Shown: positions 1 to 64,000 of the stretch, piece after piece
How positions within the stretch are numbered: the first letter of the stretch is position 1
Layout: the number at the start of each line of letters is the position of its first letter
Assembly (NCBI RefSeq): GCF_902652985.1
Contig: NC_047015.1
Location: 41,106,001-41,170,000 of the forward strand
DNA from: Pecten maximus
Lineage: Eukaryota
Length of the DNA stretch: 64,000 nt
Direction: 5' to 3'
Notes under the pieces: generated by a model
Told to the model about the DNA's origin: nothing
What the model saw: only the letters and a program-made list of their open reading frames with translations
The model's database searches: none
Program-made: the position numbers and the translations under genes

Positions 1-207
1 CATGAAAACCTGCTGTAGATGTTACCTTCATGGATAATTTTACATCACTACATGCCCAACCGTACCAGGATTTTAAGTGCATGTAGAACTGGAACATGCT
101 ACAGTTGTTGGTTATGGACCAATGGCAGCACTGGCTTGTACATCTTTACCGATGTATCTTGACAGGCACATATAGATCTAGTACTTTTGGTTTAAGCAGT
201 ATACATA

Positions 208-339
208 TGTAACACAGGAGGTGGAGAAAATGTAGCAGTCAGACAGGAGTTCGAACCAGAGACCCTCCGAACTCTAGACGGACGCTCTACCACCGAGTTA
301 CCTAGTCACAGATGATCGACCCAGTCCAGTTCTGCTACA
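208..339 (-). mobile_element. solo LTR of a tRNA-containing TRIM-like retroelement (alternatively a tRNA-SINE head)
   Basis: Minus-strand termini TGTAGCA...TGTTACA; flanks cata/gata (4-bp TSD, 1 mismatch); internal box A TAACTCGGTGG (290-300), box B GGTTCGAACTC (247-257), then TTTT. Confidence 0.6.
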
Positions 340-640
340 GATATACATATACAATGTATGTATATGTAATAACAGGATGGTTGGTACGAGATGTTTTACA
401 ACAGAATTAGATGGACATGAACCAATGAAGTCCTTGTATCAGTTTCATTCTGCTGATATGCAGGTCAAACCAGAGTGTAAATGCTACGCCTTTACTCCAT
501 GGATTATGTTCACTTCTGCATCCTTGGAATAAATCTGACAAAATCGAGGGCATGTAACCAGCTATTTGACTGGTGTTTAGGAAACATGACCAGTAGCTAA
601 GCTGATACAAACCAAACGTTAATCACAATTATACTCCTAA

Positions 641-2040
641 AACAAGAGGCCCAGAGGGCCTGTATCACTCACCTGGTTTCATGAGATATGAAACAAGAAT
701 GATGCTTAAGTATATTTGTCGCTGGTATTGCTATGTCAATATATATCATAAGCATTTTATATGGGTACATGTACATTGGTTTTATTTTAATACTAAAAAT
801 GCCAAAAAGTGCATTAATCCATGAAATGAAATTGACTTTTGGCGCGACCCCATAGGGATGCTACCACACAAATGTGAGTGATATCCATTGCTTAGTTTCA
901 GAGAAGATCTTGTTTAGACTAATTAACCCCTTTTGACCCTGCCCTCTGCCCCCTGGGGGGTCAGCTCCTTCCTTTATACAATTTTGAATCCCTACCCCAA
1001 TAGGATGCTACCAGTCAAACCATTGCTAAGTTTCAGAGAATAAGTTGTTTAAATCAAATTAGCCAAATTGACCCCTTTTGGCCCCACCCCTCAGCCCCTG
1101 GCAGTCCGGGTCAACTCCAACATTTGTACAATTTTGAATCCCCACCCCATAACCATGCTACCATACAACTGTGAGTAATATTCATTGCTTAGGTTCAGAG
1201 AAGAAGTTGTTTAAACAAATTGACCAATTTTGGCCCCGCCCCTCAGGCCCTTGGGGGTCAGCCCCACCATTTGTAAAATTTTGAATCCCCACCCCATAGC
1301 GATGCTACCAGGCAAATATGAGCGATATCCATTACTTAGTTTCAGAGCAGAAGTCGTTTATATCAATTCTGCAAAACTGACCCCTTTTGGCCCCGCCCCT
1401 CAGCCCCCAGGGGGTAGGCCCCGTCATTTGTACAATTTCAAATTCCTACCCCAAGGTGATGCTACCAGTAAAATATGAGAGATATCCATTGTTTGGTTCC
1501 AGAGAAGAAGTCAATTATATGAATATAGCCCGATTGACCACATTTGGCCCCGCCCCTCAGGCCCCTGGGGGGTCAGTCCCATCATTTGTACAATTTTGAA
1601 TCCCCACCCCATAGTGATGCTACCAGGCAAATATGAGCGACAGGCATTGCTTGGTTTCGGAGAAGTCGTTTATATCAATATAGCCAGATTGACCACATTT
1701 GGCCCCGCCCCTCAGGCCCCTGGGTGGTCAGCCCCATCATTTGTACAATTTTGAGTCCCCACCCCATAGTGATGCTACCAGGCAAATATGAGTGATAGCC
1801 ATTGCTTGGTTTCAGAGAAGAAGTCGTTTATATCAATAGCGCCAAAATGACCCATTTTGGCCCCATCATTTGTACAATTCTGAGTCCCCTACTCATAGGG
1901 ATGCTTCTGACCAAATTTGTTCAAATTCCGATCAGTGGTTACGAAGAAGAAGTCAAATAAGTCAATTGTTGACGGACGGACGACGGACGCCACGGTATGG
2001 CATAAGCTCACCTTGGTCCTTCGGACCAGGTGAGCTAAAA
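641..2040 (+). mobile_element. non-autonomous Helentron-associated (HINE-like) element with internal ~157-bp tandem repeats
   Basis: 5' AACAAGAGGCCC..GGGCC plus subterminal CTCACCTGG (668-676); 3' hairpin AGCTCACC-TTGGTCCTTCGGACCA-GGTGAGCT (2005-2036) then an A run; (GACG)n before the hairpin; TTTGGCCCCGCCCCTCAG recurring near 1229, 1386, 1543 and 1698. Confidence 0.8.
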
Positions 2041-2399
2041 ACAAAACAAATCTTCAGGGGTTCCAGATATCATGTACAAAAGCTTGATTTTTTTTTTCAA
2101 TTTCAAAAGTGGTCAAGTGTGACCTTTGACCTTAATCTTAATCAATGACCACTAAAATCTAATCTGAATCAAGTGTCAAATTATATGCTGTTATTGAGTG
2201 GATAGGAACTTACATAATTAACAATCTGTACAGGGGTTCAATAGATATCTTGTACACTACCAAAAATTCAAATGTGGTCAATGTGGTCAAGTGTGACCTA
2301 ATTGACCTCTTAGTTGACCAATGACCACCAAAATTTAACCAGGTGCTGACCTTGGTGGTGTGATGTGATGGTGTGAATATGAACTAAATCTGCCTGGAG

Positions 2400-2675
2400 G
2401 TCAACTCGATTTGAACTCTTCTTGGAAGATCGCATTCCGTTATATGTAAATCAAGTAAACTGGAAGAACATAACCCAAAACAAACAAGTTTTTAAGTTTT
2501 CTCAAACACTGTGACACAAACGTGTGCATGTATGTGTCATAAATCCTTCTCTAGTGAAACTCATCCCTTGCACACTTAACCATGGTTGCCGCCATCTTGG
2601 AAGATAAATCTTCCAGCTTCCAGACGGAAGAGTTAGAAGATCTTCCAGAAGCAGAAGAGCTACAAATCGAGTGAC
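2400..2675. mobile_element. degenerate inverted-repeat (MITE-like) insert
   Basis: CTCGATTTGAACTCTTCTTGGAAGAT (~2405) is an imperfect reverse complement of TCTTCCAGAAGCAGAAGAGCTACAAATCGAG (~2641-2671). Confidence 0.35.
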
Positions 2676-3998
2676 CGGAAGATATATTCTAGATGGAGAA
2701 GAGTGCAAATGGAGTTGGGCTCTGGGATTCATGAGATATATTGTACACTAGCTTATCATGAGTAGATGGACAGACACCTACACATAGTGATTACTACATA
2801 CCCTCTTACTAACACACTAGGGTGTGTGTGTGGAGGGGGGGAGGTATATTAAAACAATTAAGTTTTATATATCTATATAGTCCTTTGAAATATGACAAAA
2901 ACACTCCAAAAATATATTACATTTTATTGGTAGTTTTTTTTCTATAAAAAATACAAAATTTCATATAATGGTAATTCCTTACTTTCTTGCATCACTCGCA
3001 GATAATAAAGAATTTAGACGTTCTACCATAAGAATCTGGTGACACTTATTTAAAATGTGGAATGTTAATATAGATATAACAAGGAAACAGGTAATGATAT
3101 GTATAGGGAGACATGTACAGAAACATGGAGACACATAACCACCTCCATATCTGTACGCAAAAATTCCATTAAAATACAAAAATATGTTCTATATATATAT
3201 CACAACAAAATCGTAAAACCCAGAGTAACGTTTTGGTAATTATAGAAGTCCATTCAACATAGCACTATTTAAATATTCCAAATGAAAATGTAAAGCAAAA
3301 TTCAACGATCTTAAAATTTGTATTTTTACTAGAACAAAGCATTTTCTATTCATAACAAAAGCAATGTGATAAACAGGTAAATATCATGAAATTTGAATAT
3401 AAACTTTAAAAAAAAAACCTTTTTTCAAACTAGCAAATTGGTTTTGTTATTGACGTAAAGCAGAACTATGTTTGTATGATTACATATATATAATTATACC
3501 CCCCTTGTACATCCCATCAGTGACTTTGACACAATCATTCAGTCTCCATACTTCTGATCTCTTTACATAACTCTTTGAAAACAGGAACATTTTTTTCTTA
3601 AAATTTTTTTTAAGTTTAAATTTGAAATGAATGAAAAAGGATTTTCATTACATCTGTAATATGGTAGTTAGAACGAGATCAGAGTAGGCAGAAACAACAC
3701 ATTCACACCAAATATTTCATACACAAATTGTTTTAACCACTCGTCACTCTTTAACTTCTGGAAGTTGAAATTCTTCATTGTATAAAAACATGCATAGATA
3801 GAGACATGAGTGTTATATTCTCCTCCATTTTGTTATCACTGTCACGTGGGAGAACATTCATTGGATGGAAGTCACTGCCGCAGTTACCACCTGTTCGGTG
3901 CTAAATCACTCAATATTAACGATCAAATATTTATAGAAGTCTGAGTATATGGCAAGGCTAGCAAAAACTGTGGCGGCAAATAGTTGTGTACAGTGATA

Positions 3999-4004
3999 TT
4001 TATT
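3999..4004 (-). terminator. candidate proximal polyadenylation signal AATAAA (alternative at 2923-2928)
   Basis: tttatt on + strand ~160 nt after the stop. The hexamer is common in AT-rich DNA, so this is weak. Confidence 0.25.
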
Positions 4005-4161
4005 TTTCAGATGAAATTGCTATCTCATTCCATGGAACTCTTTTGCGTTGAAAAGTCTTTGTTTTACAGCGCGGTTTTGCCTTTAAATGTTCTAGTTTGG
4101 CAGGATAGTTATTGAACACCTTCTGATGAACTTTTCTTGAATGAGGATTGTGTGTGTGGAT

Positions 4162-4219
4162 TTACAACATAGTGGTGCCCTCGGCAACTCCTATTCCATG
4201 CTGGGTGGTTCCATCATCA
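4162..4219 (-). CDS. cadherin terminal coding exon 85
   Basis: phase 2; DDGTTQHGIGVAEGTTML-TAA; class I PDZ ligand. Confidence 0.82.
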
Positions 4220-7200
4220 CTGAAACAGAAGACGACTTAAATTAAAAAATTGCATACAGTAGGGCACTAAATGTTTTTGAGGTCAAAATACTAGTGTCTG
4301 TTTACATCAGAATTCATGTAAACAAACTATTACAAAATAAAGCATGTTAAGAATCTAGCAATTTCAAACTCATAAAAAGTATCAATCTTGATAAACGTGA
4401 AAACAAACTCTATCAAGTTTACACATAAAATATAGTGTAAATTAAATTTGATGCAAATACATAGTGTTAAGATACAAAGACAACTAAAGGAACAAACCGA
4501 GACCTGAGAATGTAATGCAAATATCCAATATGCAAATAAGTGTATACCTTTGTACAATGTATAAGTAAACTCCATAATCACACATCTGTTAAGTTTTTGA
4601 CTGGAGCCTCCAGAGTCAGATTATTTCACTCAATTTAACATTCTGCAGTGCAAACTGAATATTTTTGAAAATCAATTATTTTTAATGAATATGTCACCAC
4701 TTGACAGGTTTGGAATTTTCTCTCATGAAATATCATGAATTAAATAAAATACTTACTGCACAAATATGGGGTTGACAGCTGCTGGTGATCTAATTTGGTC
4801 ATCGTCGTGAGGTTCGATGTTCACTTCCTCTCCGAGATTAAGATTGACAATATCCATATTATGTATAGCCTCATCGGGAGGCACATACATATTCAGACTC
4901 TGAAAGTCAGAAATGGTATTTAGTCAAAATTCATTCACCAATTAACTAATGATTTGAAAGAAAATTAGATATGTTTTTTTTCATAATTTGTATATAATGT
5001 TTGTTACAGATGCATAAATTTTTTTTTCAGTAATGATGTCTTTTTTTCTTTTTTAAATATGTGCATAATATACCTGTGTCTCATACTCCCGCAGGAAACT
5101 TGGAGGCTCCATGAAGTCAGGCTGGTCATAGCTAGCCTGGTAGATACGATACTGGTTGATGTACTTGGTGTATCTAAGGAAATGAAACGATGAAAATCAG
5201 GCATGAGTTAATAAGTCGTCTTTCAGTTAAACACATTATGATCAATGTTAAGAAGAATAAAATCCATTCAGCACACATAAACATCTACTTAACACATATT
5301 TGAGGTTTAGAAGTGTATACCCCACACAACCTTGAGGTCAATAACTGTTTACCACGCTAAACCACGAGGTCCATAACTGTTTACCCCACTCAACCATGAG
5401 GTTGATAGCTGTACACCCCATTCAACTGTCATGTCAATAACTGTTTTTACCCCACTCAACCGTCAGGTCAATAACTGTTTACCCCACTCAACCACGAGGT
5501 CAATAACTGTTTACCCCACTCAACCACAGGTTAATAACTGTTTACCCCACTCAACCATGAGGTCAATAACTGTTTACCCCACTCAACCACGAGGTCAATA
5601 ACTGTTTACCCCACTCAACCACAAGGTCAATAACTGTTTACCCCACTCAACCACAAGGTCAATAACTGTTTACCCCACTCAACCACGAGGTCAATAACTG
5701 TTTACCCCTCTAAACCACCAGGTTAATAACTGTTTACCCCACTCAACCACGAGGTCAATAACTGTTTACCCCACTCAAACACGAGGTCAATAACTGTTTA
5801 CCCCTCTAAACATTCAACAATGTGGTCAGAAACTGTGTAACTCAACCATGAGGTTAATAATTGTATAACTCACTCGGCCATGAGGTTAACAATTTATACC
5901 CCACTCAACCATGAGGTCAATAACTGTTTACCCCACTCAACCATGAGGTTAATAACTGTTTACCCCACTCAAACATGAGGTCAATAACTGTTTACCCCAC
6001 TCAAACATGAGGTTAATAACGATACCCTACTCAACCACGAAGTCAATAACTGTATATCCCACTCAAACATGAGGTTAATACCTCACTCAACAATCATTAA
6101 CCTCAAATCTGAGGTCTGAGCATATCCTACTTAAGCCACATCAAACAAGGAATAATTAAAGTTATCCTACAATATCCGGTATAACCGTATAAAGGTAACT
6201 TAAGGTATAAAGAATTACCTTTAATAAGGAGACAAAGCTTTATTTATTGTAATGTGCCCTACCTGGAATGTGTGAACACTAGGACAATGATTCCAACGAT
6301 ACATAGTAGGATAATGATGGCTGCCAGGGCGACAAGTGCTGCCCATGGGTCGTCGATCCACCAAACGTAAGACTTAGTGAGACGAGTCTGGTACACATTG
6401 GCGTTAGCGTATGGCAGACGTATTTTCTCTACACTAAGTGATGTGTCAGCCTGTAGCCGGTTATTGAGGTTTGTAGTTTTATCAGCAGTAAACACTCTGA
6501 AAAGGAAAGTAAATTTAAGGTCATTTTTCCCTTTAAAATTATAGACGGGTGAAAATCTTAAGGATTGTTTGTGATAGTTATAGATACAAGAGTGTACTTT
6601 CAAGCTACATTAAGTGACAATTGTGATTGAGAAGAAATAAATATAAATAATCAGATTGTATGTATTTTTATTGTTTCAACTTTAAAAATCAATTGACCAT
6701 CTTATTGAAGACTTTAAAAACTCTGTATAAATTATATCTTAATCTGTTCAAGAAGGATGACAATACTGATAGGAGATATACATAAATGTTTTTGTATATT
6801 AATATTACATTGTTTGGAGATAAACACAAATGTTTTTGTATAATAATATTACATTACTTGAATGTACAAGTATTTGCGTACAGTATAACACTTGGAGGGA
6901 GGGAAGGAGGGATGGAGGGAAGGAGGGATGGAGGGCTGGAGGGAAGGAGAGAAAGAGGGAAGGAGGGATGGAGGGAAGGAGAGAAAGAGGGAAGGAGGGA
7001 GGTCAGTGTTTAGTATGAAAACCTACTCTGGCATCCTTGTGTTGTTGATCAGATTGTATGGTGTCCTCGGCTCTCCTAATACAAATATTACGTCGGTACT
7101 GTTAAATATAAAAAAAAAAATCAAAATTAGACCAGCAAAAAATATACATAAATACATCTTATATCAAGTGGAGAAGAGAACAAAAAAGTTTCACCTAGAC

Positions 7201-10200
7201 ATTGGACTGGAGGTGTAAACATATGGAGGATCACCTCCAGTTACCAGAGTTTATTTCCTTACAACACACTTGAGCATGCCCACTGAGACACAGATATTAA
7301 CTACAAGTAAATAGAATTTGTGTCAAATGGTTTTAAAATGAAGAAAATACTTTTGATAAGCAATGATATTCAATATCAAGTTTTTAGATGCAAGTTTAGC
7401 ACACTACGACAAGAACCCTTAAAATTGCTCTAAATTAGAAAATATTATCAGTTATACTCACCCTGCATCATCGATGCTGAGATCGTCAATTGCATCAAGG
7501 TTTCTACGACGTTCAATTCTTTCTATGATACACACTTTCTGGAATTCATCTTGAATAGCTCTGAAAACGAAATATACCATCAAATACCACACTTTATAAT
7601 ACAAAATCTTTGGTTTTTAATCCAAGCATAAAGATTAGCATGTTTTCAGTTGTGCCAGAATTCTTTGTAGTTCAGAATTTGCTTTTAAAACATCTTTTTC
7701 ACAAATTTATAATTGGAAAAACCCACTACACCCATAAATTATTGGCTTCTAATATAATTGTTACAAAAACAAAAAACAAATTTGGACACAAACCTGCGAA
7801 TCACTGCCTTTTTAGCTGCTGCATCTTCTGGGATCATGTTGTAAAGTACTAGTACAAAACGGTTGTAGTGGTAGATGATGTTAATCTGTCAAAACAAATA
7901 CATATTCTTACTTAATAAATGTAGAACCAAATACATGATATAAAACATAGACATACAACCTTTCACTGTGATTTTACCTTCGGTTTTCTACTCATGAACT
8001 TTGTGTAAATTATAAATGTGACATTGCCGTTTACAGCACATTGATGGACAAATATTGTACACGTCTCGGTTCATTGTCGTGGTTCATTGTCATGGTTCAT
8101 TGTCGTGGTTATCCGTAACAAATTGATATTGCTCTAAAATATGAGAACAAAATTTAAATATATATATATATACACACTTACAGTAATCAAGTCTGAATCG
8201 GATATAAAACTTCATACAATATATATATAACTAAATCTGTATATAACCAAGCACCTACCATCTGTATATTTCTATACTCAGACACCTACAATCTGTATAT
8301 TATATATTATACATGTATGTTATATTCATGTATACTCCTCCGACACTTACATAGGCTGTCGACTGAGTGACCTTTCGTTCATCAATTCTTGGGGCCATGT
8401 CTGTTGCCAGTATTGGAATTTTGTAAGTTTTTGCAGCCAGTGTTTCAGCGGAGAACTCTGTACTGGTTGTAAATGTTCCATCCACAGTATTCAGAAGGAA
8501 TGGCGGGTTTAGTGGCTCGGATGTCCGTTCATCCATAGAGTATCTTACAAGTCCCAAAAGTTCTGAATCTTCATCAGTTGCCTACAGGTTGAAGAAAATT
8601 CCAATAATTTAACAAAGAATTGATAATGCCTCTGTGAACCATACACAGATGTAAATCCTATTACAGAACATGTAGTAGTACTTCTTCAAATTTAAAAGTG
8701 AAAAAAAATGACAATACAATGTACACAAACACTTAAATTGCATTGATCCCAAGGTATTCACCTTTTGAGGATTAAAAACAGCTAGCATAAGGATAGAAGA
8801 TTGTTATATAGCTATGAACTTACATGAACTCTCATAACAGAAGCATCTGCGCGGACGTTGTAAGAAATGGCACCAAAGTATCGGTTTTCTGTGCCCAGAC
8901 TGTTACTTTGAAGTGGATAAATGTGTGGTTCATCGTACTGGAAGATGGGAGAGTTGTCGTTGACGTCCAGCACATCAATGATTACTGAAGCTATTGGGTG
9001 GGTGTTTTGAACTGGAAAAGAAGATTAACAATGAATGAATATTAATGGTTACATATGAATATTAATGGTTATATATGAATAATTATCGTTATATATGAAT
9101 ATTGATTAATTAATGAATATCAATGAGAATTAATGAATACAGGGAGGAAAACCATAAACACTATACACATTCTTTTGACTTGTTGAAATATTTTAAGTGC
9201 TCACAATTTTAAATTCTGCAATTTCTGGAAGATTATTAATTTGTTAGTGACAATGGCATTTGTTTATAAAAATAAACTTGAAGGAGTTTCTGGGAAGGTC
9301 AAGGAAGTGACCTATTTTCTAATATATTCCAAAAATTCATAAATGTACCATAGCAATACATTCTATGAATTACCTCTTCCAAAAAAAAATATTTTTGGTG
9401 AAAATATGCTCCCAATTTAACAAAATTTCTACAAAAACATGATGTTGCATTTTGAGAAATTGTAGATCATCAATAAAAAAATAACGACAAAATACAAAAA
9501 CAAAAAAGATATGACCTTATGAAAGTGAACTCAATTACATTTTCCTGATCGTTATTGTTATCTAATTTGCCAATAATTTCATCCCAACAGGTACGAATGC
9601 TTAACTTCAATTGAAATTACTATGGTCTAAATCATCATCTAGAAATAAACGTTTCTGTAATTACCATGTTTTCAGTAACTACTTCATCTTCACAGTAGCA
9701 TCCTTAACAGAATGCAACAACATCCTGGCCATTTATTTCATAATACTCAAAATAAACTATATATTCCAAATATTTGTCAGTAAGTAAGCAAATGCATTTT
9801 AAATAAGTTTAAATCATAGGAAAACTGTTATAAAGGAAAAACTTACTGAAGATCTGTCTCTTTTTACGACCGACAGCACCCTCGGCCACTTGTACTGTTA
9901 CATTATAATGCTTAGTAACTTCGTAGTCGAAGCCTGGTTCAATAAGCTTGAGTCCGCAGTTCTTCTGGAACTGGTCTGGGGCGATGGAGAAAGGAAGGCC
10001 TGTGAGATCGCCTAGTATGTTACACTGAGCTGTCTGTGAGGCTTGGTACTCTACGTCCATCAACAAGATCACCTGGTCAACATCTATGTTCTCCCTAAGT
10101 TGCAGACTGGAAAAAATATATACGTTCATGAAGGACTTCTTAACATTTCTCAATTTTCACAGTGAATGAAACCATAAAGAGACTCAAATCATAATTTTAT

Positions 10201-13200
10201 TCTGTCTTTTAATTAAAATCATTTAGTCTTACCAATTGCTATAGATATTAACACACAACATTTACAACTTTTTTATATTGAATATGGTTTAGTGTCTCAT
10301 AAGCCACCTGCTGGTATGGCTGTGAATTTTAAAATGTTTGTACAAAATGTAATAACTTGTAAAAACTGAAATAAAATATCTTTTTCCGTTTTTTACCAGT
10401 GAAATATATATATATATAACTTAATTCTATAAAGTGAACTTATTTCTGATGTTTTACACTAGTGAAAAATATCACTTTCTGATTTGACCAATTAAAAGAC
10501 TGCTTACAAACAACAATGGGGAAACTTAAAAGCTGACCTGGTATGTTTTGCTATAAAAATGTAATAAACAGAATATCTAACAGTATCTTCATTAATACCA
10601 AATATACTTCACTAGTGTGGCTAATATTTTGATATTTTTCACTGGTGTTGTGCACATATGAAATATGTTTGGTATAACTGAAGACACTGTTAGATGTCCT
10701 CTATATATTCATTGATAGAATCGTTGATCTAATTACTTACTAGTATACTGGTTGTTTGAAGCCAATCCTGCCATCAGCTCTGTCCTGGTATGTGATGTTG
10801 ATGACAATGTTGGCACTGGGATCGCTACACTTGGGTTTCCAGCTTTCATCACAAGCCTGAATCTGGACCTATAGAACACAGGTAAAATACAGGTAAACAA
10901 CCAGTAAACAGGTAAACAGGTAAATACAGGTAAACAAACAGTAAACAGGTAAACAAGTGGTAAACATCGGTACACACTTAGTAAACAACAAGCTTGGAAA
11001 ATACACAGGAAAAGGACAAAACTATTAATTATCAGTTGATAGTGAGGATATGATGGTGTCAATATTTTTGCCGGAAACTTTGACTAGACTTACTAGAATT
11101 GCTATCATGACTCACCGTGATTGGACTGATGTTATTTGGAATGTAAAGGGACTGTTTTATGTACACCTCTCCATTGTCCGATACACCCACATATCGCGCG
11201 AAGGAGGCAGCATTTCCTAATACACTGTATGTAAACTGGGCATTTTTCGTCTGTAAAACAAAACAAACATTTCATGATATCAATCCACTCCTAAATAAGG
11301 ATAGATAGATATATCAAACTGATTAAGGTAGATAACTTCATATATAAAAAAAAACAAAGGAAGATAACGCTCTATATTAAACAAAGGCAGATAACTCCAT
11401 AAAGACAAAGGTAGATTACTCCATATAATAAACAAAGATAGATAACTCCACTGTTTGATTTAATGTATATAACTCAGTAACACACAGATGAAGATTGACT
11501 TTCTCAATTAAACATGAAACATACTACAGTTTTGTCGTAACATACAAAATCTGAAAATATGAGAAATAATGACGAAGGAAACGAAATTTAACAATAAATT
11601 TTTATAAAATGATTACTTACACCAGCGCTGAGAGGTACTTGAGAATCAGCATCAGTTGCAGTTACTGTGATCAGAGGTGTGCCAGCCCTGTCCGTATCTG
11701 TTGCACTCACTTGGTACACATTCGAGGAAAATTCTGGTGCATACGTGTTACGGACAATACTGACGGTGACAGTGGTTGAGGCAGACTTAGGGTTGTTAGA
11801 GGTATCCGAGGCCACTACTGTCAACTGCAATGTACAAGGATAGTCACGATTTGTAAATTACATTGTGGGAAGTTACAGTACATCAGTCCAAACAAACTTA
11901 CAATCGCCTAGCTTGATCATGACTTGATACGCATGGCTGAATATTTAATAAACTATTGATGGGAATTCAATAAATCAAAAAAAATCATTTTATCACCTTG
12001 CATAACAAGATAGTAATGTGTTTACAATTGACTATTGTCTGTTGATGCTTGGAACAAAAAAAACAAGTGGCCATTATAGGCAGGTGGCCTGATGTTTGGA
12101 ACAAAAACAAGTGGCCTTTATAGGCAGGTGGCCTGATGTTTGGAACAAAAACAAGGCCATTATAGGCAGGTGGCCTGATGTTTGGAACAAAAACAAGGCC
12201 ATTATATGCAGGTGGCCTGATGCATGGAACGAAAACAAGTATATATATAGAGATGGTCTTTGGAGGCAGGTTTGACTATCAAATTTAATACTTACAATGT
12301 ACTCATTGTCAGCTAAATCAGTTGTCAGTGGTTGTGCCAGTAGGATGATTCCAGTCGTCCTGGTGATGGTGAAGTATGAGTTGACAGTCTCTATACCGTA
12401 TCGTAGGATACCACTGGTACTGTTTATGTTGTCGTTGTCTGTGGCTGTGACCTGAATAACATCCGTGTCAATATCATGGTATTCCGATATTGATACACTG
12501 TGTGACTGTTGTCCAAATACAGGTGGGTTGGCATTCCTGTTTATATTGATAGTCACGGTGGCAGTTCCAGCTAAAGGTGAAGCACTTTGGTCTGTGGCAA
12601 GGACATTTATCTGGTAATTAAAACAAAACATTATCATTTTCATGCATTGTGTTCATATTCAAATCAACAATACCATATACGACAATCCCTGGACACAGAG
12701 TAAGATATTTGTCAGTCTTTTTATCAAATAGATGATTTCTTTTAAACTTTTCGTTTTGATGAAATTCATGAAATATGAATGAGTGGGCTTATTAGCAGGC
12801 ATGGACATATTGACGAAGAAATCGACCAATCAACAGTGAAGTGACATCATCACAATAAACAGAATCAGTTACAAAATTTTGACAGTATGCATAGTAAATA
12901 TCACACTTAGTAAACCTTACAACAATTACAGAACAAGTTATATCAAAATATGTCTCGTTAGCCAAAGAGTGCAAGGGGTCTCTTACTATGTGAGCAGCCC
13001 CTTGAGAAAACCCATGTGGTCGACCAGATGACTACACGGATCGCGAAATCAGATCCTGAACCACCTACGTGAAAGGTGAGTGTGTTAATACTGTGCCAAC
13101 CGACCAGTCATATGACATACTTATGGCCATACTTACAATGTATCTTTCCACTTGCTCGCGGTAAAGTATGCGGGAAGTAGTTATAACACCAGTTGTGGGA

Positions 13201-16200
13201 TTGACATTGAAGTAGAGGGTTGAAGGAAGGTTCGGGACGATGCTGTATACAATTGGATCCTACAATCAGAGAGAAACACAAATAACATCATGTTCATATA
13301 GTAGTAATTATTAGAGACCAGCAAGTCATGAATTTTAAATGTTAAAAAAATATTTCACCTTTTTCCTCAAGTAACTTTGGGAACCACTGACCATGTACCC
13401 TATCTAGTTTTCAGTTCAATTTAAACTAGAACTGTCGCCAGTATGGCTGACTAATACCCCCGCAATCTGCACGAGTCAATGATGAATTTGAACTTTTAAT
13501 TAGAGGCTAACTAAGACAAGGATGGATAGTATTGCAACAGCAATACAAAGTCCCCTGCCTGAGCTAGAAGTACACCTATTCATTTCCCATTTTTTTTTTT
13601 GAAAAATGGTTTTTCGAAAAAAACAAATGTGGGATGCACAACTACATGTTATACTGATCATGTATACCAAGTTTCGTTAAGATCGGAGTAGTACTTTAGG
13701 AGGAGTTGTCCGGACAACTATTGCGTGACAGACAGACAGACAGACGGACGGACGGACAACCTGATTCCAGTATACCCCCCTAACTTCATTGCGGGGGTAT
13801 AAAAAATATTCTACAAAATAAAAATATAATGCTTCATTTTTACTTTTAAAATCTAAAGGCTTATAATATTGTATACTTACATTGTCAGCATCTGTAGCTA
13901 GGATCTGGAGTATGTTATGACCAACTAACACATTCTCATCAATGGTTTCCTCATAGTTAGTCTGTGCAAACTCTGGAGCATGGGGGTTCCTCGTCACAAT
14001 GATAGTGACCTTGACCTTATTTTGACGACTTGGCACACCACTATCTTTAGCAACTACAAACATCTGTAAAAAGGACAGAAAGATTCTTAACACTGTTACA
14101 AAACTAATACAACAACTAACAGACAATATTGACAAAAGTGACCAATGAGGGAAAAATCAGAACAAAGAATATATTTTCATGGAGATCCTTATCAGGTATG
14201 AGAGGAATCGGACCAGGTGTTCAAGAAGAGTAAACATCTTCATCAAAGTATTTCTAAACAGATCTGCAAGTGTAGAAGAATACTGAATGATAAGTTGTAT
14301 TCAATGTCTGCCAATCATATAGAATAAATTCTTACTGTATAGCTCTGAGTTGTGGGGTCGGAACGCAGGTTTCCGATGACCAGGATGAGGCCGGATGAAG
14401 GATTGATGTAGAAGTAATCTCCACTGTAGATCGGCTGACTTTCTTGCTGACTGAAGAAGTATACAATCTTGCCATTGTCGCCCTGAAATACAAAATGTGT
14501 CTTGATTTATAATCCTTTAGTTTACAGAAAGGGAATGAACACAAAATAATTCTGAGAAGATGACTTGGGTTTGTTCTAAGGCATGAACTATTATTCTGCT
14601 GTTATCAAAATATTAACATCCATAAAATAACTTACCTGATCTTGATCCGTAGCTGATACATTTCCAACAATGTAGTTGAGGTCAGCATTTTCATTGATTG
14701 TGAAAGTGAGATCTCCATGGTTGAATAATGGTGTGTTCGGGTTACGGTTCACCTGAACTCTTACAAGGGCAAAGTCAAACTCAGACGGATCGTTCAATCG
14801 GTATCCATATACTCGGATCTATAAACAAGAAAGTTCATTACTGTTTTGGTAACATGGTTTTCACTTACTGCTGAGTTTTGTTTAAAAAATAACAGTCGGT
14901 TTACTGACAACACCGGACACAAATCATCATCATTGTAGTGAAATATCCGTAATTATTATAAAAAAAAACCAAAAAAAAACCGATATTATCACGATATAAT
15001 ATTTACATTTACACTGCAGCCCCACTATATCACTTTATCAAGCTCACTTGGAAGTTATGAGTCCATAACTTCCAAATCTTCATTATGACGTCATTATTAT
15101 AGTGACGTCATAATTATCACGTCGGCGATAACGAAAGATGGCTTTTGAAAAGGCTGTTCCGTCTTTGACGATAATAAGTTGTTTATTCATTATCAGAGTA
15201 AAATTCCTGGATAAAGTCTTTCAAATTCGTTGTCAAATGTAAATATAAGCATTGAACTGCTTTCATTTGGAAGTTATGGGCTGATGAATGTCAACTGGAC
15301 AAAGGCAAATTTAATGAAGTGCACTATAGCGCTTCATGTTGAATTTGCCTTTGTTCAGTTGGCATTCATCAGCCCATAACTTCCAAATGAAAGCAGTTCA
15401 ATGCTTAAATGGTTACAGTCATACACTCTTATGTAATAGACAGATCCCTATTGTAACAGACAAGAGAAGAACTTACAGTGTACATATTTGTTAAGCTGTC
15501 ATCTTCTGTGAATGCCTTGCTGAGAGTAATCTGGCCTGTAGCATTGTTGATGACAAAATGGTCTCTTGCCAATCCATCCCCACGAATCTCGTACACAATA
15601 GTGCTCTATAAAACAAAAAAGATATGTTAGTCCATAATTTGTCAGAGTACACATCCTTACATTGGCTAGTTAACAAGCCAGTCAAGTACCAGGTTATGTT
15701 TTTTTGCTTGCAGTGTAAAATTGTTATGATTAAGTACTGTATCCATCTTTATTGGAAATTAAAACTTTCGTTCTCATAGAAATCATAAGCTTAAGACAAG
15801 GATTACTGCGATTACATTTATGGTGTTCCAAACTGTTGGACAAGCTGATTCTTATTTCAGGTGAGCCTTGACAAAGACTTTCAAGGTCTGTATTGGCAGC
15901 TGTAGGCCCACGAAGATTTATGATTGAAATATTGTATTAGAAAAAAGATTTTCTGAAAATACAAATAGGCTCCATGATTTCACCACATACAATTAGCTAC
16001 CATGGAGGGATGAGATCTCAATTTGTTAATATTTATTTAGACAAAAACATCCTCCCTAAGATACTTACACCAGCTAATGGGTCTGTGGCATTTACTACAA
16101 CGATCGTGCTATTGACAGGGTAGGACTCTGGGTATACCACAAAGTATTCTGACTGACTGAAACGAATCTTTCCAACACGACCAATCGTTATGGTAACTGG

Positions 16201-19200
16201 TACTGTAGCAGACATGGAAGGATTTCCTTGGTCACGTACTCCAACAGTGAACTGAAATAAATCAAACGTTTCATTTTAATACAGTGAAACAACAGATTAA
16301 CACTTTTTCTTTGGAAGAGTTTGAAAAAAGCAAAGGCACTATTACTCTTTTTTTGAATTTGACATAAATTATCTCCCCTACTTTGTACTTCTAACAATAT
16401 CTTCTTGGATTAGTGCATGCTTACAGTGGAATCAGAATTGCATAAGTGATATATAATTTCATAGATCTATATGCATAACAACTAAAAACACTTTTTCTCA
16501 AAATGAGATGCATTTTATCAACGTTGGAAGAATTATGGGAGGAACTAAAACATGGCAATCTTCTTTGTTTTTGCAAACAAAACATTTAGAGACAAAATGG
16601 AGGACTGTTGACCTCAGAGGAGATGTACCTGCCAAACATCCTGAGGTTCTGAAGACAGACTAACTCTGGCTGAGATGGAGCCACTAGTACTGTTGATCTG
16701 GAAGCGTTTACTGGCCTCCTCTGGTCCCACAAAGTAGTAATTCAACTTACTGTTGAATGAGGTCTAGGGAAGACAAAAACAACATTTAGTTTGTATTATA
16801 GGAACATTGTAATAGAGGACAGGGGCATTGTAATAGAGGACAGGGGCATTGTGATAGAGGGTAAAGGCATTGTGATAGAGGGTAAAGGCATTGTAATAGA
16901 GAGTAAAGGCATTGTGATAGAGGGTAAAGGCATTGTAATAGAGGGTAAAGGCATTGTAATAGAGAGTAAAGGCATTGTGATAGAGGGTAAAGGCAATGTA
17001 ATAGAGAGTAAAGGCAATGTAATAGAGGGTAAAGGCATTGTGATAGAGGGTAAAGGCATTGTAATAGAGGGTAAAGGCATTGTAATAGAGGATAATGGCA
17101 TTGTGATAGAGGGTAAAGGCATTGTAATAGAGGGTAAAGGCATTGTGATAGAGGGTAAAGGCATTGTAATAGAGGGTAAAGGCATTGTAATAGAGAGTAA
17201 AGGCATTGTGATAGAGGGTAAAGGCATTGTGATAGAGGGTAAAGGCATTGTAATAGAGGATAAAGGCAATGTAATAGAGGGTAAAGGCATTGTGATAGAG
17301 GGTAAAGGCATTGTAATAGAGGGTAAAGGCATTGTGATAGAGGGTAAAGGCATTGTAATAGAGGGTAAAGGCAATGTAATAGAGGGTAAAGGCAATGTAA
17401 TAGAGAGTAAAGGCATGGTTATAGAGGATATGAGCATTGTAATAGAGCATAGGGGCATTGTAATAGAAGGTTAAGGCATTGTAATAAAGTATAGAGGCAT
17501 TGTAATAGAGGACAGGAGCATTGTAATAGATGGTAAAGGCATTGTAATAGAGGGTAAAGGCATTGTAATAGAGGGTATGGGGATTGTAATAGAGGACAGG
17601 GGTATTTTGATAGAGGGTAAAGGCATTGTAATAGAGGGTAAAGGCATTGTAATAGAGGGTAAAGGCATTGTAATAGAGGACAGGGGTATTTTGATAGAGG
17701 GTAAAGGCATTGTATTAGAACGTGGAGGCATTGTAATAGAGGGTAGAAGCATTGTAATAGAGGACAGGAGCATTGTAATAGAGGATAGAAGCATTGTAAT
17801 AGAGGACAGAGGCGTTGTAATAGAGGGTAGAAGCATGGTATTAGAGGATAATAGAGTTACTGTGAGGGAGTTGTACTCACCACAGGATCTGGGTCTGTTG
17901 CACTAACAGTGATGATGTTGCTGAATATAGCTATGGCCTCAGATACCTCAACACTATACCCTAGAGGGCTAACAAAGGATGGAGGGTCGTTACGGTTGAT
18001 GTTCACAGTCACTGTAGCTGTCGCCATTTTAGGTGTAGCACTTGTATCTCTCACAATAACACGCAACTGAAATTAAAATCAAAAGTATGTATACAATTGC
18101 TAAAACCGTAAACATCATATTAATGAAAAAAATGCCACTTAAACGACTTGTTTTTCACTACTTTGAACAATCATACTAGATAATGCTAAAGCAATACATG
18201 TCCCCAACCAACCCCTGCTAAAAATAGTAACAGTGACCTTGATCCAAAATCCTTGAAACTCAAACTTGTCCGAGATATTATAGTCCTTTATCAGTGAGTG
18301 AAGTTTAATCAAAATCCCTCAAGAAATGAAGCCTCTAGAGCTCTGACAAACTTTGATGTTACATACATACGTAAAGAGGAATGGAGAGCGTCCTCCTGGT
18401 TTCATTGGTAGGGGACTTATAACAACTTTACATTAAAAATTTACAACGAATCAAAATATGGTAGGTTAATTTTATGTAGAAAGGGAACTGATCAGTTTGC
18501 TCTTAGGGAGACGCTGCAGTGTGAGAAGAGGACTTACGATGTAGTCTAATGGTTTAGCTGGGTCAGAAGAAATCAGGTTCGATACGGTGATAACACCGGT
18601 GAAGGGCGAGATGGAGAAGTAGTCGTTGGCAGCCCTACCATCCTCCAGGGAGTAGAACAAATTGTTCTCAGGCATCTGAAAAAAAATGACAACCGTATTA
18701 CATTCTATTTCTCTTCCACGAAATAGGGAAATGTAGAGCAATTTTATGCATTTACATTTTTCTGTCTTGTCCAGTTACTTTGGCAACTTAAAAGTGATAT
18801 TTTGCACAGCAAATCTATGTCATAATCAATATGATGTCATATCCAATTGCCTTTTTTTATGTATTTATCCCACAAGGAGTTAATTCAGTCAATTTGAAGA
18901 GTTTTAATTAATTAGTTTATAGTTTTAAGTACAATTTTGATTTCACCACATTTAAAAACAATCTTACATTTACAGTGTGTCTATCTAGTTAAAAACTTGG
19001 ATATTTTAAACATTTCCCTGTGTTACAAATATTTGACTTTGTACCGTTGTGTCAGAGTCTGTGGCGTTGATATCCAAGATGACTTTTCCATTGGGATCGT
19101 AGTCATTAGCAAACGCCGTGTAGGACAACGGTGCTATAACTGGAGGGAATACATTTCTGTTGATCTTAATTGTAACTGTGGCTCTGCTTACTGCCTCTGG

Positions 19201-22200
19201 TTCCTTGGTGTCATAGGCTTCAATGAGTAACTGAAAATTTGAAAAAAGTACTGTTTTCACACAAGCTTTCTATGTGGAGCATGAATACAGCAAACATGTA
19301 AACCTTATCATTGATTCTCAAATAAAAACGAAAAAATCACTGATTTTGTAACTGAAGTTCTTTCATCGATCCATGGAGAATAAATAAAAATGAATATTTT
19401 AGGGAAGTAATTTTATATAACAAGGAGAGAACATATTCTACAGTGAAATCAAACATATTGGATTTGATTTCTACTAAGGGCCGATATGGGAAAACAGTAA
19501 ATTATCTCCCTTTATAATATTGCAGTTTGAATACTCACGAAGTAGTTGGGGAAGAGGTTGGTGTTGAGGTGCAGGTCCTTCTGCACATAAATGACACCAG
19601 TTGTTGAATCTAATCGGAAATATTCAGTTCCGGGTAAGAAGCCTTTCACCTCGTATCGGATAGCGCCCTGTTCGCAATAAAACATTTTTTTTTAGTGTGT
19701 AAAGTATGTTTACAGTATTTAAATTTAAGGATTTTTTTAAGAATTAAAGATATAAATCTCTACATGAAATGTGAATTACCTGAAGATCTGAATCAGAAGC
19801 GATGACACTCGTAGCAACCGTGTTGATACCCTGGGTAATCGGGATTATCACTTCATAGTTAACACTTGTGAATATTGGAGGTCCTGCTAACTGGGTCACA
19901 GAAAGAACCACAGAGGCTGTGTCATTCTTGACAGGATTGCGGGAATCAGACACAAACACATTGAACTGAAAAAATAAACAAATACTAATTATCAATGAGT
20001 GGTATTATATAACAACATTAATTAATGAGTAATATTAAATATAACAGTAACCGTTGTAAATTTAGAAAAAAAGAAACTTTTAATTAAATCTTTTATCACA
20101 AACATTGATAATTAAATGTATGATGATACAATATGTTGGTTACAGATATACGAAATTAAGGAAACACATCAGTCAGAAGCTGATACGATATCAACTAATG
20201 GCAGCATCAGGAAATGTCAAACTTATACAACATACTTCATTCTGGTGACGTTTTTTAAATATGTATACCTCACTTGAACAGGAGTGAATTCAACTTGTAA
20301 TAAGTCTGATATAACAGTTTTATAGTCAGAAATCAGATTTTTAGCTGAAAGTTCTAAAGCCTTATAGAGGTTTTAAAGATATTGCTCTGTTAGAAAATAC
20401 TTAATTATTTACATCAAATCTGCTTGGTGTGCCGACGGTTTCGAGGGACTTATACAGGATGATGGCTCCACTGTCTCGACTGAGAGAGAAGTACTCCTGG
20501 TCAACAGCACTCATATCGGAGGTGTAAATCAACCGGTCCTGTAAGGCAGTACAATGTTAATCAAAATTTGTCAACAAAGTTTAGTTAGAGAAGCAATCAA
20601 ATTTTGATTTAATTCAACAATTTATTTCATTAACATCTGAAAAAAGATTCTTAAGTTCCCAACAAACCAGCCTTCATGGATTATCTTACTTTCAAGCAAT
20701 AACCATTGCTGTAATATTTTAATGGACATTATAGAGATTAATATGGACAGTATAAGGTAACTCACCCCATCAGCATCAGTGGCTGACAACTGGAACAATA
20801 CTGTGCCCAAGTCAACATTTGCACGCACAACATCTGTATATGTCCTTGGGTTGAAGATGGGGCCTGTAGGATTACGATCAATTCTCACTTTCAGTTCGCC
20901 ATAGACTTTGTTGTTAGGCCAATAACTGTCATATACTTCAACTCGTAGCTGAAAAAATAAGAGAGTAACAATGTTAAATATATGAATTTTATTTCTTTCA
21001 TCATTTATTATTGGAACTGTTTCATTGTTATACATCTATGCATGAAATTACACTTTATTCTGCGTACATTGTATGTAGTAGAATGTATGGAATGTAATGT
21101 ATTAGTGGAATGTCAGTAATGTAATTTATTTGTGAAATGTATGGAATGCAACATATTTGTGGAATATTTTTGATAGTTTTATGAGATCTAAATTGTGCAC
21201 TTAAAATATGCATAGAATAAATACTACATAAAAACTGACTAGATTCCTTCCAGTCTGTAGAGTCAAACATAAAGAATTATCTAACAATAAGCAAGAGGCC
21301 CATGGGCCATAATGGTCATCTGACTCTAAAGACCAATATACTATTGTAGTATACATACTCAGTAGCAAGTAAAGTGGTACTTTTGGCCATGGCAGCCATC
21401 TTCAATTATGGACTGACCAGAAAAATAACAACACTTGGTCAGGACCATCTTAAGATCACTGTAGCTAAGTTTGAGTTAAACCTCACGGTTGGAACTTGAG
21501 AAGTTTGAAACGTTAAGTTTGAAATAGGAAAACTATGATTGTGCAATCTTGTTACAAAATGGGTGCCCTGAATGGCATATCAAAGTTTTGAAGAGTCTCA
21601 AATAACACTTTGTTGCTCCCCAAATAACACTTTGTTGCTCCCCAAATAACACTTTGTTGCTCCCCTTCCTTAACATCCTCACCAATTTCCAGCTGAATGG
21701 CACCAGTAGGAAATGGAGAAGAAGTTAAAGAACAAAATGAGTCTTTCAAAATGGCTGACATAGCAGCCATTTTGGATTTTGCCACGACCCGAAAAATAAC
21801 AACAGTTAGTCAGGACCATCTCAGGATCATGATAGGTAAGTTAGAGCTTAATCCTAACGGTGGAACTTGAGAGGTAGTTTGATTGGTGAAAAGTTTACAC
21901 ACTGTGGACGGTGCATGACGACAGACGAAGCATGATGACTGTAGGTCATCCAGACCCTTCGGCTCAGATGACTTTATAAAACTGTATCAATGGATTAGCT
22001 AGTCTGTACTTACTGTATACTCCATAGTCTCCTGGGAGTCGGACTTCGGTACATTGAGGACGGTTATTTCTCCTGTTAGAGGGTCCATCTTGAAGAATGT
22101 CTGTGCTGGGAACTCTCCCACTAGCTTGTATGTCATATTGCCCTTTTTAGATTAAAGAAAACAAATATTAAGTTCAACGGTCAAATTGGAAATATATAAA

Positions 22201-25200
22201 GTATTACTGCAAAATCATAAAAATCTAGAAACCTCCTAACCAGCATGTATTAGTAAAAGATGTTAATGATTGAAATATAAAAAATTATCTTAGAATGATG
22301 GTTAATATTTACTCTTCTGTCCTGGTCGGTAGCCGTCACATCATATACAGGTGTTCCGAATGCTGAGTCCTCCGCCATAGATATAGCGTTGGGCAGATTA
22401 GAGAAAATAGGATTGGACAAATCTCTGGGAACAATCACAGTCACAGTAGATCTTGCAGTCCTGGAGATAGGCACTCCATTGTCTGTGGCTTCAATTTGTA
22501 CCTTGGAGGAAAAACAAGAGAATAATTTACCATGGATACCCTAATCTGTACCAGGTTATCAACCTAATCTGTACTTGGCTATCAACCTAATCTGTACCAG
22601 GTTATCAACCATACCCTAATCTGTACCAGGTTATCAACCATACCCTAATCTGTACCAGGTTATCAACCTAATCTGTACCAGGTTATCAACCATACCCTAA
22701 TCTGTACCAGGTTATCAACCATACCCTAATCTGTACCAGGTTATCAACCAATCAATTTTAACAAGAATCGTAGTATACAGTGTTAGTTAATAATGGAAAT
22801 ATACTGGTGTCCTGAATGAAATCATAGTATAGCTATTGAATATAAACTTTGTTCACAGACTTCATACATGATATATTTGGATGTTACATTGCTGGGTTTA
22901 TAGTTAAATAAAGTAATGTAAGCCAAAGTAATATCTCAACAACCTATATTCAGTCACATGACTGAAACTTATAGGGTTAAGTCCCAAGTCACGTGACCGA
23001 ATCTTATAGGGTTATCCCTGAGTCATGTGACTGCATCTCATAGGCTTCCCCCCCCCCCAGAGTCGCGTGACTGCATCTCATAGGACATGGTGTCCTTGGA
23101 GAAAGTTCATCAACCTCACAATGGCCTTGCAATAGTCATTGTCATATAAACGTTTGAAAAGAATGAGAACAGGGTATAACAGTTTTGATAGGTACATGTA
23201 TGGTCATTACTACTTAAACTCTGAGAGCTATGTAGTATGTAGACCTAATAGGTAATAGGATACTTACTGTATAGATTTCAGTGACATCAGGATCTGTGAG
23301 TAGGCTCTTCTTTAATGACAGCCGACAGTCTTTATCTACCATAAAGAACTCTTGGGCCTTGGCATTTCCAATGACTGAACAGGTCAGAGTTGACTAAAGT
23401 AAGAAAAGGTTTAAATGAAAATCTTTTTTTTCTCTTTATGAATTCGTCATCAAAATTTGTTTCAAAAATTATATTTCTTGTCTACTCTGTGAAAATGATT
23501 ATGCTAAAGGTTTCCTATTCTGGTGTATGATTTAATGGTTATGAGATAATGTACATATTAAGGTCACATATCAGTTAAATTGTCAGATATATCACAGGTG
23601 GAGATAAAACAAGTGTTCAGTGTTAGGGATAAGAATTATTTTCGCTTGTTGGTCGGATACATTAAGGGCGAGCTACCAGCAATACTTACACTATCCGGGT
23701 CGGATACATTGAGGGCTAGGGACCAGCAATACTTACACTATCCGGGTCGGATACATTGAGGGCTAGGGACCAGCAATACTTACACTATCCGGGTCGGATA
23801 CATTGAGGGCTAGGGACCAGCAATACTTACACTATCCGGGTCGGATACATTAAGGGCTAGGGACCAGCAATACTTACACTATCCGGGTCGGATACATTGA
23901 GGGCTAGGGACCAGCAATACTTACACTATCCGGGTCGGATACATTGAGGGCTAGGGACCAGCAATACTTACACTATCCGGGTCAGATACATTGAGGGCTA
24001 GAAACCAGCAATACTTACACTATCCGGGTCGGATACATTGAGGGCTAGGGACCAGAAGTCAGGATCTGTGCTTTGTGGAACCTCCACTTGGAGGTTCGTG
24101 GGGTAAAACGTTGGGCCATTCAGATTCCTTGCTACATCTATGACAACTGTGCCTGTTCTTCTGAGGGTTGGTTTACCAGTGTCATAGGCTACAACTTCCA
24201 ACTGTCAACAAATCAACAAATCAAAATCAATACACATTCTGGTAAGCAGAGCATTTTTTTTTTTTAGGTGAACAGAAATGATTGTAGCAACGTGGCAAAA
24301 GACAAAAATTGCCAGTATATTCTGCTCCTCATCACAAATAACAAGAGGGATATACCTATTGACTGTTTTAACGTATACTTACCGTGTATTTTAGGAGATT
24401 GAGGCCGTCCAATCTCAGGTCCTTGATGATGGTAATGTCCCCAGTGACGTTGTTCACAGCAAAGAAGCTCTGGGCAGGGTACACACCAACAGTTTCGTAA
24501 ACGATATCACCCTGAAAAAAAACCACTATCCACATCAACTTGCTCCTCTTCCCAATAGTTCAATTCATCCCCTACCCATCTCTTCCATCAAATAGAAAAC
24601 TGTTTTTCCTCAAATCCCACATTATTGATTTGTGATGACCTTGACATGCTTACCAGTAATGTTTTTTTTATACACTAACAGATGTATATGACCTAGCTGA
24701 TATTAATGACCTTAATCCTTTCCAATGGTGATGATCTAGACTCACATGTTAGTGTAACAGAGCTTGATGATGACCTTGACACAACATATGTATTTTGTGC
24801 TTCTGGCATGCTAATATAGCAGTGTTGTTGACTTTGACCTACTTAGTAGTATTGACTTGCATAGTCTTTGACACCTGTACTTACCAGCGTTGGTGTCCTT
24901 GACACCTGTACTTACCAGCGTTGGTGTCCTTGTATTGACCTCGACACCTGTACTTACCAGCGTTGGTGTCCTTGTATTGACCTTGACACCTGTACTTACC
25001 AGCGTTGGTGTCCTTGACACCTGTACTTACCAGCGATGGTTTCCTTGACACCGGTACTTACCAACGTTGTTGTCCTTGTACTGACCTTGACACCTGTACT
25101 TACCAGCGATGGTGTCCTTGTAATGACCTCGACACCTGTACTTACCAGCATTGGTGTCCTTGCTTTGACCTTGACACTTGTACTTACCAGCGTTGGTGTC

Positions 25201-28200
25201 CTTGTATTGACCTTGACACCTATACTTACCAGCGTTGGTGTCCTTGTATTGACCTTGACACTTGTACTTACCAGCGTTGGTGTCCTTGTATTGACCTTGA
25301 CACTTGTACTTACCAGCGTTTGTGTCCTTGTATTGACCTTGACACCTGTACTTACCAGCGTTTGTGTCCTTGTATTGACCTTGACACCTGTACTTACAAG
25401 CGTTGGTGTCCCTGGTACTGACCTTGACACCTGTACTTACCAGCGTTGGTGTCCTTGTATTGACCTTGACACCTGTACTTACAAGCGTTGGTGTCCTTGA
25501 CACCTGTACTTACAAGCGTTGGTGTCCTTGTATTGACCTTGACACCTATACTTACCAGCGTTGGTGTCCTTGACACCTGTACTTACCAGCGTTGGTGTCC
25601 TTGTATTGACCTTGACACCTGTACTTACAAGCGTTGGTGTCCTTGTATTGACCTTGACACCTATACTTACCAGCGTTGGTGTCCTTGCATTGACCTTGAC
25701 ACTTGTACTTACCAGCGTTGGTGTCCTTGTATTGACCTTGACACCTATACTTGCCAGCGTTAGTGTCCTTGCATTGACCTTGACACTTGTACTTACCAGC
25801 GTTGGTGTCCTTGTATTGACCTTGACACTTGTACTTACCAGCGTTGGTGTCCTTGCATTGACCTTGACACTTGTACTTACCAGCGTTGGTGTCCTTGTAG
25901 CTAAAACAGTGGTCAGTTGAGTTCCCACAGCATCATTCTCTCGGGCATTGGCTGTGTAAGTGCCCAAGCTGAATGATGGCAGCTGGCCTCGGACAACCCC
26001 AATGTTAAGTTGAGTAGTAGCAGTCTTTGCATTTGGATATCCATTATCTGTGACGGCAACTTGGCACTGGCAACAAAGGATACAAACAAGGCTATAAATA
26101 CATCTAATGCGATAAAGTATCAAAATAATTCTTAATTTTCCAAACGGACACAATAATAACACAAGGCTGCTGCAGACATAACCAAGCTACATACGTTGTA
26201 CTGTGGATCATTGGTGGTCTCCTGGTTCTCCTTCAGGTACACGATGCCAGTGGAGGATACGATGTAGAAAGCTTCTAGGCAACGTGTGTTACCAGTAAGG
26301 GAGTACTCCAGAGTATCCTGAAACACACATTTATTTCTACTATTATACATGCTGATTAACAATCACAACATAGCATTCTACAGGCATCCGACAGTAACTA
26401 AAAAAACATGAAAGAGATTTTTAATTCAAAAATATATAAATCAGCAAAACAAGATTGAGTGATTAAAATTAAAAGTAGTTTTGAGTGAGCTATCTACTGA
26501 TGACATACTTAAAAGTAAACAAAACAGTATTTGTACAAGATATTGCAATTTTGAGAATTATAACAAAATCATTTTTTTCAAAGGGAGACAACTCTGACAC
26601 TGACAAGGTTAGAAACTGAGTACCACTACAATATTCTCTCATGACTAAGGGTACATTTTGAGAATGCCTTACATTGTCGTTATCATTAGCCATGATCTGT
26701 ATTACACTGGTGCCTAATGGGTCGTCCTCCTGGACGTCGGCAGTGTAGAGTGGCTGTGAGAAGAATGGTGTGTTCGGGTTTCTCTCCATGGTGATAACAA
26801 CAAGACCTTCGCTCCACACTGAAGGGTTGTTATTGTCATAGGCACGTACAGTCAGCTGATAAAAAAAACCAGTACAAAACCACCATCAAAAACAGTACAG
26901 AACCACCATTAAAAACACTATTAATCAGTGAACAGAAAGGAAAGACATTAAAAAACCTATTGTTAGATTGGATTCAATTTAACACAAAATGATGCTTTAA
27001 GTTTTCCCAGTCGTTATCGTTTTTTCACTTTCAGAAAGGCATTGATATATTAATGGTACTTGGTCAATGTTTGAGGCTCTTGCCCCAGATATCCACTACA
27101 ATCAATACTAAAGTCAATATTTTGCCTTTCTTGCCCTAGATAGTCATAACAAGCAATACATAATGTTCTGTCTTTTCAATGTAAGATGACCTGTATCATT
27201 TTCTGTTCTTACCATATAAGGACTTCCCTATGTCAGCTAACTTACCGTGTAAACTGCAGTACGATCACCGCGGAGGTCCTGGTTCACAGTTATCTCACCG
27301 GTAGTGGAGTCAACGGTAAAGTAGAAATTTGCTGGAGGAATTCCCACAATCATGTAACGAATATCGGCCTGGGGAAGTACTGGATTATGGGCAGCAGACA
27401 CAGTTACCACATCATACCCAACGCCAACGTTTTCTTTAAGGTTCACGTCGTATTGGGGTAGGCCAAATACTGGTGCAGTTATTCTCTGAACGCTCACAAC
27501 AGCGTCTATATCTTTGGTATTAGGAGGTTTGCCTGAGTCAGTCGCTCTAACTACCATCTGTAGGCAAAAAAAAACAACAAAAAATGAACCAATCATTACC
27601 TTCATTGTTCTGGGTGAGACTTGTAAATGACAGAATAAGATAATATTATGTAAAATCTATACCTAGATCAACTGAAAAGGACTGCTATTGAAAACAGAAA
27701 GGAGATATTCTTATGTCGTTTCAAACTCCATATCTAAAATTTAAAGATGCTACTCGGCTGACAGGGTATAAAAGAAAACAAATTTAATGGTGTAAAAGTT
27801 ACTAACCAAAGATAGAGGTGGAGCATGATAGAATTTTGTCCCGAAGTAGTTAATTATCAATTCACTTAAAATTCAAATGAAAAGAGAAATTCAAACTTCT
27901 GGGCTGGTGGTAAAATTTGCAACATTTGACAATGTATAACAATATATACAACAGCTTATTCTTCTTTTCAATTGATCATAATTAACTCTTTGACAGTGCT
28001 GTAGTAACAATTGATCATAATTAACTCTTTGACAGTGCTGTAGTAACAATTGATCATAATTAACTCTTTGACAGTGCTGTAGTAACAATTGATCATAATT
28101 AACTCTTTGACAGCGCTGTAGTAACAATTGATCATAATTAACAATTTGACAGTGCTGTAGTAACAATTGATCATAATTAACTCTTTGACAGTGCTGTAGT

Positions 28201-31200
28201 AACAATTGATCATATAATTAACTCTGTGACAGTGCTGTAGTAACAATTGATCATAATTAACTCTTTGACAGTGCTGTAGTAACAATTGATCATATAATTA
28301 ACTCTGTGACAGTGCTGTAGTAACAATTGATCATAATTAACTCTTTGACAGCGCTGTAGTAACAATTGATCATAATTAACTCTTTGACAGTGCTGTAGTA
28401 ACAATTGATCATAATTAACTCTTTGACAGTGCTGCAGTAAGAAAACTTACGCTAAAGCTTGACACACTGCTGCTCGTCAGTGGTTCACGTAGATACATGT
28501 AACCTGTCTTGCGCTCAATGCTGAAATATTTTAAGGATTGACCATTTGGCTGTTTGTCCCCAATGAGATCATACACAACCTCATCCTGTAAAAAGACAAC
28601 AAATTATCTTAAATTCACATCAAAGCTTCAATCCGATTTTGTAAGCAAGATTTACCTTTTTTATTAAAATCCCTGATAAAATGTCTGGAAGAACAGTAAA
28701 GTGATGATGCTCCCTTGATGCTGTGTAATTATAAGTCTTAATAATAATTGTTTGTAACAAGCATTTTCATTGGCTTAAAAATTTATGCTCTCAGCAGGAC
28801 AGTCCATCATATTAAAAATGGCGCCGCATCTTGTTATGTGGTTATTGACTGACTGATACAGCAGTATTATAGTTTCTAAGAGAAAAGAGTTCAATAAAAG
28901 TAGATTTCTGCAGGGATTGTGTAATGCCAATTAAATTATCAGGATTAACTTGAATATGTTTTCTATGTTATGGAGCTCTCACAAAAACAGGAGTAAATTC
29001 TCATCATAAAATGCTTTGTGGTTTATTTTGAGCATAGTACTTTTTTTTTAATTATATCTCAATAAGGTAGATAAATATAAAGTTAATCCTTTACTGAATC
29101 AGATTTCAAGGTTTAAGTATATCAATTGTTTTATCAACATTATGACCAGTAATTATATAAAGAATCCCCAAATAACTATTGCCCTGTTGGAGTATGTTTG
29201 GGTTTATAAAGAATCTATACTGACTATATACATATACAAAATCTGGTTGATCTTCCTAGACAACTTACTGTACAGTATAATTAATACCAATTCGCAGGCG
29301 ACTGTTTTTAAAATAGTGACAAAATTTTTAGATTAATTTAACCAGCACGTTGCAGACTCACCCCATCAGCATCCGAAGCTGTGATGTTAAAAATGAGGAC
29401 TCCCATGGAAGTCAGCTCACTGATACTGGTGAAGTACTGCTGGCGGTCGAACACGGGAGAGTTGATGTTACGTCGCACATTAATCCTCAAAGTCATTGTA
29501 CCTCGGACATCAGGGTTAGCACTATCATAGGCCTCAATGGTCAACTGGAATACAAATAAGTCATATAATCCCTCAGCTATCCTACACGATGAGAGGATAT
29601 AAATCAGTAGACAAATTAGTCTTATAATCCCTCACTGTTATCCTACACAATGAGAGGATATAAATCAGTAGACAACTTAGTCTTATAATCACTCACAGTT
29701 ATCCTACACGATGATAGGATATAAATCTGTAGACAAATTAGTCTTATAATCCCTCACTGTTATCCTACACAATGAGAGGATATAAATCAGTAGACAACTT
29801 AGTCTTATAATCACTCACAGTTATCCTACACGATGATAGGATATAAATCAGTTGACAACTTAGTCTTATAATCACTCAGCTATCCTATACGATGAGTATA
29901 AAAATCAGTAGACAAATTAGTCTTATAATCCCTCACTGTTATCCTACACGATGAGAGGATATAAATCAGTTGACAACTTAGTCTTATAATCACTCAGCTA
30001 TCCTATACGATGAGTATAAAAATCAGTAGACAAATTAGTCTTATAATCCCTCAGCTATCCTACACGATGAGAGGATATAAATCTGTAGACAAATTAGTCT
30101 TATAATCCCTCACTGTTATCCTACACAATGAGAGGATATAAATCAGTAGACAACTTAGTCTTATAATCACTCACAGTTATCCTACACGATGATAGGATAT
30201 AAATCTGTAGACAAATTAGTCTTATAATCCCTCACTGTTATCCTACACGATGAGAGGATATAAATCAGTTGACAAATTAGTCTTATAATCACTCACTGTT
30301 ATCCTACACGATGAGAGGATATACATCTGTAGACAAATTAGTCTTATAATCCCTCACTGTTATCCTACACGATGAGAGGATATAAATCTGTAGACAAATT
30401 AGTCTTATAATCCCTCACAGTTATCCTACACGATGAGAGGATATATAAATCAGTGCTAAACTAACTCCATAGGGTTTAAAATTAACAAGGTTGAGCTAAC
30501 TTTGGAGATTTTAGCTTCGTGATTAGCAGAATTCATATCATGCCTGTTTGTCTTATGATACAGACTATGATAAACATATAAATCAAATATGAACAAGTAA
30601 ATACGTGCATGAGAACGTTGATGCTGATGTCAAAGGTAATGGAAAAATAAGATCACCTTGATCACACTTTTTCTTCCATTTTTTGTAACAAAACTAAAAC
30701 AGCAATTTTAAACTTACAATATAGGTAGTCCTTGCCAGTCCATCCTCCTTCAGGTCCTTTGTTATAAGGACATTACCATTGTGATCCACACGGAAGAATG
30801 TCTGTGCTGGGTAATTTCCTGTGACTACATATGTCATATTTCCCTGTGAAAATGAACCAGATTATATAAATATACCTATATATATACCTATACAACTAGC
30901 ACTGCTACAACAACTCTTACAACATGATGTGTCCATAATTCTATAAATGTCGGCTAAAATAATCACCACCATTGATTGATTCTGGCATGTTATTTCATTT
31001 TAGAAGTTTGACCTTGATGTATATTTCTCATGCCACACCTCACATTTTACCCTGTTCCTAGAGAATTGGCTTACCCCATACCCAAGTCCCCCTCCACCTT
31101 CCCATCTATCTATACCTCCTTGCAATTTATAGCCCTGATTTCTCGGTTACATACCCGTAAGTCAGCATCTGTCGCTGTGGCGGTGTAAATATTGAAGTCA

Positions 31201-34200
31201 ACGGGATCAGTTTCATCGATAGTAATCGTATCATCAGCATTATTGAATACTGGTGCCTGCTCATCTCTGTCTACCAGAATGGTAACCTGTGCGATGGCCG
31301 TTTTTTCAGGTGTACTTTGGTCTGAAGCTCTCACCGTAAACTAGAAAGAAATATTGGAAAACAGACGGTAAGCTGCTGCTGAAGTAATTCTATACTACTT
31401 TTAAAATTGGTTTTCAGGTAGTTACTCATGTCAACACAAGTTTAAACTTGTCGGTATTCTAATCAAGCACGGAGCATGTTTGAATTATAGAATTTTCAGT
31501 TCTGACATATGAAATGACACACAATGATCTAATTCATTTAATACTTTCATCTGCACATTGTCAAATCTTCTAAAAAAATTAACACTAAAATTATACAAAA
31601 AAATATCTAAAAAGGGGTTTTGAAATCATCATCATCGTGAAATGTAGATCATAATCTTTAACTTTTGAACAACAAGGACATTTGAGGTACTGAAGCAAAG
31701 GATAGAAACATTAGACATATTAAAAACACAAAACTCACAGTGAAAGATTTCTGAGCTGTTGATCTTAATGGCCGCAGAAGATATATTTCTCCCGTACCAG
31801 ACAGCAGGTAGAAGAAATCTACACCTCCTGATGTCACGGTGTACTGTACTGTGTCCTGTAATCAAATCATTATATGGACAGTGTAACTATATATATTTTA
31901 ACAACAAATATTTCACAAAATTACTTTCAACATAACTTATACCACTGCATCAGACATAACAAATCTAGATTTAAATTCTGAGGTATGCTGTTTTATACTC
32001 TTAAAGATTGGTTCCCAGGTATCTTCAGAATGTTTTTCTTCCACAACAGGACAATATTTATGATGATCGATGCATACCTTTATGAAAAGCCTATTGAATG
32101 GGTCACCCCATTAGCATAAAGTATGGAATGTCACATGACTATTTGGATCCAGTCAGCTTTAAATACATACCAGTATATATATGGAAAAGAATTAAATCAG
32201 AGAAAAGGACTTTCCATTTCATCACAGCAAGTTCCTTTACAAATTTGTACAAATTAACTCAAAGCTTAGAACTAATAAATACAGGAAAAAAGAAATGACT
32301 TAAATATTTTCACAAGGAACAAAAATGAAGAAAAAATACACAAGAATCCAAGATTTTATGTTTCCCTTACATGAAACATTTCTGTAGATTTCAAAGAATG
32401 GTAATATAAAACTTATTCATATATCTAAACTTAAATTCATAACAAATCATAATATATGATATCTAATATATATATTGTACTTACATTATCTGCATCAGAG
32501 GCAAAGATGGTGCCAATCTTTTGACCTAGCGGAGTGGTGTCTAAGATGGAGAATATGTAGAAGCCGTTGGAGGAGAAGACGGGGGGATTCGGATTCCTTG
32601 TCATGTTAACAGTCACCGTACTATTGATGGCCATGGAGGGAATCTCAGAATCGTAAACCTGTACTCGGAGCTGAAAAACAAAAAGTCAATGTTAGAGGTA
32701 ATTCTTAAAGTAAGTAAAATATTAAAATTGTTACTTTAACACTGAAAAATATGTTTTGATTCTTATTTACAATTTATTTATTATAAGTGGTTGTCACAAT
32801 TTGCTCAAAGGACATTAAGATTCTATAAAATACCATTATTTATCCTCAATATGCTCCTCCCCTAACGTAAAAGTTTAGTATGGGCATACAGTATATGTGA
32901 ACTACTTTTACCTTAATACAATGTATTGTCAAATTGATGATTCTGAATAAAATGAAGAAGGGGGCTTATTTGTGGGCAAGGACTTATTTGTAAGCAAGGG
33001 CTTATCTGGGGCTTAATTGTGGGCAATGACTTATTTGTACACAGGGGCTTATCGGGGCTTTTCTGTGGGCAAGGACTTATTTGTGAGCAGGGGCTTATCT
33101 GCAGACAAATACAGTACTAACCACATAATTGAGTGCATTGTCATTCCTCAAGTTCACACGTGGTGAAATTTCTCCTGAAGATGACAGCTGGAAGAAACTA
33201 GGTCCTGCACCATCACCAATCAGCTTGTATTCCAGTTTTCCACCAGTTTCCTAAAACAGCCAATATGTTAACAAAATAATTACATTTTATCAGAATAAAA
33301 GTTAAGATATTCATTAACTATTATCTTTTGTCCTGCTTAATTATATTTCTTGAACTCCCTTACCATTTTGAAATCCCCTAACGTGCAGTGAAGCTTTGTT
33401 AACTCAAAATAGACAACAAGCAGACAGGTGTTTGTGTAAATGGCTAACCTATATTATTATTGATTAAGAAAAACAGACAATTTCTGAGTATGTAAATACT
33501 AAAAAGGAGGGAGAAAACAAAATTCTCAGTACACTTGCTCTAAACAATAATAAGTTGAGCCACCCTTTAATAAACCATGTATCACCAATGCTGTAAGTAT
33601 CTAGTAATCAAAAACATGAAAGGTGCTAACAAATAGCAATCATAACTGATTGAAAACTAGAATAGACAGTTGTATATTTTTGTACAATACCTAGCATTAC
33701 AGTAGAATTTCTTTACCCTTCAATGCATCACAAACCTTCAAAAGTTTGAAATCCGAATCTTATCCTTTAAACTAAAAAAGTGGATGAATAGTTTGTATCA
33801 GTAAGACATTCTATGGTTGCCTGTCTCTATACTTTATATATATAACTTTTGGTCCGATATACAATCATTCTAAGGAAGCTGATATTATGATGTCATTTTT
33901 CTAATGTTAAATCCGATACATGATATTTCCATACTTAGGGTGCCGTTATATAAATTTTTGCGAGAAGCAGTACAATGTAAAGTGACAGTGTAATAGGTTT
34001 TGCACAATATACCATGTTTTTTTTCAGCCTGTATCCCACCGATACTTACACTTAAATCCACATCTGTGGCAGACACAGTGAAGAGGCGCACATTTACACT
34101 AGATCTCTCGGCTACATTGATCGTGGCAGGGATGTTATTGAATCCAGGAGGCTGATTTGGATTAACAAAAACAGTCAAGGATGCATTTGTTGTTTTGGGT

Positions 34201-37200
34201 GGATTCCTCTGGTCACTGGCCTCAATAGTCATCTGTAAAAATGATGATTAATATACAAAACAGTGATTAAAATACAATAAGCATTGTAACCAAACAGTTA
34301 ACAGACTTCTACTGTAAGAAGGACATTTATTCACTGATATTATGACTTATCAACCACTAACAGGATAGCATTAGAATCTCACAGCATTAGATCGATATTT
34401 ATATTTTTTATCCTGATCAAACATCCACCAATGGGACGGTCCGAAGATTAAAGGACATTTAAACTGACTAAACTAATCACTTTCTGAACACCTGGGCTAA
34501 TTAAAAATACAACACCCTTCCCCCAATTCAATTTTTTTTTGTTTTTAATTAAAACATATTTTGATCCTCCAACAAATGAGACCGCTGGGGTTGGGGAGCC
34601 CTCGGTCAGCACTTATGATAATTTGTGTCCTAACAATTACAAATATCCAAATTCACAGACTTAAATAATATCTTTGGAATTATATGTCTCAGTCAGGTAT
34701 GTAGTTTTTTACTTACAACATAAGTAACTGGGTCTGGCCGGCTATAAAGGTACACGACGCCTGTATCGGGTGTAATGTAGAACTTCTGTGTGGCCTCTGA
34801 TGGTCCCAGAATTCTGAATGCCATAACATCCTGCAAGAGTACCAGTTCAAAATCTATATCTTACTGCACTAAAAAACTTCTAACTTACGAGGTAATACCT
34901 TGTCAAAATGAAAAGATAGTTAAGTGATCAGATAACAAAATACTCCTTACAGAGTTGAATTCAATGAGCTACAATTCTGATTCTCAGAGAAGTCTTACTA
35001 TGATTACAAATCATTGGACAAAGATAATACTAATTATCATACTTACGTTATCGATGTCGCCGGCTGACACAACCAATACTGATTTTCCAAATGGATGGTA
35101 CTCATTGATGGCCTGCGAGTATTGGCCATTTGAGCTGAAGACAGGTGCCCCAGGGTTGCGAATCACACGAATATTCAGCACTGCAGAATCTTTGTTATTT
35201 GGGTAGTAAGAATCATAGACAGCAACAGTCATCTGTAAAAATAAGCCAGCTTGACTAATTAATGACTGATTGTCTTTTTATTTATGCAGACGAACTGGTT
35301 TGTCTATTTAAAAAATTTCAGGAATAGATTTTTAAGAGTTTTCAGATGTTAATACAGGCCTTGAAAATTTTTGTCAAGGCTCGTCTGAAAGCAACATAAG
35401 GCCACTAGGTCCATTCTTATTTCACAAACTCAAACAATGGCAAAACAATGGATTTTGTGATTGGATCTGAGTGGCTGAAACAGGTACCAGCTAAATAATT
35501 CATATTTTTCATTTTAAATTTGATTACTTTTAAATGAAAAACTGCAGGTTTTAAGGCCTTTGACAAAATTTAGAGTTAGAACATCTGAGTGAAAAGGATA
35601 CTTCCGTCTTAAAATGGGAGACAGAATATATATAAATCTGGAATAATTTCCAGTATCTGTCAAGACAAACTTCATTTTGTACTTGTAATATGCAAAAGGA
35701 TGAATAAAAAGATTTTAAAACTGAAAAAAAAGAAAAAAAAAAGACAAACTTCAATTATAACATCATCATGGAGATACTTACGACAAAGTTGACTACATTA
35801 GTGGTCATCAAATCTTTGCGGACATAAACGGTGCCATCACTCCCTACCCAGAAATAGGCCATCGCCAGTCCATCTCCACTGACCATGTATTGGAGGGTTC
35901 CCTGTCAAACACATCTCAATGTCTAAATACATATCTTATTGGAGGGTTCCCTGTCAAACACATCTCAATGTCTAAATACATATCTTCATAAGACCATAAA
36001 ATACACAGATCAGTACATGTTGCCTGTAGAATCCCTAACGGAGTTACCTGCCGGCAACATGGCTCTTTTTTTTTACAACAGTGAATTATTTTAAGCTGAT
36101 GTAACTTTTTTGTAATTGAATTTTATAGTAATTGCATATATGTTGTAAGACGTCCATCCCAAGGTCAGACTTCCTGTTTATAAGGAAGTAGATAGCACAT
36201 TAACATTTTGTTACTAGAATCATTAATATCCATGGACAAGGAACGGCAAGTGTTTGGTGATAAACAAGGGAGACAATAAGTCTCTACGGATATAAACATT
36301 GGTAATGGACATCTTTCCATTGTCATTGGATTCTATTGTAATATTAACAATAATGTAGAGTTATAATATGATCATCAATACAAAATGTTATCAAAAATAT
36401 CAATAAAGAAATCTTTATCTAACAATAATCCGTAAGAGAAATGAAAATTATATATATCTAAATGTAGACATTTACCCTGCGATCTGCGTCACTAGCAACC
36501 AGTCTGTATACAGGTTGTGTATTGTTAACTGGTTCAGTCTCTGGAACGGTTATAGAATAGTTCTTTGGGAACAGGAATGCTGGATTAGAACTGTCTCTCT
36601 CAATGGTGATAGTTACAGTTGCCAGTCCAAACTTCTCTGGAGTGCCCTGGTCTCTGGCTCGTACATTAAACTGAAAGAGTCAATTGTTTAATTAGTGATA
36701 ATGATTTCTAGATGTTAGATAAATCATTAACTGATGCAGACGCGTATGGTGACAACACACAACCGATATTCCACATAGGCGTAATGGATGGAATAAAACA
36801 CTGAAAACTACTTACCTCAAAAACAACAAAAAAACAAAAACAAGGTGCTTCATAATTGCCACATTTAAATTGATAGATACTTTTTGTCTCAATTATTTGT
36901 CAAACTTCATGAAATTTATATAAATGAAAAAAATCTCTTTTACAGTATGAAGTGTATTGGCCTATTTTGCATTGTGTAATTTACCATGCATGTCACCTCT
37001 GATAAGAAGTTCTCAGGTGTAATAATAATTATTGTTTCAGTACATTCCTGGACAAACTTACACTATACTGGGCCACAGGCGCTGACGACTTCAAATCTCC
37101 GACGACTGAAATCACACCTGTTTCACCGTTGATAAAGAAGAACTTCATGGCTTCAAATCCAGATGTATCATTCACTATGTTATATCTCACGTCATCCTGC

Positions 37201-40200
37201 AAATTACATAAATGGTTTTTATCACAAGATTTCCCTGACTCAACTTTTCAGCATTAAAGTATCTTTATAACAAACTAAAAATACAATAGTCATATTCTTC
37301 ACATCATGGACAAGTTTATTTTTTTCTCCATTTGCAGCATAAAATTCATCAGCATGAATTGGTATTTTAAACTTTTGTAAAGGAAAAGTTAAATAACACG
37401 GAAATTCATCAAAGCCATATCCAAACCTAACTTGCATGCTTGTTGTATTTTATTATAATTGACTACAATAATTAAAAAAAAAAAATACATATATATATCT
37501 CACCCCATCAGGGTCTATAGCTTCGACAGGCATGACGATCGACCCAGGACCGTAAGTCTCTGGGATGGTAATAGTATACTGTGCACCATTTGTAAACTGT
37601 GGCGAGGCGGGGTTGCGGATGACCGTAATAGGAACATTTGTCTCTGCTTTCAAGTCAGGGTTCGCCATATCATAGGCTTCAACACGTAGCTGTTTTCAAA
37701 AGAAGGTCAACATGATCAAGATTGTGAGTGAAGATTAAAAAAAAAAGAAAAAAAGTTAAAGTGAAGGAAACAAAAATCTCCAATTAAATTTTGTCGATTG
37801 ACAATTTGAAGTCTGACTCTTACATGATCAATTTAACATTTATGAATAATTTTTGTATGAAATTTATAAATTTTAAGAAAATACTTTAAAAATTAAGTCT
37901 AAAATATATTTCCTTTTATAATTTGAACTGTTGAAATACATAAAAGCAATCACAGAAATAATGAGAAGGACTTACTGTGTAGACGAGTGTGTTGTAGACA
38001 TCAGTGTTGAGATCACGTGACACAAATATTTGTCCAGTGGAATCATCGATGCGGAAATGATTTGGAGCAGGGAATATTCCAACAATCTCATACATAATCC
38101 TTGATGGCAACTAGCATGAAAAGAAAAAAAAAACAGAAAAGAATGATACAATAAAAAATGCTCTAAATTCTAAGAGGTCCATATTTAGAAATAAATGAAC
38201 CTTTCTCAAAACTTTGTAATCTTTAATTCCAAAGGATACAATATTTCAATATCAAAAACTTTCTAAAATCATTTTCAAAACAGGTAGAATAAATAAAAAA
38301 TAAACAATGAATGTTTAAATATGTCATGTGTAATTAATTTTAAACATAGTTACAATAATGTCCCTTTCTAACTTTAAAATATGAAAAGTCTAAAATCTAA
38401 AAGATGAGGAAATGTGATGATCATATCAAACAAAAAATTTTTTTTTACATATTAATTATGTACATCGTTCAGATTAAAATATCTGCCAGAGATCACTCAC
38501 AAGTAAATCATCATCTACTGCAGTGACTCTTTCAACCTCTGTCACAGTGTCTTGTGTGAAGAATATCGTGGCATCGTAGGGCGTATTAACGAAATATGGT
38601 CTCTTATCTGCTGGGTTTCGTATGATGTCAACGATCATCTGAATAGTGCTGGATTGTCCTCGTTGATCAGCTGCTTCAATGACCATCTGTAAAACAAAAA
38701 GGAAAGTCTTACAAAGAGTGAAAAGAAATCTCCACTACTAACAGGAATGTAGAAATCTCCACTACTAACAGGAATGTGAGTACACCCAATCTCAATTTTA
38801 TCTAAAAGTAATTTTTTAATTAACAGTAACATGTCACTGCCTATGAATGTAAATTTTGCTATGCAAGAACATTTATCTCATAGTTTTTAATATGAATTCA
38901 GCGATCCTTTCTAAGTTAACAATTTGAATACAGCGATCCTCTCCAAGTTAACAATTTGAATACAGCGATCCTTTCTAAGTTAACAATTTGAATACAGCGA
39001 TCCTCTCCAAGTTAACAATTTAAATACAGCGATCCTCTCCAAGTTAACAATTTAAATACAGCGATCCTCTCTAAGTTAACAATTTGAATACAGCGATCAT
39101 CTCTAAGTTAACAATTTGAATACAGCGATCCTCTCCAAGTTAACAATTTAAATACAGCGATCATCTCTAAGTTAACAATTTGAATACAGCGATCCTTTCT
39201 AAGTTAACAATTTGAACACAGCGATCCTCTCTAAGTTAACAATTTGAATTCAGCGATCCTTTCTAAGTTAACAATATGAATACAGCGATCCTTTCTAAGT
39301 TAACAATATGAATACAGCGATCCTTTCTAAGTTAACAGTGTTTATCTCTGCACACTGTTCCAAACATTTTTTCCCCAATTAATACAAAGTCCCACTTCAC
39401 ACAAAGTAGAAAATTTGTCTGACAAGATGTGGAAATGAAATCACTGTAACATGTAGCCAAACCACTTACAATGGTGTTGTTGAAAAGTGCCCCTGTCAGC
39501 AGTTTTTTGGTTATGAGCAGTCCTGAGGAAGGATCAAGAAGGAAGAACTGGTCGCCATTGTTGATTGAAGAAACAATTCTGTAGGTCACAACATCCTGTA
39601 AAACACAAACCCATGTGTTATCATTCATGATAAAATACCAGATAATACAGTATTGAGTAAAATATATAAACACAAACCCCAGTGCTATCTATAATAAAAT
39701 ACCAGATAATACAGTATTGAGTAAAATATATAAACACAAACCCCAGTGCTATCTATAATAAAATACCAGATAATACAGTAATGAGTAAAATATATAAACA
39801 CAAACCCCTGTGCTATAATAAAATACAAGATAAAACAGCAATCAGTAAGATATATAAACACAAACCCGTGTTATCATTCATAATAAAATATTAGATAATT
39901 CAGCAATCTAAAACATACATCCATATCATTCCATTTTTAAATAGTTATCTAAAACTGGCTCACAAATAAGCTCTCCTTAAGCTTTGATACTAAACTCTTA
40001 TGCTGGGGTCGGGGGTACTCCTATAACATAGGAGGCCGCAGGTCGGCTCTTTTTCTATCGGATATGATTTTGCCGACTGCAACCTCTTATTTCCGAAGCA
40101 CTAATTCTTTGATGCAGCTTGTGCCTGAAATCCAGGCGCAAAGAAATATGCTTGGAAAAAACACTTCAGTGTTTGACAGGTCATAACAATGATGTCTACG

Positions 40201-43200
40201 CATCATTCATGCAATATATATCCCATATGTATATCACAGACACAAATATATAGTATAATACGGTGTAGAACACACAAAATGAATACGGTTTAACAAATTT
40301 ATGGGACTACTGACCAGTGGGTCACTGTCTGAAGCTCCAATGGACATGACACTCGTTCCAATGCTGACCAACTCATTAAGCTGTCTGTAGTAATTAGTTG
40401 TGGTATTAAACTGAGGAGCATTAGGGTTTCGTATCACTGTCACAGTCAGAAATGCTGATCCACGCTTGGACGGAAATAGAGAATCGTACACTGACAATTC
40501 TACCTGAAAACAAAAAAGGTTTGATAATATTATTGTTTCTGAAATCATTTCTTTGCCATTTTCATTGAGAGTGAATGTAACTGACTGCACTGAAATATCA
40601 ACATAATCAAGCAAGCAAGCAGTATAAGTTCATGACAGAAACAAAAATCAGACTCAAACAAAATCAATATGTGTCGGGTACATTTGAGGACTTCATATTT
40701 TTAAATCAAGTGTAAAAATTGAAGTATCAACTGTTAAAGTCCTCTCTATCAAAATGCTGATTCCAAATATATATATATATATAAATTTACTTACTGTGTA
40801 GCGTACAAGGTTACTCGAGTCCTCACGCAAGTCACGGATTAGAGTTACTTCCCCTGAAGAACTATTCATTGCAAAGAAGCCTCTAGCTGGATATACTCCA
40901 GTGATTTCATACACAAGGACACCCTGGAAATAAGCAAGTTGATGAGATAACTGAGAGAATAAACAATGAAAATATAAAAGATATGTATATGTAGTTAAAT
41001 ACATATTTATTTGAAAATATACAAATACGATCAGTGAAACAATTCTCTAGTTAGGTAGAAACTTTCCAATTAACACTGTTACCACTCGATCACCCCCGAC
41101 ACGGCTCACTCTCTAGGAGTTTACATCCAGTAGGATATTTAGTGTTAATCCCAGGTTTCTAATATTTTTAAAGCAAAAATGTACTTACAGTAAGATCGGT
41201 GTCCCGAGCTGAGGTTAAGTAAACCCGTGAATTGACTGTGTGAGTCTCCTGAAGCACAGCACTGTATGGAGCATTTAGGAAGATAGGGTTGGCGTCCAGG
41301 TCAATGTTGATGACCACATTAGCAAAGTCGGTTTTCTCGTTGACTCTTCGCTGGTCACGTGCATACACGGTAAACTGAAGCAGGTAAATATTAGGAATAT
41401 ATAGAACCGAAGACCAGTCTAAATTCCTTACACTTTCAGAGATAGCTGGTGAAAAATACTGTATGCTAGAATTGCACTGGGGCTCACAAGGTAGACTAGA
41501 ATAGTATACAGGTATTATCAATAGAGACTAGAACTGTACTGGGTATTATCTATAGAGACTAGAACTGTACTGGGTATTATCTATAGACTAGAACTGTACT
41601 GGGTATTATCTATAGAGACTAGAACTGTACTGGGTATTATCTATAGACTAGAACTGTACTGGGTATTATCTATAGAGACTAGAACTGTACTGGGTATTAT
41701 CTCTAGGGACTAGAACTATACTGGGTATTATCTATAGACTAGAACTGTACTGGGTATTATCTCTAGGGACTAGAACTATACTGGGTATTATCTATAGAGA
41801 CTAGAACTGTACTGGGTATTATCTATAGAGACTAGAACTGTACTGGGTATTATCTATAGAGACTAGAACTGTACTGGGTATTATCTATAGACTAGAACTG
41901 TACTGGGTATTATCTCTAGGGACTACAACTATACTGGGTATTCTCTATAGGGACTAGAACTGTACTGGGTATTATCAATAGACTAGAACTGTACTGGGTA
42001 TTATCTATAGAGACTAGAACTGTACTGGGTATTATCTATAGACTACAACTGTACTGGGTATTATCTATAGAGACTAGAACTGTACTGGGTATTATCTATA
42101 GACTAGAACTATACTGGGTATTATCTATAGAGACTAGAACTATACTGGGTATTATCTCTAGGGACTACAACTGTACTGGGTATTATCTATAGACTAGAAC
42201 TGTACTGGGTATTATCTATAGAGACTAGAACTGTACTGGGTATTATCTATAGACTAGAACTGTACTGGGTATTATCTATAGAGACTAGAACTGTACTGGG
42301 TATTATCTATAGAGACTAGAACTATACTGGGTATTATCTATAGACTAGAACTGTACTGGGTATTATCTATAGAGACTAGAACTGTACTGGGTATTATCTA
42401 TAGAGACTAGAACTGTACTGGGTATTATCTATAGACCAGAACTGTACTGGGTATTATCTATAGACTAGAACTATACTGGGTATTATCTATAGACTAGAAC
42501 TGTACTGGGTATTATCTATAGAGACTAGAACTGTACTGGGTATTATCTATAGAGACTAGAACTGTACTGGGTATTATCTATAGACTAGAACTGTACTGGG
42601 TATTATCTATAGAGACTAGAACTGTACTGGGTATTATCTATAGAGACTAGAACTGTACTGGGTATTATCTATAGAGACTAGAACTGTACTGGGTATTATC
42701 TATAGAGACTAGAACTATACTGGGTATTATCTATAGACTACAACTGTACTGGGTATTATCTATAGAGACTAGAACTGTACTGGGTATTATCTATAGACTA
42801 GAACTGTACTGGGTATTATCTATAGACTAGAACTGTACTGGGTATTATCTATAGACTAGAACTATACTGGGTATTATCTATAGAGACTAGAACTGTACTG
42901 GGTATTATCTATAGAGACTAGAACTGTACTGGGTATTATCTATAGACTAGAACTATACTGGGTATTATCTATAGACTAGAACTGTACTGGGTATTATCTA
43001 TAGAGACTAGAACTGTACTGGGTATTATCTATAGAGACTAGAACTGTACTGGGTATTATCTATAGACTAGAACTGTACTGGGTATTATCTATAGGGACTA
43101 GAACTGTACTGGGTATTATCTATAGGGACTAGAACTGTACTGGGTATTATCTATAGGGACTAGAACTATACTGGGTATTATCTATAGAGACTAGAACTAT

Positions 43201-46200
43201 ACTGGGTATTATCTATAGAGACTAGAACTATACTGGGTATTATCTATAGACTAGAACTATACTGGGTATTATCTATAGACTAGAACTATACTGGGTATTA
43301 TCTATAGGGACTAGAACTGTACTGGGTATTATCTATAGACTAGAACTGTACTGGGTATTATCTATAGACTAGAACTATACTGGGTATTATCTATAGACTA
43401 GAACTGTACTGGGTATTATCTATAGACTAGAACTGTACTGGGTATTATCTATAGACTAGAACTATACTGGGTATTATCTATAGACTAGAACTGTACTGGG
43501 TATTATCTATAGAGACTAGAACTGTACTGGGTATTATCTATAGAGACTAGAACTGTACTGGGTATTATCTATAGGGACTAGAACTGTACTGGGTATTATC
43601 TATAGAGACTAGAACTGTACTGGGTATTATCTATAGACTAGAACTGTACTGGGTATTATCTATAGACTAGAACTATACTGGGTATTATCTATAGACTAGA
43701 ACTGTACTGGGTATTATCTATAGAGACTAGAACTGTACTGGGTATTATCTATAGAGACTAGAACTGTACTGGGTATTATCTATAGAGACTAGAACTGTAC
43801 TGGGTATTATCTATAGACTAGAACTGTACTGGGTATTATCTATAGACTAGAACTGTACTGGGTATTATCTATAGACTAGAACTGTACTGGGTATTATCTA
43901 TAGACTAGAACTGTACTGGGTATTATCTATAGACTAGAACTGTACTGGGTATTATCTATAGACTAGAACTGTACTGGGTATTATCTATAGAGACTAGAAC
44001 TGTACTGGGTATTATCTATAGACTAGAACTGTACTGGGTATTATCTATAGAGACTAGAACTGTACTGGGTATTATCTATAGACTAGAACTGTACTGGGTA
44101 TTATCTATAGGGACTAGAACTGTACTGGGTATTATCTATAGACTAGAACTGTACTGGGTATTATCTATAGACTAGAACTGTACTGGGTATTATCTATAGA
44201 CTAGAACTGTACTGGGTATTATCTATAGACTAGAACTGTACTGGGTATTATCTATAGACTAGAACTGTACTGGGTATTATCTATAGAGACTAGAACTGTA
44301 CTGGGTATTATCTATAGAGACTAGAACTGTACTGGGTATTATCTATAGACTAGAACTATACTGGGTATTATCTATAGGGACTAGAACTGTACTGGGTATT
44401 ATCTATAGAGACTAGAACTGTACTGGGTATTATCTATAGACTAGAACTATACTGGGTATTATCTATAGAGACTAGAACTGTACTGGGTATTATCTATAGA
44501 CTAGAACTGTACTGGGTATTATCTATAGACTAGAACTGTACTGGGTATTATCTATAGGGACTAGAACTGTACTGGGTATTATCTATAGAGACTAGAACTG
44601 TACTGGGTATTATCTATAGACTAGAACTGTACTGGGTATTATCTATAGACTAGAACTGTACTGGGTATTATCTATAGAGACTAGAACTGTACTGGGTATT
44701 ATCTATAGACTAGAACTGTACTGGGTATTATCTATAGAGACTAGAACTGTACTGGGTATTATCTATAGACTAGAACTATACTGGGTATTATCTATAGACT
44801 AGAACTGTACTGGGTATTATCTATAGAGACTAGAACTGTACTGGGTATTATCTATAGACTAGAACTGTACTGGGTATTATCTATAGAGACTAGAACTGTA
44901 CTGGGTATTATCTATAGACTAGAACTGTACTGGGTATTATCTATAGACTAGAACTATACTGGGTATTATCTATAGAGACTAGAACTGTACTGGGTATTAT
45001 CTATAGACTAGAACTGTACTGGGTATTATCTATAGACTAGAACTGTACTGGGTATTATCTATAGGGACTAGAACTGTACTGGGTATTATCTATAGAGACT
45101 AGAACTGTACTGGGTATTATCTATAGACTACAACTGTACTGGGTATTATCTATAGACTAGAACTGTACTGGGTATTATCTATAGACTAGAACTGTACTGG
45201 GTATTATCTATAGACTAGAACTATACTGGGTATTATCTATAGACTACAACTGTACTGGGTATTATCTATAGACTAGAACTGTACTGGGTATTATCTATAG
45301 ACTAGAACTATACTGGGTATTATCTATAGAGACTAGAACTGTACTGGGTATTATCTATAGACTAGAACTGTACTGGGTATTATCTATAGACTACAACTGT
45401 ACTGGGTATTATCTATAGGGACTAGAACTGTACTGGGTATTATCTATAGACTAGAACTGTACTGGGTATTATCTATAGAGACTAGAACTGTACTGGGTAT
45501 TATCTATAGACTAGAACTGTACTGGGTATTATCTATAGACTAGAACTGTACTGGGTATTATCTATAGACTAGAACTGTACTGGGTATTATCTATAGAGAC
45601 TAGAACTATACTGGGTATTATCTATAGAGACTAGAACTGTACTGGGTATTATCTATAGGGACTAGAACTATACTGGGTATTATCTATAGAGACTAGAACT
45701 GTACTGGGTATTATCTATAGAGACTAGAACTATACTGGGTATTATCTATAGAGACTAGAACTGTACTGGGTATTATCTATAGACTAGAACTGTACTGGGT
45801 ATTATCTATAGAGACTAGAACTGTACTGGGTATTATCAATAGACTAGAACTGTACTGGGTATTATCTATAGACTAGAACTATACTGGGTATTATCTATAG
45901 AGACTAGAACTATACTGGGTATTATCTATAGAGACTAGAACTGTACTGGGTATTATCTATAGACTAGAACTGTACTGGGTATTATCTATAGAGACTAGAA
46001 CTGTACTGGGTATTATCTATAGACTAGAACTGTACTGGGTATTATCTATAGAGACTAGAACTGTACTGGGTATTATCTCTAGGGACTACAACTATACTGG
46101 GTATTCTCTATAGAGACTAGAACTGTACTGGGTATTATCTTTAGACTAGAACTATACTGGGTATTATCAATAGACTAGAACTGTACTGGGTATTATCTAT

Positions 46201-49200
46201 AGAGACTAGAACTGTACTGGGTATTATCTATAGACTAGAACTGTACTGGGTATTATCTATAGAGACTAGAACTGTACTGGGTATTATCTATAGAGACTAG
46301 AACTGTACTGGGTATTATCAATAGACTAGAACTGTACTGGGTATTATCTATAGAGACTAGAACTGTACTGGGTATTATCTATAGGGACTAGAACTATACT
46401 GGGTATTATCTATAGGGACTAGAACTATACTGGGTATTATCTATAGAGACTAGAACTGTACTGGGTATTATCTATAGAGACTAGAACTGTACTGGGTATT
46501 ATCTATAGGGACTAGAACTGTACTGGGTATTATCTATAGACTAGAACTGTACTGGGTATTATCTATAGACTAGAACTGTACTGGGTATTATCTATAGGGA
46601 CTAGAACTGTACTGGGTATTATCTATAGAGACTAGAACTGTACTGGGTATTATCTATAGAGACTAGAACTGTACTGGGTATTATCTTTAGACTAGAACTA
46701 TACTGGGTATTATCAATAGACTAGAACTGTACTGGGTATTATCTATAGAGACTAGAACTGTACTGGGTATTATCTTTAGACTAGAACTATACTGGGTATT
46801 ATCTATAGAGACTAGAACTGTACTGGGTACTTACATTGTATTGGACAGTTGGTGTGTTGGTTAAGAGTTTGTTGAGGAAGATATTTCCAGTGTCTCTGTC
46901 AATTCTAAAGTACTCTAGGCCAGTCGGAGTACCTGTCATTCTGTACACAGGAATATCCTGTAAACAAATAAAAATAAACACACTTAAAAAACTGATTCCC
47001 CATGCACTCATAAATTAATCAATAATTCTTCAATTCACAACACTGAAATGCACATGTATGTTTCATTTCTACTTCCGTTTCATTTCTACTTCCATTGCCA
47101 ATCTTTTTTTTTATTATTTAAATCGTGAAAGATTTTTCCTGTGTCTACTGCACAATCTTAAGAGACTACTGGAGTAAGGAATCCATAAGGTCAAACTGCA
47201 AGGGAAATATTGTTTATTTTTGTTGTTTACTCTGTAGTACACTATCAGTAGTACCTACAATGTAACACCATCAGTAGTACCTACAATGTAACACCATCAG
47301 TAGTACCTACAATGTAACACCATCAGTAGTACCTACAATGTAACACTATCAGCAGTACCTACAATGTAACACCATCAGTGTACCTACAATGTAACACTAT
47401 CAGTAGTACCTACAATGTAACACCATCAGTAGTACCTACAATGTAACACCATCAATAGTACCTACAATGTAACACCATCAGTAGTACCTACAATGTAACA
47501 CCATCAATAGTACCTACAATGTAACACCATCAGTAGTACCTACAATGTAACACCATCAGTAGTACCTACAATGTAACACCATCAGTAGTACCTACAATGT
47601 AACACCATCAGTAGTACCTACAATGTAACACCATCAATAGTACCTACAATGTAACACCATCAGTAGTACCTACAATGTAACACCATCAGTAGTACCTACA
47701 ATGTAACACCATCAGTAGTACCTACAATGTAACACTATCAGTAGTACCTACAACGTACTTATGCCACTCCAGTATACCTCCACTTACCCCATTAAGGTCG
47801 ACTGCGGTTGTATTGATGACCAATATACCAAAGTCTGACTTTTGGTCAACGGTGACAACATAGTCACGCAGCAGGAACTCGGGTTTAAAGGCATTGCGGA
47901 TTACTGTCACTGTAACATCAGCTGTAGCCCTGTACTGGGATTCACCAGTGTCAAAGGTCATGACCTTGAACTGCAAATAACAGTTTCATATAACTATACA
48001 GTATAGCAGGTGACATTTGTTTGTTTTTTTCTTGTATGGTATTAGTTTTGTGTTACAGTGCTTTTTTTAAATACAAAAAAAGGAAGAAAAAACAGAAGAA
48101 AAAAAATATTAAAAAAAGAAAATGTTCCCATTTATTACTTACAATAAATATATAATTACTGGGTATAATTATAAAATATCAATACATCATCTAAAATATT
48201 GCAACACTGTGCTAAAAAATCTTAATAAATAAACTGTTAATTTACATATGGAACATTCATAATCATTGCATTAATTAAAATTGAAACACTTACTCTGTAG
48301 GTGATGTCGAGCTCATTAAAAACAGACTTAGCTAGAGTGATCTCCCCTGATGTGGAATTTAATGAGAAGAATGCACTTCCTGGCACAACTACTTCATACA
48401 CCACTTGACCCTGTAAATTTTTATCATTGTTAAACAAAGACAATTCAAATTGAAATTACATTTAATATCATAATTATTCATTAATAAATAACTTCTTTAT
48501 ATTCAATTTTATTCCACATAAAAGTTTGTACTGACTTCTACGGAGTTATATAGACAATACAGATTTATATTTCTTTTTAAACATTACTTTTAGATAAATG
48601 TACATATAATTTTTAAACTACCACACTAGGAAAATGTTTTCATTTTTATTCTAAAGAAGCATCAGTAAAAAATTCAAACATCCTTCAAACACATCTTAAT
48701 AGGAAATGATAAATATGTTCTTTTTTTTTTTCATTTGAGATCCACACCGATAGTTTGCTTAAATAAACATTTTGACTTAGAGAGCGAGAGTATGTTGTTG
48801 TACTTACCAGAGGAGAATTGTCTATGGCAGATACTGCTAAAACAAGGCTGTTGACAGCTTTGTCCTCATTGATAACGGCCGAGTAAGAAGAGTTCCTAAA
48901 GAAAGGAGGAAAGCCCTGTCTGTTGATGTTGATGGTCACTGATGTGTTGGCACATCTCACTGGTGTTCCAGTGTCACAGGCTTGCACTCCAAGCTGTAAA
49001 CACAACAGAATATGTACCATCCCAGAGCAGTTTTTCTTCTCTTTAATATGGTCTAGATTTCATTGAAAACCTTTGGCTGATAAACATTTCATTTTAAAAT
49101 ATTATTTTTTGTTTGTTTTTTTAATTTAAACATTTATTATAAAATTTTTACTGCATTACATTTTCAGCCAATACTTCATCCTTGGTTAATATTTTTTCTC

Positions 49201-52200
49201 AGGATAATAACACCATTTATTGACCTTATAAAAAGGCTATAACTGTATATGAGAGACTGTAATAAACTTACAACAAAGCGTGTGATGTCTGTGCTTAGTA
49301 TACTCTGTCTAAGATACAAGCGTCCAGTTTCAGTATCAATATAAAAATAGTTAGCTGCACCCTGATCCAATGTTCTCTGGATCTGTTCATCAACGATGGA
49401 GTAGGAAATATCATCCTGAAAAAAAGGGAATCTTATCAATTTGTTACCATAACAACTGGTTTTTTCCCAGGATGTTTCTTTTCTGTTTTTAGGATACAAA
49501 TACCACATAACACGGGCCATAACTTGATTAAAAAATTTAAAGTGCTAAAATGTGATATTCATGAAAACGCTTACTGCTGCATCCATTTCTTAACACGCCT
49601 GTAAACACTTACATGATTGTCATTGTCTGTGGCTACAACATCGACGACAGATGTGAAAGGGGCATGATCCTCGCGAATATTTGCAGTGTAGCTTGGAAGC
49701 GACCAGATTGGTGGGTTCGAATTACGGGTAATGGTGATTTCCACTGTACCTGTACCCAAATTGTTCGGCCTCAAGCTGTCGTAGGCCACAACCAAATACT
49801 GAAACAAACATTACATCAAACTCAAGAATCGGACAGATATGACTGAGTAGAGTTCCTTATTGATATTAAATTTTACAACACTAAGAGGGGAAATTGCTGT
49901 TAAATATATTCAAATCTACATAAAGTATTAAATGAGAAGAAACCATGCATGCACTTTCAGGTATTATATCATAACTGTTACAGTATTCTAAAGATTATTA
50001 ATTATAGTACTTGTAAATATTTCATAAAAACTTGATAATGAAACATGGCAGCTGGTCAGCTCATACCGGGAAGTAGATTTGATGGTCCATCAAACACTTT
50101 TTGATTCAAAACAGTAGTGTCTAAGGCAGTAAAATATTGAAAATTACAATAAAATTCAACATTTACTGTTTTAGATTTAAAAGACTTCAAATTGATTAAG
50201 CACATATCACACGAGCTATACATTGGACCTTTTAAATCATTTCAAGGACTAAAGTGAAAATATATTTAAACACATATATTTGAAAGTTGAGCATCCAGGG
50301 CCCTTAAAACAAGTGAGAGCTTTAAGGCAAGTACCGTAAATTGACTGTACTGGACAGCGTCTGGAGTAATGAGGCTTTTCTGCAGTAAAATTTGTCCACT
50401 GTCTTCGTTCACGGAGAAGAAAGATGGCGCGGGATAGTTACCAATAGCCCTGTATTTAACTGATCCCTGAAAAATAAAAATAAAATCATTGTTTATATCG
50501 TATATGAAAAACAAATAAAATAGACAAAATAAAATCATTATTTATTATATAATAATATTATATAATATAATATATATATATAAAAAAAGATTATATATAA
50601 TAATAATAAGTTTTACAATATAAAAGAAAAAGATTATCATTTATATAATATACAAAAAAAATCATAATTCATATAACTTTTTACAAAATCATTATTTATA
50701 AATTATAAAAAAAAAATCATTAAAATTATTTATAATATATGTACATGATATACAAAAAAATATCATTATTTAATATAAAACAAAAAACAAAGATTTACCT
50801 TCACATCGGCATCAGTAGCACGGATAGTTCGAACAGGGTCAAGAACATCCGTTGTCTCTGGGATTATCACAATGTATTTATTGTCATTAGGTTCAAAGTC
50901 TGGGGTAAACAGGTCCCTCAAGACAGTAATGGACACGCCCACTAGGGTTGTACGTAGCGGTTGACGGTCATCTGTAGCTTGTACCGTCATCTGAAATAAA
51001 GACAAAATGATATTTAAACGAGATCAAGCTCAGCTTGATGGACTATTTAAAAATTGTGTAAAAATCTACTCCTCCTAAATGTATTCAACTACAATTTAAC
51101 ATTCCATATCTTATAACTATTTCATCTATATCATCAAATTTTGACAGATAAGCGTACTAATGAATTGGCACACTCAGATGCTATTGGGCTAGTAAAAAGA
51201 GCTATTTATAAATAGTACAAAGGCTGTATTTAGTACAAAAAGCAATCATGATTTATCACAATGCTTACTGTGAGAAAAGCACAAAATCAAGATTACTGCT
51301 AAAACATGTACAGTATAGGGATGTCAGTCTGTACCAACAGAGTTTAATGATCAAAATGTATGTTACACATTATATCTAATTATGGTAATACATGTACAGT
51401 CAATTCATAAAAAAAATAAACAACAACAGTTCACCTGGAAAGAGAGTCTGCGATTTGGGTCGTTCATCAGGGAGGATTTGATGGTCAGCACACCTGTGGA
51501 CGGAGCCAGGTAGAAATAGGGGTCAGCTTGAGAGGGCAAGGCTGTGTAGGTCATTGTGTCCTGTTTAAACAGAGAGATAAATCACTGCATCAGCTGTTGG
51601 TAGGTAATAAAACAATACTTAATTAATCTAAACTTTATATATATTACTACGCGACACAGAATATAAACACTAATCTAAACTTTATATATGTTACTACACA
51701 ACACAGAATATAAACACTAATCTAAACTTTATATATGTTACTACACGACACAGAATATAAACACTAATCTAAACTTTACAAACATGAGTATCAAAGACAA
51801 CCTTGCACTATTTCTATATATTTTAGTATATTTGTATTAGCTTTGGTAGACATAAAATAATAAAACTTACGCCATCGTTATCAGAAGCCATCACTTGTAA
51901 AATAGATACTCCTATCGCAATGGTTTCGTTGACTGTGACAGAATAGGATGTCTGATTAAACTGGGGAGCAAAGCGATTACGTATCACACCAATGGTAACT
52001 GTGGCTGTGGCTCGGTCTTCTGGGTACTGGGAGTCATACGCCTCGACCACCAGCTGTAAACACACACGCAAACTTATATATACAATAAAGTGGTCAAATC
52101 AAGTTTAACAACCAAATCTTTACTGATTTATAATGAGGGTTATGAAATGAAAATATCAAAACATATTTCAAGCATTGTCAGAATTAAATGAATTAAAATG

Positions 52201-55200
52201 ATTCTTTTCAGACTCTACTTTTAAATAACTGTGAATTCCTTACAAAGTATTCTGTGTTGATTTCATATTTCAGGTTGCTTTGAACGGTCACATTTCCTGT
52301 GCGGCTATCAACGTGGAAGAAGAAAGGTGCAGAGTTGTCTCCCACTACCTGATATACCATATATCCCTGCAAATATGAAGATCAAGTTTAACATGCTGGT
52401 ATAAAAATGAAATATACATAAGTGTCAATCACCCCAGATTATGCAGGGTAGTGATGGAATATCATTAAAATTGCACGGGGGGGGGGGGTATTTTAAGATA
52501 AACAGTACTTAACATTTACACGAGGGGAGGGGAGGGTGTTATTTTATTTTAGGATAAATAAGGTAAAATAAATAAATTCACGATCCCAGACTTACCTGCA
52601 TATCCAAGTCCCGAGCAGTTACCGTGATGACGGAGGTGGAAACAGCACTGTTCTCATCCAGGCCCTGGAGGTTGTACGGTGTGTTTTGGAATTCTGGAGA
52701 ATTGCTGTTACGATTCACATTGACGTTAACCAATGCGATGCTAGATTTCTCAAATGGATACCTCTGATCACGAACTCTGACATTCATCTGAAGAGAAGAC
52801 AAATTTGTCAGTAAGCTATGCACTCTTAAACAATGTACAGGAACGATGTATTAGACATTATTCTTCCACTTTTAAGATTAGAAACTAATTGAATACATTC
52901 CTCTCTGTCAGCATGCAGGTTTTCATTCTTGTGAGGTTCATAACATACCTGATACAGTGTGGGCCTATCAGAATCACTTTGAAGGAATCTGGTAACCATG
53001 AGGTAGCCGGTATCAGGATTAATGGAAAAGTAGGCCAGTGCCTTAACTGACTGCAGAGTACCCGTTGACAACAGCTCATATCGTAGTGTGTCCTGAAATT
53101 ACAATAGTCATATAACTCCATAATTAGACTGCACAGTCATCTAATATCTAACGATAGTCATATAACTCCATAATTAGACTGCACAGTCATCTAATATCTA
53201 ACGATAGTCATATAACTCCATAATTACACTGCACAGTCATCTAATATCTAACAATATTAACAAATAGCATAACATTTAGAAATATTACATGTTGAAGGTA
53301 GAAAGTTGCAGCACTCGACTCCAGGATACTTACGCCATCTCCATCTGAGGCTGTGATGTTCACGATGTTGGTTCCCACAGGAATGTATTCCCAAACAGTG
53401 ACACTAGCACTGCTGACGACTGGCTCGTTTATATTGTGCGCCACACTTACAGTCAGAGTACCTGTAGCCGTCTTCCCTGGGCTGCCAGAATCATAGGCTG
53501 TCAGAATCACCTGAAAATTTTACTTGTCCATTAACCCTAATGTATGAAAGAATTAGTGTACGCGCATCTATCACTTTCCTCTCTTATTATCCAGAAGACA
53601 ATATCAATATTAATTTTCTCCTTTGAAGGTCTTGCATTAATAATACCTTTTAAAGTTAGTCGTGTTTCAATAAAATCTCGAGGGAAGAAATAATTGAGCA
53701 GCATACTAGAGGAACCAGGATACACTTACTAGATATTGTTCCACAATGTCCATTTTAAGGTCAAGCTGGACAAAAACTTCTCCAGTTGAGTTGTTTACTC
53801 GGAAAAATTTCGGTGAGTTGTACTCTCCTACTATATTGTAAACCATTTGTCCCTGTAAACAAATCAAAACATTTAGTATGACAAGCCATTTCGATCATTT
53901 GAAGAAAAAATTGTTTACTATAGCAAAAAGAAAAGAGAAAATGATAGTTTATTTTCAATTATATACATGCAAGAATCCTAAAAAATTATATTCATGTTTT
54001 CACAAACATTCCTGTAAAAGTTCAGCTACAAATCCTAGTTTACATTTCTGTTCCTGTTTAAAGAGATTATTCAAACCTGCAAGTCTTGGTCATTGGCAGT
54101 GACAGTGAAAATCGACTGTGTCAGCGGGTTTGTCTCTTGGATGTTCCTGGTCGCAGGGAGGTTGGTAAAATTAGGCTGCTCGTCTCTATCTACCGTAATT
54201 ATAACATTGGCTGTATCCTCCTTGTTTCCTACATCACGCACTGTTACAGTAAACTGAAAATAGAATCAGCATCGATTGAGATACGAACCATTTAAAAAAA
54301 AATAATAATAAAAAAAAGAAATCTGATGTAAAGTTAAATAGTTCAATGATTAAGTTTTGTCCACATATTTGAAATTTGTGAGATACATTCCATTCATTTT
54401 CAATACATACTCTTTTATTTATACACTTACTGTGAACTGATTGTAAATAGAGGAAGTCAAAATTTGTCGGAGGGAGATGAGGCCATTTTCTGGGTTGACA
54501 TAGAAATAGTCCTTATCTTGTTGATCAGCTGCTGCATCCATGTAGAAAGCAAGCTTATCCTAGTAACAAAAAGTTACACAAATGTTACCATAGTAAAACA
54601 AAAAGTTACACAAATGTTAGTTACTATAGTATAAACCAATGTTACCATAGTAACAAACAGAATAAACAAATGTTACCATTGTAAGAAAAAAATATTACAC
54701 AGGTGTTACCAGAGTAACAAAAACTGACACAAATGTTACGGCTAAGGATTGCATAAATGCTTCCATAGTAACAAATGGTTACACAAAAAAGTTTACACCC
54801 CAAATGTTACCATGGAAACAAAAAGTTACACATATTGCCATGGTAACAAAAAGTAACACAAATTTAAATGTTAGAACAGTTATAAGAAAATACTACACAT
54901 GTCAAATTTTATTCTAGTAACAAAAATTCAATAAGGCAGACAACCTTTTTAACACAAGACTCTTAGAAGATTGCTGAAATAAATTCTAAATCACCTTATT
55001 CCTGACAATATTGTACTTTGAATTCAAAGATTCACTGTTTTAGCTAATCTCTTTGAAATTAAAAAAAAAAACTAGTTTATATCTGGGAAATTTCTAAACT
55101 AAAATTAGATCTAAAATGTAAGTCATGGTTACAAAGCAGAGAAAACAGAAAACTGTCTTACATTGTCAGCATCAGTAGCATTGAGCTGGACAACAGAAGT

Positions 55201-58200
55201 GCCCAGAGGGAAAGTCTCTGCAATATTCCTAGTGTACAAGTCCTGTGTGAATACTGGAGCTGCAGGATTCCTGTTGACTGGTATTCTTACAACTGTAACC
55301 ACACGGTTGTTAGGGTAGAAAGTGTCAAAGGCAGCAACCCTCAGCTGTAAGGTAAACATTTGTTAGATACAATTTTCATATTGATATCACAGGATACCAG
55401 ACCTTTTATTCCCTTACAAAATTAACATTAGTTTGATCATTAACATATATCTGATTTTTATAAATTTATTTGTAAACAAATACATATTTATATACACAAG
55501 TTTTACAAATTTCATATTTTGTCTCAGATTTCTATTTGACTTTGTTGACTTTGTCTTTAAGATACCAAAAGCAACTGACTTTGCAGTTTTAAGTTCTGAA
55601 CATCATGGCAAATGTGTTATATTATTTCTGAAATTAGATATTAACTTGATTACCTCATAAACGCCAGTTTGCAAGCTGTCCGAGGTGACCAGTCTGCTTA
55701 CAGTTACAGCACCCGAAACCAAACCAACATCAAAGAAGGAAGGTGCCGGATAAGTCCCCTCAACAACATAGTTAATTGTTTCCTGAAACAGAGTAAATGA
55801 CATTATAAGTGTATCCACTGATGTTAGACTTTATCTCAAGGGAGTTAAGTGTATCCACTGATGTTAGACTTGATCTCACAGGAGTTAAGTGTATCCACTG
55901 ATGTTAGACTTTATCTCAAGGGAGTTAAGTGTATACACTGATGTTAGACTTTATCTCAAGGGAGTTAAGTGTATCCACTGATGTTAGACTTTATCTCAAG
56001 GGAGTTAAGTGTAGCCACTGATGTTAGACTTTATCTCACAGGAGTTAAGTGTATACACTGATGTTAGACTTTATCTCAAGGGAGTTAAGTGTAGCCACTG
56101 ATGTTAGACTTTATCTCACAGGAGTTAAGTGTATCCACTGATGTTAGACTTGATCTCACAGGAGTTAAGTGTATACACTGATGTTAGACTTTATCCCATG
56201 GGAGTTAAGTGTATACACTGATGTTTGACTTTATCTCACGGGAGTTAAGTGTATACACTGATGTTAGACTTTATCTCAAGGGAGTTAAGTGTATCCACTG
56301 ATGTTAGACTTTATCTCACGGGAGTTAAGTGTATCCACTGATGTTAGACTTTATCTCACGGGAGTTAAGTGTATCCACTGATGTTAGACTTTATCTCACA
56401 GGAGTTAAGTGTATACACTGATGTTAGACTTTATCTCACAGGAGTTAAGTGTATCCACTGATGTTAGACTTTATCTCACGGGAGATAAGTGTATACACTG
56501 ATGTTAGACTTTATCTCACGGGAGATAAGTGTATACACTGATGTTAGACTTTATCTCACGGGAGTTAAGTGTATCCACTGATGTTAGACTTTATCTCACG
56601 GGAGTTAAGTGTATACACTGATGTTTGACTTTATCTCACAGGAGTTAAGTGTATACACTGATGTTAGACTTTATCTCACAGGAGTTAAGTGTATACACTG
56701 ATGTTAGACTTTATCTCACAGGAGTTAAGTGTATACACTGATGTTAGACTTTATCTCACGGGAGTTAAGTGTATACACTTATGTTAGACTTTATCTCACG
56801 GGAGTTAAGTGTATCCACTGATGTTAGACTTTATCACACGGGAGTTAAGTGTATCCACTGATGTTAGACTTTATCTCACGGGAGTTAAGTGTATACACTG
56901 ATGTTAGACTTTATCTCACGGGAGTTAAGTGTATACACTGATGTTAGACTTTATCTCACGGGAGTTAAGTGTATACACTGATGTTAGACTTTATCTCACA
57001 GGAGTTAAGTGTATACACTGATGTTAGACTTGATCTCACAGGAGTTAAGTGTATACACTGATGTTAGACTTTATCTCACGGGAGTTAAGTGTATACACTG
57101 ATGTTAGACTTTATCTCACGGGAGTTAAGTGTATACACTGATGTTTGACTTTATCTCACAGGAGTTAAGTGTATACACTGATGTTAGACTTTATCTCAAG
57201 GGAGTTAAGTGTATACACTGATGTTAGACTTGATCTCACGGGAGTTAAGTGTATCCACTGATGTTTGACTTTATCTCACGGGAGTTAAGTGTATACACTG
57301 ATGTTAGACTTTATCCCATGGGAGTTAAGTGTATACACTGATGTTAGACTTTATCTCACGGGAGTTAAGTGTATCCACTGATGTTTGACTTTATCTCACG
57401 GGAGTTAAGTGTATACACTGATGTTAGACTTTATCTCACAGGAGTTAAGTGTATACACTGATGTTAGACTTTATCTCACGGGAGTTAAGTGTATACACTG
57501 ATGTTAGACTTTATCTCACGGGAGTTAAGTGTATACACTTATGTTAGACTTTATCTCACGGGAGTTAAGTGTATCCACTGATGTTAGACTTTATCACACG
57601 GGAGTTAAGTGTATCCACTGATGTTAGACTTTATCTCACGGGAGTTAAGTGTATACACTGATGTTAGACTTTATCTCACGGGAGTTAAGTGTATCCACTG
57701 ATGTTAGACTTGATCTCACGGGAGTTAAGTGTATCCACTGATGTTTGACTTTATCTCACAGGAGTTAAGTGTATACACTGATGTTAGACTTTATCTCAAG
57801 GGAGTTAAGTGTATACACTGATGTTTGACTTTATCTCACTGGAGTTAAGTGTATACACTGATGTTAGACTTTATCTCACGGGAGTTAAGTGTATCCACTG
57901 ATGTTAGACTTTATCTCAAGGGAGTAAATGACTTTGTCACAAAATATATATTTTCATTAAGTTTTGATGTTACTATTTATCTCAAAAAAGAAAGTTTTGA
58001 TGTTACTATTTATCTCAAAAAAAGAAACAAACTTGTTTATAAATACCTCTAAATCAGCATCAGTAGCCTCCACAGTGTCTATAAGTTCTCCAACTGGCAC
58101 CACTTGTGCTATCTGGCGGCCGTAGTTGTTACGAGTGTATAAAGGTGGGAAATTGTCGCGGTTGATATTGATGGTCGCAGTCACACTTGTGCATTGCTGT

Positions 58201-61200
58201 GGTACTCGCTGGTCACATGCCCTAATGGTGATCTGTAATATTCAGACAGTAAAATGTAAGCAATGATATATACAGTACAGGTGTGAAATACACAAGGATG
58301 GAAATATGCAGGCGTGAAATGTAAAAGTACGAAAAGATACAAATGTGAACATTATTACATTATATTTGATGGATTTCAAACATTTTTTCTCCAGAATGAT
58401 GATAGTACTATACCCTATCTAGCGCCTGAGTGCCTTCTGAGAGGAGCTTCTTCAGGGTGATCAGTCCAGTGACAGGGTTGATGTAGTAGTACTCCAGAGC
58501 AAGGCTGTTACCAGTTATATCAAACCGTATCTCATCCTGTAAGTACAAATCACAAAATTGTAACACTGAAGAATACTACAAATAATGTAGCTGTAATATA
58601 TATCACTTGGCTTGAGAGGAATTCTGCATTCATTGCACAACATTATAATCATGGCCTATTCTTTGAATTATTAATAAAAAAAAAATGAAATAACAATAAT
58701 AATTCCACTGTTTCTTTCTAAGTGATGTCATATTAAATCAGAAACAAGAACAAATGAATTGATAAAACAGTTGAAAATTTGGAATTTTGTAATACTTTCG
58801 GAAGTATAAAGGGAAATAACTCTAGCATAACTTATAACTGCACAATTAGCATATAGTACCTTATATCTAATCCAGAAATTACACGTCACACTTACCCCAT
58901 CAGCATCAGTTGCGTTAATGTCTACGATTAGCGAGCCAAGTGGTATGTGGTCGTAGACTGTCCGGTCATACGGAGTGTTTATAAATACTGGGGCATTCCC
59001 GTTGCGGCTCACAAATACAGGTACAGTGGCTGTAGCTTGGTTTTCAGGGTAGACACTGTCATACGCGATCACGTGCAGCTGTAAAAATAGTTTATGGTAG
59101 CGTCATATTAAATTCAAATGGCATTTAAATCAAATTCATCATGAGTGATCACAAGTTACAGCCAAATTAATGTGGACTTACTGTTATAGACACATTCAGA
59201 CATATCTGAACAATGGTCATGTGACCTTCATTTATTTGGGCATGTACTATGATTTATCCTTAGGTAAGTTTCATTCCCCTGGGGAAAAATTATGATACAT
59301 TTTCCCTTCTGACTAGATGACAGATAAGCATACTTTTGAGACTACACTCAATGGACTTACCTGATAATTCTGTTGTACATCTCGTAACAAAAGGTTCTGG
59401 TTCTGGACAGACAGATAAGCGGTTGTTTTGTTGATAGAAAAGAAGGTAGCTGCAATACTGTCATGGATCACATCATACATGATTTGTCCCTGTAGACAAA
59501 AAAAACAGTTATATCAGCTGTGAAGTGTGAAAACAGCAGCTATAGGCAGAGCAATAACATAATCAAAAACTAAAATGTCACAATTAAAAAAAAAAGAAGA
59601 ATTTTAACTAAAAATAATGAAATAAAATTTTACCCTCCTGTCAGAATCAGTGGCCAAAATATTCGTGTAGAATACAGTGTTATCCACAGTGTTTTCGTTG
59701 GTGATGGCACTATAGGGCGTGTTTTGGAATTCTGGCGCGAAATTGTCCCGTAATACGATGACATGGACACGAGCCTGGCTCGTCCTGGCAGGATTACCTT
59801 GGTCAGATGCTTGTACATTGAACTGTCAATAGTAGAAAAGTTAACATTACCATAAAACACAAATAAATGCTTGTTACAAATAAATGCTTGTTACAAATAA
59901 ATGTGTGTTATGAGCCTTTTTTAAAATTCAGTGGCAGAAAAATCCTTCTGGGGTATACAAATGTGTTTTTTTAAAATTACATAATAAATTTTATTTACAT
60001 AACAGTGTTGCTTCTTCAACTTCTTAAGAAGAAAGCGTTTCAACTTTGATAGCATTCATAGCTAACAGGTTATCAATCTCAACCCAACGGGTTTCTTAAA
60101 CTAAGCAATTAGGAAATGAATCGAACTTGCTGTTAATTGTTAAATATTAATGGAGTGTCAGGGTTGGGGGCCCCTAGGTGGTGTCCTCACCGATTATTAT
60201 CAAAGACTAAAGCAGTGTTCATACACAAAATGTAAAGCAATAAATGTGTACCAAGTATATTAGAACTGATAGCTTTAGATAAAGTGTTAGACGAGGATAG
60301 AAGTCTTATATGAGTAAGTTGAATACTTACAGAGTAGTTGGCAACATTGGTCGAGGTAAGGAGACCTTGTAGAGTAATGACGCCAGAGTCAGCATTTATA
60401 AAGAAGAAGGTTGTGTACGGGGTACCATCTACAATGCTGAACTTTATCTGGTCCTAAAAAAGAAAACAACATTTTTAGTTTTTTAAAAACACAAAAGATT
60501 GAAAAAAAGCAATTTGGATTGAGCTGTATTTAGCTAGTCAGGGAATGGTTTCTGTAACTTCTAGACTAACATCTGGACTAGACAAAATTTCTTGTAACAT
60601 ATCCCCACAAAAAACAGGCTAGGGTAATTTATACCACCAGAAACAGATTAGATTATCATACTTCCCTAGAGACAAAATGGGGTTATTAACAGAACAGGGT
60701 TATCATACTTCCCTGGGGACAGAACAGGGTTATCATACTTCCCTGGGGACAGAACTGGGTTGTCATACTTCACTGGTGACAGAACTGGGTTATCATACTC
60801 CCCTGGGGACAGAACAGGGTTATCATACTCCCCTGGGGACAGAACAGGGTTATCATACTCCCCTGGGGACAGAACAGGGTTATCATACTCCCCTGGGGAC
60901 AGAACTGGGTTATCATACATCCTGGGGACAGAACAGAGTTATAACTCAATGTACTTACATTATCTGCATCATTTGCAGTGACTTGCAAAACAGTTGTTCC
61001 AAGGTCACGTTTTTCCTCAATGGGGGTTTGATAAAAGGTTGGGTTGAACACAGGTGGAAACTCGTTCCTCGTTACGAAGACATTGACAGTGGTAAAAGCT
61101 GTCTGGGTGGTCACATCAAAAGACACAGCCTTCACAAGCAACTGAAGTGGAACAAATTATTATTATATAACTACATACCGAATCACAGTTCTATATCTGT

Positions 61201-62124
61201 GCCCATTAAAGAGTAATTGAGCACAAATGAAATTATGATGGAATGACAGAATGATGGAGAAGGTTAACAAATTAGTTAAAATGGTGAGAACATATACAAT
61301 ATAATAGCAAATGGTTCCACATATGTGGTATAAGCACACTATTACATAATTGCTGTGCTTTTCTGACCTATGTAATTAATCATGAGGCCTGACTTACAAT
61401 GTAATGGGTGAGTTGGGAGCTGTCAGTCTTCAGATCTTGTTGTACCAGGATGTCACCGCTGTTCTTATTCAAGGAGAAATAAGTAGGCCCCGGATCTCTC
61501 CCGGTCAGGGTGTACTCGATGCTTACCTACAAATTGTTACATGTCAAAGTTGTTAAAGTGACAAGCTAAACATTTAAAAAGAACAATCCACTTCTGTTAC
61601 TTTTGTTTTCACAATCAAATTAAAATTACAGAAAGTTACATATTTTACTTAATATAAACAATATAAATACTTGACAAATATGTTGATAAAAAAAAATACA
61701 AACATTGATAACCCACACTGACATTCAATGAAAACACATTTAAAGGATTATCAGAAACCTTGTAATTAGTGTCAGTCTATCAGAAACCTTGTAATTAGTG
61801 TCAGTCTATCAGAAACCTTGTTAGTGTCAGTCTATCAGAAACCTTATCAGTATCAGCCTATCAGAAACCTTAAAATGTGATCTGATAACCTTTCAGATTA
61901 TTAAAAAAGTTTAAAATCATATTTCTAAAATCAAAACTTAAACTTACCCCTGGTGAAGCAACTACACGGGTCACAAAGTCGTTGATTGGTGAATTTTCGC
62001 TTTTAGTCACATTGTACACGGGAAGTGCGAAGGACAGAACGCCCGAGCTTCGCAGGACATTGACAGTTAATGTGGCAGTCGCCTGTTTAATGGGCACACC
62101 TTGATCCATAGCGACAATAGTCAG
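4162..62124 (-). CDS. Giant non-classical cadherin (PCDH15/Cad99C/CDH23-like architecture), 5'-partial, 85 exons, >=4512 aa, >=40 EC repeats + membrane-adjacent domain + TM + PDZ-binding tail
   Basis: 85 exons, all bounded by AG/GT with compatible phases, concatenate into one open frame of 13,539 nt ending in TAA at 4162-4164. Recurrent cadherin motifs are present (PxF, xE, AxDxD, FxIxxxTGxI, AxDxGxP), with one canonical FDYE...DVNDNSP linker, a 24-aa hydrophobic helix and C-terminal TTML. No start codon or signal peptide is in the window. The family assignment comes from architecture, not from a search. Confidence 0.92.
4757..4899 (-). CDS. cadherin exon 84 (cytoplasmic)
   Basis: 143 nt, 0-2; SLNMYVPP...AVNPIFV. 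Confidence 0.85.
5074..5173 (-). CDS. cadherin exon 83 (cytoplasmic)
   Basis: 100 nt, 2-0; YTKYINQYRIY...PPSFLREYETQ. Confidence 0.85.
5315..6085. repeat. 32-bp minisatellite, ~22 copies
   Basis: Unit ACTCAACCACGAGGTCAATAACTGTTTACCCC, degenerate at both ends. Confidence 0.95.
6263..6496 (-). CDS. cadherin exon 82 (transmembrane helix at 6274-6345)
   Basis: 234 nt, 2-2; VFTADK...WAALVALAAIIILLCIVGIIVLVFTHS. Confidence 0.9.
6893..7003. repeat. purine-rich GGAG/GGAA low-complexity tract
   Basis: ggagggaaggagggatgg... repeats. Confidence 0.9.
7027..7098 (-). CDS. cadherin exon 81 (membrane-adjacent domain)
   Basis: 72 nt, 2-2; TDVIFVLGEP...NTRMP. Confidence 0.8.
7462..7560 (-). CDS. cadherin exon 80 (membrane-adjacent domain)
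   Basis: 99 nt, 2-2; AIQDEFQKVCIIERIERRR...IDDA. Confidence 0.85.
7794..7885 (-). CDS. cadherin exon 79 (membrane-adjacent domain)
   Basis: 92 nt, phase 0-2; INIIYHYNRFVLV...KAVIR. Confidence 0.85.
8351..8581 (-). CDS. cadherin exon 78 (last EC)
   Basis: 231 nt, 0-0; ATDEDSELLG...TQSTAY. Confidence 0.9.
8824..9011 (-). CDS. cadherin exon 77 (only canonical DxNDN linker)
   Basis: 188 nt, phase 1-0; (I)QNTHPIASVIIDVLDVNDNSPIF...VMRVH. Confidence 0.9.
9847..10106 (-). CDS. cadherin exon 76 (FDYE motif, RKKR furin site)
   Basis: 260 nt, phase 2-1; (Y)LQLRENID...FDYE...GRKKRQIF. Confidence 0.88.
10310..10705. mobile_element. MITE-like element with terminal hairpin
   Basis: ATCTAACAGTATCTTCATTAATACCAAA (~10574-10601) pairs imperfectly with TTTGGTATAACTGAAGACACTGTTAGAT (~10668-10695); CACTAGTGAAAAATATCA / TGATATTTTTCACTGGTG inverted pair. 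Confidence 0.55.
10741..10868 (-). CDS. cadherin exon 75
   Basis: 128 nt, phase 0-2; VQIQACDESWKPKC...GFKQPVY. Confidence 0.87.
11116..11250 (-). CDS. cadherin exon 74
   Basis: 135 nt, 0-0; TKNAQFTYS...NISPIT. Confidence 0.87.
11621..11824 (-). CDS. cadherin exon 73
   Basis: 204 nt, 0-0; LTVVASDTS...VPLSAG. Confidence 0.9.
12045..12240. repeat. ~45-bp tandem repeat, ~4 copies
   Basis: TGATGTTTGGAACAAAAACAAG(T)GGCCATTATAGGCAGGTGGCC. Confidence 0.9.
12296..12610 (-). CDS. cadherin exon 72 (fused long+short exon)
   Basis: 315 nt, 0-0; INVLATDQS...ADNEYI. Confidence 0.9.
12958..13110 (-). mobile_element. degenerate SINE-like remnant
   Basis: The minus strand begins GGTCGGTTGGCACAGTATTAACACACTCACCTTTCAC, a decayed tRNA-like head, in a GC-richer island within an AT-rich intron. 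Confidence 0.3.
13137..13259 (-). CDS. cadherin exon 71
   Basis: 123 nt, 0-0; DPIVYSIVP...QVERYI. Confidence 0.9.
13423..13805 (+). mobile_element. short HINE-like element
   Basis: 13-bp inverted repeat ATACCCCCGCAAT (13454-13466) / ATTGCGGGGGTAT (13788-13800); 3' hairpin TATACCCCC..GGGGGTATA; (GACA)n(GACG)n microsatellite; A-rich ends. Confidence 0.75.
13881..14063 (-). CDS. cadherin exon 70
   Basis: 183 nt, 0-0; MFVVAKDSG...ATDADN. Confidence 0.9.
14336..14482 (-). CDS. cadherin exon 69
   Basis: 147 nt, 0-0; GDNGKIVYF...TTQSYT. Confidence 0.9.
14636..14818 (-). CDS. cadherin exon 68
   Basis: 183 nt, 0-0; IRVYGYRLN...ATDQDQ. Confidence 0.9.
15246..15407. repeat. ~160-bp near-perfect palindrome (hairpin MITE), adjacent to a second inverted-repeat segment 14999-15246
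   Basis: TAAGCATTGAACTGCTTTCATTTGGAAGTTATGGGCTGATGAATG ... CATTCATCAGCCCATAACTTCCAAATGAAAGCAGTTCAATGCTTA. Confidence 0.9.
15477..15605 (-). CDS. cadherin exon 67
   Basis: 129 nt, 0-0; STIVYEIRG...LTNMYT. Confidence 0.9.
16069..16251 (-). CDS. cadherin exon 66
   Basis: 183 nt, 0-0; FTVGVRDQG...TDPLAG. Confidence 0.9.
16629..16763 (-). CDS. cadherin exon 65
   Basis: 135 nt, 0-0; TSFNSKLNY...PQDVWQ. Confidence 0.85.
16795..17856. repeat. 21-bp minisatellite, ~50 copies, filling intron 64
   Basis: Unit GGCATTGTAATAGAGGGTAAA; it produces the spurious 220-aa ORFs. Confidence 0.97.
17881..18066 (-). CDS. cadherin exon 64
   Basis: 186 nt, 0-0; LRVIVRDTS...TDPDPV. Confidence 0.9.
18173..18425 (+). 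mobile_element. decayed HINE-like element
   Basis: GTCCCCAACCAA near the 5' end versus TTGGTAGGGGAC near the 3' end; internal GTGACCTTGA; (CATA)n tract. Confidence 0.45.
18538..18675 (-). CDS. cadherin exon 63
   Basis: 138 nt, 0-0; MPENNLFYS...KPLDYI. Confidence 0.9.
19045..19230 (-). CDS. cadherin exon 62
   Basis: 186 nt, 0-0; LLIEAYDTK...TDSDTT. Confidence 0.87.
19539..19667 (-). CDS. cadherin exon 61
   Basis: 129 nt, 0-0; GAIRYEVKG...LFPNYF. Confidence 0.9.
19780..19965 (-). CDS. cadherin exon 60
   Basis: 186 nt, 0-0; FNVFVSDSR...SDSDLQ. Confidence 0.9.
20413..20538 (-). CDS. cadherin exon 59
   Basis: 126 nt, 0-0; DRLIYTSDM...TPSRFD. Confidence 0.87.
20766..20948 (-). CDS. cadherin exon 58
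   Basis: 183 nt, 0-0; LRVEVYDSY...ATDADG. Confidence 0.9.
21289..21980 (+). mobile_element. HINE-like element
   Basis: 5' CAAGAGGCCCATGGGCC plus GTCATCTGA; 3' GACG/GACA tract then hairpin GTCATC..CCTTCGG..TCAGATGAC; internal repeat at ~370-bp spacing and 3x21-bp repeat at ~21599-21665. Confidence 0.7.
22014..22142 (-). CDS. cadherin exon 57
   Basis: 129 nt, 0-0, AAG acceptor; GNMTYKLVG...ETMEYT. Confidence 0.86.
22313..22501 (-). CDS. cadherin exon 56
   Basis: 189 nt, 0-0, AAG acceptor; VQIEATDNG...TDQDRR. Confidence 0.86.
22535..22750. repeat. 23/29-bp tandem repeat, ~8 copies
   Basis: (ATACC)CTAATCTGTACCAGGTTATCAACC. Confidence 0.92.
23268..23393 (-). CDS. cadherin exon 55
   Basis: 126 nt, 0-0; STLTCSVIG...VTEIYT. 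Confidence 0.87.
23650..24055. repeat. 47-bp tandem repeat of exon 54 3' end + 5' splice site, 8 donor copies
   Basis: Unit CCAGCAATACTTACACTATCCGGGTCGGATACATTGAGGGCTAGGGA; donors at 24018, 23971, 23924, 23877, 23830, 23783, 23736, 23689. Confidence 0.96.
24019..24201 (-). CDS. cadherin exon 54 (donor tandemly duplicated)
   Basis: 183 nt, 0-0; LEVVAYDTG...VSDPDS. Confidence 0.88.
24383..24511 (-). CDS. cadherin exon 53
   Basis: 129 nt, 0-0; GDIVYETVG...NLLKYT. Confidence 0.9.
24865..25898. repeat. 42-bp (some 31-bp) tandem repeat of exon 52 3' end + 5' splice site, ~25 copies
   Basis: Unit TTGACCTTGACACCTGTACTTACCAGCGTTGGTGTCCTTGTA; the minus strand reads ...ACGCTG|GTAAGTAC. Confidence 0.96.
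25881..26066 (-). CDS. cadherin exon 52 (3' end ambiguous: tandem donor ladder)
   Basis: 186 nt to the first donor, 0-0; CQVAVTDNG...TRTPTL. Confidence 0.82.
26195..26317 (-). CDS. cadherin exon 51
   Basis: 123 nt, 0-0; DTLEYSLTG...NDPQYN. Confidence 0.9.
26673..26855 (-). CDS. cadherin exon 50
   Basis: 183 nt, 0-0; LTVRAYDNN...ANDNDN. Confidence 0.9.
27246..27557 (-). CDS. cadherin exon 49 (fused long+short exon)
   Basis: 312 nt, 0-0; MVVRATDSG...RTAVYT. Confidence 0.9.
27968..28440. repeat. 39-bp minisatellite, ~12 copies
   Basis: AATTGATCATAATTAACTCTTTGACAGTGCTGTAGTAAC. Confidence 0.96.
28451..28585 (-). CDS. cadherin exon 48
   Basis: 135 nt, 0-0; DEVVYDLIG...SVSSFS. Confidence 0.9.
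29362..29544 (-). CDS. cadherin exon 47
   Basis: 183 nt, 0-0; LTIEAYDSA...ASDADG. Confidence 0.9.
29557..30452. repeat. ~58-61-bp minisatellite, ~15 copies
   Basis: AGTCTTATAATCCCTCACTGTTATCCTACACGATGAGAGGATATAAATCAGTAGACAAATT. Confidence 0.96.
30718..30843 (-). CDS. cadherin exon 46
   Basis: 126 nt, 0-0; GNMTYVVTG...ARTTYI. Confidence 0.9.
31155..31340 (-). CDS. cadherin exon 45
   Basis: 186 nt, 0-0; FTVRASDQS...TDADLR. Confidence 0.9.
31739..31855 (-). CDS. cadherin exon 44
   Basis: 117 nt, 0-0; DTVQYTVTS...AQKSFT. Confidence 0.88.
32485..32670 (-). CDS. cadherin exon 43
   Basis: 186 nt, 0-0; LRVQVYDSE...ASDADN. Confidence 0.9.
33122..33250 (-). CDS. cadherin exon 42
   Basis: 129 nt, 0-0; ETGGKLEYK...NALNYV. 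Confidence 0.87.
34050..34232 (-). CDS. cadherin exon 41
   Basis: 183 nt, 0-0; MTIEASDQR...TDVDLS. Confidence 0.9.
34717..34830 (-). CDS. cadherin exon 40
   Basis: 114 nt, 0-0; DVMAFRILG...DPVTYV. Confidence 0.88.
35047..35232 (-). CDS. cadherin exon 39
   Basis: 186 nt, 0-0; MTVAVYDSY...AGDIDN. Confidence 0.9.
35782..35901 (-). CDS. cadherin exon 38 (acceptor duplicated 49 nt upstream)
   Basis: 120 nt, 0-0; GTLQYMVSG...NVVNFV. Confidence 0.87.
35888..35986. repeat. perfect 49-bp tandem duplication containing the exon 38 3' splice site
   Basis: TATTGGAGGGTTCCCTGTCAAACACATCTCAATGTCTAAATACATATCT x2. Confidence 0.95.
36476..36670 (-). CDS. cadherin exon 37
   Basis: 195 nt, 0-0; FNVRARDQG...SDADRR. 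Confidence 0.9.
37062..37196 (-). CDS. cadherin exon 36
   Basis: 135 nt, 0-0; DDVRYNIVN...PVAQYS. Confidence 0.9.
37504..37689 (-). CDS. cadherin exon 35
   Basis: 186 nt, 0-0; LRVEAYDMA...AIDPDG. Confidence 0.9.
37976..38110 (-). CDS. cadherin exon 34
   Basis: 135 nt, 0-0; LPSRIMYEI...NTLVYT. Confidence 0.87.
38501..38686 (-). CDS. cadherin exon 33
   Basis: 186 nt, 0-0; MVIEAADQR...VDDDLL. Confidence 0.9.
38893..39337. repeat. 32-bp minisatellite, ~14 copies
   Basis: GAATACAGCGATCCTYTCYAAGTTAACAATTT. Confidence 0.96.
39470..39595 (-). CDS. cadherin exon 32
   Basis: 126 nt, 0-0; DVVTYRIVS...LFNNTI. Confidence 0.9.
39601..39905. repeat. ~62-bp tandem repeat, ~5 copies
   Basis: AAACACAAACCCC..TAATAAAATACCAGATAATACAGTATTGAGTAAAATATAT. 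Confidence 0.88.
40315..40503 (-). CDS. cadherin exon 31
   Basis: 189 nt, 0-0; VELSVYDSL...SDSDPL. Confidence 0.87.
40795..40923 (-). CDS. cadherin exon 30
   Basis: 129 nt, 0-0; GVLVYEITG...NLVRYT. Confidence 0.9.
41189..41374 (-). CDS. cadherin exon 29
   Basis: 186 nt, 0-0; FTVYARDQR...RDTDLT. Confidence 0.9.
41495..46829. repeat. 5.3-kb 29/31-bp satellite filling intron 28 (~175 copies)
   Basis: Unit ACTAGAACTGTACTGGGTATTATCTATAG with or without AG/GG; begins ~5 nt from the exon 28 donor. Confidence 0.98.
46835..46957 (-). CDS. cadherin exon 28
   Basis: 123 nt, 0-0; DIPVYRMTG...PTVQYN. Confidence 0.9.
47237..47755. repeat. 26-bp minisatellite, ~20 copies
   Basis: ACACCATCAGTAGTACCTACAATGTA. 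Confidence 0.96.
47788..47970 (-). CDS. cadherin exon 27
   Basis: 183 nt, 0-0; FKVMTFDTG...AVDLNG. Confidence 0.9.
48294..48410 (-). CDS. cadherin exon 26
   Basis: 117 nt, 0-0; GQVVYEVVV...LDITYR. Confidence 0.88.
48808..48993 (-). CDS. cadherin exon 25
   Basis: 186 nt, 0-0; LGVQACDTG...IDNSPL. Confidence 0.9.
49272..49415 (-). CDS. cadherin exon 24
   Basis: 144 nt, 0-0; DDISYSIVD...DITRFV. Confidence 0.9.
49613..49798 (-). CDS. cadherin exon 23
   Basis: 186 nt, 0-0; YLVVAYDSL...TDNDNH. Confidence 0.9.
50335..50466 (-). CDS. cadherin exon 22
   Basis: 132 nt, 0-0; GSVKYRAIG...QYSQFT. Confidence 0.88.
50799..50990 (-). CDS. cadherin exon 21
   Basis: 192 nt, 0-0; MTVQATDDR...TDADVK. Confidence 0.9.
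51435..51560 (-). CDS. cadherin exon 20
   Basis: 126 nt, 0-0; DTMTYTALP...RRLSFQ. Confidence 0.88.
51622..51778. repeat. ~47-bp tandem repeat, 3 copies
   Basis: TAATCTAAACTTTATATATGTTACTACACGACACAGAATATAAACAC. Confidence 0.9.
51871..52053 (-). CDS. cadherin exon 19
   Basis: 183 nt, 0-0; LVVEAYDSQ...ASDNDG. Confidence 0.9.
52244..52366 (-). CDS. cadherin exon 18
   Basis: 123 nt, 0-0; GYMVYQVVG...INTEYF. Confidence 0.9.
52596..52787 (-). CDS. cadherin exon 17
   Basis: 192 nt, 0-0; MNVRVRDQR...RDLDMQ. Confidence 0.9.
52949..53092 (-). CDS. cadherin exon 16
   Basis: 144 nt, 0-0; DTLRYELLS...RPTLYQ. Confidence 0.9.
53102..53255. repeat. 50-bp tandem repeat, 3 copies
   Basis: ATAGTCATATAACTCCATAATTAGACTGCACAGTCATCTAATATCTAACG. 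Confidence 0.92.
53334..53510 (-). CDS. cadherin exon 15
   Basis: 177 nt, 0-0; VILTAYDSG...ASDGDG. Confidence 0.9.
53730..53852 (-). CDS. cadherin exon 14
   Basis: 123 nt, 0-0; GQMVYNIVG...IVEQYL. Confidence 0.9.
54077..54253 (-). CDS. cadherin exon 13
   Basis: 177 nt, 0-0; FTVTVRDVG...NDQDLQ. Confidence 0.88.
54431..54559 (-). CDS. cadherin exon 12
   Basis: 129 nt, 0-0; DKLAFYMDA...IYNQFT. Confidence 0.9.
54565..54880. repeat. degenerate ~30-bp tandem repeat
   Basis: AAAAAGTTACACAAATGTTACCATAGTAAC-like units. Confidence 0.75.
55162..55344 (-). CDS. cadherin exon 11
   Basis: 183 nt, 0-0; LRVAAFDTF...ATDADN. Confidence 0.9.
55654..55782 (-). CDS. cadherin exon 10
   Basis: 129 nt, 0-0; ETINYVVEG...QTGVYE. 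Confidence 0.9.
55806..57925. repeat. 40-bp minisatellite, ~53 copies, filling intron 9
   Basis: TAAGTGTATMCACTGATGTTAGACTTTATCTCACGGGAGT. Confidence 0.98.
58047..58232 (-). CDS. cadherin exon 9
   Basis: 186 nt, 0-0; ITIRACDQR...TDADLE. Confidence 0.9.
58414..58536 (-). CDS. cadherin exon 8
   Basis: 123 nt, 0-0; DEIRFDITG...TQALDR. Confidence 0.87.
58896..59078 (-). CDS. cadherin exon 7
   Basis: 183 nt, 0-0; LHVIAYDSV...ATDADG. Confidence 0.9.
59361..59489 (-). CDS. cadherin exon 6
   Basis: 129 nt, 0-0; GQIMYDVIH...VQQNYQ. Confidence 0.9.
59634..59822 (-). CDS. cadherin exon 5
   Basis: 189 nt, 0-0; FNVQASDQG...TDSDRR. Confidence 0.9.
60331..60453 (-). CDS. cadherin exon 4
   Basis: 123 nt, 0-0; DQIKFSIVD...NVANYS. 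Confidence 0.9.
60688..60945. repeat. 30-bp minisatellite, ~8 copies
   Basis: GGGGACAGAACAGGGTTATCATACTCCCCT. Confidence 0.95.
60959..61141 (-). CDS. cadherin exon 3, long type X
   Basis: 183 nt, 0-0; LLVKAVSFD...ANDADN. Confidence 0.9.
61398..61526 (-). CDS. cadherin exon 2, short
   Basis: 129 nt, 0-0; VSIEYTLTG...QLTHYI. Confidence 0.85.
61749..61870. repeat. ~29-bp tandem repeat, ~4 copies
   Basis: TATCAGAAACCTTGTAATTAGTGTCAGTC. Confidence 0.85.
61948..62124 (-). CDS. cadherin exon 1 (in window), long type Y
   Basis: AG/GT, 177 nt, phase 0-0; LTIVAMDQG...VVASPG. Confidence 0.88.
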
Positions 62125-62149
62125 CTAAAACAACAGAATAATATGGCTT

Positions 62150-64000
62150 TCAGTCTATAATACTTATAAAATTCCTCCAATCTATAATACATCTATAATT
62201 CCTCCAGTCTATAATACATCTATAATTCCTCCAATCTATAATACATCTATAATTCCTCCAGTCTATAATACATCTATAATTCCTTCAGTCTATAATACAT
62301 CTATAATTCCTCCAATCTATAATACATCTATAATTCCTTCAGTCTATAATACATCTATAATTCCTCCAATCTATCATACATCTATAATTCCTCCAGTCTA
62401 TAATACATCTATAATTCCTCCAGTCTATAATACATCTATAATTCCTCACGTCTATAATACATCTATAATTCCTCCAATCTATCATACATCTATAATTCCT
62501 CCAGTCTATAATACTTATATAATTCCTCCAGTCTATAATACATCTATAATTCCTCCAGTCTATAATACATCTATAATTCCTCCAGTCTATAATACTTATA
62601 TAATTCCTCCAATCTATCATACATCTATAATTCCTCCAGTCTATGATACATCTATAATTCCTCCAGTCTATAATACATCTATAATTCCTCCAGTCTATAA
62701 TACTTATAAAATTCCTCCAATCTATAATACTTCTATAATTCCTCCAGTCTATAATACATCTATAATTCCTCCAATCTTTAATACATCTATAATTCCTCCA
62801 GTCTATGATACATCTATAATTCCTCCAGTCTATAATACATCTATAATTCCTCCAATCTATAATACATCTATAATTCCTCCAGTCTATAATACATCTATAA
62901 TTCCTTCAGTCTATAATACATCTATAATTCCTCCAGTCTATAACACATCTATAATTCCTCCAATCTATAATACATCTATAATTCCTCCAGTCTATAATAC
63001 TTATATAATTCCTCCAGTCTATAATACATCTATAATTCCTCCAGTCTATAATACATCTATAATTCCTCCAGTCTATAATACTTATATAATTCCTCCAGTC
63101 TATAACACATCTATAATTCCTCCAATCTATAATACATCTATAATTCCTCCAGTCTATAATACTTATATAATTCCTCCAGTCTATAATACATCTATAATTC
63201 CTCCAGTCTATAATACATCTATAATTCCTCCAGTCTATAATACTTATATAATTCCTCCAGTCTATAACACATCTATAATTCCTCCAATCTATAATACATC
63301 TATAATTCCTCCAGTCTATAATACTTATATAATTCCTCCAGTCTATAATACATCTATAATTCCTCCAGTCTATAATACATCTATAATTCCTCCAATCTTT
63401 AATACATCTATAATTCCTCCAGTCTATGATACATCTATAATTCCTCCAGTCTATAATACATCTATAATTCCTCCAATCTATAATACATCTATAATTCCTC
63501 CAGTCTATAATACATCTATAATTCCTTCAGTCTATAATACATCTATAATTCCTCCAGTCTATAACACATCTATAATTCCTCCAATCTATAATACATCTAT
63601 AATTCCTCCAGTCTATAATACTTATATAATTCCTCCAGTCTATAATACATCTATAATTCCTCCAGTCTATAATACATCTATAATTCCTCCAGTCTATAAT
63701 ACTTATATAATTCCTCCAATCTATAATACATCTATAATTCCTCCAGTCTATAATACATCTATAATTCCTCCAGTCTATGATACATCTATAATTCCTCCAG
63801 TCTATGATACATCTATAATTCCTCCAGTCTATAATACATCTATAATTCCTCCAGTCTATGATACATCTATAATTCCTCCAGTCTATAATACATCTATAAT
63901 TCCTCCAGTCTATAATACATCTATAATTCCTCCAGTATATAATTCCTCCAATCTATAATACATCTATAATTCCTCCAGTCTATAATACATCTATAATTCC
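62150..64000. repeat. 27-bp satellite, >=68 copies, runs off the window end
   Basis: CAGTCTATAATACATCTATAATTCCTC. Confidence 0.98.

What the first reader, a model, noticed from the sequence alone, without database searches (positions are those of the whole stretch)
4162..62124. A >40-EC cadherin with a tip-link-type (PCDH15/Cad99C/CDH23-like) membrane end
Seen: at least 40 complete EC repeats, with the gene still open at the 5' end. They are followed by a ~130-aa non-EC segment, a TM helix and a short tail ending TTML. There are no EGF/LamG domains and no catenin-binding tail. Known: Fat has 34 EC plus EGF/LamG; Dachsous and CDH23 have 27; PCDH15/Cad99C have 11 EC, and PCDH15/CDH23 carry a membrane-adjacent domain and a class I PDZ ligand. 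The tail segment PPSFLREYETQ resembles my recollection of the Cad99C tail (unverified). Inference: a microvillar/ciliary link cadherin whose ectodomain has expanded past Fat length (~180-200 nm at ~4.5-5 nm per EC). Automated pipelines would probably mislabel it Fat-like.
Basis: partly seen in the sequence, partly recalled or inferred. Interest (0 to 1): 0.8.

Follow-up and report, generated by a model that had tools for sequence, protein, structure and literature searches.

The report
Giant 85-repeat cadherin, tip-link-like anchor
The window holds the 3' half of one intact 129-kb mollusc gene for a roughly 9,300-residue cadherin with about 85 repeats, whose membrane end is built like the hearing tip-link cadherins; it belongs to a family already in databases under the wrong name "Fat-like", and is probably related to the 77-repeat octopus sucker cadherin.

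Summary
On the minus strand the window holds 40 complete cadherin (EC) repeats. These are followed by a ~135-aa non-EC segment, one TM helix and a ~105-aa tail ending TTML. There is no EGF, LamG or catenin-binding domain.

The gene runs 71 kb beyond the window. It has one signal-peptide exon, about 8 canonical N-terminal ECs, 74 atypical ECs in strictly alternating two-exon units, and 3 C-terminal ECs. That gives about 85 ECs in all, with no in-exon stops.

The non-EC segment folds as a ferredoxin-like membrane-adjacent domain (MAD). Fold searches return PCDH15 MAD12 and CDH23 MAD28 first, so the "tip-link-type membrane end" holds at the level of architecture and fold. By sequence alone the match is not significant. 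The tail shows no similarity to PCDH15, Cad99C or CDH23.

The gene is not unique. The same MAD-TM-tail module and atypical "xRNxxxPxF" linkers occur in bivalves, gastropods, cuttlefish, a brachiopod and a nemertean. These are annotated "protocadherin Fat 4-like" and reach at least 7,916 aa. Repeats are orthologous one-to-one between oyster and scallop, so the array is ancient.

A 77-EC octopus cadherin is published and is probably the same family. Function as a link or tether is inferred, not shown.

The parts
4162..4219 (-). Last coding exon (4165-4219) and TAA stop (4162-4164). It codes ...DDGTTQHGIGVAEGTTML, a class I PDZ-ligand-type C-terminus (T-x-L).
   Evidence: Read directly from the sequence: acceptor AG at 4221-4220, in phase with the preceding donor CA|GTAAGT. 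The same (G/S)TTML or TTIL ending occurs in 10 orthologues.
4757..4899 (-). Cytoplasmic exon 2: SLNMYVPPDEA...AAVNPIFV. It holds the family motif and an NPxF/Y-type motif.
   Evidence: Splice sites read. 66% identical to the Ylistrum orthologue. The motifs recur across the family.
5074..5173 (-). Cytoplasmic exon 1: YTKYINQYRIYQASYDQPDFMEPPSFLREYETQ.
   Evidence: 82% identical to Ylistrum, 68% to Potamilus and 50% to Patella.
6263..6496 (-). Exon coding the last strand of the membrane-adjacent domain, the juxtamembrane SYVWWIDDPW motif and the single TM helix (AALVALAAIIILLCIVGIIVLVF).
   Evidence: 57-81% identical to orthologues. It is the only TM-type match of the family profile in this genome.
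7038..7885 (-). Three small exons (7781-7885, 7464-7562, 7038-7100) coding most of the ferredoxin-like membrane-adjacent domain (MAD).
   Evidence: Found by tblastn with orthologues. The fold was modelled on orthologues. PCDH15 MAD12 and CDH23 MAD28 are the top PDB matches.
8306..10868 (-). Three C-terminal ECs of more canonical type. Exons: 10743-10868, 9815-10105 (with RKKR near 9847-9890), 8818-9012 (canonical DVNDNSP linker) and 8306-8581 (last EC).
   Evidence: Weak Pfam Cadherin hits. CDH23 ECs are the best PDB sequence matches. Collinear with orthologues. The R-x-K-R site sits at the same place in 15 of 19 family members.
11113..62124 (-). In-window part of the atypical EC array: 38 'A' and 37 'B' exons in strict alternation (about 38 ECs), plus a final middle-of-EC exon at 11113-11250 that follows the last A exon. 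The linker is xRNxxxPxF instead of DxNDNxPxF.
   Evidence: R 86%, N 78%, P 96%. The 11113-11250 exon was found by tblastn. Exon-by-exon collinearity with the Ylistrum balloti protein at a mean of 73% identity. The only stops lie at over-extended HSP ends or in introns read through.
62342..64000 (.). Intronic 27-nt tandem repeat between the exon at 61954-62124 and the next upstream exon, which lies just beyond the window (relative 64274-64417).
   Evidence: Periodic open frames and self-matches. The next exons were found in L009.

Best explanation
What is shown. The window holds the 3' 45% of one intact protein-coding gene. Its CDS spans G000:C1:41110162-41239205 on the minus strand, about 129 kb and about 165 exons. 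The product is a type I membrane cadherin of roughly 9,300 residues. In order it has:
- a signal peptide;
- about 8 N-terminal ECs with canonical Ca2+-binding linkers;
- 74 atypical ECs, each split into two exons;
- 3 more canonical ECs, with a furin-type RKKR site in the penultimate one;
- a ferredoxin-like membrane-adjacent domain (MAD) directly before a single TM helix;
- a ~105-aa tail with conserved PPSFLREYETQSLNMYVPPDE and NPxF/Y motifs and a T-x-L C-terminus.

It is the scallop member of a giant-cadherin family found in molluscs (bivalves, gastropods, cephalopods), a brachiopod and a nemertean, and so probably lophotrochozoan-wide.

What is inferred. It probably works as a very long extracellular link or tether, up to about 380 nm if straight.
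- The canonical tip binds a partner in trans.
- The 74 atypical repeats act as a spacer. Their linkers keep the motifs of Ca2+ site 3 (DxD, XDX, the N of DxN) but have lost those of sites 1 and 2, with a near-invariant Arg in that place.
- EC-MAD near the membrane may make parallel dimers, as in PCDH15.
- The tail is held by PDZ and PTB-type adaptors.
- Furin may cut the filament from its membrane stub.
- Expression on apical protrusions (microvilli or cilia) is a guess by analogy. The only published clue is high expression of the 77-EC octopus cadherin in suckers.
For: One gene:
- Strict ABAB exon alternation over 103 kb.
- One Kozak-type ATG plus signal peptide with a GTAAGT donor.
- One TM, and a family profile whose TM and tail part matches only this locus in the genome.
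- No cadherin exons in the 30 kb upstream or 20 kb downstream that were searched.
- 6,855 of 7,076 residues of the Ylistrum balloti model lie collinear on it at 73% identity.
- No in-exon stops.
- Cuttlefish open reading frames of 5,252 aa, on assembly contigs of only 17-23 kb, belong to the same family.

MAD:
-. Top hits are PCDH15 MAD12 and CDH23 MAD28, rmsd 2.4-3.4 A over about 115-120 residues, followed by Nup54 as reported for MAD12 itself (10.1101/460097).
- hhalign places weak hits about 110 aa before the TM in 10 CDH23-like proteins.

Family and age.

Linker motifs.

Expression: runs from at least 6 studies hold 0.18-0.27 of the sampled words of 4100-10099, against an exon share of about 0.27. 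Two of these runs are on record as RNA.
Against: - No reads could be laid, so there is no direct transcript evidence in this species for exon joining, the start, the end or the tissue.
- The exons were never joined and the protein itself was not folded. Structure rests on orthologues that are 57-85% identical in this region.
- MAD similarity to PCDH15 is not significant by sequence alone (E 0.38).
- The tail has no detectable relative outside the family.
- Two unionid mussel models with both ends present have only about 34 ECs. Length therefore either varies or those models skip exons.
- Ca2+ occupancy, dimerisation, PDZ binding, furin cleavage and cell type are all inferred.
Confidence: 0.62

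Rival explanations
1. It is a shed or matrix-anchoring filament rather than a cell-to-cell or protrusion-to-protrusion link. Furin cuts at RKKR in the penultimate EC. The ~9,000-aa ectodomain then becomes part of an apical extracellular matrix or cuticle (sucker lining, periostracum, glycocalyx), or anchors that layer to the membrane stub.
For: - An R-x-K-R site at the same position in 15 of 19 family members.
- The published octopus 77-EC cadherin is enriched in suckers, which bear a cuticle (PMC6339937; the cuticle point rests on my own knowledge).
- The atypical repeats have lost two of the three Ca2+-site motif sets, as might suit a structural spacer.
Against: - Furin-cut cadherins and receptors such as Fat or Notch usually stay non-covalently joined (established knowledge), so cleavage does not imply shedding.
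- A conserved MAD, TM, PDZ ligand and NPxY-type motif argue for a regulated, cytoskeleton-linked receptor.
- The site is missing in unionids, Gigantopelta and cuttlefish.
Confidence: 0.2
2. It is a Fat- or Dachsous-type planar-polarity or growth-control cadherin, as its database names say, that has lost its EGF/LamG modules.
For: - Names given by pipelines.
- Pfam Cadherin_FAT4_N and CELSR2-type EC hits in orthologues.
- FAT proteins are also predicted to carry a MAD, and Fat is proteolytically processed (10.1101/460097; the processing point rests on my own knowledge).
Against: - No EGF or LamG in the exons or in three whole orthologues.
- The MAD abuts the TM as in PCDH15, CDH23 and CDHR2, not as in FAT.
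- In hhalign the Cys-rich Fat-like proteins give no positional MAD match, while CDH23-like ones do.
- The tail is unrelated to anything outside the family.
- The Fat-family Pfam hits fall on EC repeats only.
Confidence: 0.1
3. The 129-kb array is an artefact: an assembly expansion of a shorter tandem array, several adjacent cadherin genes, or a decaying pseudogene.
For: - No read-level check was possible.
- Introns are full of tandem repeats.
- Patella has three adjacent gene models of this family.
Against: - Repeats are only about 35% identical to each other and 73% identical to their positional counterparts in another scallop.
- 48 of 51 oyster units match the scallop unit at the same distance from the C-terminus.
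- One signal peptide and one TM.
- No in-exon stops.
Confidence: 0.04

Closest known systems
Protocadherin-15 (PCDH15; fly Cad99C) and cadherin-23 (CDH23), the tip-link cadherins
   Same: - Long EC chain followed directly by a ferredoxin-like membrane-adjacent domain, one TM, a short or medium tail and a class I PDZ-ligand-type C-terminus (STSL and ITEL versus TTML).
- No EGF/LamG.
- Some non-canonical linkers.
- Fold searches give MAD12 and MAD28 as best matches.
- The profile alignment runs through the MAD and TM for PCDH15 only.
   Different: - About 85 ECs against 11 and 27.
- 74 of them have an xRNxxxPxF linker.
- A furin site in the penultimate EC.
- The tail has no detectable sequence similarity.
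- MAD similarity is not significant by sequence alone.
- Handshake-type EC1-2 features are not shown.
Octopus bimaculoides 77-EC cadherin enriched in suckers (Wang and Ragsdale 2017, as cited in PMC6339937, PMC6062618 and PMC9115989)
   Same: A mollusc cadherin with more than 70 ECs. A cuttlefish orthologue of the window gene exists, at least 5,252 aa, with the same MAD-TM-tail and partly in repeat register with scallop. The octopus gene is therefore probably the same family.
   Different: The octopus sequence and the original papers were not available here, so identity of the family is inferred. The scallop gene has about 85 ECs. I could not find whether the MAD, the PDZ ligand, the RN linkers or the furin site have been described.
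Database family 'protocadherin Fat 4-like' of molluscs, Lingula and Tubulanus (for example Ylistrum balloti, 7,076 aa partial; Elysia crispata, 7,916 aa partial; Saccostrea cucullata, 5,858 aa)
   Same: True orthologues and paralogues: RN linkers, MAD, the WW(I/L)DDPW juxtamembrane motif, the PPSFLREYETQSLNMYVPPDE tail and a TTML or TTIL end.
   Different: Most models are N-terminally truncated and none is characterised. The window gene, extended here to its signal peptide, appears to be the most complete and longest.
Fat / Fat-like and Dachsous cadherins
   Same: Very long EC chains. A MAD-like module is predicted after the last EC in FAT. Proteolytic processing.
   Different: Fat has 34 ECs followed by EGF and LamG modules before the TM, and a different tail. 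Dachsous has 27 ECs. None of these features is present here.
CDHR2 (protocadherin-24), the intermicrovillar link cadherin
   Same: ECs followed by a predicted MAD next to the TM and a PDZ-binding tail (10.1101/460097).
   Different: 9 ECs.

Membership tests
Cadherin superfamily | Tandem extracellular cadherin (EC) repeats | tested here: met
   Pfam PF00028 is above its cut-off on the two fused exons (42.3 and 32.2 bits). Whole orthologues give 24-30 stretches. There are 150 alternating half-domain exons.
MAD-bearing link cadherins (PCDH15 / CDH23 / CDHR2 type) | Ferredoxin-like membrane-adjacent domain directly between the last EC and the TM, with no EGF/LamG | tested here: met
   The exons are present in the window. 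[quoted passage not shown] The top 8-9 PDB matches are PCDH15 MAD12 and CDH23 MAD28. There is no EGF/LamG. The test was made on orthologues, not on the joined window protein.
MAD-bearing link cadherins (PCDH15 / CDH23 / CDHR2 type) | C-terminal class I PDZ ligand that binds harmonin-type scaffolds | tested here: inconclusive
   The motif T-M-L is present and T-x-L is conserved in most of the family. Binding cannot be tested with these tools.
PCDH15 / Cad99C or CDH23 orthology | Sequence-level homology of the MAD, TM and cytoplasmic tail | tested here: not met
   The MAD+TM profile against PDB gives PCDH15 at E 0.38 and 1.5 only. The TM+tail search among proteins of 1,268-4,035 aa returns family members only. 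No Pfam tail family was found. The word search needs shared 5-mers, so distant homology is not excluded.
PCDH15 / Cad99C or CDH23 orthology | EC number (11 or 27) and handshake-type EC1-2 tip | tested here: not met
   There are about 85 ECs. The N-terminal 300 aa of an orthologue match all cadherin classes alike, with PCDH15 and CDH23 not ranked first. The tip features themselves were not examined.
Fat cadherins | About 34 ECs followed by EGF-like and laminin G modules before the TM | tested here: not met
   No EGF or LamG in the exons or in orthologues. Fewer than 8 Cys occur in the last 700 aa of family members, against 30-50 in the 900 aa before the TM of Fat-like hits.
Lophotrochozoan giant 'RN-linker' cadherin family | xRNxxxPxF linkers in most ECs, a MAD, the SY(V/I)WW.DDPW motif, the PPSFLREYETQSLNMYVPPDE tail and a T-x-L end | tested here: met
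Octopus 77-EC sucker cadherin | Orthology to the published octopus gene | not testable with these tools
   The octopus sequence and the original papers are not held. Only a cuttlefish orthologue could be shown.

The most novel reading that the evidence does not exclude
The 74 'RN' repeats are a structurally new class of cadherin linker. A near-invariant arginine takes the place of Ca2+ at sites 1 and 2, while site 3 is kept. This gives a filament of about 330 nm that is largely independent of calcium. The family is the lophotrochozoan sister of the CDH23/PCDH15 tip-link cadherins. It shares their MAD-TM anchoring and is used for mechanical links on sensory or adhesive apical protrusions, such as octopus suckers or scallop cilia and microvilli.
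Probability: 0.2. Interest if true: 0.8.

Novelty: new member of a known kind. Interest (0 to 1): 0.55.

Why it matters
With about 85 repeats this would be the longest cadherin ectodomain I know of. It is longer than Fat (34), CDH23 (27) and the published 77-EC octopus cadherin.

The individual repeats have kept their positions between oyster and scallop, and partly as far as cephalopods. Selection therefore acts on the whole length, not just on "many repeats".

The finding links an uncharacterised, mislabelled invertebrate family to the MAD-bearing link cadherins of hearing and brush borders. It suggests several concrete experiments:
- where a 0.3-0.4 micrometre protein link sits in a mollusc epithelium;
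- whether MAD-driven dimerisation and PDZ anchoring predate vertebrate hair cells;
- how a cadherin chain behaves when two of its three Ca2+ sites are replaced by an arginine.

In practical terms, the "Fat 4-like" annotations of this family are misleading and most models are truncated.

Tried and rejected
Exon-level searches
- Exon-by-exon Pfam and PDB sequence searches of the juxtamembrane and TM exons gave nothing useful. The exons are too short.

Alignments and profiles
- A combined alignment of A and B exons with the two fused exons was mis-aligned by MAFFT and dropped.
- The MAD+TM profile against PDB by sequence was not significant.
- A local MAD HMM against the 150 best library hits gave only weak hits in CDH23-like proteins. 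hhalign was then used (a first try timed out).

Family look-ups
- Pfam families PF28399 and PF28393, listed for orthologues, are not in the local library, so I could not learn what they are.

Their best match to cuttlefish is only 30%.
No splice joints, strand, ends or tissue could be read.

Own-genome searches
- A search of the genome with a fish CDH23 MAD+tail found nothing, which is uninformative. The whole protein was too long for the tool.

Literature
- Albertin 2015 and Wang and Ragsdale 2017 are not held.

Explanations considered and rejected
- Recent tandem amplification: rejected, because the repeats are about 35% alike and positionally orthologous across bivalves.
- Several genes.
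- A pseudogene.

Full report
**Method limits**

All searches with window sequence were made exon by exon. Where a continuous chain was needed (profiles, folding), I used natural orthologous proteins returned by the tools as stand-ins.

**What is in the window**

The sequence is AT-rich eukaryotic DNA. Nearly all cadherin-like open frames are on the minus strand.

Each EC repeat is coded by two exon types:
- Type A carries the end of one EC, the linker and the start of the next, up to the ATDxD motif.
- Type B carries the middle of an EC (Y.I....FF.I...TG.I).

HMMs built from the gene's own exons find 38 A and 37 B exons in the window, in perfect ABAB order.

The membrane end was read base by base, with canonical splice sites:
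- TM exon at 6263-6496.
- Tail exons at 5074-5173, 4757-4899 and 4165-4219.
- Stop at 4164-4162.
- The tail includes PPSFLREYETQ and ends AEGTTML.

I first took the segment between the last EC and the TM to be only about 45 aa. Comparison with orthologues then revealed three more small exons, at 7781-7885, 7464-7562 and 7038-7100.

No EGF, LamG or classical-cadherin tail domain is found in the exons or in whole orthologues.

**The whole gene**

The window is G000:C1:41106001-41170000, in a 918.3-Mb assembly of 3,983 contigs. From memory, these figures fit the king scallop Pecten maximus. The closest protein, at 73% identity, is from another scallop.

I fetched 100 kb upstream and 20 kb downstream. 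The findings are:
- The ABAB series continues for 36 more A exons, to 50.5 kb beyond the window.
- Upstream of that lie exons for about 8 ECs with canonical linkers of the INDINDNTPEF and VLDVQDNVPRF type.
- At the far end is a signal-peptide exon with ACCATGG start context and a GTAAGT donor.
- No cadherin exon lies in the next 30 kb upstream or in the 20 kb downstream.

The total is 8 + 74 + 2 linkers, so about 85 ECs (give or take two at the N-terminus). The protein is about 9,300 residues and the CDS span is 129 kb.

**One gene, intact**

- An NCBI model from the scallop Ylistrum balloti (7,076 aa, 5'-partial) lies collinear on the locus, from 35 kb beyond the window down to the tail.
- It does so in 119 pieces that cover 6,855 residues at 73% identity.
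- The only stops are at over-extended alignment ends or in an intron that was read through.
- The TM and tail part of the family profile matches no other place in this genome.
- RNA evidence in this species is indirect. Runs from at least six studies hold 0.18-0.27 of the sampled words of 4100-10099, close to the exon share of about 0.27. Two of these runs are on record as RNA.

**The family**

A profile of 65 A exons was scored against 1.84 billion proteins. It found thousands of cadherins, but proteins rich in the RN linker and lacking DxND linkers form a small set:
- Haliotis
- Patella
- Potamilus
- Bulinus
- Lingula (brachiopod)
- Tubulanus (nemertean)

All are named "protocadherin Fat 1/4-like" or "hypothetical".

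Searches with the C-terminal region added more members:
- Sinanodonta
- Solemya
- Saccostrea (5,858 aa)
- Crassostrea
- Batillaria
- Gigantopelta
- Aplysia
- Babylonia
- Plakobranchus
- Elysia (7,916 aa, partial)
- Ylistrum
- cuttlefish open reading frames of 5,252 aa, on assembly contigs of 17-23 kb

Most models start inside the array without a signal peptide, so they are truncated.

Shared features of the family:
- The MAD.
- The SY(V/I)WW.DDPW juxtamembrane motif.
- The PPSFLREYETQSLNMYVPPDE tail motif.
- An AVNP(I/V)(Y/F) motif.
- A T-x-L end in most members.
- An R-x-K-R site 125-165 aa before the MAD in 15 of 19 members.

**Age of the array**

I counted units from the C-terminus and asked where each unit's best match lies in the scallop protein:

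| Species compared with scallop | Units with best match at the same position |
|---|---|
| Oyster | 48 of 51 |
| Elysia (sea slug) | 23 of 69 |
| Cuttlefish | 16 of 47 |

In each case this is the dominant offset. The giant array is therefore old and its repeats are individually conserved. It is not a recent expansion in this genome.

Two unionid models that have both ends present carry only about 34 ECs. They map to the N-terminal ~16 and C-terminal ~19 units of the scallop gene. This is either a real secondary loss or exon skipping by the predictor.

**The membrane end**

Sequence profile, last EC to tail:
- A profile of this region from five family members matches ECs of every cadherin class in the PDB.
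- Only PCDH15 chains (6c13, 6c14, 6eet, 6bxz, 6c10) align in one stretch beyond the EC, through the non-EC domain and in two cases through the TM.

First AlphaFold model, Potamilus C-terminus:
- Overall pLDDT is 55, and 65-84 in the EC+MAD part.
- Its nine best Foldseek matches are PCDH15 EC10/11-MAD12 and CDH23 EC25-MAD28, at E 1e-13 to 5e-10, against 3e-8 for other cadherins.

Second model, MAD+TM only, from ten further orthologues with the scallop Ylistrum first:
- pLDDT is 78.9, with the same fold plus a TM helix.
- Its top eight matches are again MAD12 and MAD28, at rmsd 2.4-3.4 A over about 115-120 residues.
- The ninth is Nup54, the neighbour reported for MAD12 itself (10.1101/460097).

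Limits of the resemblance:
- By sequence alone the MAD+TM profile reaches only E 0.38 for PCDH15.
- hhalign against CDH23-like proteins gives low probabilities (11-29%). The hit is nevertheless always about 110 aa before the TM.
- The same preprint predicts MADs in FAT and CELSR too, but there they precede EGF/LamG modules.
- A MAD abutting the TM is the PCDH15/CDH23/CDHR2 arrangement.
- The tail is family-specific. A TM+tail search among proteins of 1,268-4,035 aa, a range that includes Cad99C, PCDH15 and CDH23, returned family members only.
- The N-terminal 300 aa of an orthologue do not single out any cadherin class.

**The atypical repeats**

Conservation of the Ca2+-binding motifs over the repeats:

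| Motif | State in this array |
|---|---|
| XDX (A.D.G.P) | D present in 92% |
| DxD | 100% of aligned rows |
| XEX | E present in 69% |
| DxNDN | replaced by x-R-N-x-x (R 86%, N 78%) |
| DRE | reduced to a single D in 49% |

From the classical cadherin Ca2+ sites (established knowledge), this keeps the ligands of site 3 and removes most of those of sites 1 and 2. An arginine stands where the ions would sit. I infer partly calcium-free linkers, but this was not tested. Partly or fully Ca2+-free linkers are known in PCDH15 and N-cadherin.

**Comparison with the literature**

Secondary sources state that Octopus bimaculoides has a cadherin with 77 ECs (or "over 70") that is highly expressed in suckers (PMC6339937; PMC6062618 and PMC9115989). 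The original papers were not available. Because a cuttlefish orthologue of the window gene exists, I think the octopus gene is the same family, but this is inference.

**Verdict**

- The architectural reading, a tip-link-type membrane end mislabelled Fat-like, is supported at the level of fold and domain order.
- The claimed tail likeness to Cad99C is not supported.
- The gene is twice as long as seen in the window.
- It belongs to an old family found across molluscs, a brachiopod and a nemertean, already in databases and probably already noticed in octopus. I rate it a new member of a known kind, of moderate to good interest.
- Its function as a link or tether is a reasoned guess.

Noticed in passing
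window 62342-64000 (continues into L009); also 16767-17900, 24814-26186, 27894-28446 and 5300-6100: Several introns of the gene hold long tandem arrays, for example a 27-nt unit read as IDWRNYRCI... over more than 1.6 kb, and a ~40-nt unit in the intron between the TM and tail exons. They create long spurious open frames on both strands. Earlier notes s1-802711 and s1-802918 read two of them as ladders of splice donors.
   Followed up: no
window 9847-9890: A furin-type RKKR lies at the end of the penultimate EC. An R-x-K-R site stands at the same distance from the MAD in 15 of 19 family members, from molluscs to Lingula and Tubulanus. It is missing in unionid mussels, Gigantopelta and cuttlefish.
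   Followed up: partly
G000:C6 (about 7.3, 20.8-23.1, 27-28, 30.8, 36.5-38.5 and 45.3-45.7 Mb) and C7 (5.39, 19.49, 28.5, 32.37 Mb): The EC part of the family profile hits dozens of long single-exon open frames of 400-1,773 aa, clustered on two chromosomes. This looks like a clustered-protocadherin-type expansion in this bivalve.
   Followed up: no
orthologues P0062, P0155, P0157, P0163, P0164 and others: The precomputed domain lists of family members carry two Pfam accessions, PF28399 and PF28393, that are absent from the local Pfam copy. They may already model the MAD or another part of this family.
   Followed up: partly
P0002 (Nematostella, 7,285-7,723 aa), P0010 (Sycon, 6,688 aa), P0014 (7,250 aa, source unknown), P0039 (Monosiga, 7,042 aa): Other very long cadherins, with 51-61 matched stretches each, exist in a cnidarian, a sponge and a choanoflagellate. 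They have canonical DxND linkers and no detectable MAD of this type, so giant size arose more than once.
   Followed up: partly
They were left alone afterwards.
   Followed up: no

Follow-up and report, generated by a model that had tools for sequence, protein, structure and literature searches.

What protein is encoded by a long row of cadherin exons in Pecten maximus, how did its repeated domains arise, and does the uniform phase of its introns serve to vary the length of the product? These questions are raised by a stretch of 64,000 nucleotides (the window; G000:C1:41106001-41170000), in which a sequence-only reading had described 74 consecutive phase-0 exons and proposed both an old duplication of a two-domain cassette and length tuning by exon skipping. 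With a probability of roughly 0.6, we take the gene to encode an 85-domain cadherin with the ends of PCDH15/Cad99C, in which 74 domains derived from EC9 act as a semi-flexible spacer of fixed length within a long apical tether.

Exon layout and transcript support

The gene was located by motif scans and splice-site scoring, and HMMs of the long and of the short exons traced the alternation past the window. All 74 exons in the interval (Table 1) are on the minus strand, are flanked by AG and GT, have lengths that are multiples of 3 and are open in phase 0. Long exons of 177-204 nt alternate with short exons of 114-147 nt, apart from two fused exons; up to this point the description made from the letters holds entirely. 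The HMM anchors were trained on phase-0 exons and so fix the frame and the rough place, not the splice position. When splice sites around these anchors were chosen blind to phase, phase 0 was obtained at 68/75 acceptors and 71/75 donors in the window, and at 71/72 acceptors and 66/72 donors in the upstream DNA.

RNA contigs were placed on positions 17900-35650 only. They come from runs X1, X4 and X7, which represent three studies; their RNA status is presumed, but the contigs are spliced. Among the 15 joints listed, 12 are consecutive exon joints of the model and the other three are non-canonical and intronic, with 52 further joints unlisted. Contig offsets agree with the model at 7/7 points over exons 39-64 in X1 and at 7/7 points over exons 45-64 in X7, and 26 exons of the window match one RNA contig to the base. 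Run X3 scarcely covers the exons and counts neither way. The exons outside 17900-35650, including the phase change at exon 75, are predicted and backed by orthologue alignment.

The first exon that does not end in phase 0 is exon 75 (10868-10741), and within the window non-zero phases occur only from there, as had been noted. Two details of the earlier description change. What it counted as exon 1 is number 94 in the gene, the phase-0 run beginning far upstream, and the junction between short and long exons lies three residues into strand F and not before it (AlphaFold model of an oyster orthologue).

Some other features of the window can be recorded here. In-frame alternative sites with good scores are present for one acceptor (40950 vs 40923) and one donor (25839 vs 25881; the contigs use 25881). 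Long intronic tandem arrays of 31-, 40- and 27-base units occupy 41511-46829, 55806-57925 and 62151-63943; reaching 5.3 kb, they are the source of the largest introns of the repeat array. In three intronic segments (21320-21830, 28750-28960 and 18205-18340), contig depth is very high and loose ends are numerous; they are probably dispersed repeats.

The whole gene

The window contains only the 3' half of a predicted cadherin gene. In the full model, 178 coding exons spread across 129 kb make up one open frame of 9,412 amino acids, from a signal peptide to TTML and the stop codon; 148 consecutive introns are in phase 0, and mixed phases are confined to the two ends. It comprises 74 long-plus-short repeat units, of which the window carries 37-74. 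We predict 85 EC domains, nine preceding the linker of the first unit and two following that of the last, and then a membrane-adjacent domain (MAD), a transmembrane (TM) helix and a cytoplasmic tail. The upstream and C-terminal exons are predictions supported by orthologue alignment; three upstream boundaries (two fused exons and one donor) were chosen by hand. The tail motif EYETQ is common to this gene and a tick Cad99C-like protein, and the terminal TTML, as predicted from sequence, fits the class I PDZ-binding consensus S/T-X-L/V (as in PMC2171266). Further upstream (G000:C1:41276200-41276720), at a distance of about 37 kb from the start codon, minus-strand exon candidates resemble an inward-rectifier potassium channel.

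Table 1. Features of the giant cadherin gene, in the order of transcription (window positions unless a contig is named)
Feature	Position	Strand	Basis or remark
Units 1-36, EC1-EC9 and signal peptide	G000:C1:41170286-41239206	-	predicted
Intron leading upstream out of the window	62125..64000	-	93 further predicted coding exons beyond
74 phase-0 exons, repeat units 37-74 of 74	11116..62124	-	model; RNA contigs for 17900-35650
Long exon: most of strand F, G, R-N/D linker, A, B, DxD			
Short exon: C, D, E and start of F			
X/Y alternating block, 32 units (16 cycles)	18538..62124	-	period, typing, tree
Fused long+short exon, unit 61, 312 nt	27246..27557	-	one piece in RNA contigs X1 and X7
Fused long+short exon, unit 73, 315 nt	12296..12610	-	predicted
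Exon 75: F-G strands matching the end of Cad99C EC9, and EC9-10 linker	10741..10868	-	
EC84 (EC10 equivalent), furin-type RKKR motif in F-G loop	9847..10106	-	
Two exons: end of EC84, canonical DVNDN linker, EC85 (EC11 equivalent)	8351..9011	-	
Three exons: membrane-adjacent (MAD12-like) domain	7027..7885	-	model of oyster orthologue P0276
End of MAD and transmembrane helix	6263..6496	-	
Three tail exons: EYETQ motif, C-terminal TTML, stop codon	4162..5173	-	

Relation to PCDH15 and Cad99C

The tick Cad99C-like protein P0371, which has 11 EC domains, aligns with EC1-9 (33%, E 1e-111, 376 bits; the best score outside the orthologue/Cad99C set is 270 bits). The alignment resumes at exon 75 and continues through EC10, EC11, the MAD, the TM helix and the tail (26%, E 2e-28). 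The 74 units are therefore inserted at one phase-0 intron inside EC9. On the repeat HMM, EC9 of the tick protein scores 87.8 bits and its nine other detected domains at most 56.6. In mollusc N-termini, namely that of this gene and those of three orthologues, the lead of EC9 over EC7 is at most 9 bits or absent (66.3 vs 57.3, 67.6 vs 67.0 and 60.2 vs 61.9); in orthologue P0299, EC9 exceeds EC7 by 29 bits.

The insertion point and the collinear ends, like the exon layout and, as described below, the period of two and the conserved orthologue arrays, are shown by the data, and the identity of the protein rests on ranked pairwise scores, collinear alignment and Foldseek. The exon for EC2-3 has PCDH15 as its best PDB match, at the matching position, and the short unionid orthologue P0158 aligns position by position with the EC1-7, EC4-7, EC5-7 and EC6-7 fragments of PCDH15. 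The EC8-9 linker is DMNDA here and DMNDY in PCDH15 (PMC5120219). In a Foldseek search with a model of the C-terminal part (oyster P0276, pLDDT 75, 45% identical), the top match is PCDH15 EC9-MAD12 (E 3e-35); of the matches listed, PCDH15 EC10-MAD12 reaches the highest target TM (0.78). CDH23 EC25-MAD28 comes at rank 2-3 in the same search, and the total PDB score of CELSR1 exceeds that of PCDH15.

The two Pfam models specific for PCDH15 (the EC1 "ECD" and the twelfth domain) give no match in the 26 exons and four orthologues scanned; the record of the tick Cad99C-like protein does not list them either. A search of G000 for PF18432 gave no match, and neither did its control. The missing Pfam matches are what a spiralian paralogue would show that had split from PCDH15/Cad99C as a separate CDHX family, the normal short copy being kept elsewhere. 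Such an origin could also be read from the two Patella proteins with this C-terminus, from the tandem N-terminal copies of unionids and from genome searches that score few candidates only. We consider it improbable, since searches of G000 with the EC2-3 and TM exons (of limited sensitivity) gave no second PCDH15-type copy, their two weak matches being other cadherins, and since an annelid record itself named Cadherin-99C is the front of a giant protein with R-N units.

Other candidates were set aside. A match on C7 (G000:C7:5390000-5393000) is a large-exon cadherin, CELSR/flamingo-like by reading and unrelated to this gene; two on C1 are other cadherins with canonical linkers. A genome search with a fused exon returned a single match, an unrelated canonical cadherin.

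Two-unit periodicity and duplication history

Two EC types, X and Y, had been seen to alternate over 16 cycles (62124-18538), and the scores between units bear this out: the mean is ~110 at even lags and ~67 at odd lags, a contrast as high in 0/2000 permutations. The upstream block behaves at even and odd lags like the X/Y block, and the period of two spans units 1-68. Leave-one-out typing agrees with parity for 31/32 units in the window and 67/68 gene-wide, and the pattern fades in units 69-74. The motifs proposed for type X are frequent ([YF]D and RN each 15/16, a short exon starting with D 14/16, DxD[GN] 11/16). Those for type Y hold in about half of the units (DQ 8/15; RD, DxDL and G-x-[YF]-P-A each 7/15), with a G start of the short exon in 11/15.

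The tree of the units (74 rows and 108 columns, none dropped) requires 5-7 changes of parity, compared with ~25 in shuffled data and a value as low in 0/500. Clustering by alternating position was thus found as expected; two clean clades for X and Y were not. There are instead four weakly supported groups, namely X, Y, upstream-even and upstream-odd, with Y beside upstream-odd (8/71 branches are starred and the bootstrap has not settled). Within units 1-40, lag 18 is prominent, with a score of 133 against 92-125 at the other even lags and pairs such as 9/27, 19/37 and 21/39, which indicates a block duplication of 18 units. A young duplication at the DNA level was not seen in the gene, as there is no off-diagonal match in the coding sequence or between parts of the gene more than 6 kb apart. 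The period-2 profile, the parity in the tree and this lack of remaining DNA self-similarity support the proposal that a two-domain cassette of four phase-0 exons was duplicated in tandem long ago.

In the AlphaFold model of an oyster fragment (pLDDT 82; pTM 0.31, which makes the inter-domain angles unusable), every unit folds as EC-type beta strands. The start of a short exon lies immediately ahead of strand C and that of a long exon three residues inside strand F, and the F-G hairpins are predicted to be longer in X-type than in Y-type domains.

The following history is likely to account for this arrangement. The ancestral EC9 would have contained two phase-0 introns, one following DxD and one where strand F begins. 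The long-plus-short exon pair would have been copied in frame at the second of these introns and would then have diverged into two types; the two would have been amplified as a four-exon cassette, and the 18-unit block duplication would have come later. On such a history, the uniform phase 0 would be the footprint of the cassette and not a splicing device. A second possible source of the cassette is the N-terminal long-plus-short phase-0 exon pair of EC3-EC4 (L006:8037-9138), which has the register of the array units.

Another minus-strand cadherin, at G000:C1:29380001-29480000, has canonical linkers and young multi-exon tandem duplications, with blocks 81-94% identical at offsets of ~12-14 kb, introns included. 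It is a better site than the present gene in which to seek ongoing length change.

Conservation of the array

A profile of 36 long exons found ten proteins of the R-N type among its best 150 matches, in Haliotis, Patella, Tubulanus, Lingula, Potamilus and Plakobranchus. A C-terminal search added Sinanodonta, Solemya, oysters, Batillaria, Gigantopelta, Babylonia, Aplysia and a cuttlefish cluster; its range was proteins up to 5,928 amino acids, and longer orthologues entered only as cluster members. Lamellibrachia, Mytilus and Bulinus came in through a search with the N-terminal part.

In 15 orthologues, units were counted back from unit 74 and the best-matching unit of each was compared by position. 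The best match is at the same position for 37/38 units in Saccostrea echinata, 36/38 in S. cucullata, 35/38 in Solemya, 25/37 in Gigantopelta and 14/38 in a contig of the cuttlefish cluster. It is rarely so in Lingula (2/32), Tubulanus (3/24), Batillaria (6/38) and Sinanodonta (5/20); the remaining values are 18/24, 15/26, 17/24, 12/16, 15/28 and 12/18. In Batillaria and Sinanodonta the starred matches run in order, so that a slip of register (split matches) is likely. Alternation of the two types is complete in Haliotis (29/29 and 36/36 neighbor pairs), and it is maintained in the brachiopod Lingula (27/32) and the nemertean Tubulanus (17/21) despite their low matching by position.

In the comparison of EC counts across species that had been suggested, oyster, Solemya, Gigantopelta and cuttlefish-cluster orthologues keep the number and order of the units in the window. 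Since positions match across mollusc classes, the part of the array in the window predates the split of bivalves, gastropods and cephalopods, which is of Cambrian age. Judged from these alignments, the array is ancient and largely, though not universally, frozen. The X/Y island at units 19-22 is missing from Haliotis P0002, and unionid models count only ~18-20 units; their loci carry tandem N-terminal copies, and the models there may be chimeric. In unionid mussels (P0296, P0297, P0298, P0043 and P0158), neighboring genes in tandem share the N-terminus, and one unionid gene model has its own TM helix and tail after about ten EC domains.

The wider statement has, in our estimate, about even odds. 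According to it, the giant cadherin of spiralians (molluscs, annelids, brachiopods and nemerteans) would be PCDH15/Cad99C stretched eightfold by 74 permuted copies of EC9, the neighbor of the calcium-free elastic hinge in vertebrate tip links, with count and order kept since the Cambrian (a stasis stated for molluscs). It would form a two-domain-periodic, single-calcium tether of ~0.4 micrometre on microvilli or sensory cilia.

Exon skipping and length

It had also been suggested that regulated skipping of long-plus-short exon units tunes the length of the protein. All units are frame-symmetric, most of them are absent from the unionid gene models, and contigs lose rare variants, so that minor skipping could pass unseen, with 52 joints unlisted. 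The idea is nevertheless unsupported, and we hold it to be very unlikely. In the contigs, which stem from three studies, each of the 12 exon joints listed connects consecutive exons, and the offsets of the X1 contig agree without loss over 26 exons. The three oyster RefSeq isoforms X1-X3 differ by just three residues, and transcript-sized Logan contigs of the cuttlefish cluster carry units 29-74 in full. Furthermore, the skip of a single unit would combine X and Y strands in one domain, and the alternation is nearly unbroken; the count and order of the units are retained across mollusc classes.

Calcium sites in the linkers

The canonical calcium motifs of cadherins are listed in PMC5120219. 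In the 74 units, xD-top is retained in 71/74, XEX in 50/74, and the two aspartates of DxD in 69/74 and 65/74. The linker has R in 67/74, followed by N or D in 68/74 and by P in 71/74. None of the 74 units contains DxND[NH] or D[RYF]E. PCDH15 EC9 lacks DYE and DXNDN, and its EC9-10 linker is described as calcium-free and bent (PMC5120219); copies of EC9 would inherit this pattern without canonical linker motifs. The EC5-6 linker of PCDH15, with a similar set of motifs, is reported to bind one Ca2+ at site 3 and to be flexible (PMC7547225). With DxD, xD-top and R-N retained, and DxNDN and DRE missing, each linker of the array would by analogy bind one Ca2+ at site 3 and flex in the same way.

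Tether or shed filament

In the preferred reading, the PCDH15-like tip would bind a partner and the MAD-TM-PDZ end would anchor the protein on microvilli or cilia. Between tip and foot, the array would be a semi-flexible spacer with a period of two domains, and the whole a constitutively spliced apical tether. The PCDH15-CDH23 pair has 38 EC domains. Scaled from its tip links, 150-180 nm long (PMC7547225), a rod of 85 EC domains would reach ~350-400 nm. In the fly, Cad99C is on microvilli and determines their length (PMC2171266). Two members of the oyster cluster, K1QB61 and K1QMS2, were detected as proteins and are higher in juveniles or after metamorphosis (PMC4527670).

The main rival to an anchored tether is shedding. 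With the same origin of the gene, the ectodomain would be released by cleavage in EC84 and would form a filament in cuticle, glycocalyx or adhesive mucus. The F-G loop of EC84 has KR in 17/17 orthologue records and R-x-K-R in 12/17 (some records share a species or genus), and the tick Cad99C-like protein lacks the site. From this pattern, the dibasic site is likely to be cut by a furin-type protease. A filament would also be compatible with the 69 N-glycosylation sequons of the array and with the 77-EC octopus cadherin that is high in suckers (PMC6339937). On the other hand, with a cut in the F-G loop, strand G and the DVNDN linker stay on the stump and could hold the parts together; the tail and its PDZ end are conserved; and a Cad87A-like gene of G000 also has a late-EC basic run. 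We therefore regard release as a real but clearly less probable outcome than a tether that remains anchored. The gene with the comparable basic run (G000:C1:53885000-53912000) is a plus-strand cadherin, Cad87A-like by reading, with RRRR in a late EC domain.

Significance and comparison with known cadherins

A giant mollusc cadherin is already known from publications, which limits the surprise. What the analysis adds is an identity and an origin for a protein that is labelled Fat 4-like and usually fragmented in databases. It suggests that spiralians have a tip-link and microvillus cadherin, PCDH15, lengthened about eight times at a domain adjoining a known elastic hinge, and it makes the function of very long cadherin links and of serial one-calcium linkers testable. 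The gene is also a clean example of growth by phase-0 exon cassettes out of register with the domains, followed by long stasis. In the literature covered, there is no report of a PCDH15/EC9 origin, of a phase-0 two-domain cassette or of stasis; the primary accounts of CDHX and of the octopus genome lie outside that scope and may contain it.

Like Fat and Dachsous, the protein has many tandem EC domains. Unlike Fat, it has no EGF/LamG region or Fat tail in the model, and none was present in the C-terminal exons or orthologues scanned. The Fat-type matches retain DxNDN and LDRE linkers and cover just part of the C-terminal query, and the name "protocadherin Fat 4-like", which databases give to most orthologues, looks like an artefact of best BLAST matches. 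With CDH23 it shares a long EC rod and a MAD at its end, but CDH23 records cover less than 45% of the N- and C-terminal queries and none is among the tail matches listed.

The closest known case by description is CDHX of octopus, a sucker-enriched cadherin with 77 EC domains (Wang and Ragsdale 2017, as cited in PMC6339937 and PMC6110919). Both are giant mollusc cadherins with a similar domain count, 85 here and 77 there. A cephalopod orthologue exists, in a cluster with Sepia pharaonis records; no octopus record is among the orthologue matches inspected by name. The present gene is probably the orthologue of octopus CDHX. A cadherin of over 80 domains was reportedly noted in Octopus and Capitella by Albertin and coworkers in 2015.

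With PCDH15 of vertebrates and Cad99C of arthropods, the protein shares collinear EC1-9, EC10-11, the MAD and a single TM helix, as well as the tail motif, a class I PDZ end, DMND at EC8-9 and a non-canonical EC9-10 linker. The tick Cad99C-like protein differs in EC10, where it lacks the dibasic site present here. Unlike both PCDH15 and Cad99C, the present protein carries 74 additional units inside EC9, with 85 EC domains instead of 11, joined by R-N/D linkers.

What the first reader, a model, noticed from the sequence alone, without database searches (positions are those of the whole stretch)
10741..62124. Systematic rewrite of the Ca2+-binding linker: DxNDN becomes x-R-[ND]-x-x-x-P and DRE is lost in 39 consecutive linkers
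Seen: none of the 39 linkers from exon 1 to exon 75 has DxNDN. 34 have Arg at position 2 and 29 read R[ND] (IRNPNAP, NRNPNTP, DRDEQAP, LRDNFAP). The LDRE motif is absent, while AxDxD and the F-strand AxD are mostly kept. Only the last linker is canonical (FDYE...DVNDNSP). Known from E-cadherin structures: sites 1 and 2 need the DRE acids and D1/D4 of DxNDN, whereas site 3 uses N3, DxD and AxD. Inference: each linker binds one Ca2+ (site 3), and the conserved Arg may salt-bridge the retained A-strand Glu in place of the missing ions. That would give a long filament with altered Ca2+ dependence and elasticity. PCDH15 has a few atypical linkers, but a whole chain with one uniform alternative motif is striking.
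Basis: partly seen in the sequence, partly recalled or inferred. Interest (0 to 1): 0.8.

Follow-up and report, generated by a model that had tools for sequence, protein, structure and literature searches.

The report
Giant scallop cadherin with Arg-Asn linkers
A scallop gene encodes a cell-surface cadherin of about 85 repeats in which 74 consecutive inter-repeat linkers carry a conserved Arg-Asn motif in place of the usual three-calcium motif; the family is shared by molluscs, brachiopods and nemerteans and its linker has not been studied.

Summary
On the minus strand lies an expressed, spliced giant cadherin gene with two phase-0 exons per EC repeat. In the window, 34 of 38 linkers have Arg at position 2, 29 read R[ND], and none reads DxNDN. 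The gene continues about 65 kb upstream, giving 74 consecutive linkers of this class (Arg 67/74). These are flanked by about 8 mostly canonical-like N-terminal linkers and one canonical membrane-proximal linker.

The same architecture and cytoplasmic tail occur in gastropods, bivalves, a brachiopod and a nemertean. All are auto-named "protocadherin Fat 4-like", yet none has the LamG or EGF domains of Fat.

Across about 1,390 family linkers, the four site-3 ligands are as conserved as in canonical cadherins. D67, D1 and D4 of the canonical motifs are gone. An unbiased scan shows the Arg covaries most strongly with the A-strand Glu of the same linker, with charge swaps.

AlphaFold2 confidently predicts an EC-EC orientation unlike any solved pair, whereas a canonical control matches at 1.4-3 Å.

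This is a new variant of a known kind. Other notes of this scan touch the same gene or genome but not this linker motif.

The parts
4753..64000 (-). Window part of the giant cadherin gene (C-terminal half: about 40 EC repeats, TM, tail, stop). The gene continues upstream of the window to at least G000:C1:41234735.
61948..62124 (-). Linker exon, heptad LRSSGVL. DxD and the next F-strand D are also lost: likely Ca-free hinge.
60959..61141 (-). Linker exon, TRNEFPP
59634..59822 (-). Linker exon, LRDNFAP
58896..59078 (-). Linker exon, SRNGNAP
58047..58232 (-). Linker exon, NRDNFPP
55162..55344 (-). Linker exon, NRNPAAP
54077..54253 (-). Linker exon, DRDEQP
53334..53510 (-). Linker exon, AHNINEP (His for Arg); boundaries confirmed by RNA contigs
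52596..52787 (-). Linker exon, NRNSNSP; RNA-confirmed
51871..52053 (-). Linker exon, IRNRFAP; RNA-confirmed
50799..50990 (-). Linker exon, LRDLFTP; RNA-confirmed
49613..49798 (-). Linker exon, TRNSNPP; RNA-confirmed
48808..48993 (-). Linker exon, NRQGFPP (N3 lost, DxD reads DNS); RNA-confirmed
47788..47970 (-). Linker exon, IRNAFKP; RNA-confirmed
41189..41374 (-). Linker exon, DLDANP (no Arg)
40315..40503 (-). Linker exon, IRNPNAP
38501..38686 (-). Linker exon, IRNPADKRP (two-residue insertion)
37504..37689 (-). Linker exon, IRNPASP
36476..36670 (-). Linker exon, ERDSSNP
35047..35232 (-). Linker exon, IRNPGAP
34050..34232 (-). Linker exon, NPNQPP (no Arg)
32485..32670 (-). Linker exon, TRNPNPP
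31155..31340 (-). Linker exon, DRDEQAP
29362..29544 (-). Linker exon, RRNINSP
27246..27557 (-). Fused linker plus mid-EC exon (intron lost), QRITAP; no DxD: likely Ca-free. Passes the Pfam Cadherin cut-off.
26673..26855 (-). Linker exon, ERNPNTP
25881..26066 (-). Linker exon, VRGQLP; DxD replaced by RTP: likely Ca-free. A tandem repeat array follows it.
24019..24201 (-). Linker exon, ARNLNGP
22313..22501 (-). Linker exon, PRDLSNP
20766..20948 (-). Linker exon, DRNPTGP
19780..19965 (-). Linker exon, TQLAGPP (no Arg, no N3)
19045..19230 (-). Linker exon, NRNVFPP
17881..18066 (-). Linker exon, NRNDPPS
16069..16251 (-). Linker exon, GRVGKI; DxD degenerate and the next F-strand D is Arg: likely Ca-free
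14636..14818 (-). Linker exon, NRNPNTP
13881..14063 (-). Linker exon, TRNPHAP
12296..12610 (-). Fused linker plus mid-EC exon, NRNANPP. Pfam Cadherin 36.1 bits (cut-off 28.8).
11621..11824 (-). Linker exon, VRNTYAP (last Arg-Asn linker)
11113..61526 (-). Series of 37 mid-EC exons (C-E strands) alternating with the linker exons. They carry the DRE-equivalent L-x-x-[D/x]. Six have boundaries confirmed by RNA contigs, to within a base or so where the joint is ambiguous: 48294-48409, 49272-49414, 50335-50465, 51435-51559, 52244-52365, 52949-53091.
10743..10868 (-).
9818..10099 (-). Penultimate EC exon with canonical FDYE and a furin-like GRKKRQ site
8818..9012 (-). Exon with the only canonical linker in the window, DVNDNSP
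8372..8581 (-). Last EC exon (ATDEDSE...)
6262..6468 (-). Juxtamembrane and transmembrane exon (YVWWIDDPWAALVALAAIIILLCIVGIIVLVFTHSR); 57-70% identical to mollusc homologues
5074..5187 (-). Cytoplasmic exon (...PDFMEPPSFLREYETQ), 66-68% identical to homologues
4756..4902 (-). Last coding exon (SLNMYVPPDE...AAVNPIFVQ, then a stop); holds an NPxY-like motif

Best explanation
What it is (shown). This is the C-terminal half of an expressed gene for a single-pass membrane cadherin of about 85 EC repeats. It belongs to a conserved lophotrochozoan family.

Layout (shown). About 8 N-terminal linkers are canonical-like or variable. Then come 74 consecutive Arg-Asn linkers (x-R-[N/D]-x-x-x-P), one odd linker, and a furin-like site. 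Last come one canonical linker, a TM helix and a short conserved tail.

Residues (shown). Each Arg-Asn linker keeps the four ligands of Ca2+ site 3: N3, D-x-D and the F-strand D of the next repeat. It lacks D67, D1 and D4, which build sites 1 and 2.

Mechanism (inferred).
- Each such linker binds one Ca2+, at site 3.
- The conserved Arg, sometimes with a Lys/Arg at the D67 position, pairs with the retained A-strand Glu and the Asp at the E69 position. These basic side chains take the place of the two missing ions.
- The junction is therefore held by one ion plus a salt-bridge network. AlphaFold2 gives it an inter-repeat orientation different from the canonical straight linker.
- Repeated about 74 times, with 5-8 fully Ca-free hinges, this would give a very long filament whose shape and stiffness depend less on Ca2+ than those of ordinary cadherins. 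At the roughly 4.5 nm per repeat of textbook cadherins, a straight chain would be over 300 nm long.
For: Gene and expression.
- Transcript contigs from four studies splice out all 12 introns tested, with GT..AG ends on the minus strand. One contig is 16.8 kb long.
- Pfam Cadherin passes its cut-off on the two fused exons.

Extent.
- There are 79 linker exons over about 117 kb.
- Arg at position 2 in 67/74, R[ND] in 62/74, and all four site-3 ligands in 64/74.

Family.
- 46 Arg-Asn-dominant proteins were found: gastropods, bivalves, Lingula and Tubulanus, plus two MetaClust entries whose organism was not resolved.
- They share the layout, TM segment and tail.

Residue conservation over about 1,390 linkers versus about 1,240 canonical ones.
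- N3: N/D 89% vs 92%.
- DxD: 97/97% vs 99/100%.
- F-strand D: 95% vs 95%.
- D4: absent vs 84%.
- D67: absent vs 79%.
- A-strand Glu: 66% E plus 10% D.
- E69 position: 50% D plus 6% E.

Concerted loss. In a few linkers the site-3 ligands are lost together.

Precedent. PCDH15 EC5-6 shows the same pattern and holds one Ca2+ at site 3 (PMC7547225).

Arg-Glu coupling.
- OR 3.1 with the Glu of the same linker, against OR 0.86 (not significant) with the Glu of the next repeat.
- That Glu is the top-ranked of about 200 columns (z 19). The E69-position Asp is the next non-adjacent column (z 12).
- The two acids do not covary with each other (OR 0.96), so this is not simple co-degeneration.
- Charge swaps: OR 12, p 8e-7, with 0/38 in the control.

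Geometry.
- AF2 model of a two-EC fragment: pLDDT 93.5, pTM 0.76.
- About 200 residues align to every solved EC pair, but only at 7.6-10 Å or worse.
- Single ECs fit at about 2 Å.
- A canonical control built the same way fits about 50 solved pairs at 1.4-3 Å.
Against: - No experiment or ion-aware model was available. Stoichiometry, Arg contacts and the angle are not measured, because the tools give no model coordinates.
- Covariation counts are inflated by shared descent. Orthologous linkers from related species are counted several times. Within the scallop gene alone the Arg-Glu association is not significant (p 0.17), because only 6 of 74 linkers lack a basic residue at position 2.
- In canonical structures the side chain at position 2 of DxNDN is not a ligand, only its backbone O. 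An inward-pointing Arg therefore needs a rearranged linker.
- About half the linkers keep Glu, Asp and D136, which might still hold a second ion.
- The AF2 result rests on one fragment and a 20-row alignment of paralogous repeats, without Ca2+.
Confidence: 0.55

Rival explanations
1. Two-ion linkers. Where the A-strand Glu and the Asp at the E69 position are both present, sites 2 and 3 are occupied, as in PCDH15 EC3-4 or mouse PCDH24 EC2-3. The Arg then faces outward or only tunes affinity.
For: - About 36% of family linkers have both acids.
- D136 and the backbone O of position 2 remain available.
- Two-ion linkers with degenerate DRE or DXNDN are known (PMC7547225; PMC8691648).
Against: - D1 and D4 of DxNDN, both site-2 ligands, are absent throughout.
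- A cationic Arg sits at the residue whose carbonyl would bind that ion.
- Arg covaries positively with exactly those acids, and charge swaps occur. This fits pairing better than a bound ion.
Confidence: 0.2
2. Packing Arg. The Arg is chiefly a packing or interface residue. It fixes a novel EC-EC angle, or mediates lateral (cis) contacts or binding to anionic matrix components. It does not replace Ca2+ at sites 1 and 2.
For: - AF2 predicts a confident non-canonical inter-repeat orientation.
- Arg also covaries with a few positions elsewhere in the unit, for example position 10 of the next repeat's mid-EC exon and positions 16/17 of the same repeat's mid-EC exon.
Against: - The strongest partners are the two former Ca2+ ligands.
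- The charge swap involves linker position 1 and the Glu position.
- This reading is not exclusive of the main one.
Confidence: 0.15
3. Ca2+-free throughout. The retained Asp and Asn residues are structural relics or hydrogen-bond partners of the Arg.
For: - Ca-free cadherin linkers exist, for example PCDH15 EC9-10 and LI-cadherin EC2-3.
- Some linkers of this gene clearly lost everything.
Against: - The four site-3 ligands are conserved at canonical levels over more than 1,000 linkers and at least three phyla.
- In a few linkers they are lost together, as expected for a working ion site.
Confidence: 0.07

Closest known systems
Protocadherin-15 EC5-6 partial Ca2+-free linker (PMC7547225)
   Same: DRE is absent. 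D1 and D4 of DXNDN are absent with N3 kept (PPNNQ). DXD and XDX of the next repeat are kept. One Ca2+ is seen at site 3.
   Different: It is a single linker in an 11-EC protein. It has no conserved Arg, its XEX is also degenerate (YTD), and it is conformationally variable. Here one uniform motif with Arg and a retained Glu is repeated 74 times and conserved across phyla.
Two-ion linkers: PCDH15 EC2-3 and EC3-4, mouse PCDH24 (CDHR2) EC2-3
   Same: Loss of part of the canonical ligand set, with retention of site 3.
   Different: Those keep D1 and/or D4 and lose only site 1. They are isolated linkers.
Fat / Fat4 and Dachsous giant cadherins (the automatic names of all family members)
   Same: Very many EC repeats and a single TM. 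Some predicted Ca-free linkers cause bends.
   Different: Fat has 34 ECs with mostly canonical linkers, LamG and EGF domains before the TM, and a different tail. None of these is present here.
Octopus cadherin with over 70 EC domains, highly expressed in suckers (PMC6062618, citing Wang and Ragsdale 2017, which was not readable here)
   Same: A mollusc cadherin of about the same extraordinary repeat number; possibly the cephalopod orthologue.
   Different: Orthology was not tested because no octopus sequence was retrieved. It was presented as a cephalopod novelty, and I found no description of its linkers. The family shown here is pan-lophotrochozoan.
Cadherin-23 (27 ECs, tip link)
   Same: A long filament-forming cadherin. 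It gives the highest-ranked structural matches for the ECs.
   Different: Its linkers are mostly canonical three-ion linkers. It has 27 ECs plus a MAD domain.

Membership tests
Cadherin superfamily | Tandem EC repeats matching the Cadherin domain model (PF00028) with a cadherin fold | tested here: met
   - Pfam 36.1 and 31.8 bits (cut-off 28.8) on the two single-exon pieces long enough to score.
- 14-25 matched stretches in homologues.
- AF2 single ECs fit solved ECs at about 2 Å.
Cadherin superfamily | Canonical linker motif set XEX / DXD / D(R/Y)E / XDX / DXNDN giving three Ca2+ per linker | tested here: not met
   In 74 consecutive linkers DXNDN reads xR[N/D]xx and D(R/Y)E reads x-x-[D/x]. 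XEX, DXD and XDX are kept.
Fat (FAT1-4 / Drosophila Fat, Kugelei) | Laminin-G and EGF domains between the EC array and the TM | tested here: not met
   - No LamG or EGF in P0051, P0010 or P0130, which include the C-terminus.
- The precomputed Pfam lists of Arg-Asn proteins lack PF02210, PF00054 and PF00008, which true Fat hits carry.
- None in the window segments scanned.
Fat (FAT1-4 / Drosophila Fat, Kugelei) | About 32-34 EC repeats with mostly canonical linkers | tested here: not met
   About 85 ECs in the scallop and 63-71 detected linker units in near-full-length homologues, with 0-5 canonical linkers each.
Dachsous | 27 ECs with canonical linkers, and a Dachsous-type cytoplasmic domain | tested here: not met
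   The EC number and linker type differ. The tail was compared only with family members, not with Dachsous.
PCDH15 EC5-6-type site-3-only linker (works like) | DRE absent; D1 and D4 of DXNDN absent with N3 kept; DXD and XDX of the next repeat kept | tested here: met
   against the motif description in PMC7547225.
PCDH15 EC5-6-type site-3-only linker (works like) | Exactly one Ca2+ bound, at site 3 | not testable with these tools
   Needs a structure with ions, or ITC.
Lophotrochozoan Arg-Asn giant cadherins (family delimited here) | Long uninterrupted run of xR[N/D]xxxP linkers, then a furin-like site, one canonical DVNDNxP linker and a TM of the type WAALVALAAIIILL. The tail carries QSLNMYVPPD and NPxY. 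| tested here: met
   Scallop. Elysia, Gigantopelta, Patella, Plakobranchus, Potamilus, Tubulanus and Lingula.

The most novel reading that the evidence does not exclude
The Arg-Asn linker is not a floppy, degenerate linker. It is a distinct, rigid junction made of one Ca2+ at site 3 plus an Arg-Glu/Asp salt-bridge cluster, and it sets a fixed non-canonical angle between repeats. About 74 identical junctions would then wind the ectodomain into a regular superhelical spring or coil, interrupted by a few Ca-free hinges. A conserved furin-like cut may release this filament from its canonical membrane stub. That would be a previously unrecognised type of extracellular filament, invented once in the lophotrochozoan ancestor.
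Probability: 0.25. Interest if true: 0.8.

Novelty: new variant of a known kind. Interest (0 to 1): 0.66.

Why it matters
Atypical cadherin linkers are known only as isolated exceptions, in PCDH15, CDH23, CDHR2, LI-cadherin, DN-cadherin, CELSR and Fat. They are thought to tune bending and elasticity.

Here evolution has built and kept, since before molluscs, brachiopods and nemerteans diverged, whole filaments of 60-80 repeats from one alternative junction. This offers three things:
- A natural test of how far a cadherin chain can dispense with Ca2+ sites 1 and 2.
- A candidate example of basic side chains replacing structural metal ions.
- If the predicted geometry holds, a new filament architecture.

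It also corrects the automatic "Fat 4-like" naming of dozens of database entries. And it suggests that the giant octopus sucker cadherin may be one member of an old lophotrochozoan family rather than a cephalopod invention.

Tried and rejected
- Joined model left out. All window searches used single exons or an alignment of single exons (A1). Complete EC pairs for folding were unchanged stretches of database homologues, one per protein.
- Seeding the mid-EC exons. jackhmmer from one mid-EC exon found only itself. I seeded an HMM from a regex instead.
- Donor sites. My first donor sites for several mid-EC exons were wrong. RNA contigs corrected them.
- The 39th linker. I first read the exon at 10736-11083 in the wrong frame. 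Homologue tblastn gave the right one, 10743-10868.
- Fat4, Fat1 and cadherin-23 membership, as in the automatic names, is rejected.
- Recent tandem duplication as the cause of the uniform motif is rejected: six Arg codons, 31% median identity.
- A genome-wide quirk is rejected: other scallop cadherins are canonical.
- Papers not held. Wang and Ragsdale 2017 and the octopus genome paper were not held, so orthology with the octopus giant cadherin is untested.
- Literature searches for this linker or for giant lophotrochozoan cadherins found nothing relevant.
- The first exon with the signal peptide was not located within 25 kb upstream of the most N-terminal hit.
- No model coordinates are exposed, so the Arg contacts and the bend angle of the AF2 model could not be measured.
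Full report
**1. What is in the window**

The window is G000:C1:41106001-41170000 of a 918-Mb, 3,983-contig animal genome. Another note of this scan calls it a scallop. From memory the assembly size fits Pecten maximus, which I did not test.

Nearly all long stop-free segments with cadherin-like sequence lie on the minus strand. Iterative HMM searches define two alternating exon types, both only on the minus strand.
- 38 linker exons carry the F and G strands of one EC, the linker, and the A and B strands of the next EC up to DxD.
- 37 mid-EC exons carry the C to E strands.
- All introns are phase 0 with ordinary splice sites.
- Two introns have been lost, giving fused exons at 27246-27557 and 12296-12610. 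These pieces are long enough to pass Pfam's Cadherin cut-off.

Transcript contigs from four independent studies splice out all 12 introns between 47700 and 53600 at the predicted linker-exon boundaries. They corrected my mid-EC exon donors. One contig is 16.8 kb long. The gene is therefore real, expressed and spliced as modelled.

Everything from the window was analysed exon by exon.

**2. The observation**

In the alignment of the 38 linker exons (A1), the heptad in register with canonical D-x-N-D-N-x-P gives these counts:
- Arg at position 2: 34/38.
- R[ND]: 29/38.
- DxNDN: 0/38.

The register is confirmed by phmmer alignments to solved cadherins.

This is not chance, recent duplication or a genome-wide habit.
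- Arg is 5.1% of these exons overall.
- The conserved Arg uses all six codons.
- The exons are 31% identical at the median.
- Three other cadherin loci of the same genome read DVNDNxP and LDRE.

- The odd exon 10743-10868 is the 39th linker.
- FDYE lies at 9818-10099.
- DVNDNSP lies at 8818-9012.
- TM and tail exons lie at 6262-6468, 5074-5187 and 4756-4902.

**3.

A search of the whole assembly with A1 shows the same exon series continuing upstream on the same strand. I fetched 90 kb more upstream. In genomic order there are 79 linker exons.
- Numbers 6 to 79 form 74 consecutive linkers of the Arg-Asn class. Arg is at position 2 in 67/74 and R[ND] in 62/74.
- Further upstream lie about 8 N-terminal linkers that are canonical-like or variable. 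They read INDINDNTP, IQDADDLSP, VNPANQFGP, TDVNDLTP, TPSGTEAP, TDINDFVP, LDVQDNVP and DMNDATP.
- With the odd linker and the last canonical one, this makes about 84 linkers, or about 85 ECs.
- The signal-peptide exon was not found.

**4. Which Ca2+ ligands survive**

I mapped the mid-EC exons on canonical repeats. The spacing from the L of LDRE to the conserved Tyr is 8 residues, as in classical cadherins.

In the 74 scallop linkers:
- A-strand Glu (XEX): E 51, D 4.
- D67 position: D in 2 of 70; K or R in 15.
- E69 position: D 32, E 6.
- DxD intact: 63.
- F-strand D of the next repeat: 68.
- All four site-3 ligands present together: 64/74.

In a few linkers N3, DxD and in some the F-strand D are lost together. 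The clearest in the window start at 62124, 27557, 26066 and 16251, and upstream there is number 24. These are probably Ca-free hinges. The concerted loss argues that elsewhere these residues work as one site.

**5. It is a family**

A profile search of 1.84 billion representative proteins with A1 returned thousands of cadherins. Counting motifs in the best 150 splits them cleanly.
- Most have 10-44 canonical linkers.
- A minority have 9-32 Arg-Asn linkers and 0-5 canonical ones.

Two word-index searches added more. In all, 46 Arg-Asn-dominant proteins were found:
- Gastropods: Haliotis, Patella, Aplysia, Elysia, Biomphalaria, Gigantopelta, Nucella, Pomacea, Babylonia, Candidula, Plakobranchus.
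- Bivalves: Saccostrea, Crassostrea, Mytilus, Tegillarca, Solemya, Sinanodonta, Potamilus, Mya.
- The brachiopod Lingula and the nemertean Tubulanus.
- Two MetaClust-only entries (P0007, P0024) whose organism I could not resolve.

Nearly all named entries carry automatic names such as "protocadherin Fat 4-like". The rest are "hypothetical", "uncharacterized", "unnamed protein product" or "cadherin-23-like".

Near-full-length models from Elysia, Gigantopelta, Nucella and Mya are 7,043-7,916 aa long. They show the scallop layout:
- a signal peptide;
- a few canonical-like linkers;
- most of the 63-71 detected linkers of the Arg-Asn class.

Models that reach the C-terminus show the rest of the layout:
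- a furin-like R-x-K/R-R site;
- one DVNDNxP linker;
- a TM of the type WAALVALAAIIILL;
- a tail with QSLNMYVPPD and NPxY.

These include Elysia, Gigantopelta, Patella, Plakobranchus and Potamilus. Potamilus lacks the furin-like site. Tubulanus and Lingula share the tail and the furin-like site, so the gene predates the split of these phyla.

None has the LamG or EGF domains that define Fat cadherins. Giant cadherins of Nematostella, Sycon and Monosiga in the same hit list have canonical linkers. No Arg-Asn-dominant protein from outside Lophotrochozoa appeared, but only top-ranked hits could be inspected.

**6. Family-wide conservation**

| Position | About 1,390 Arg-Asn linkers | About 1,240 canonical linkers |
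|---|---|---|
| Heptad position 2 | R 80% | not conserved |
| N3 | N 74% + D 15% | N 87% + D 5% |
| DxD | D 97% / D 97% | D 99% / D 100% |
| F-strand D | 95% | 95% |
| D4 | absent | D 84% |
| D67 | absent | D 79% |
| A-strand Glu | E 66% + D 10% | E 94% |
| E69 position | D 50% + E 6% | E 84% |

Site 3 is thus under the same constraint as in ordinary cadherins, while sites 1 and 2 have been dismantled in a uniform way.

The closest solved precedent is PCDH15 EC5-6. There DRE is absent and DXNDN reads PPNNQ, with DXD and XDX kept. It holds a single Ca2+ at site 3 (PMC7547225).

**7. What the Arg does**

I tabulated, linker by linker, the residues that would meet in space.
- A basic residue at position 2 goes with an acidic A-strand residue of the same linker: 80% vs 56%, OR 3.1.
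- It does not go with the A-strand residue of the following repeat, which is nearer in sequence but belongs to the next linker: OR 0.86, not significant.
- It also goes with an acid at the E69 position: OR 3.3.
- The two acids do not covary with each other (OR 0.96), so this is not mere co-degeneration.
- A Lys or Arg at the D67 position goes with both acids: OR 6.5 and 2.1. This holds within the scallop gene alone (p 0.015 and 0.007).

An unbiased scan of about 200 columns of the two-repeat unit ranks the same-linker Glu first (z 19). After the two neighbouring heptad positions, the E69-position Asp comes next (z 12).

Where the Glu position is itself Arg or Lys, position 2 is non-basic in 20 of 42 cases, against about 17% overall. 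In 9 of those 42, linker position 1 is Asp or Glu as well, against 2% elsewhere (OR 12, p 8e-7). The control using the next repeat's Glu position gives 0/38. That is a charge swap.

These statistics count related sequences more than once. Within the scallop alone the Arg-Glu test lacks power (p 0.17). The pattern is nonetheless what a direct Arg-Glu/Asp contact in place of Ca2+ at sites 1 and 2 predicts. It remains an inference.

**8. Predicted geometry**

I folded a two-EC stretch of the Sinanodonta homologue P0165 with 19 other family stretches as its alignment, using AlphaFold2.
- Result: pLDDT 93.5, pTM 0.76, linker pLDDT 95-97.
- Each EC fits solved ECs at about 2 Å.
- No solved two-EC structure fits better than 7.6 Å over about 200 residues, and Foldseek TM is 0.42-0.50.
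- This includes bent Ca-free linkers: PCDH15 EC9-10 at 11.8 Å, DN-cadherin at 16.9 Å and LI-cadherin at 18.3 Å.

A canonical control made in the same way, with 15 rows, gave pLDDT 96 and pTM 0.79. It fits about 50 solved pairs at 1.4-3 Å over about 200 residues.

So the predictor assigns the Arg-Asn junction a confident orientation unlike any solved pair. This is one fragment, without ions, and I could not read coordinates. I treat it as a lead: the junction may be a distinct rigid geometry rather than a floppy one.

**9. Literature**

Searches for this linker or for giant lophotrochozoan cadherins found nothing. A review mentions an extraordinarily large octopus cadherin gene with over 70 EC domains, highly expressed in suckers, and lists it as a cephalopod novelty (PMC6062618). 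The primary paper was not available. It may be the cephalopod member of this family, which is untested.

**10. Verdict**

The thing is a new variant of a known kind: a partial-Ca2+ cadherin linker made uniform, Arg-bearing and family-defining.

Noticed in passing
window 9847-9890 (-): A furin-like site (GRKKRQ) lies about 20-30 residues before the only canonical linker. It is conserved in Elysia (RRKR), Gigantopelta (RTKR), Patella (RKKR), Plakobranchus (RRKR), Tubulanus (RRKR or RQKR) and Lingula (RKKR). The Arg-Asn filament may therefore be cleaved from its membrane stub.
   Followed up: partly
window 4756-5187 (-): The short cytoplasmic tail is conserved across phyla: ...PDFxxPPSFLREYETQ | SLNMYVPPD ... 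NPxY. It reads NPIF in the scallop, NPIY in Elysia and Tubulanus, NPVY in Gigantopelta and Mya, and NPTY in Lingula. No Pfam family matches. The NPxY-like motif suggests PTB-adaptor binding or endocytosis.
   Followed up: partly
window 62124, 27557, 26066, 16251 (linker exon starts); upstream G000:C1:41197448: Several linkers have lost N3 and DxD together, and in three of them the next F-strand D as well. They look like fully Ca-free hinges spaced along the filament.
   Followed up: partly
window 62342-63952, 60669-60938, 27894-28450, 24814-26186, 16767-17900: Large tandem-repeat (satellite) arrays sit inside introns of the gene. The array at 24814-26186 starts right after, and overlaps the reading frame of, the linker exon 25881-26066. 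Earlier notes s1-802711 and s1-802918 concern these.
   Followed up: no
G000:C1:41170402-41220556 (upstream half) versus window: The two halves of the Arg-Asn run differ in repeat subtype. Upstream, the linker exon runs past DxD and the next exon starts [FYN]N-x-[IV]-x-Y, with heptads mostly RNL[NF]xP. In the window half the exon ends at DxD[GN] and the heptads are RNP.. or RD.., often alternating. Homologues show the same two blocks and an RN/RD alternation, which hints at a two-EC super-repeat.
   Followed up: no
P0021 (Lingula anatina homologue): In the brachiopod, Arg-Asn linkers with DxD alternate almost regularly with degenerate linkers without DxD (NRNPNPP, ERRARAP, NRNPHKP, VRG-LQP ...). 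This is a different, two-repeat periodic design.
   Followed up: no
P0022 and P0117 (unnamed ENA proteins from the profile search): Two other giant cadherin-like proteins also have uniform non-canonical linkers. P0022 alternates TETNKPP and LNNKGSP. P0117 alternates ADVQEAP and TEVPTAP, with DAE and DPE in place of DxD. Both consist of near-identical repeats. Their source organisms are unknown.
   Followed up: no
G000:C6 and C7 (e.g. C6:36726610, C6:7364000-7372000, C7:5389000-5394000): There are many single-exon cadherin genes with open frames of 800-1,800 aa and canonical linkers, several of them close together on C6 and C7. I used three only as controls.
   Followed up: partly
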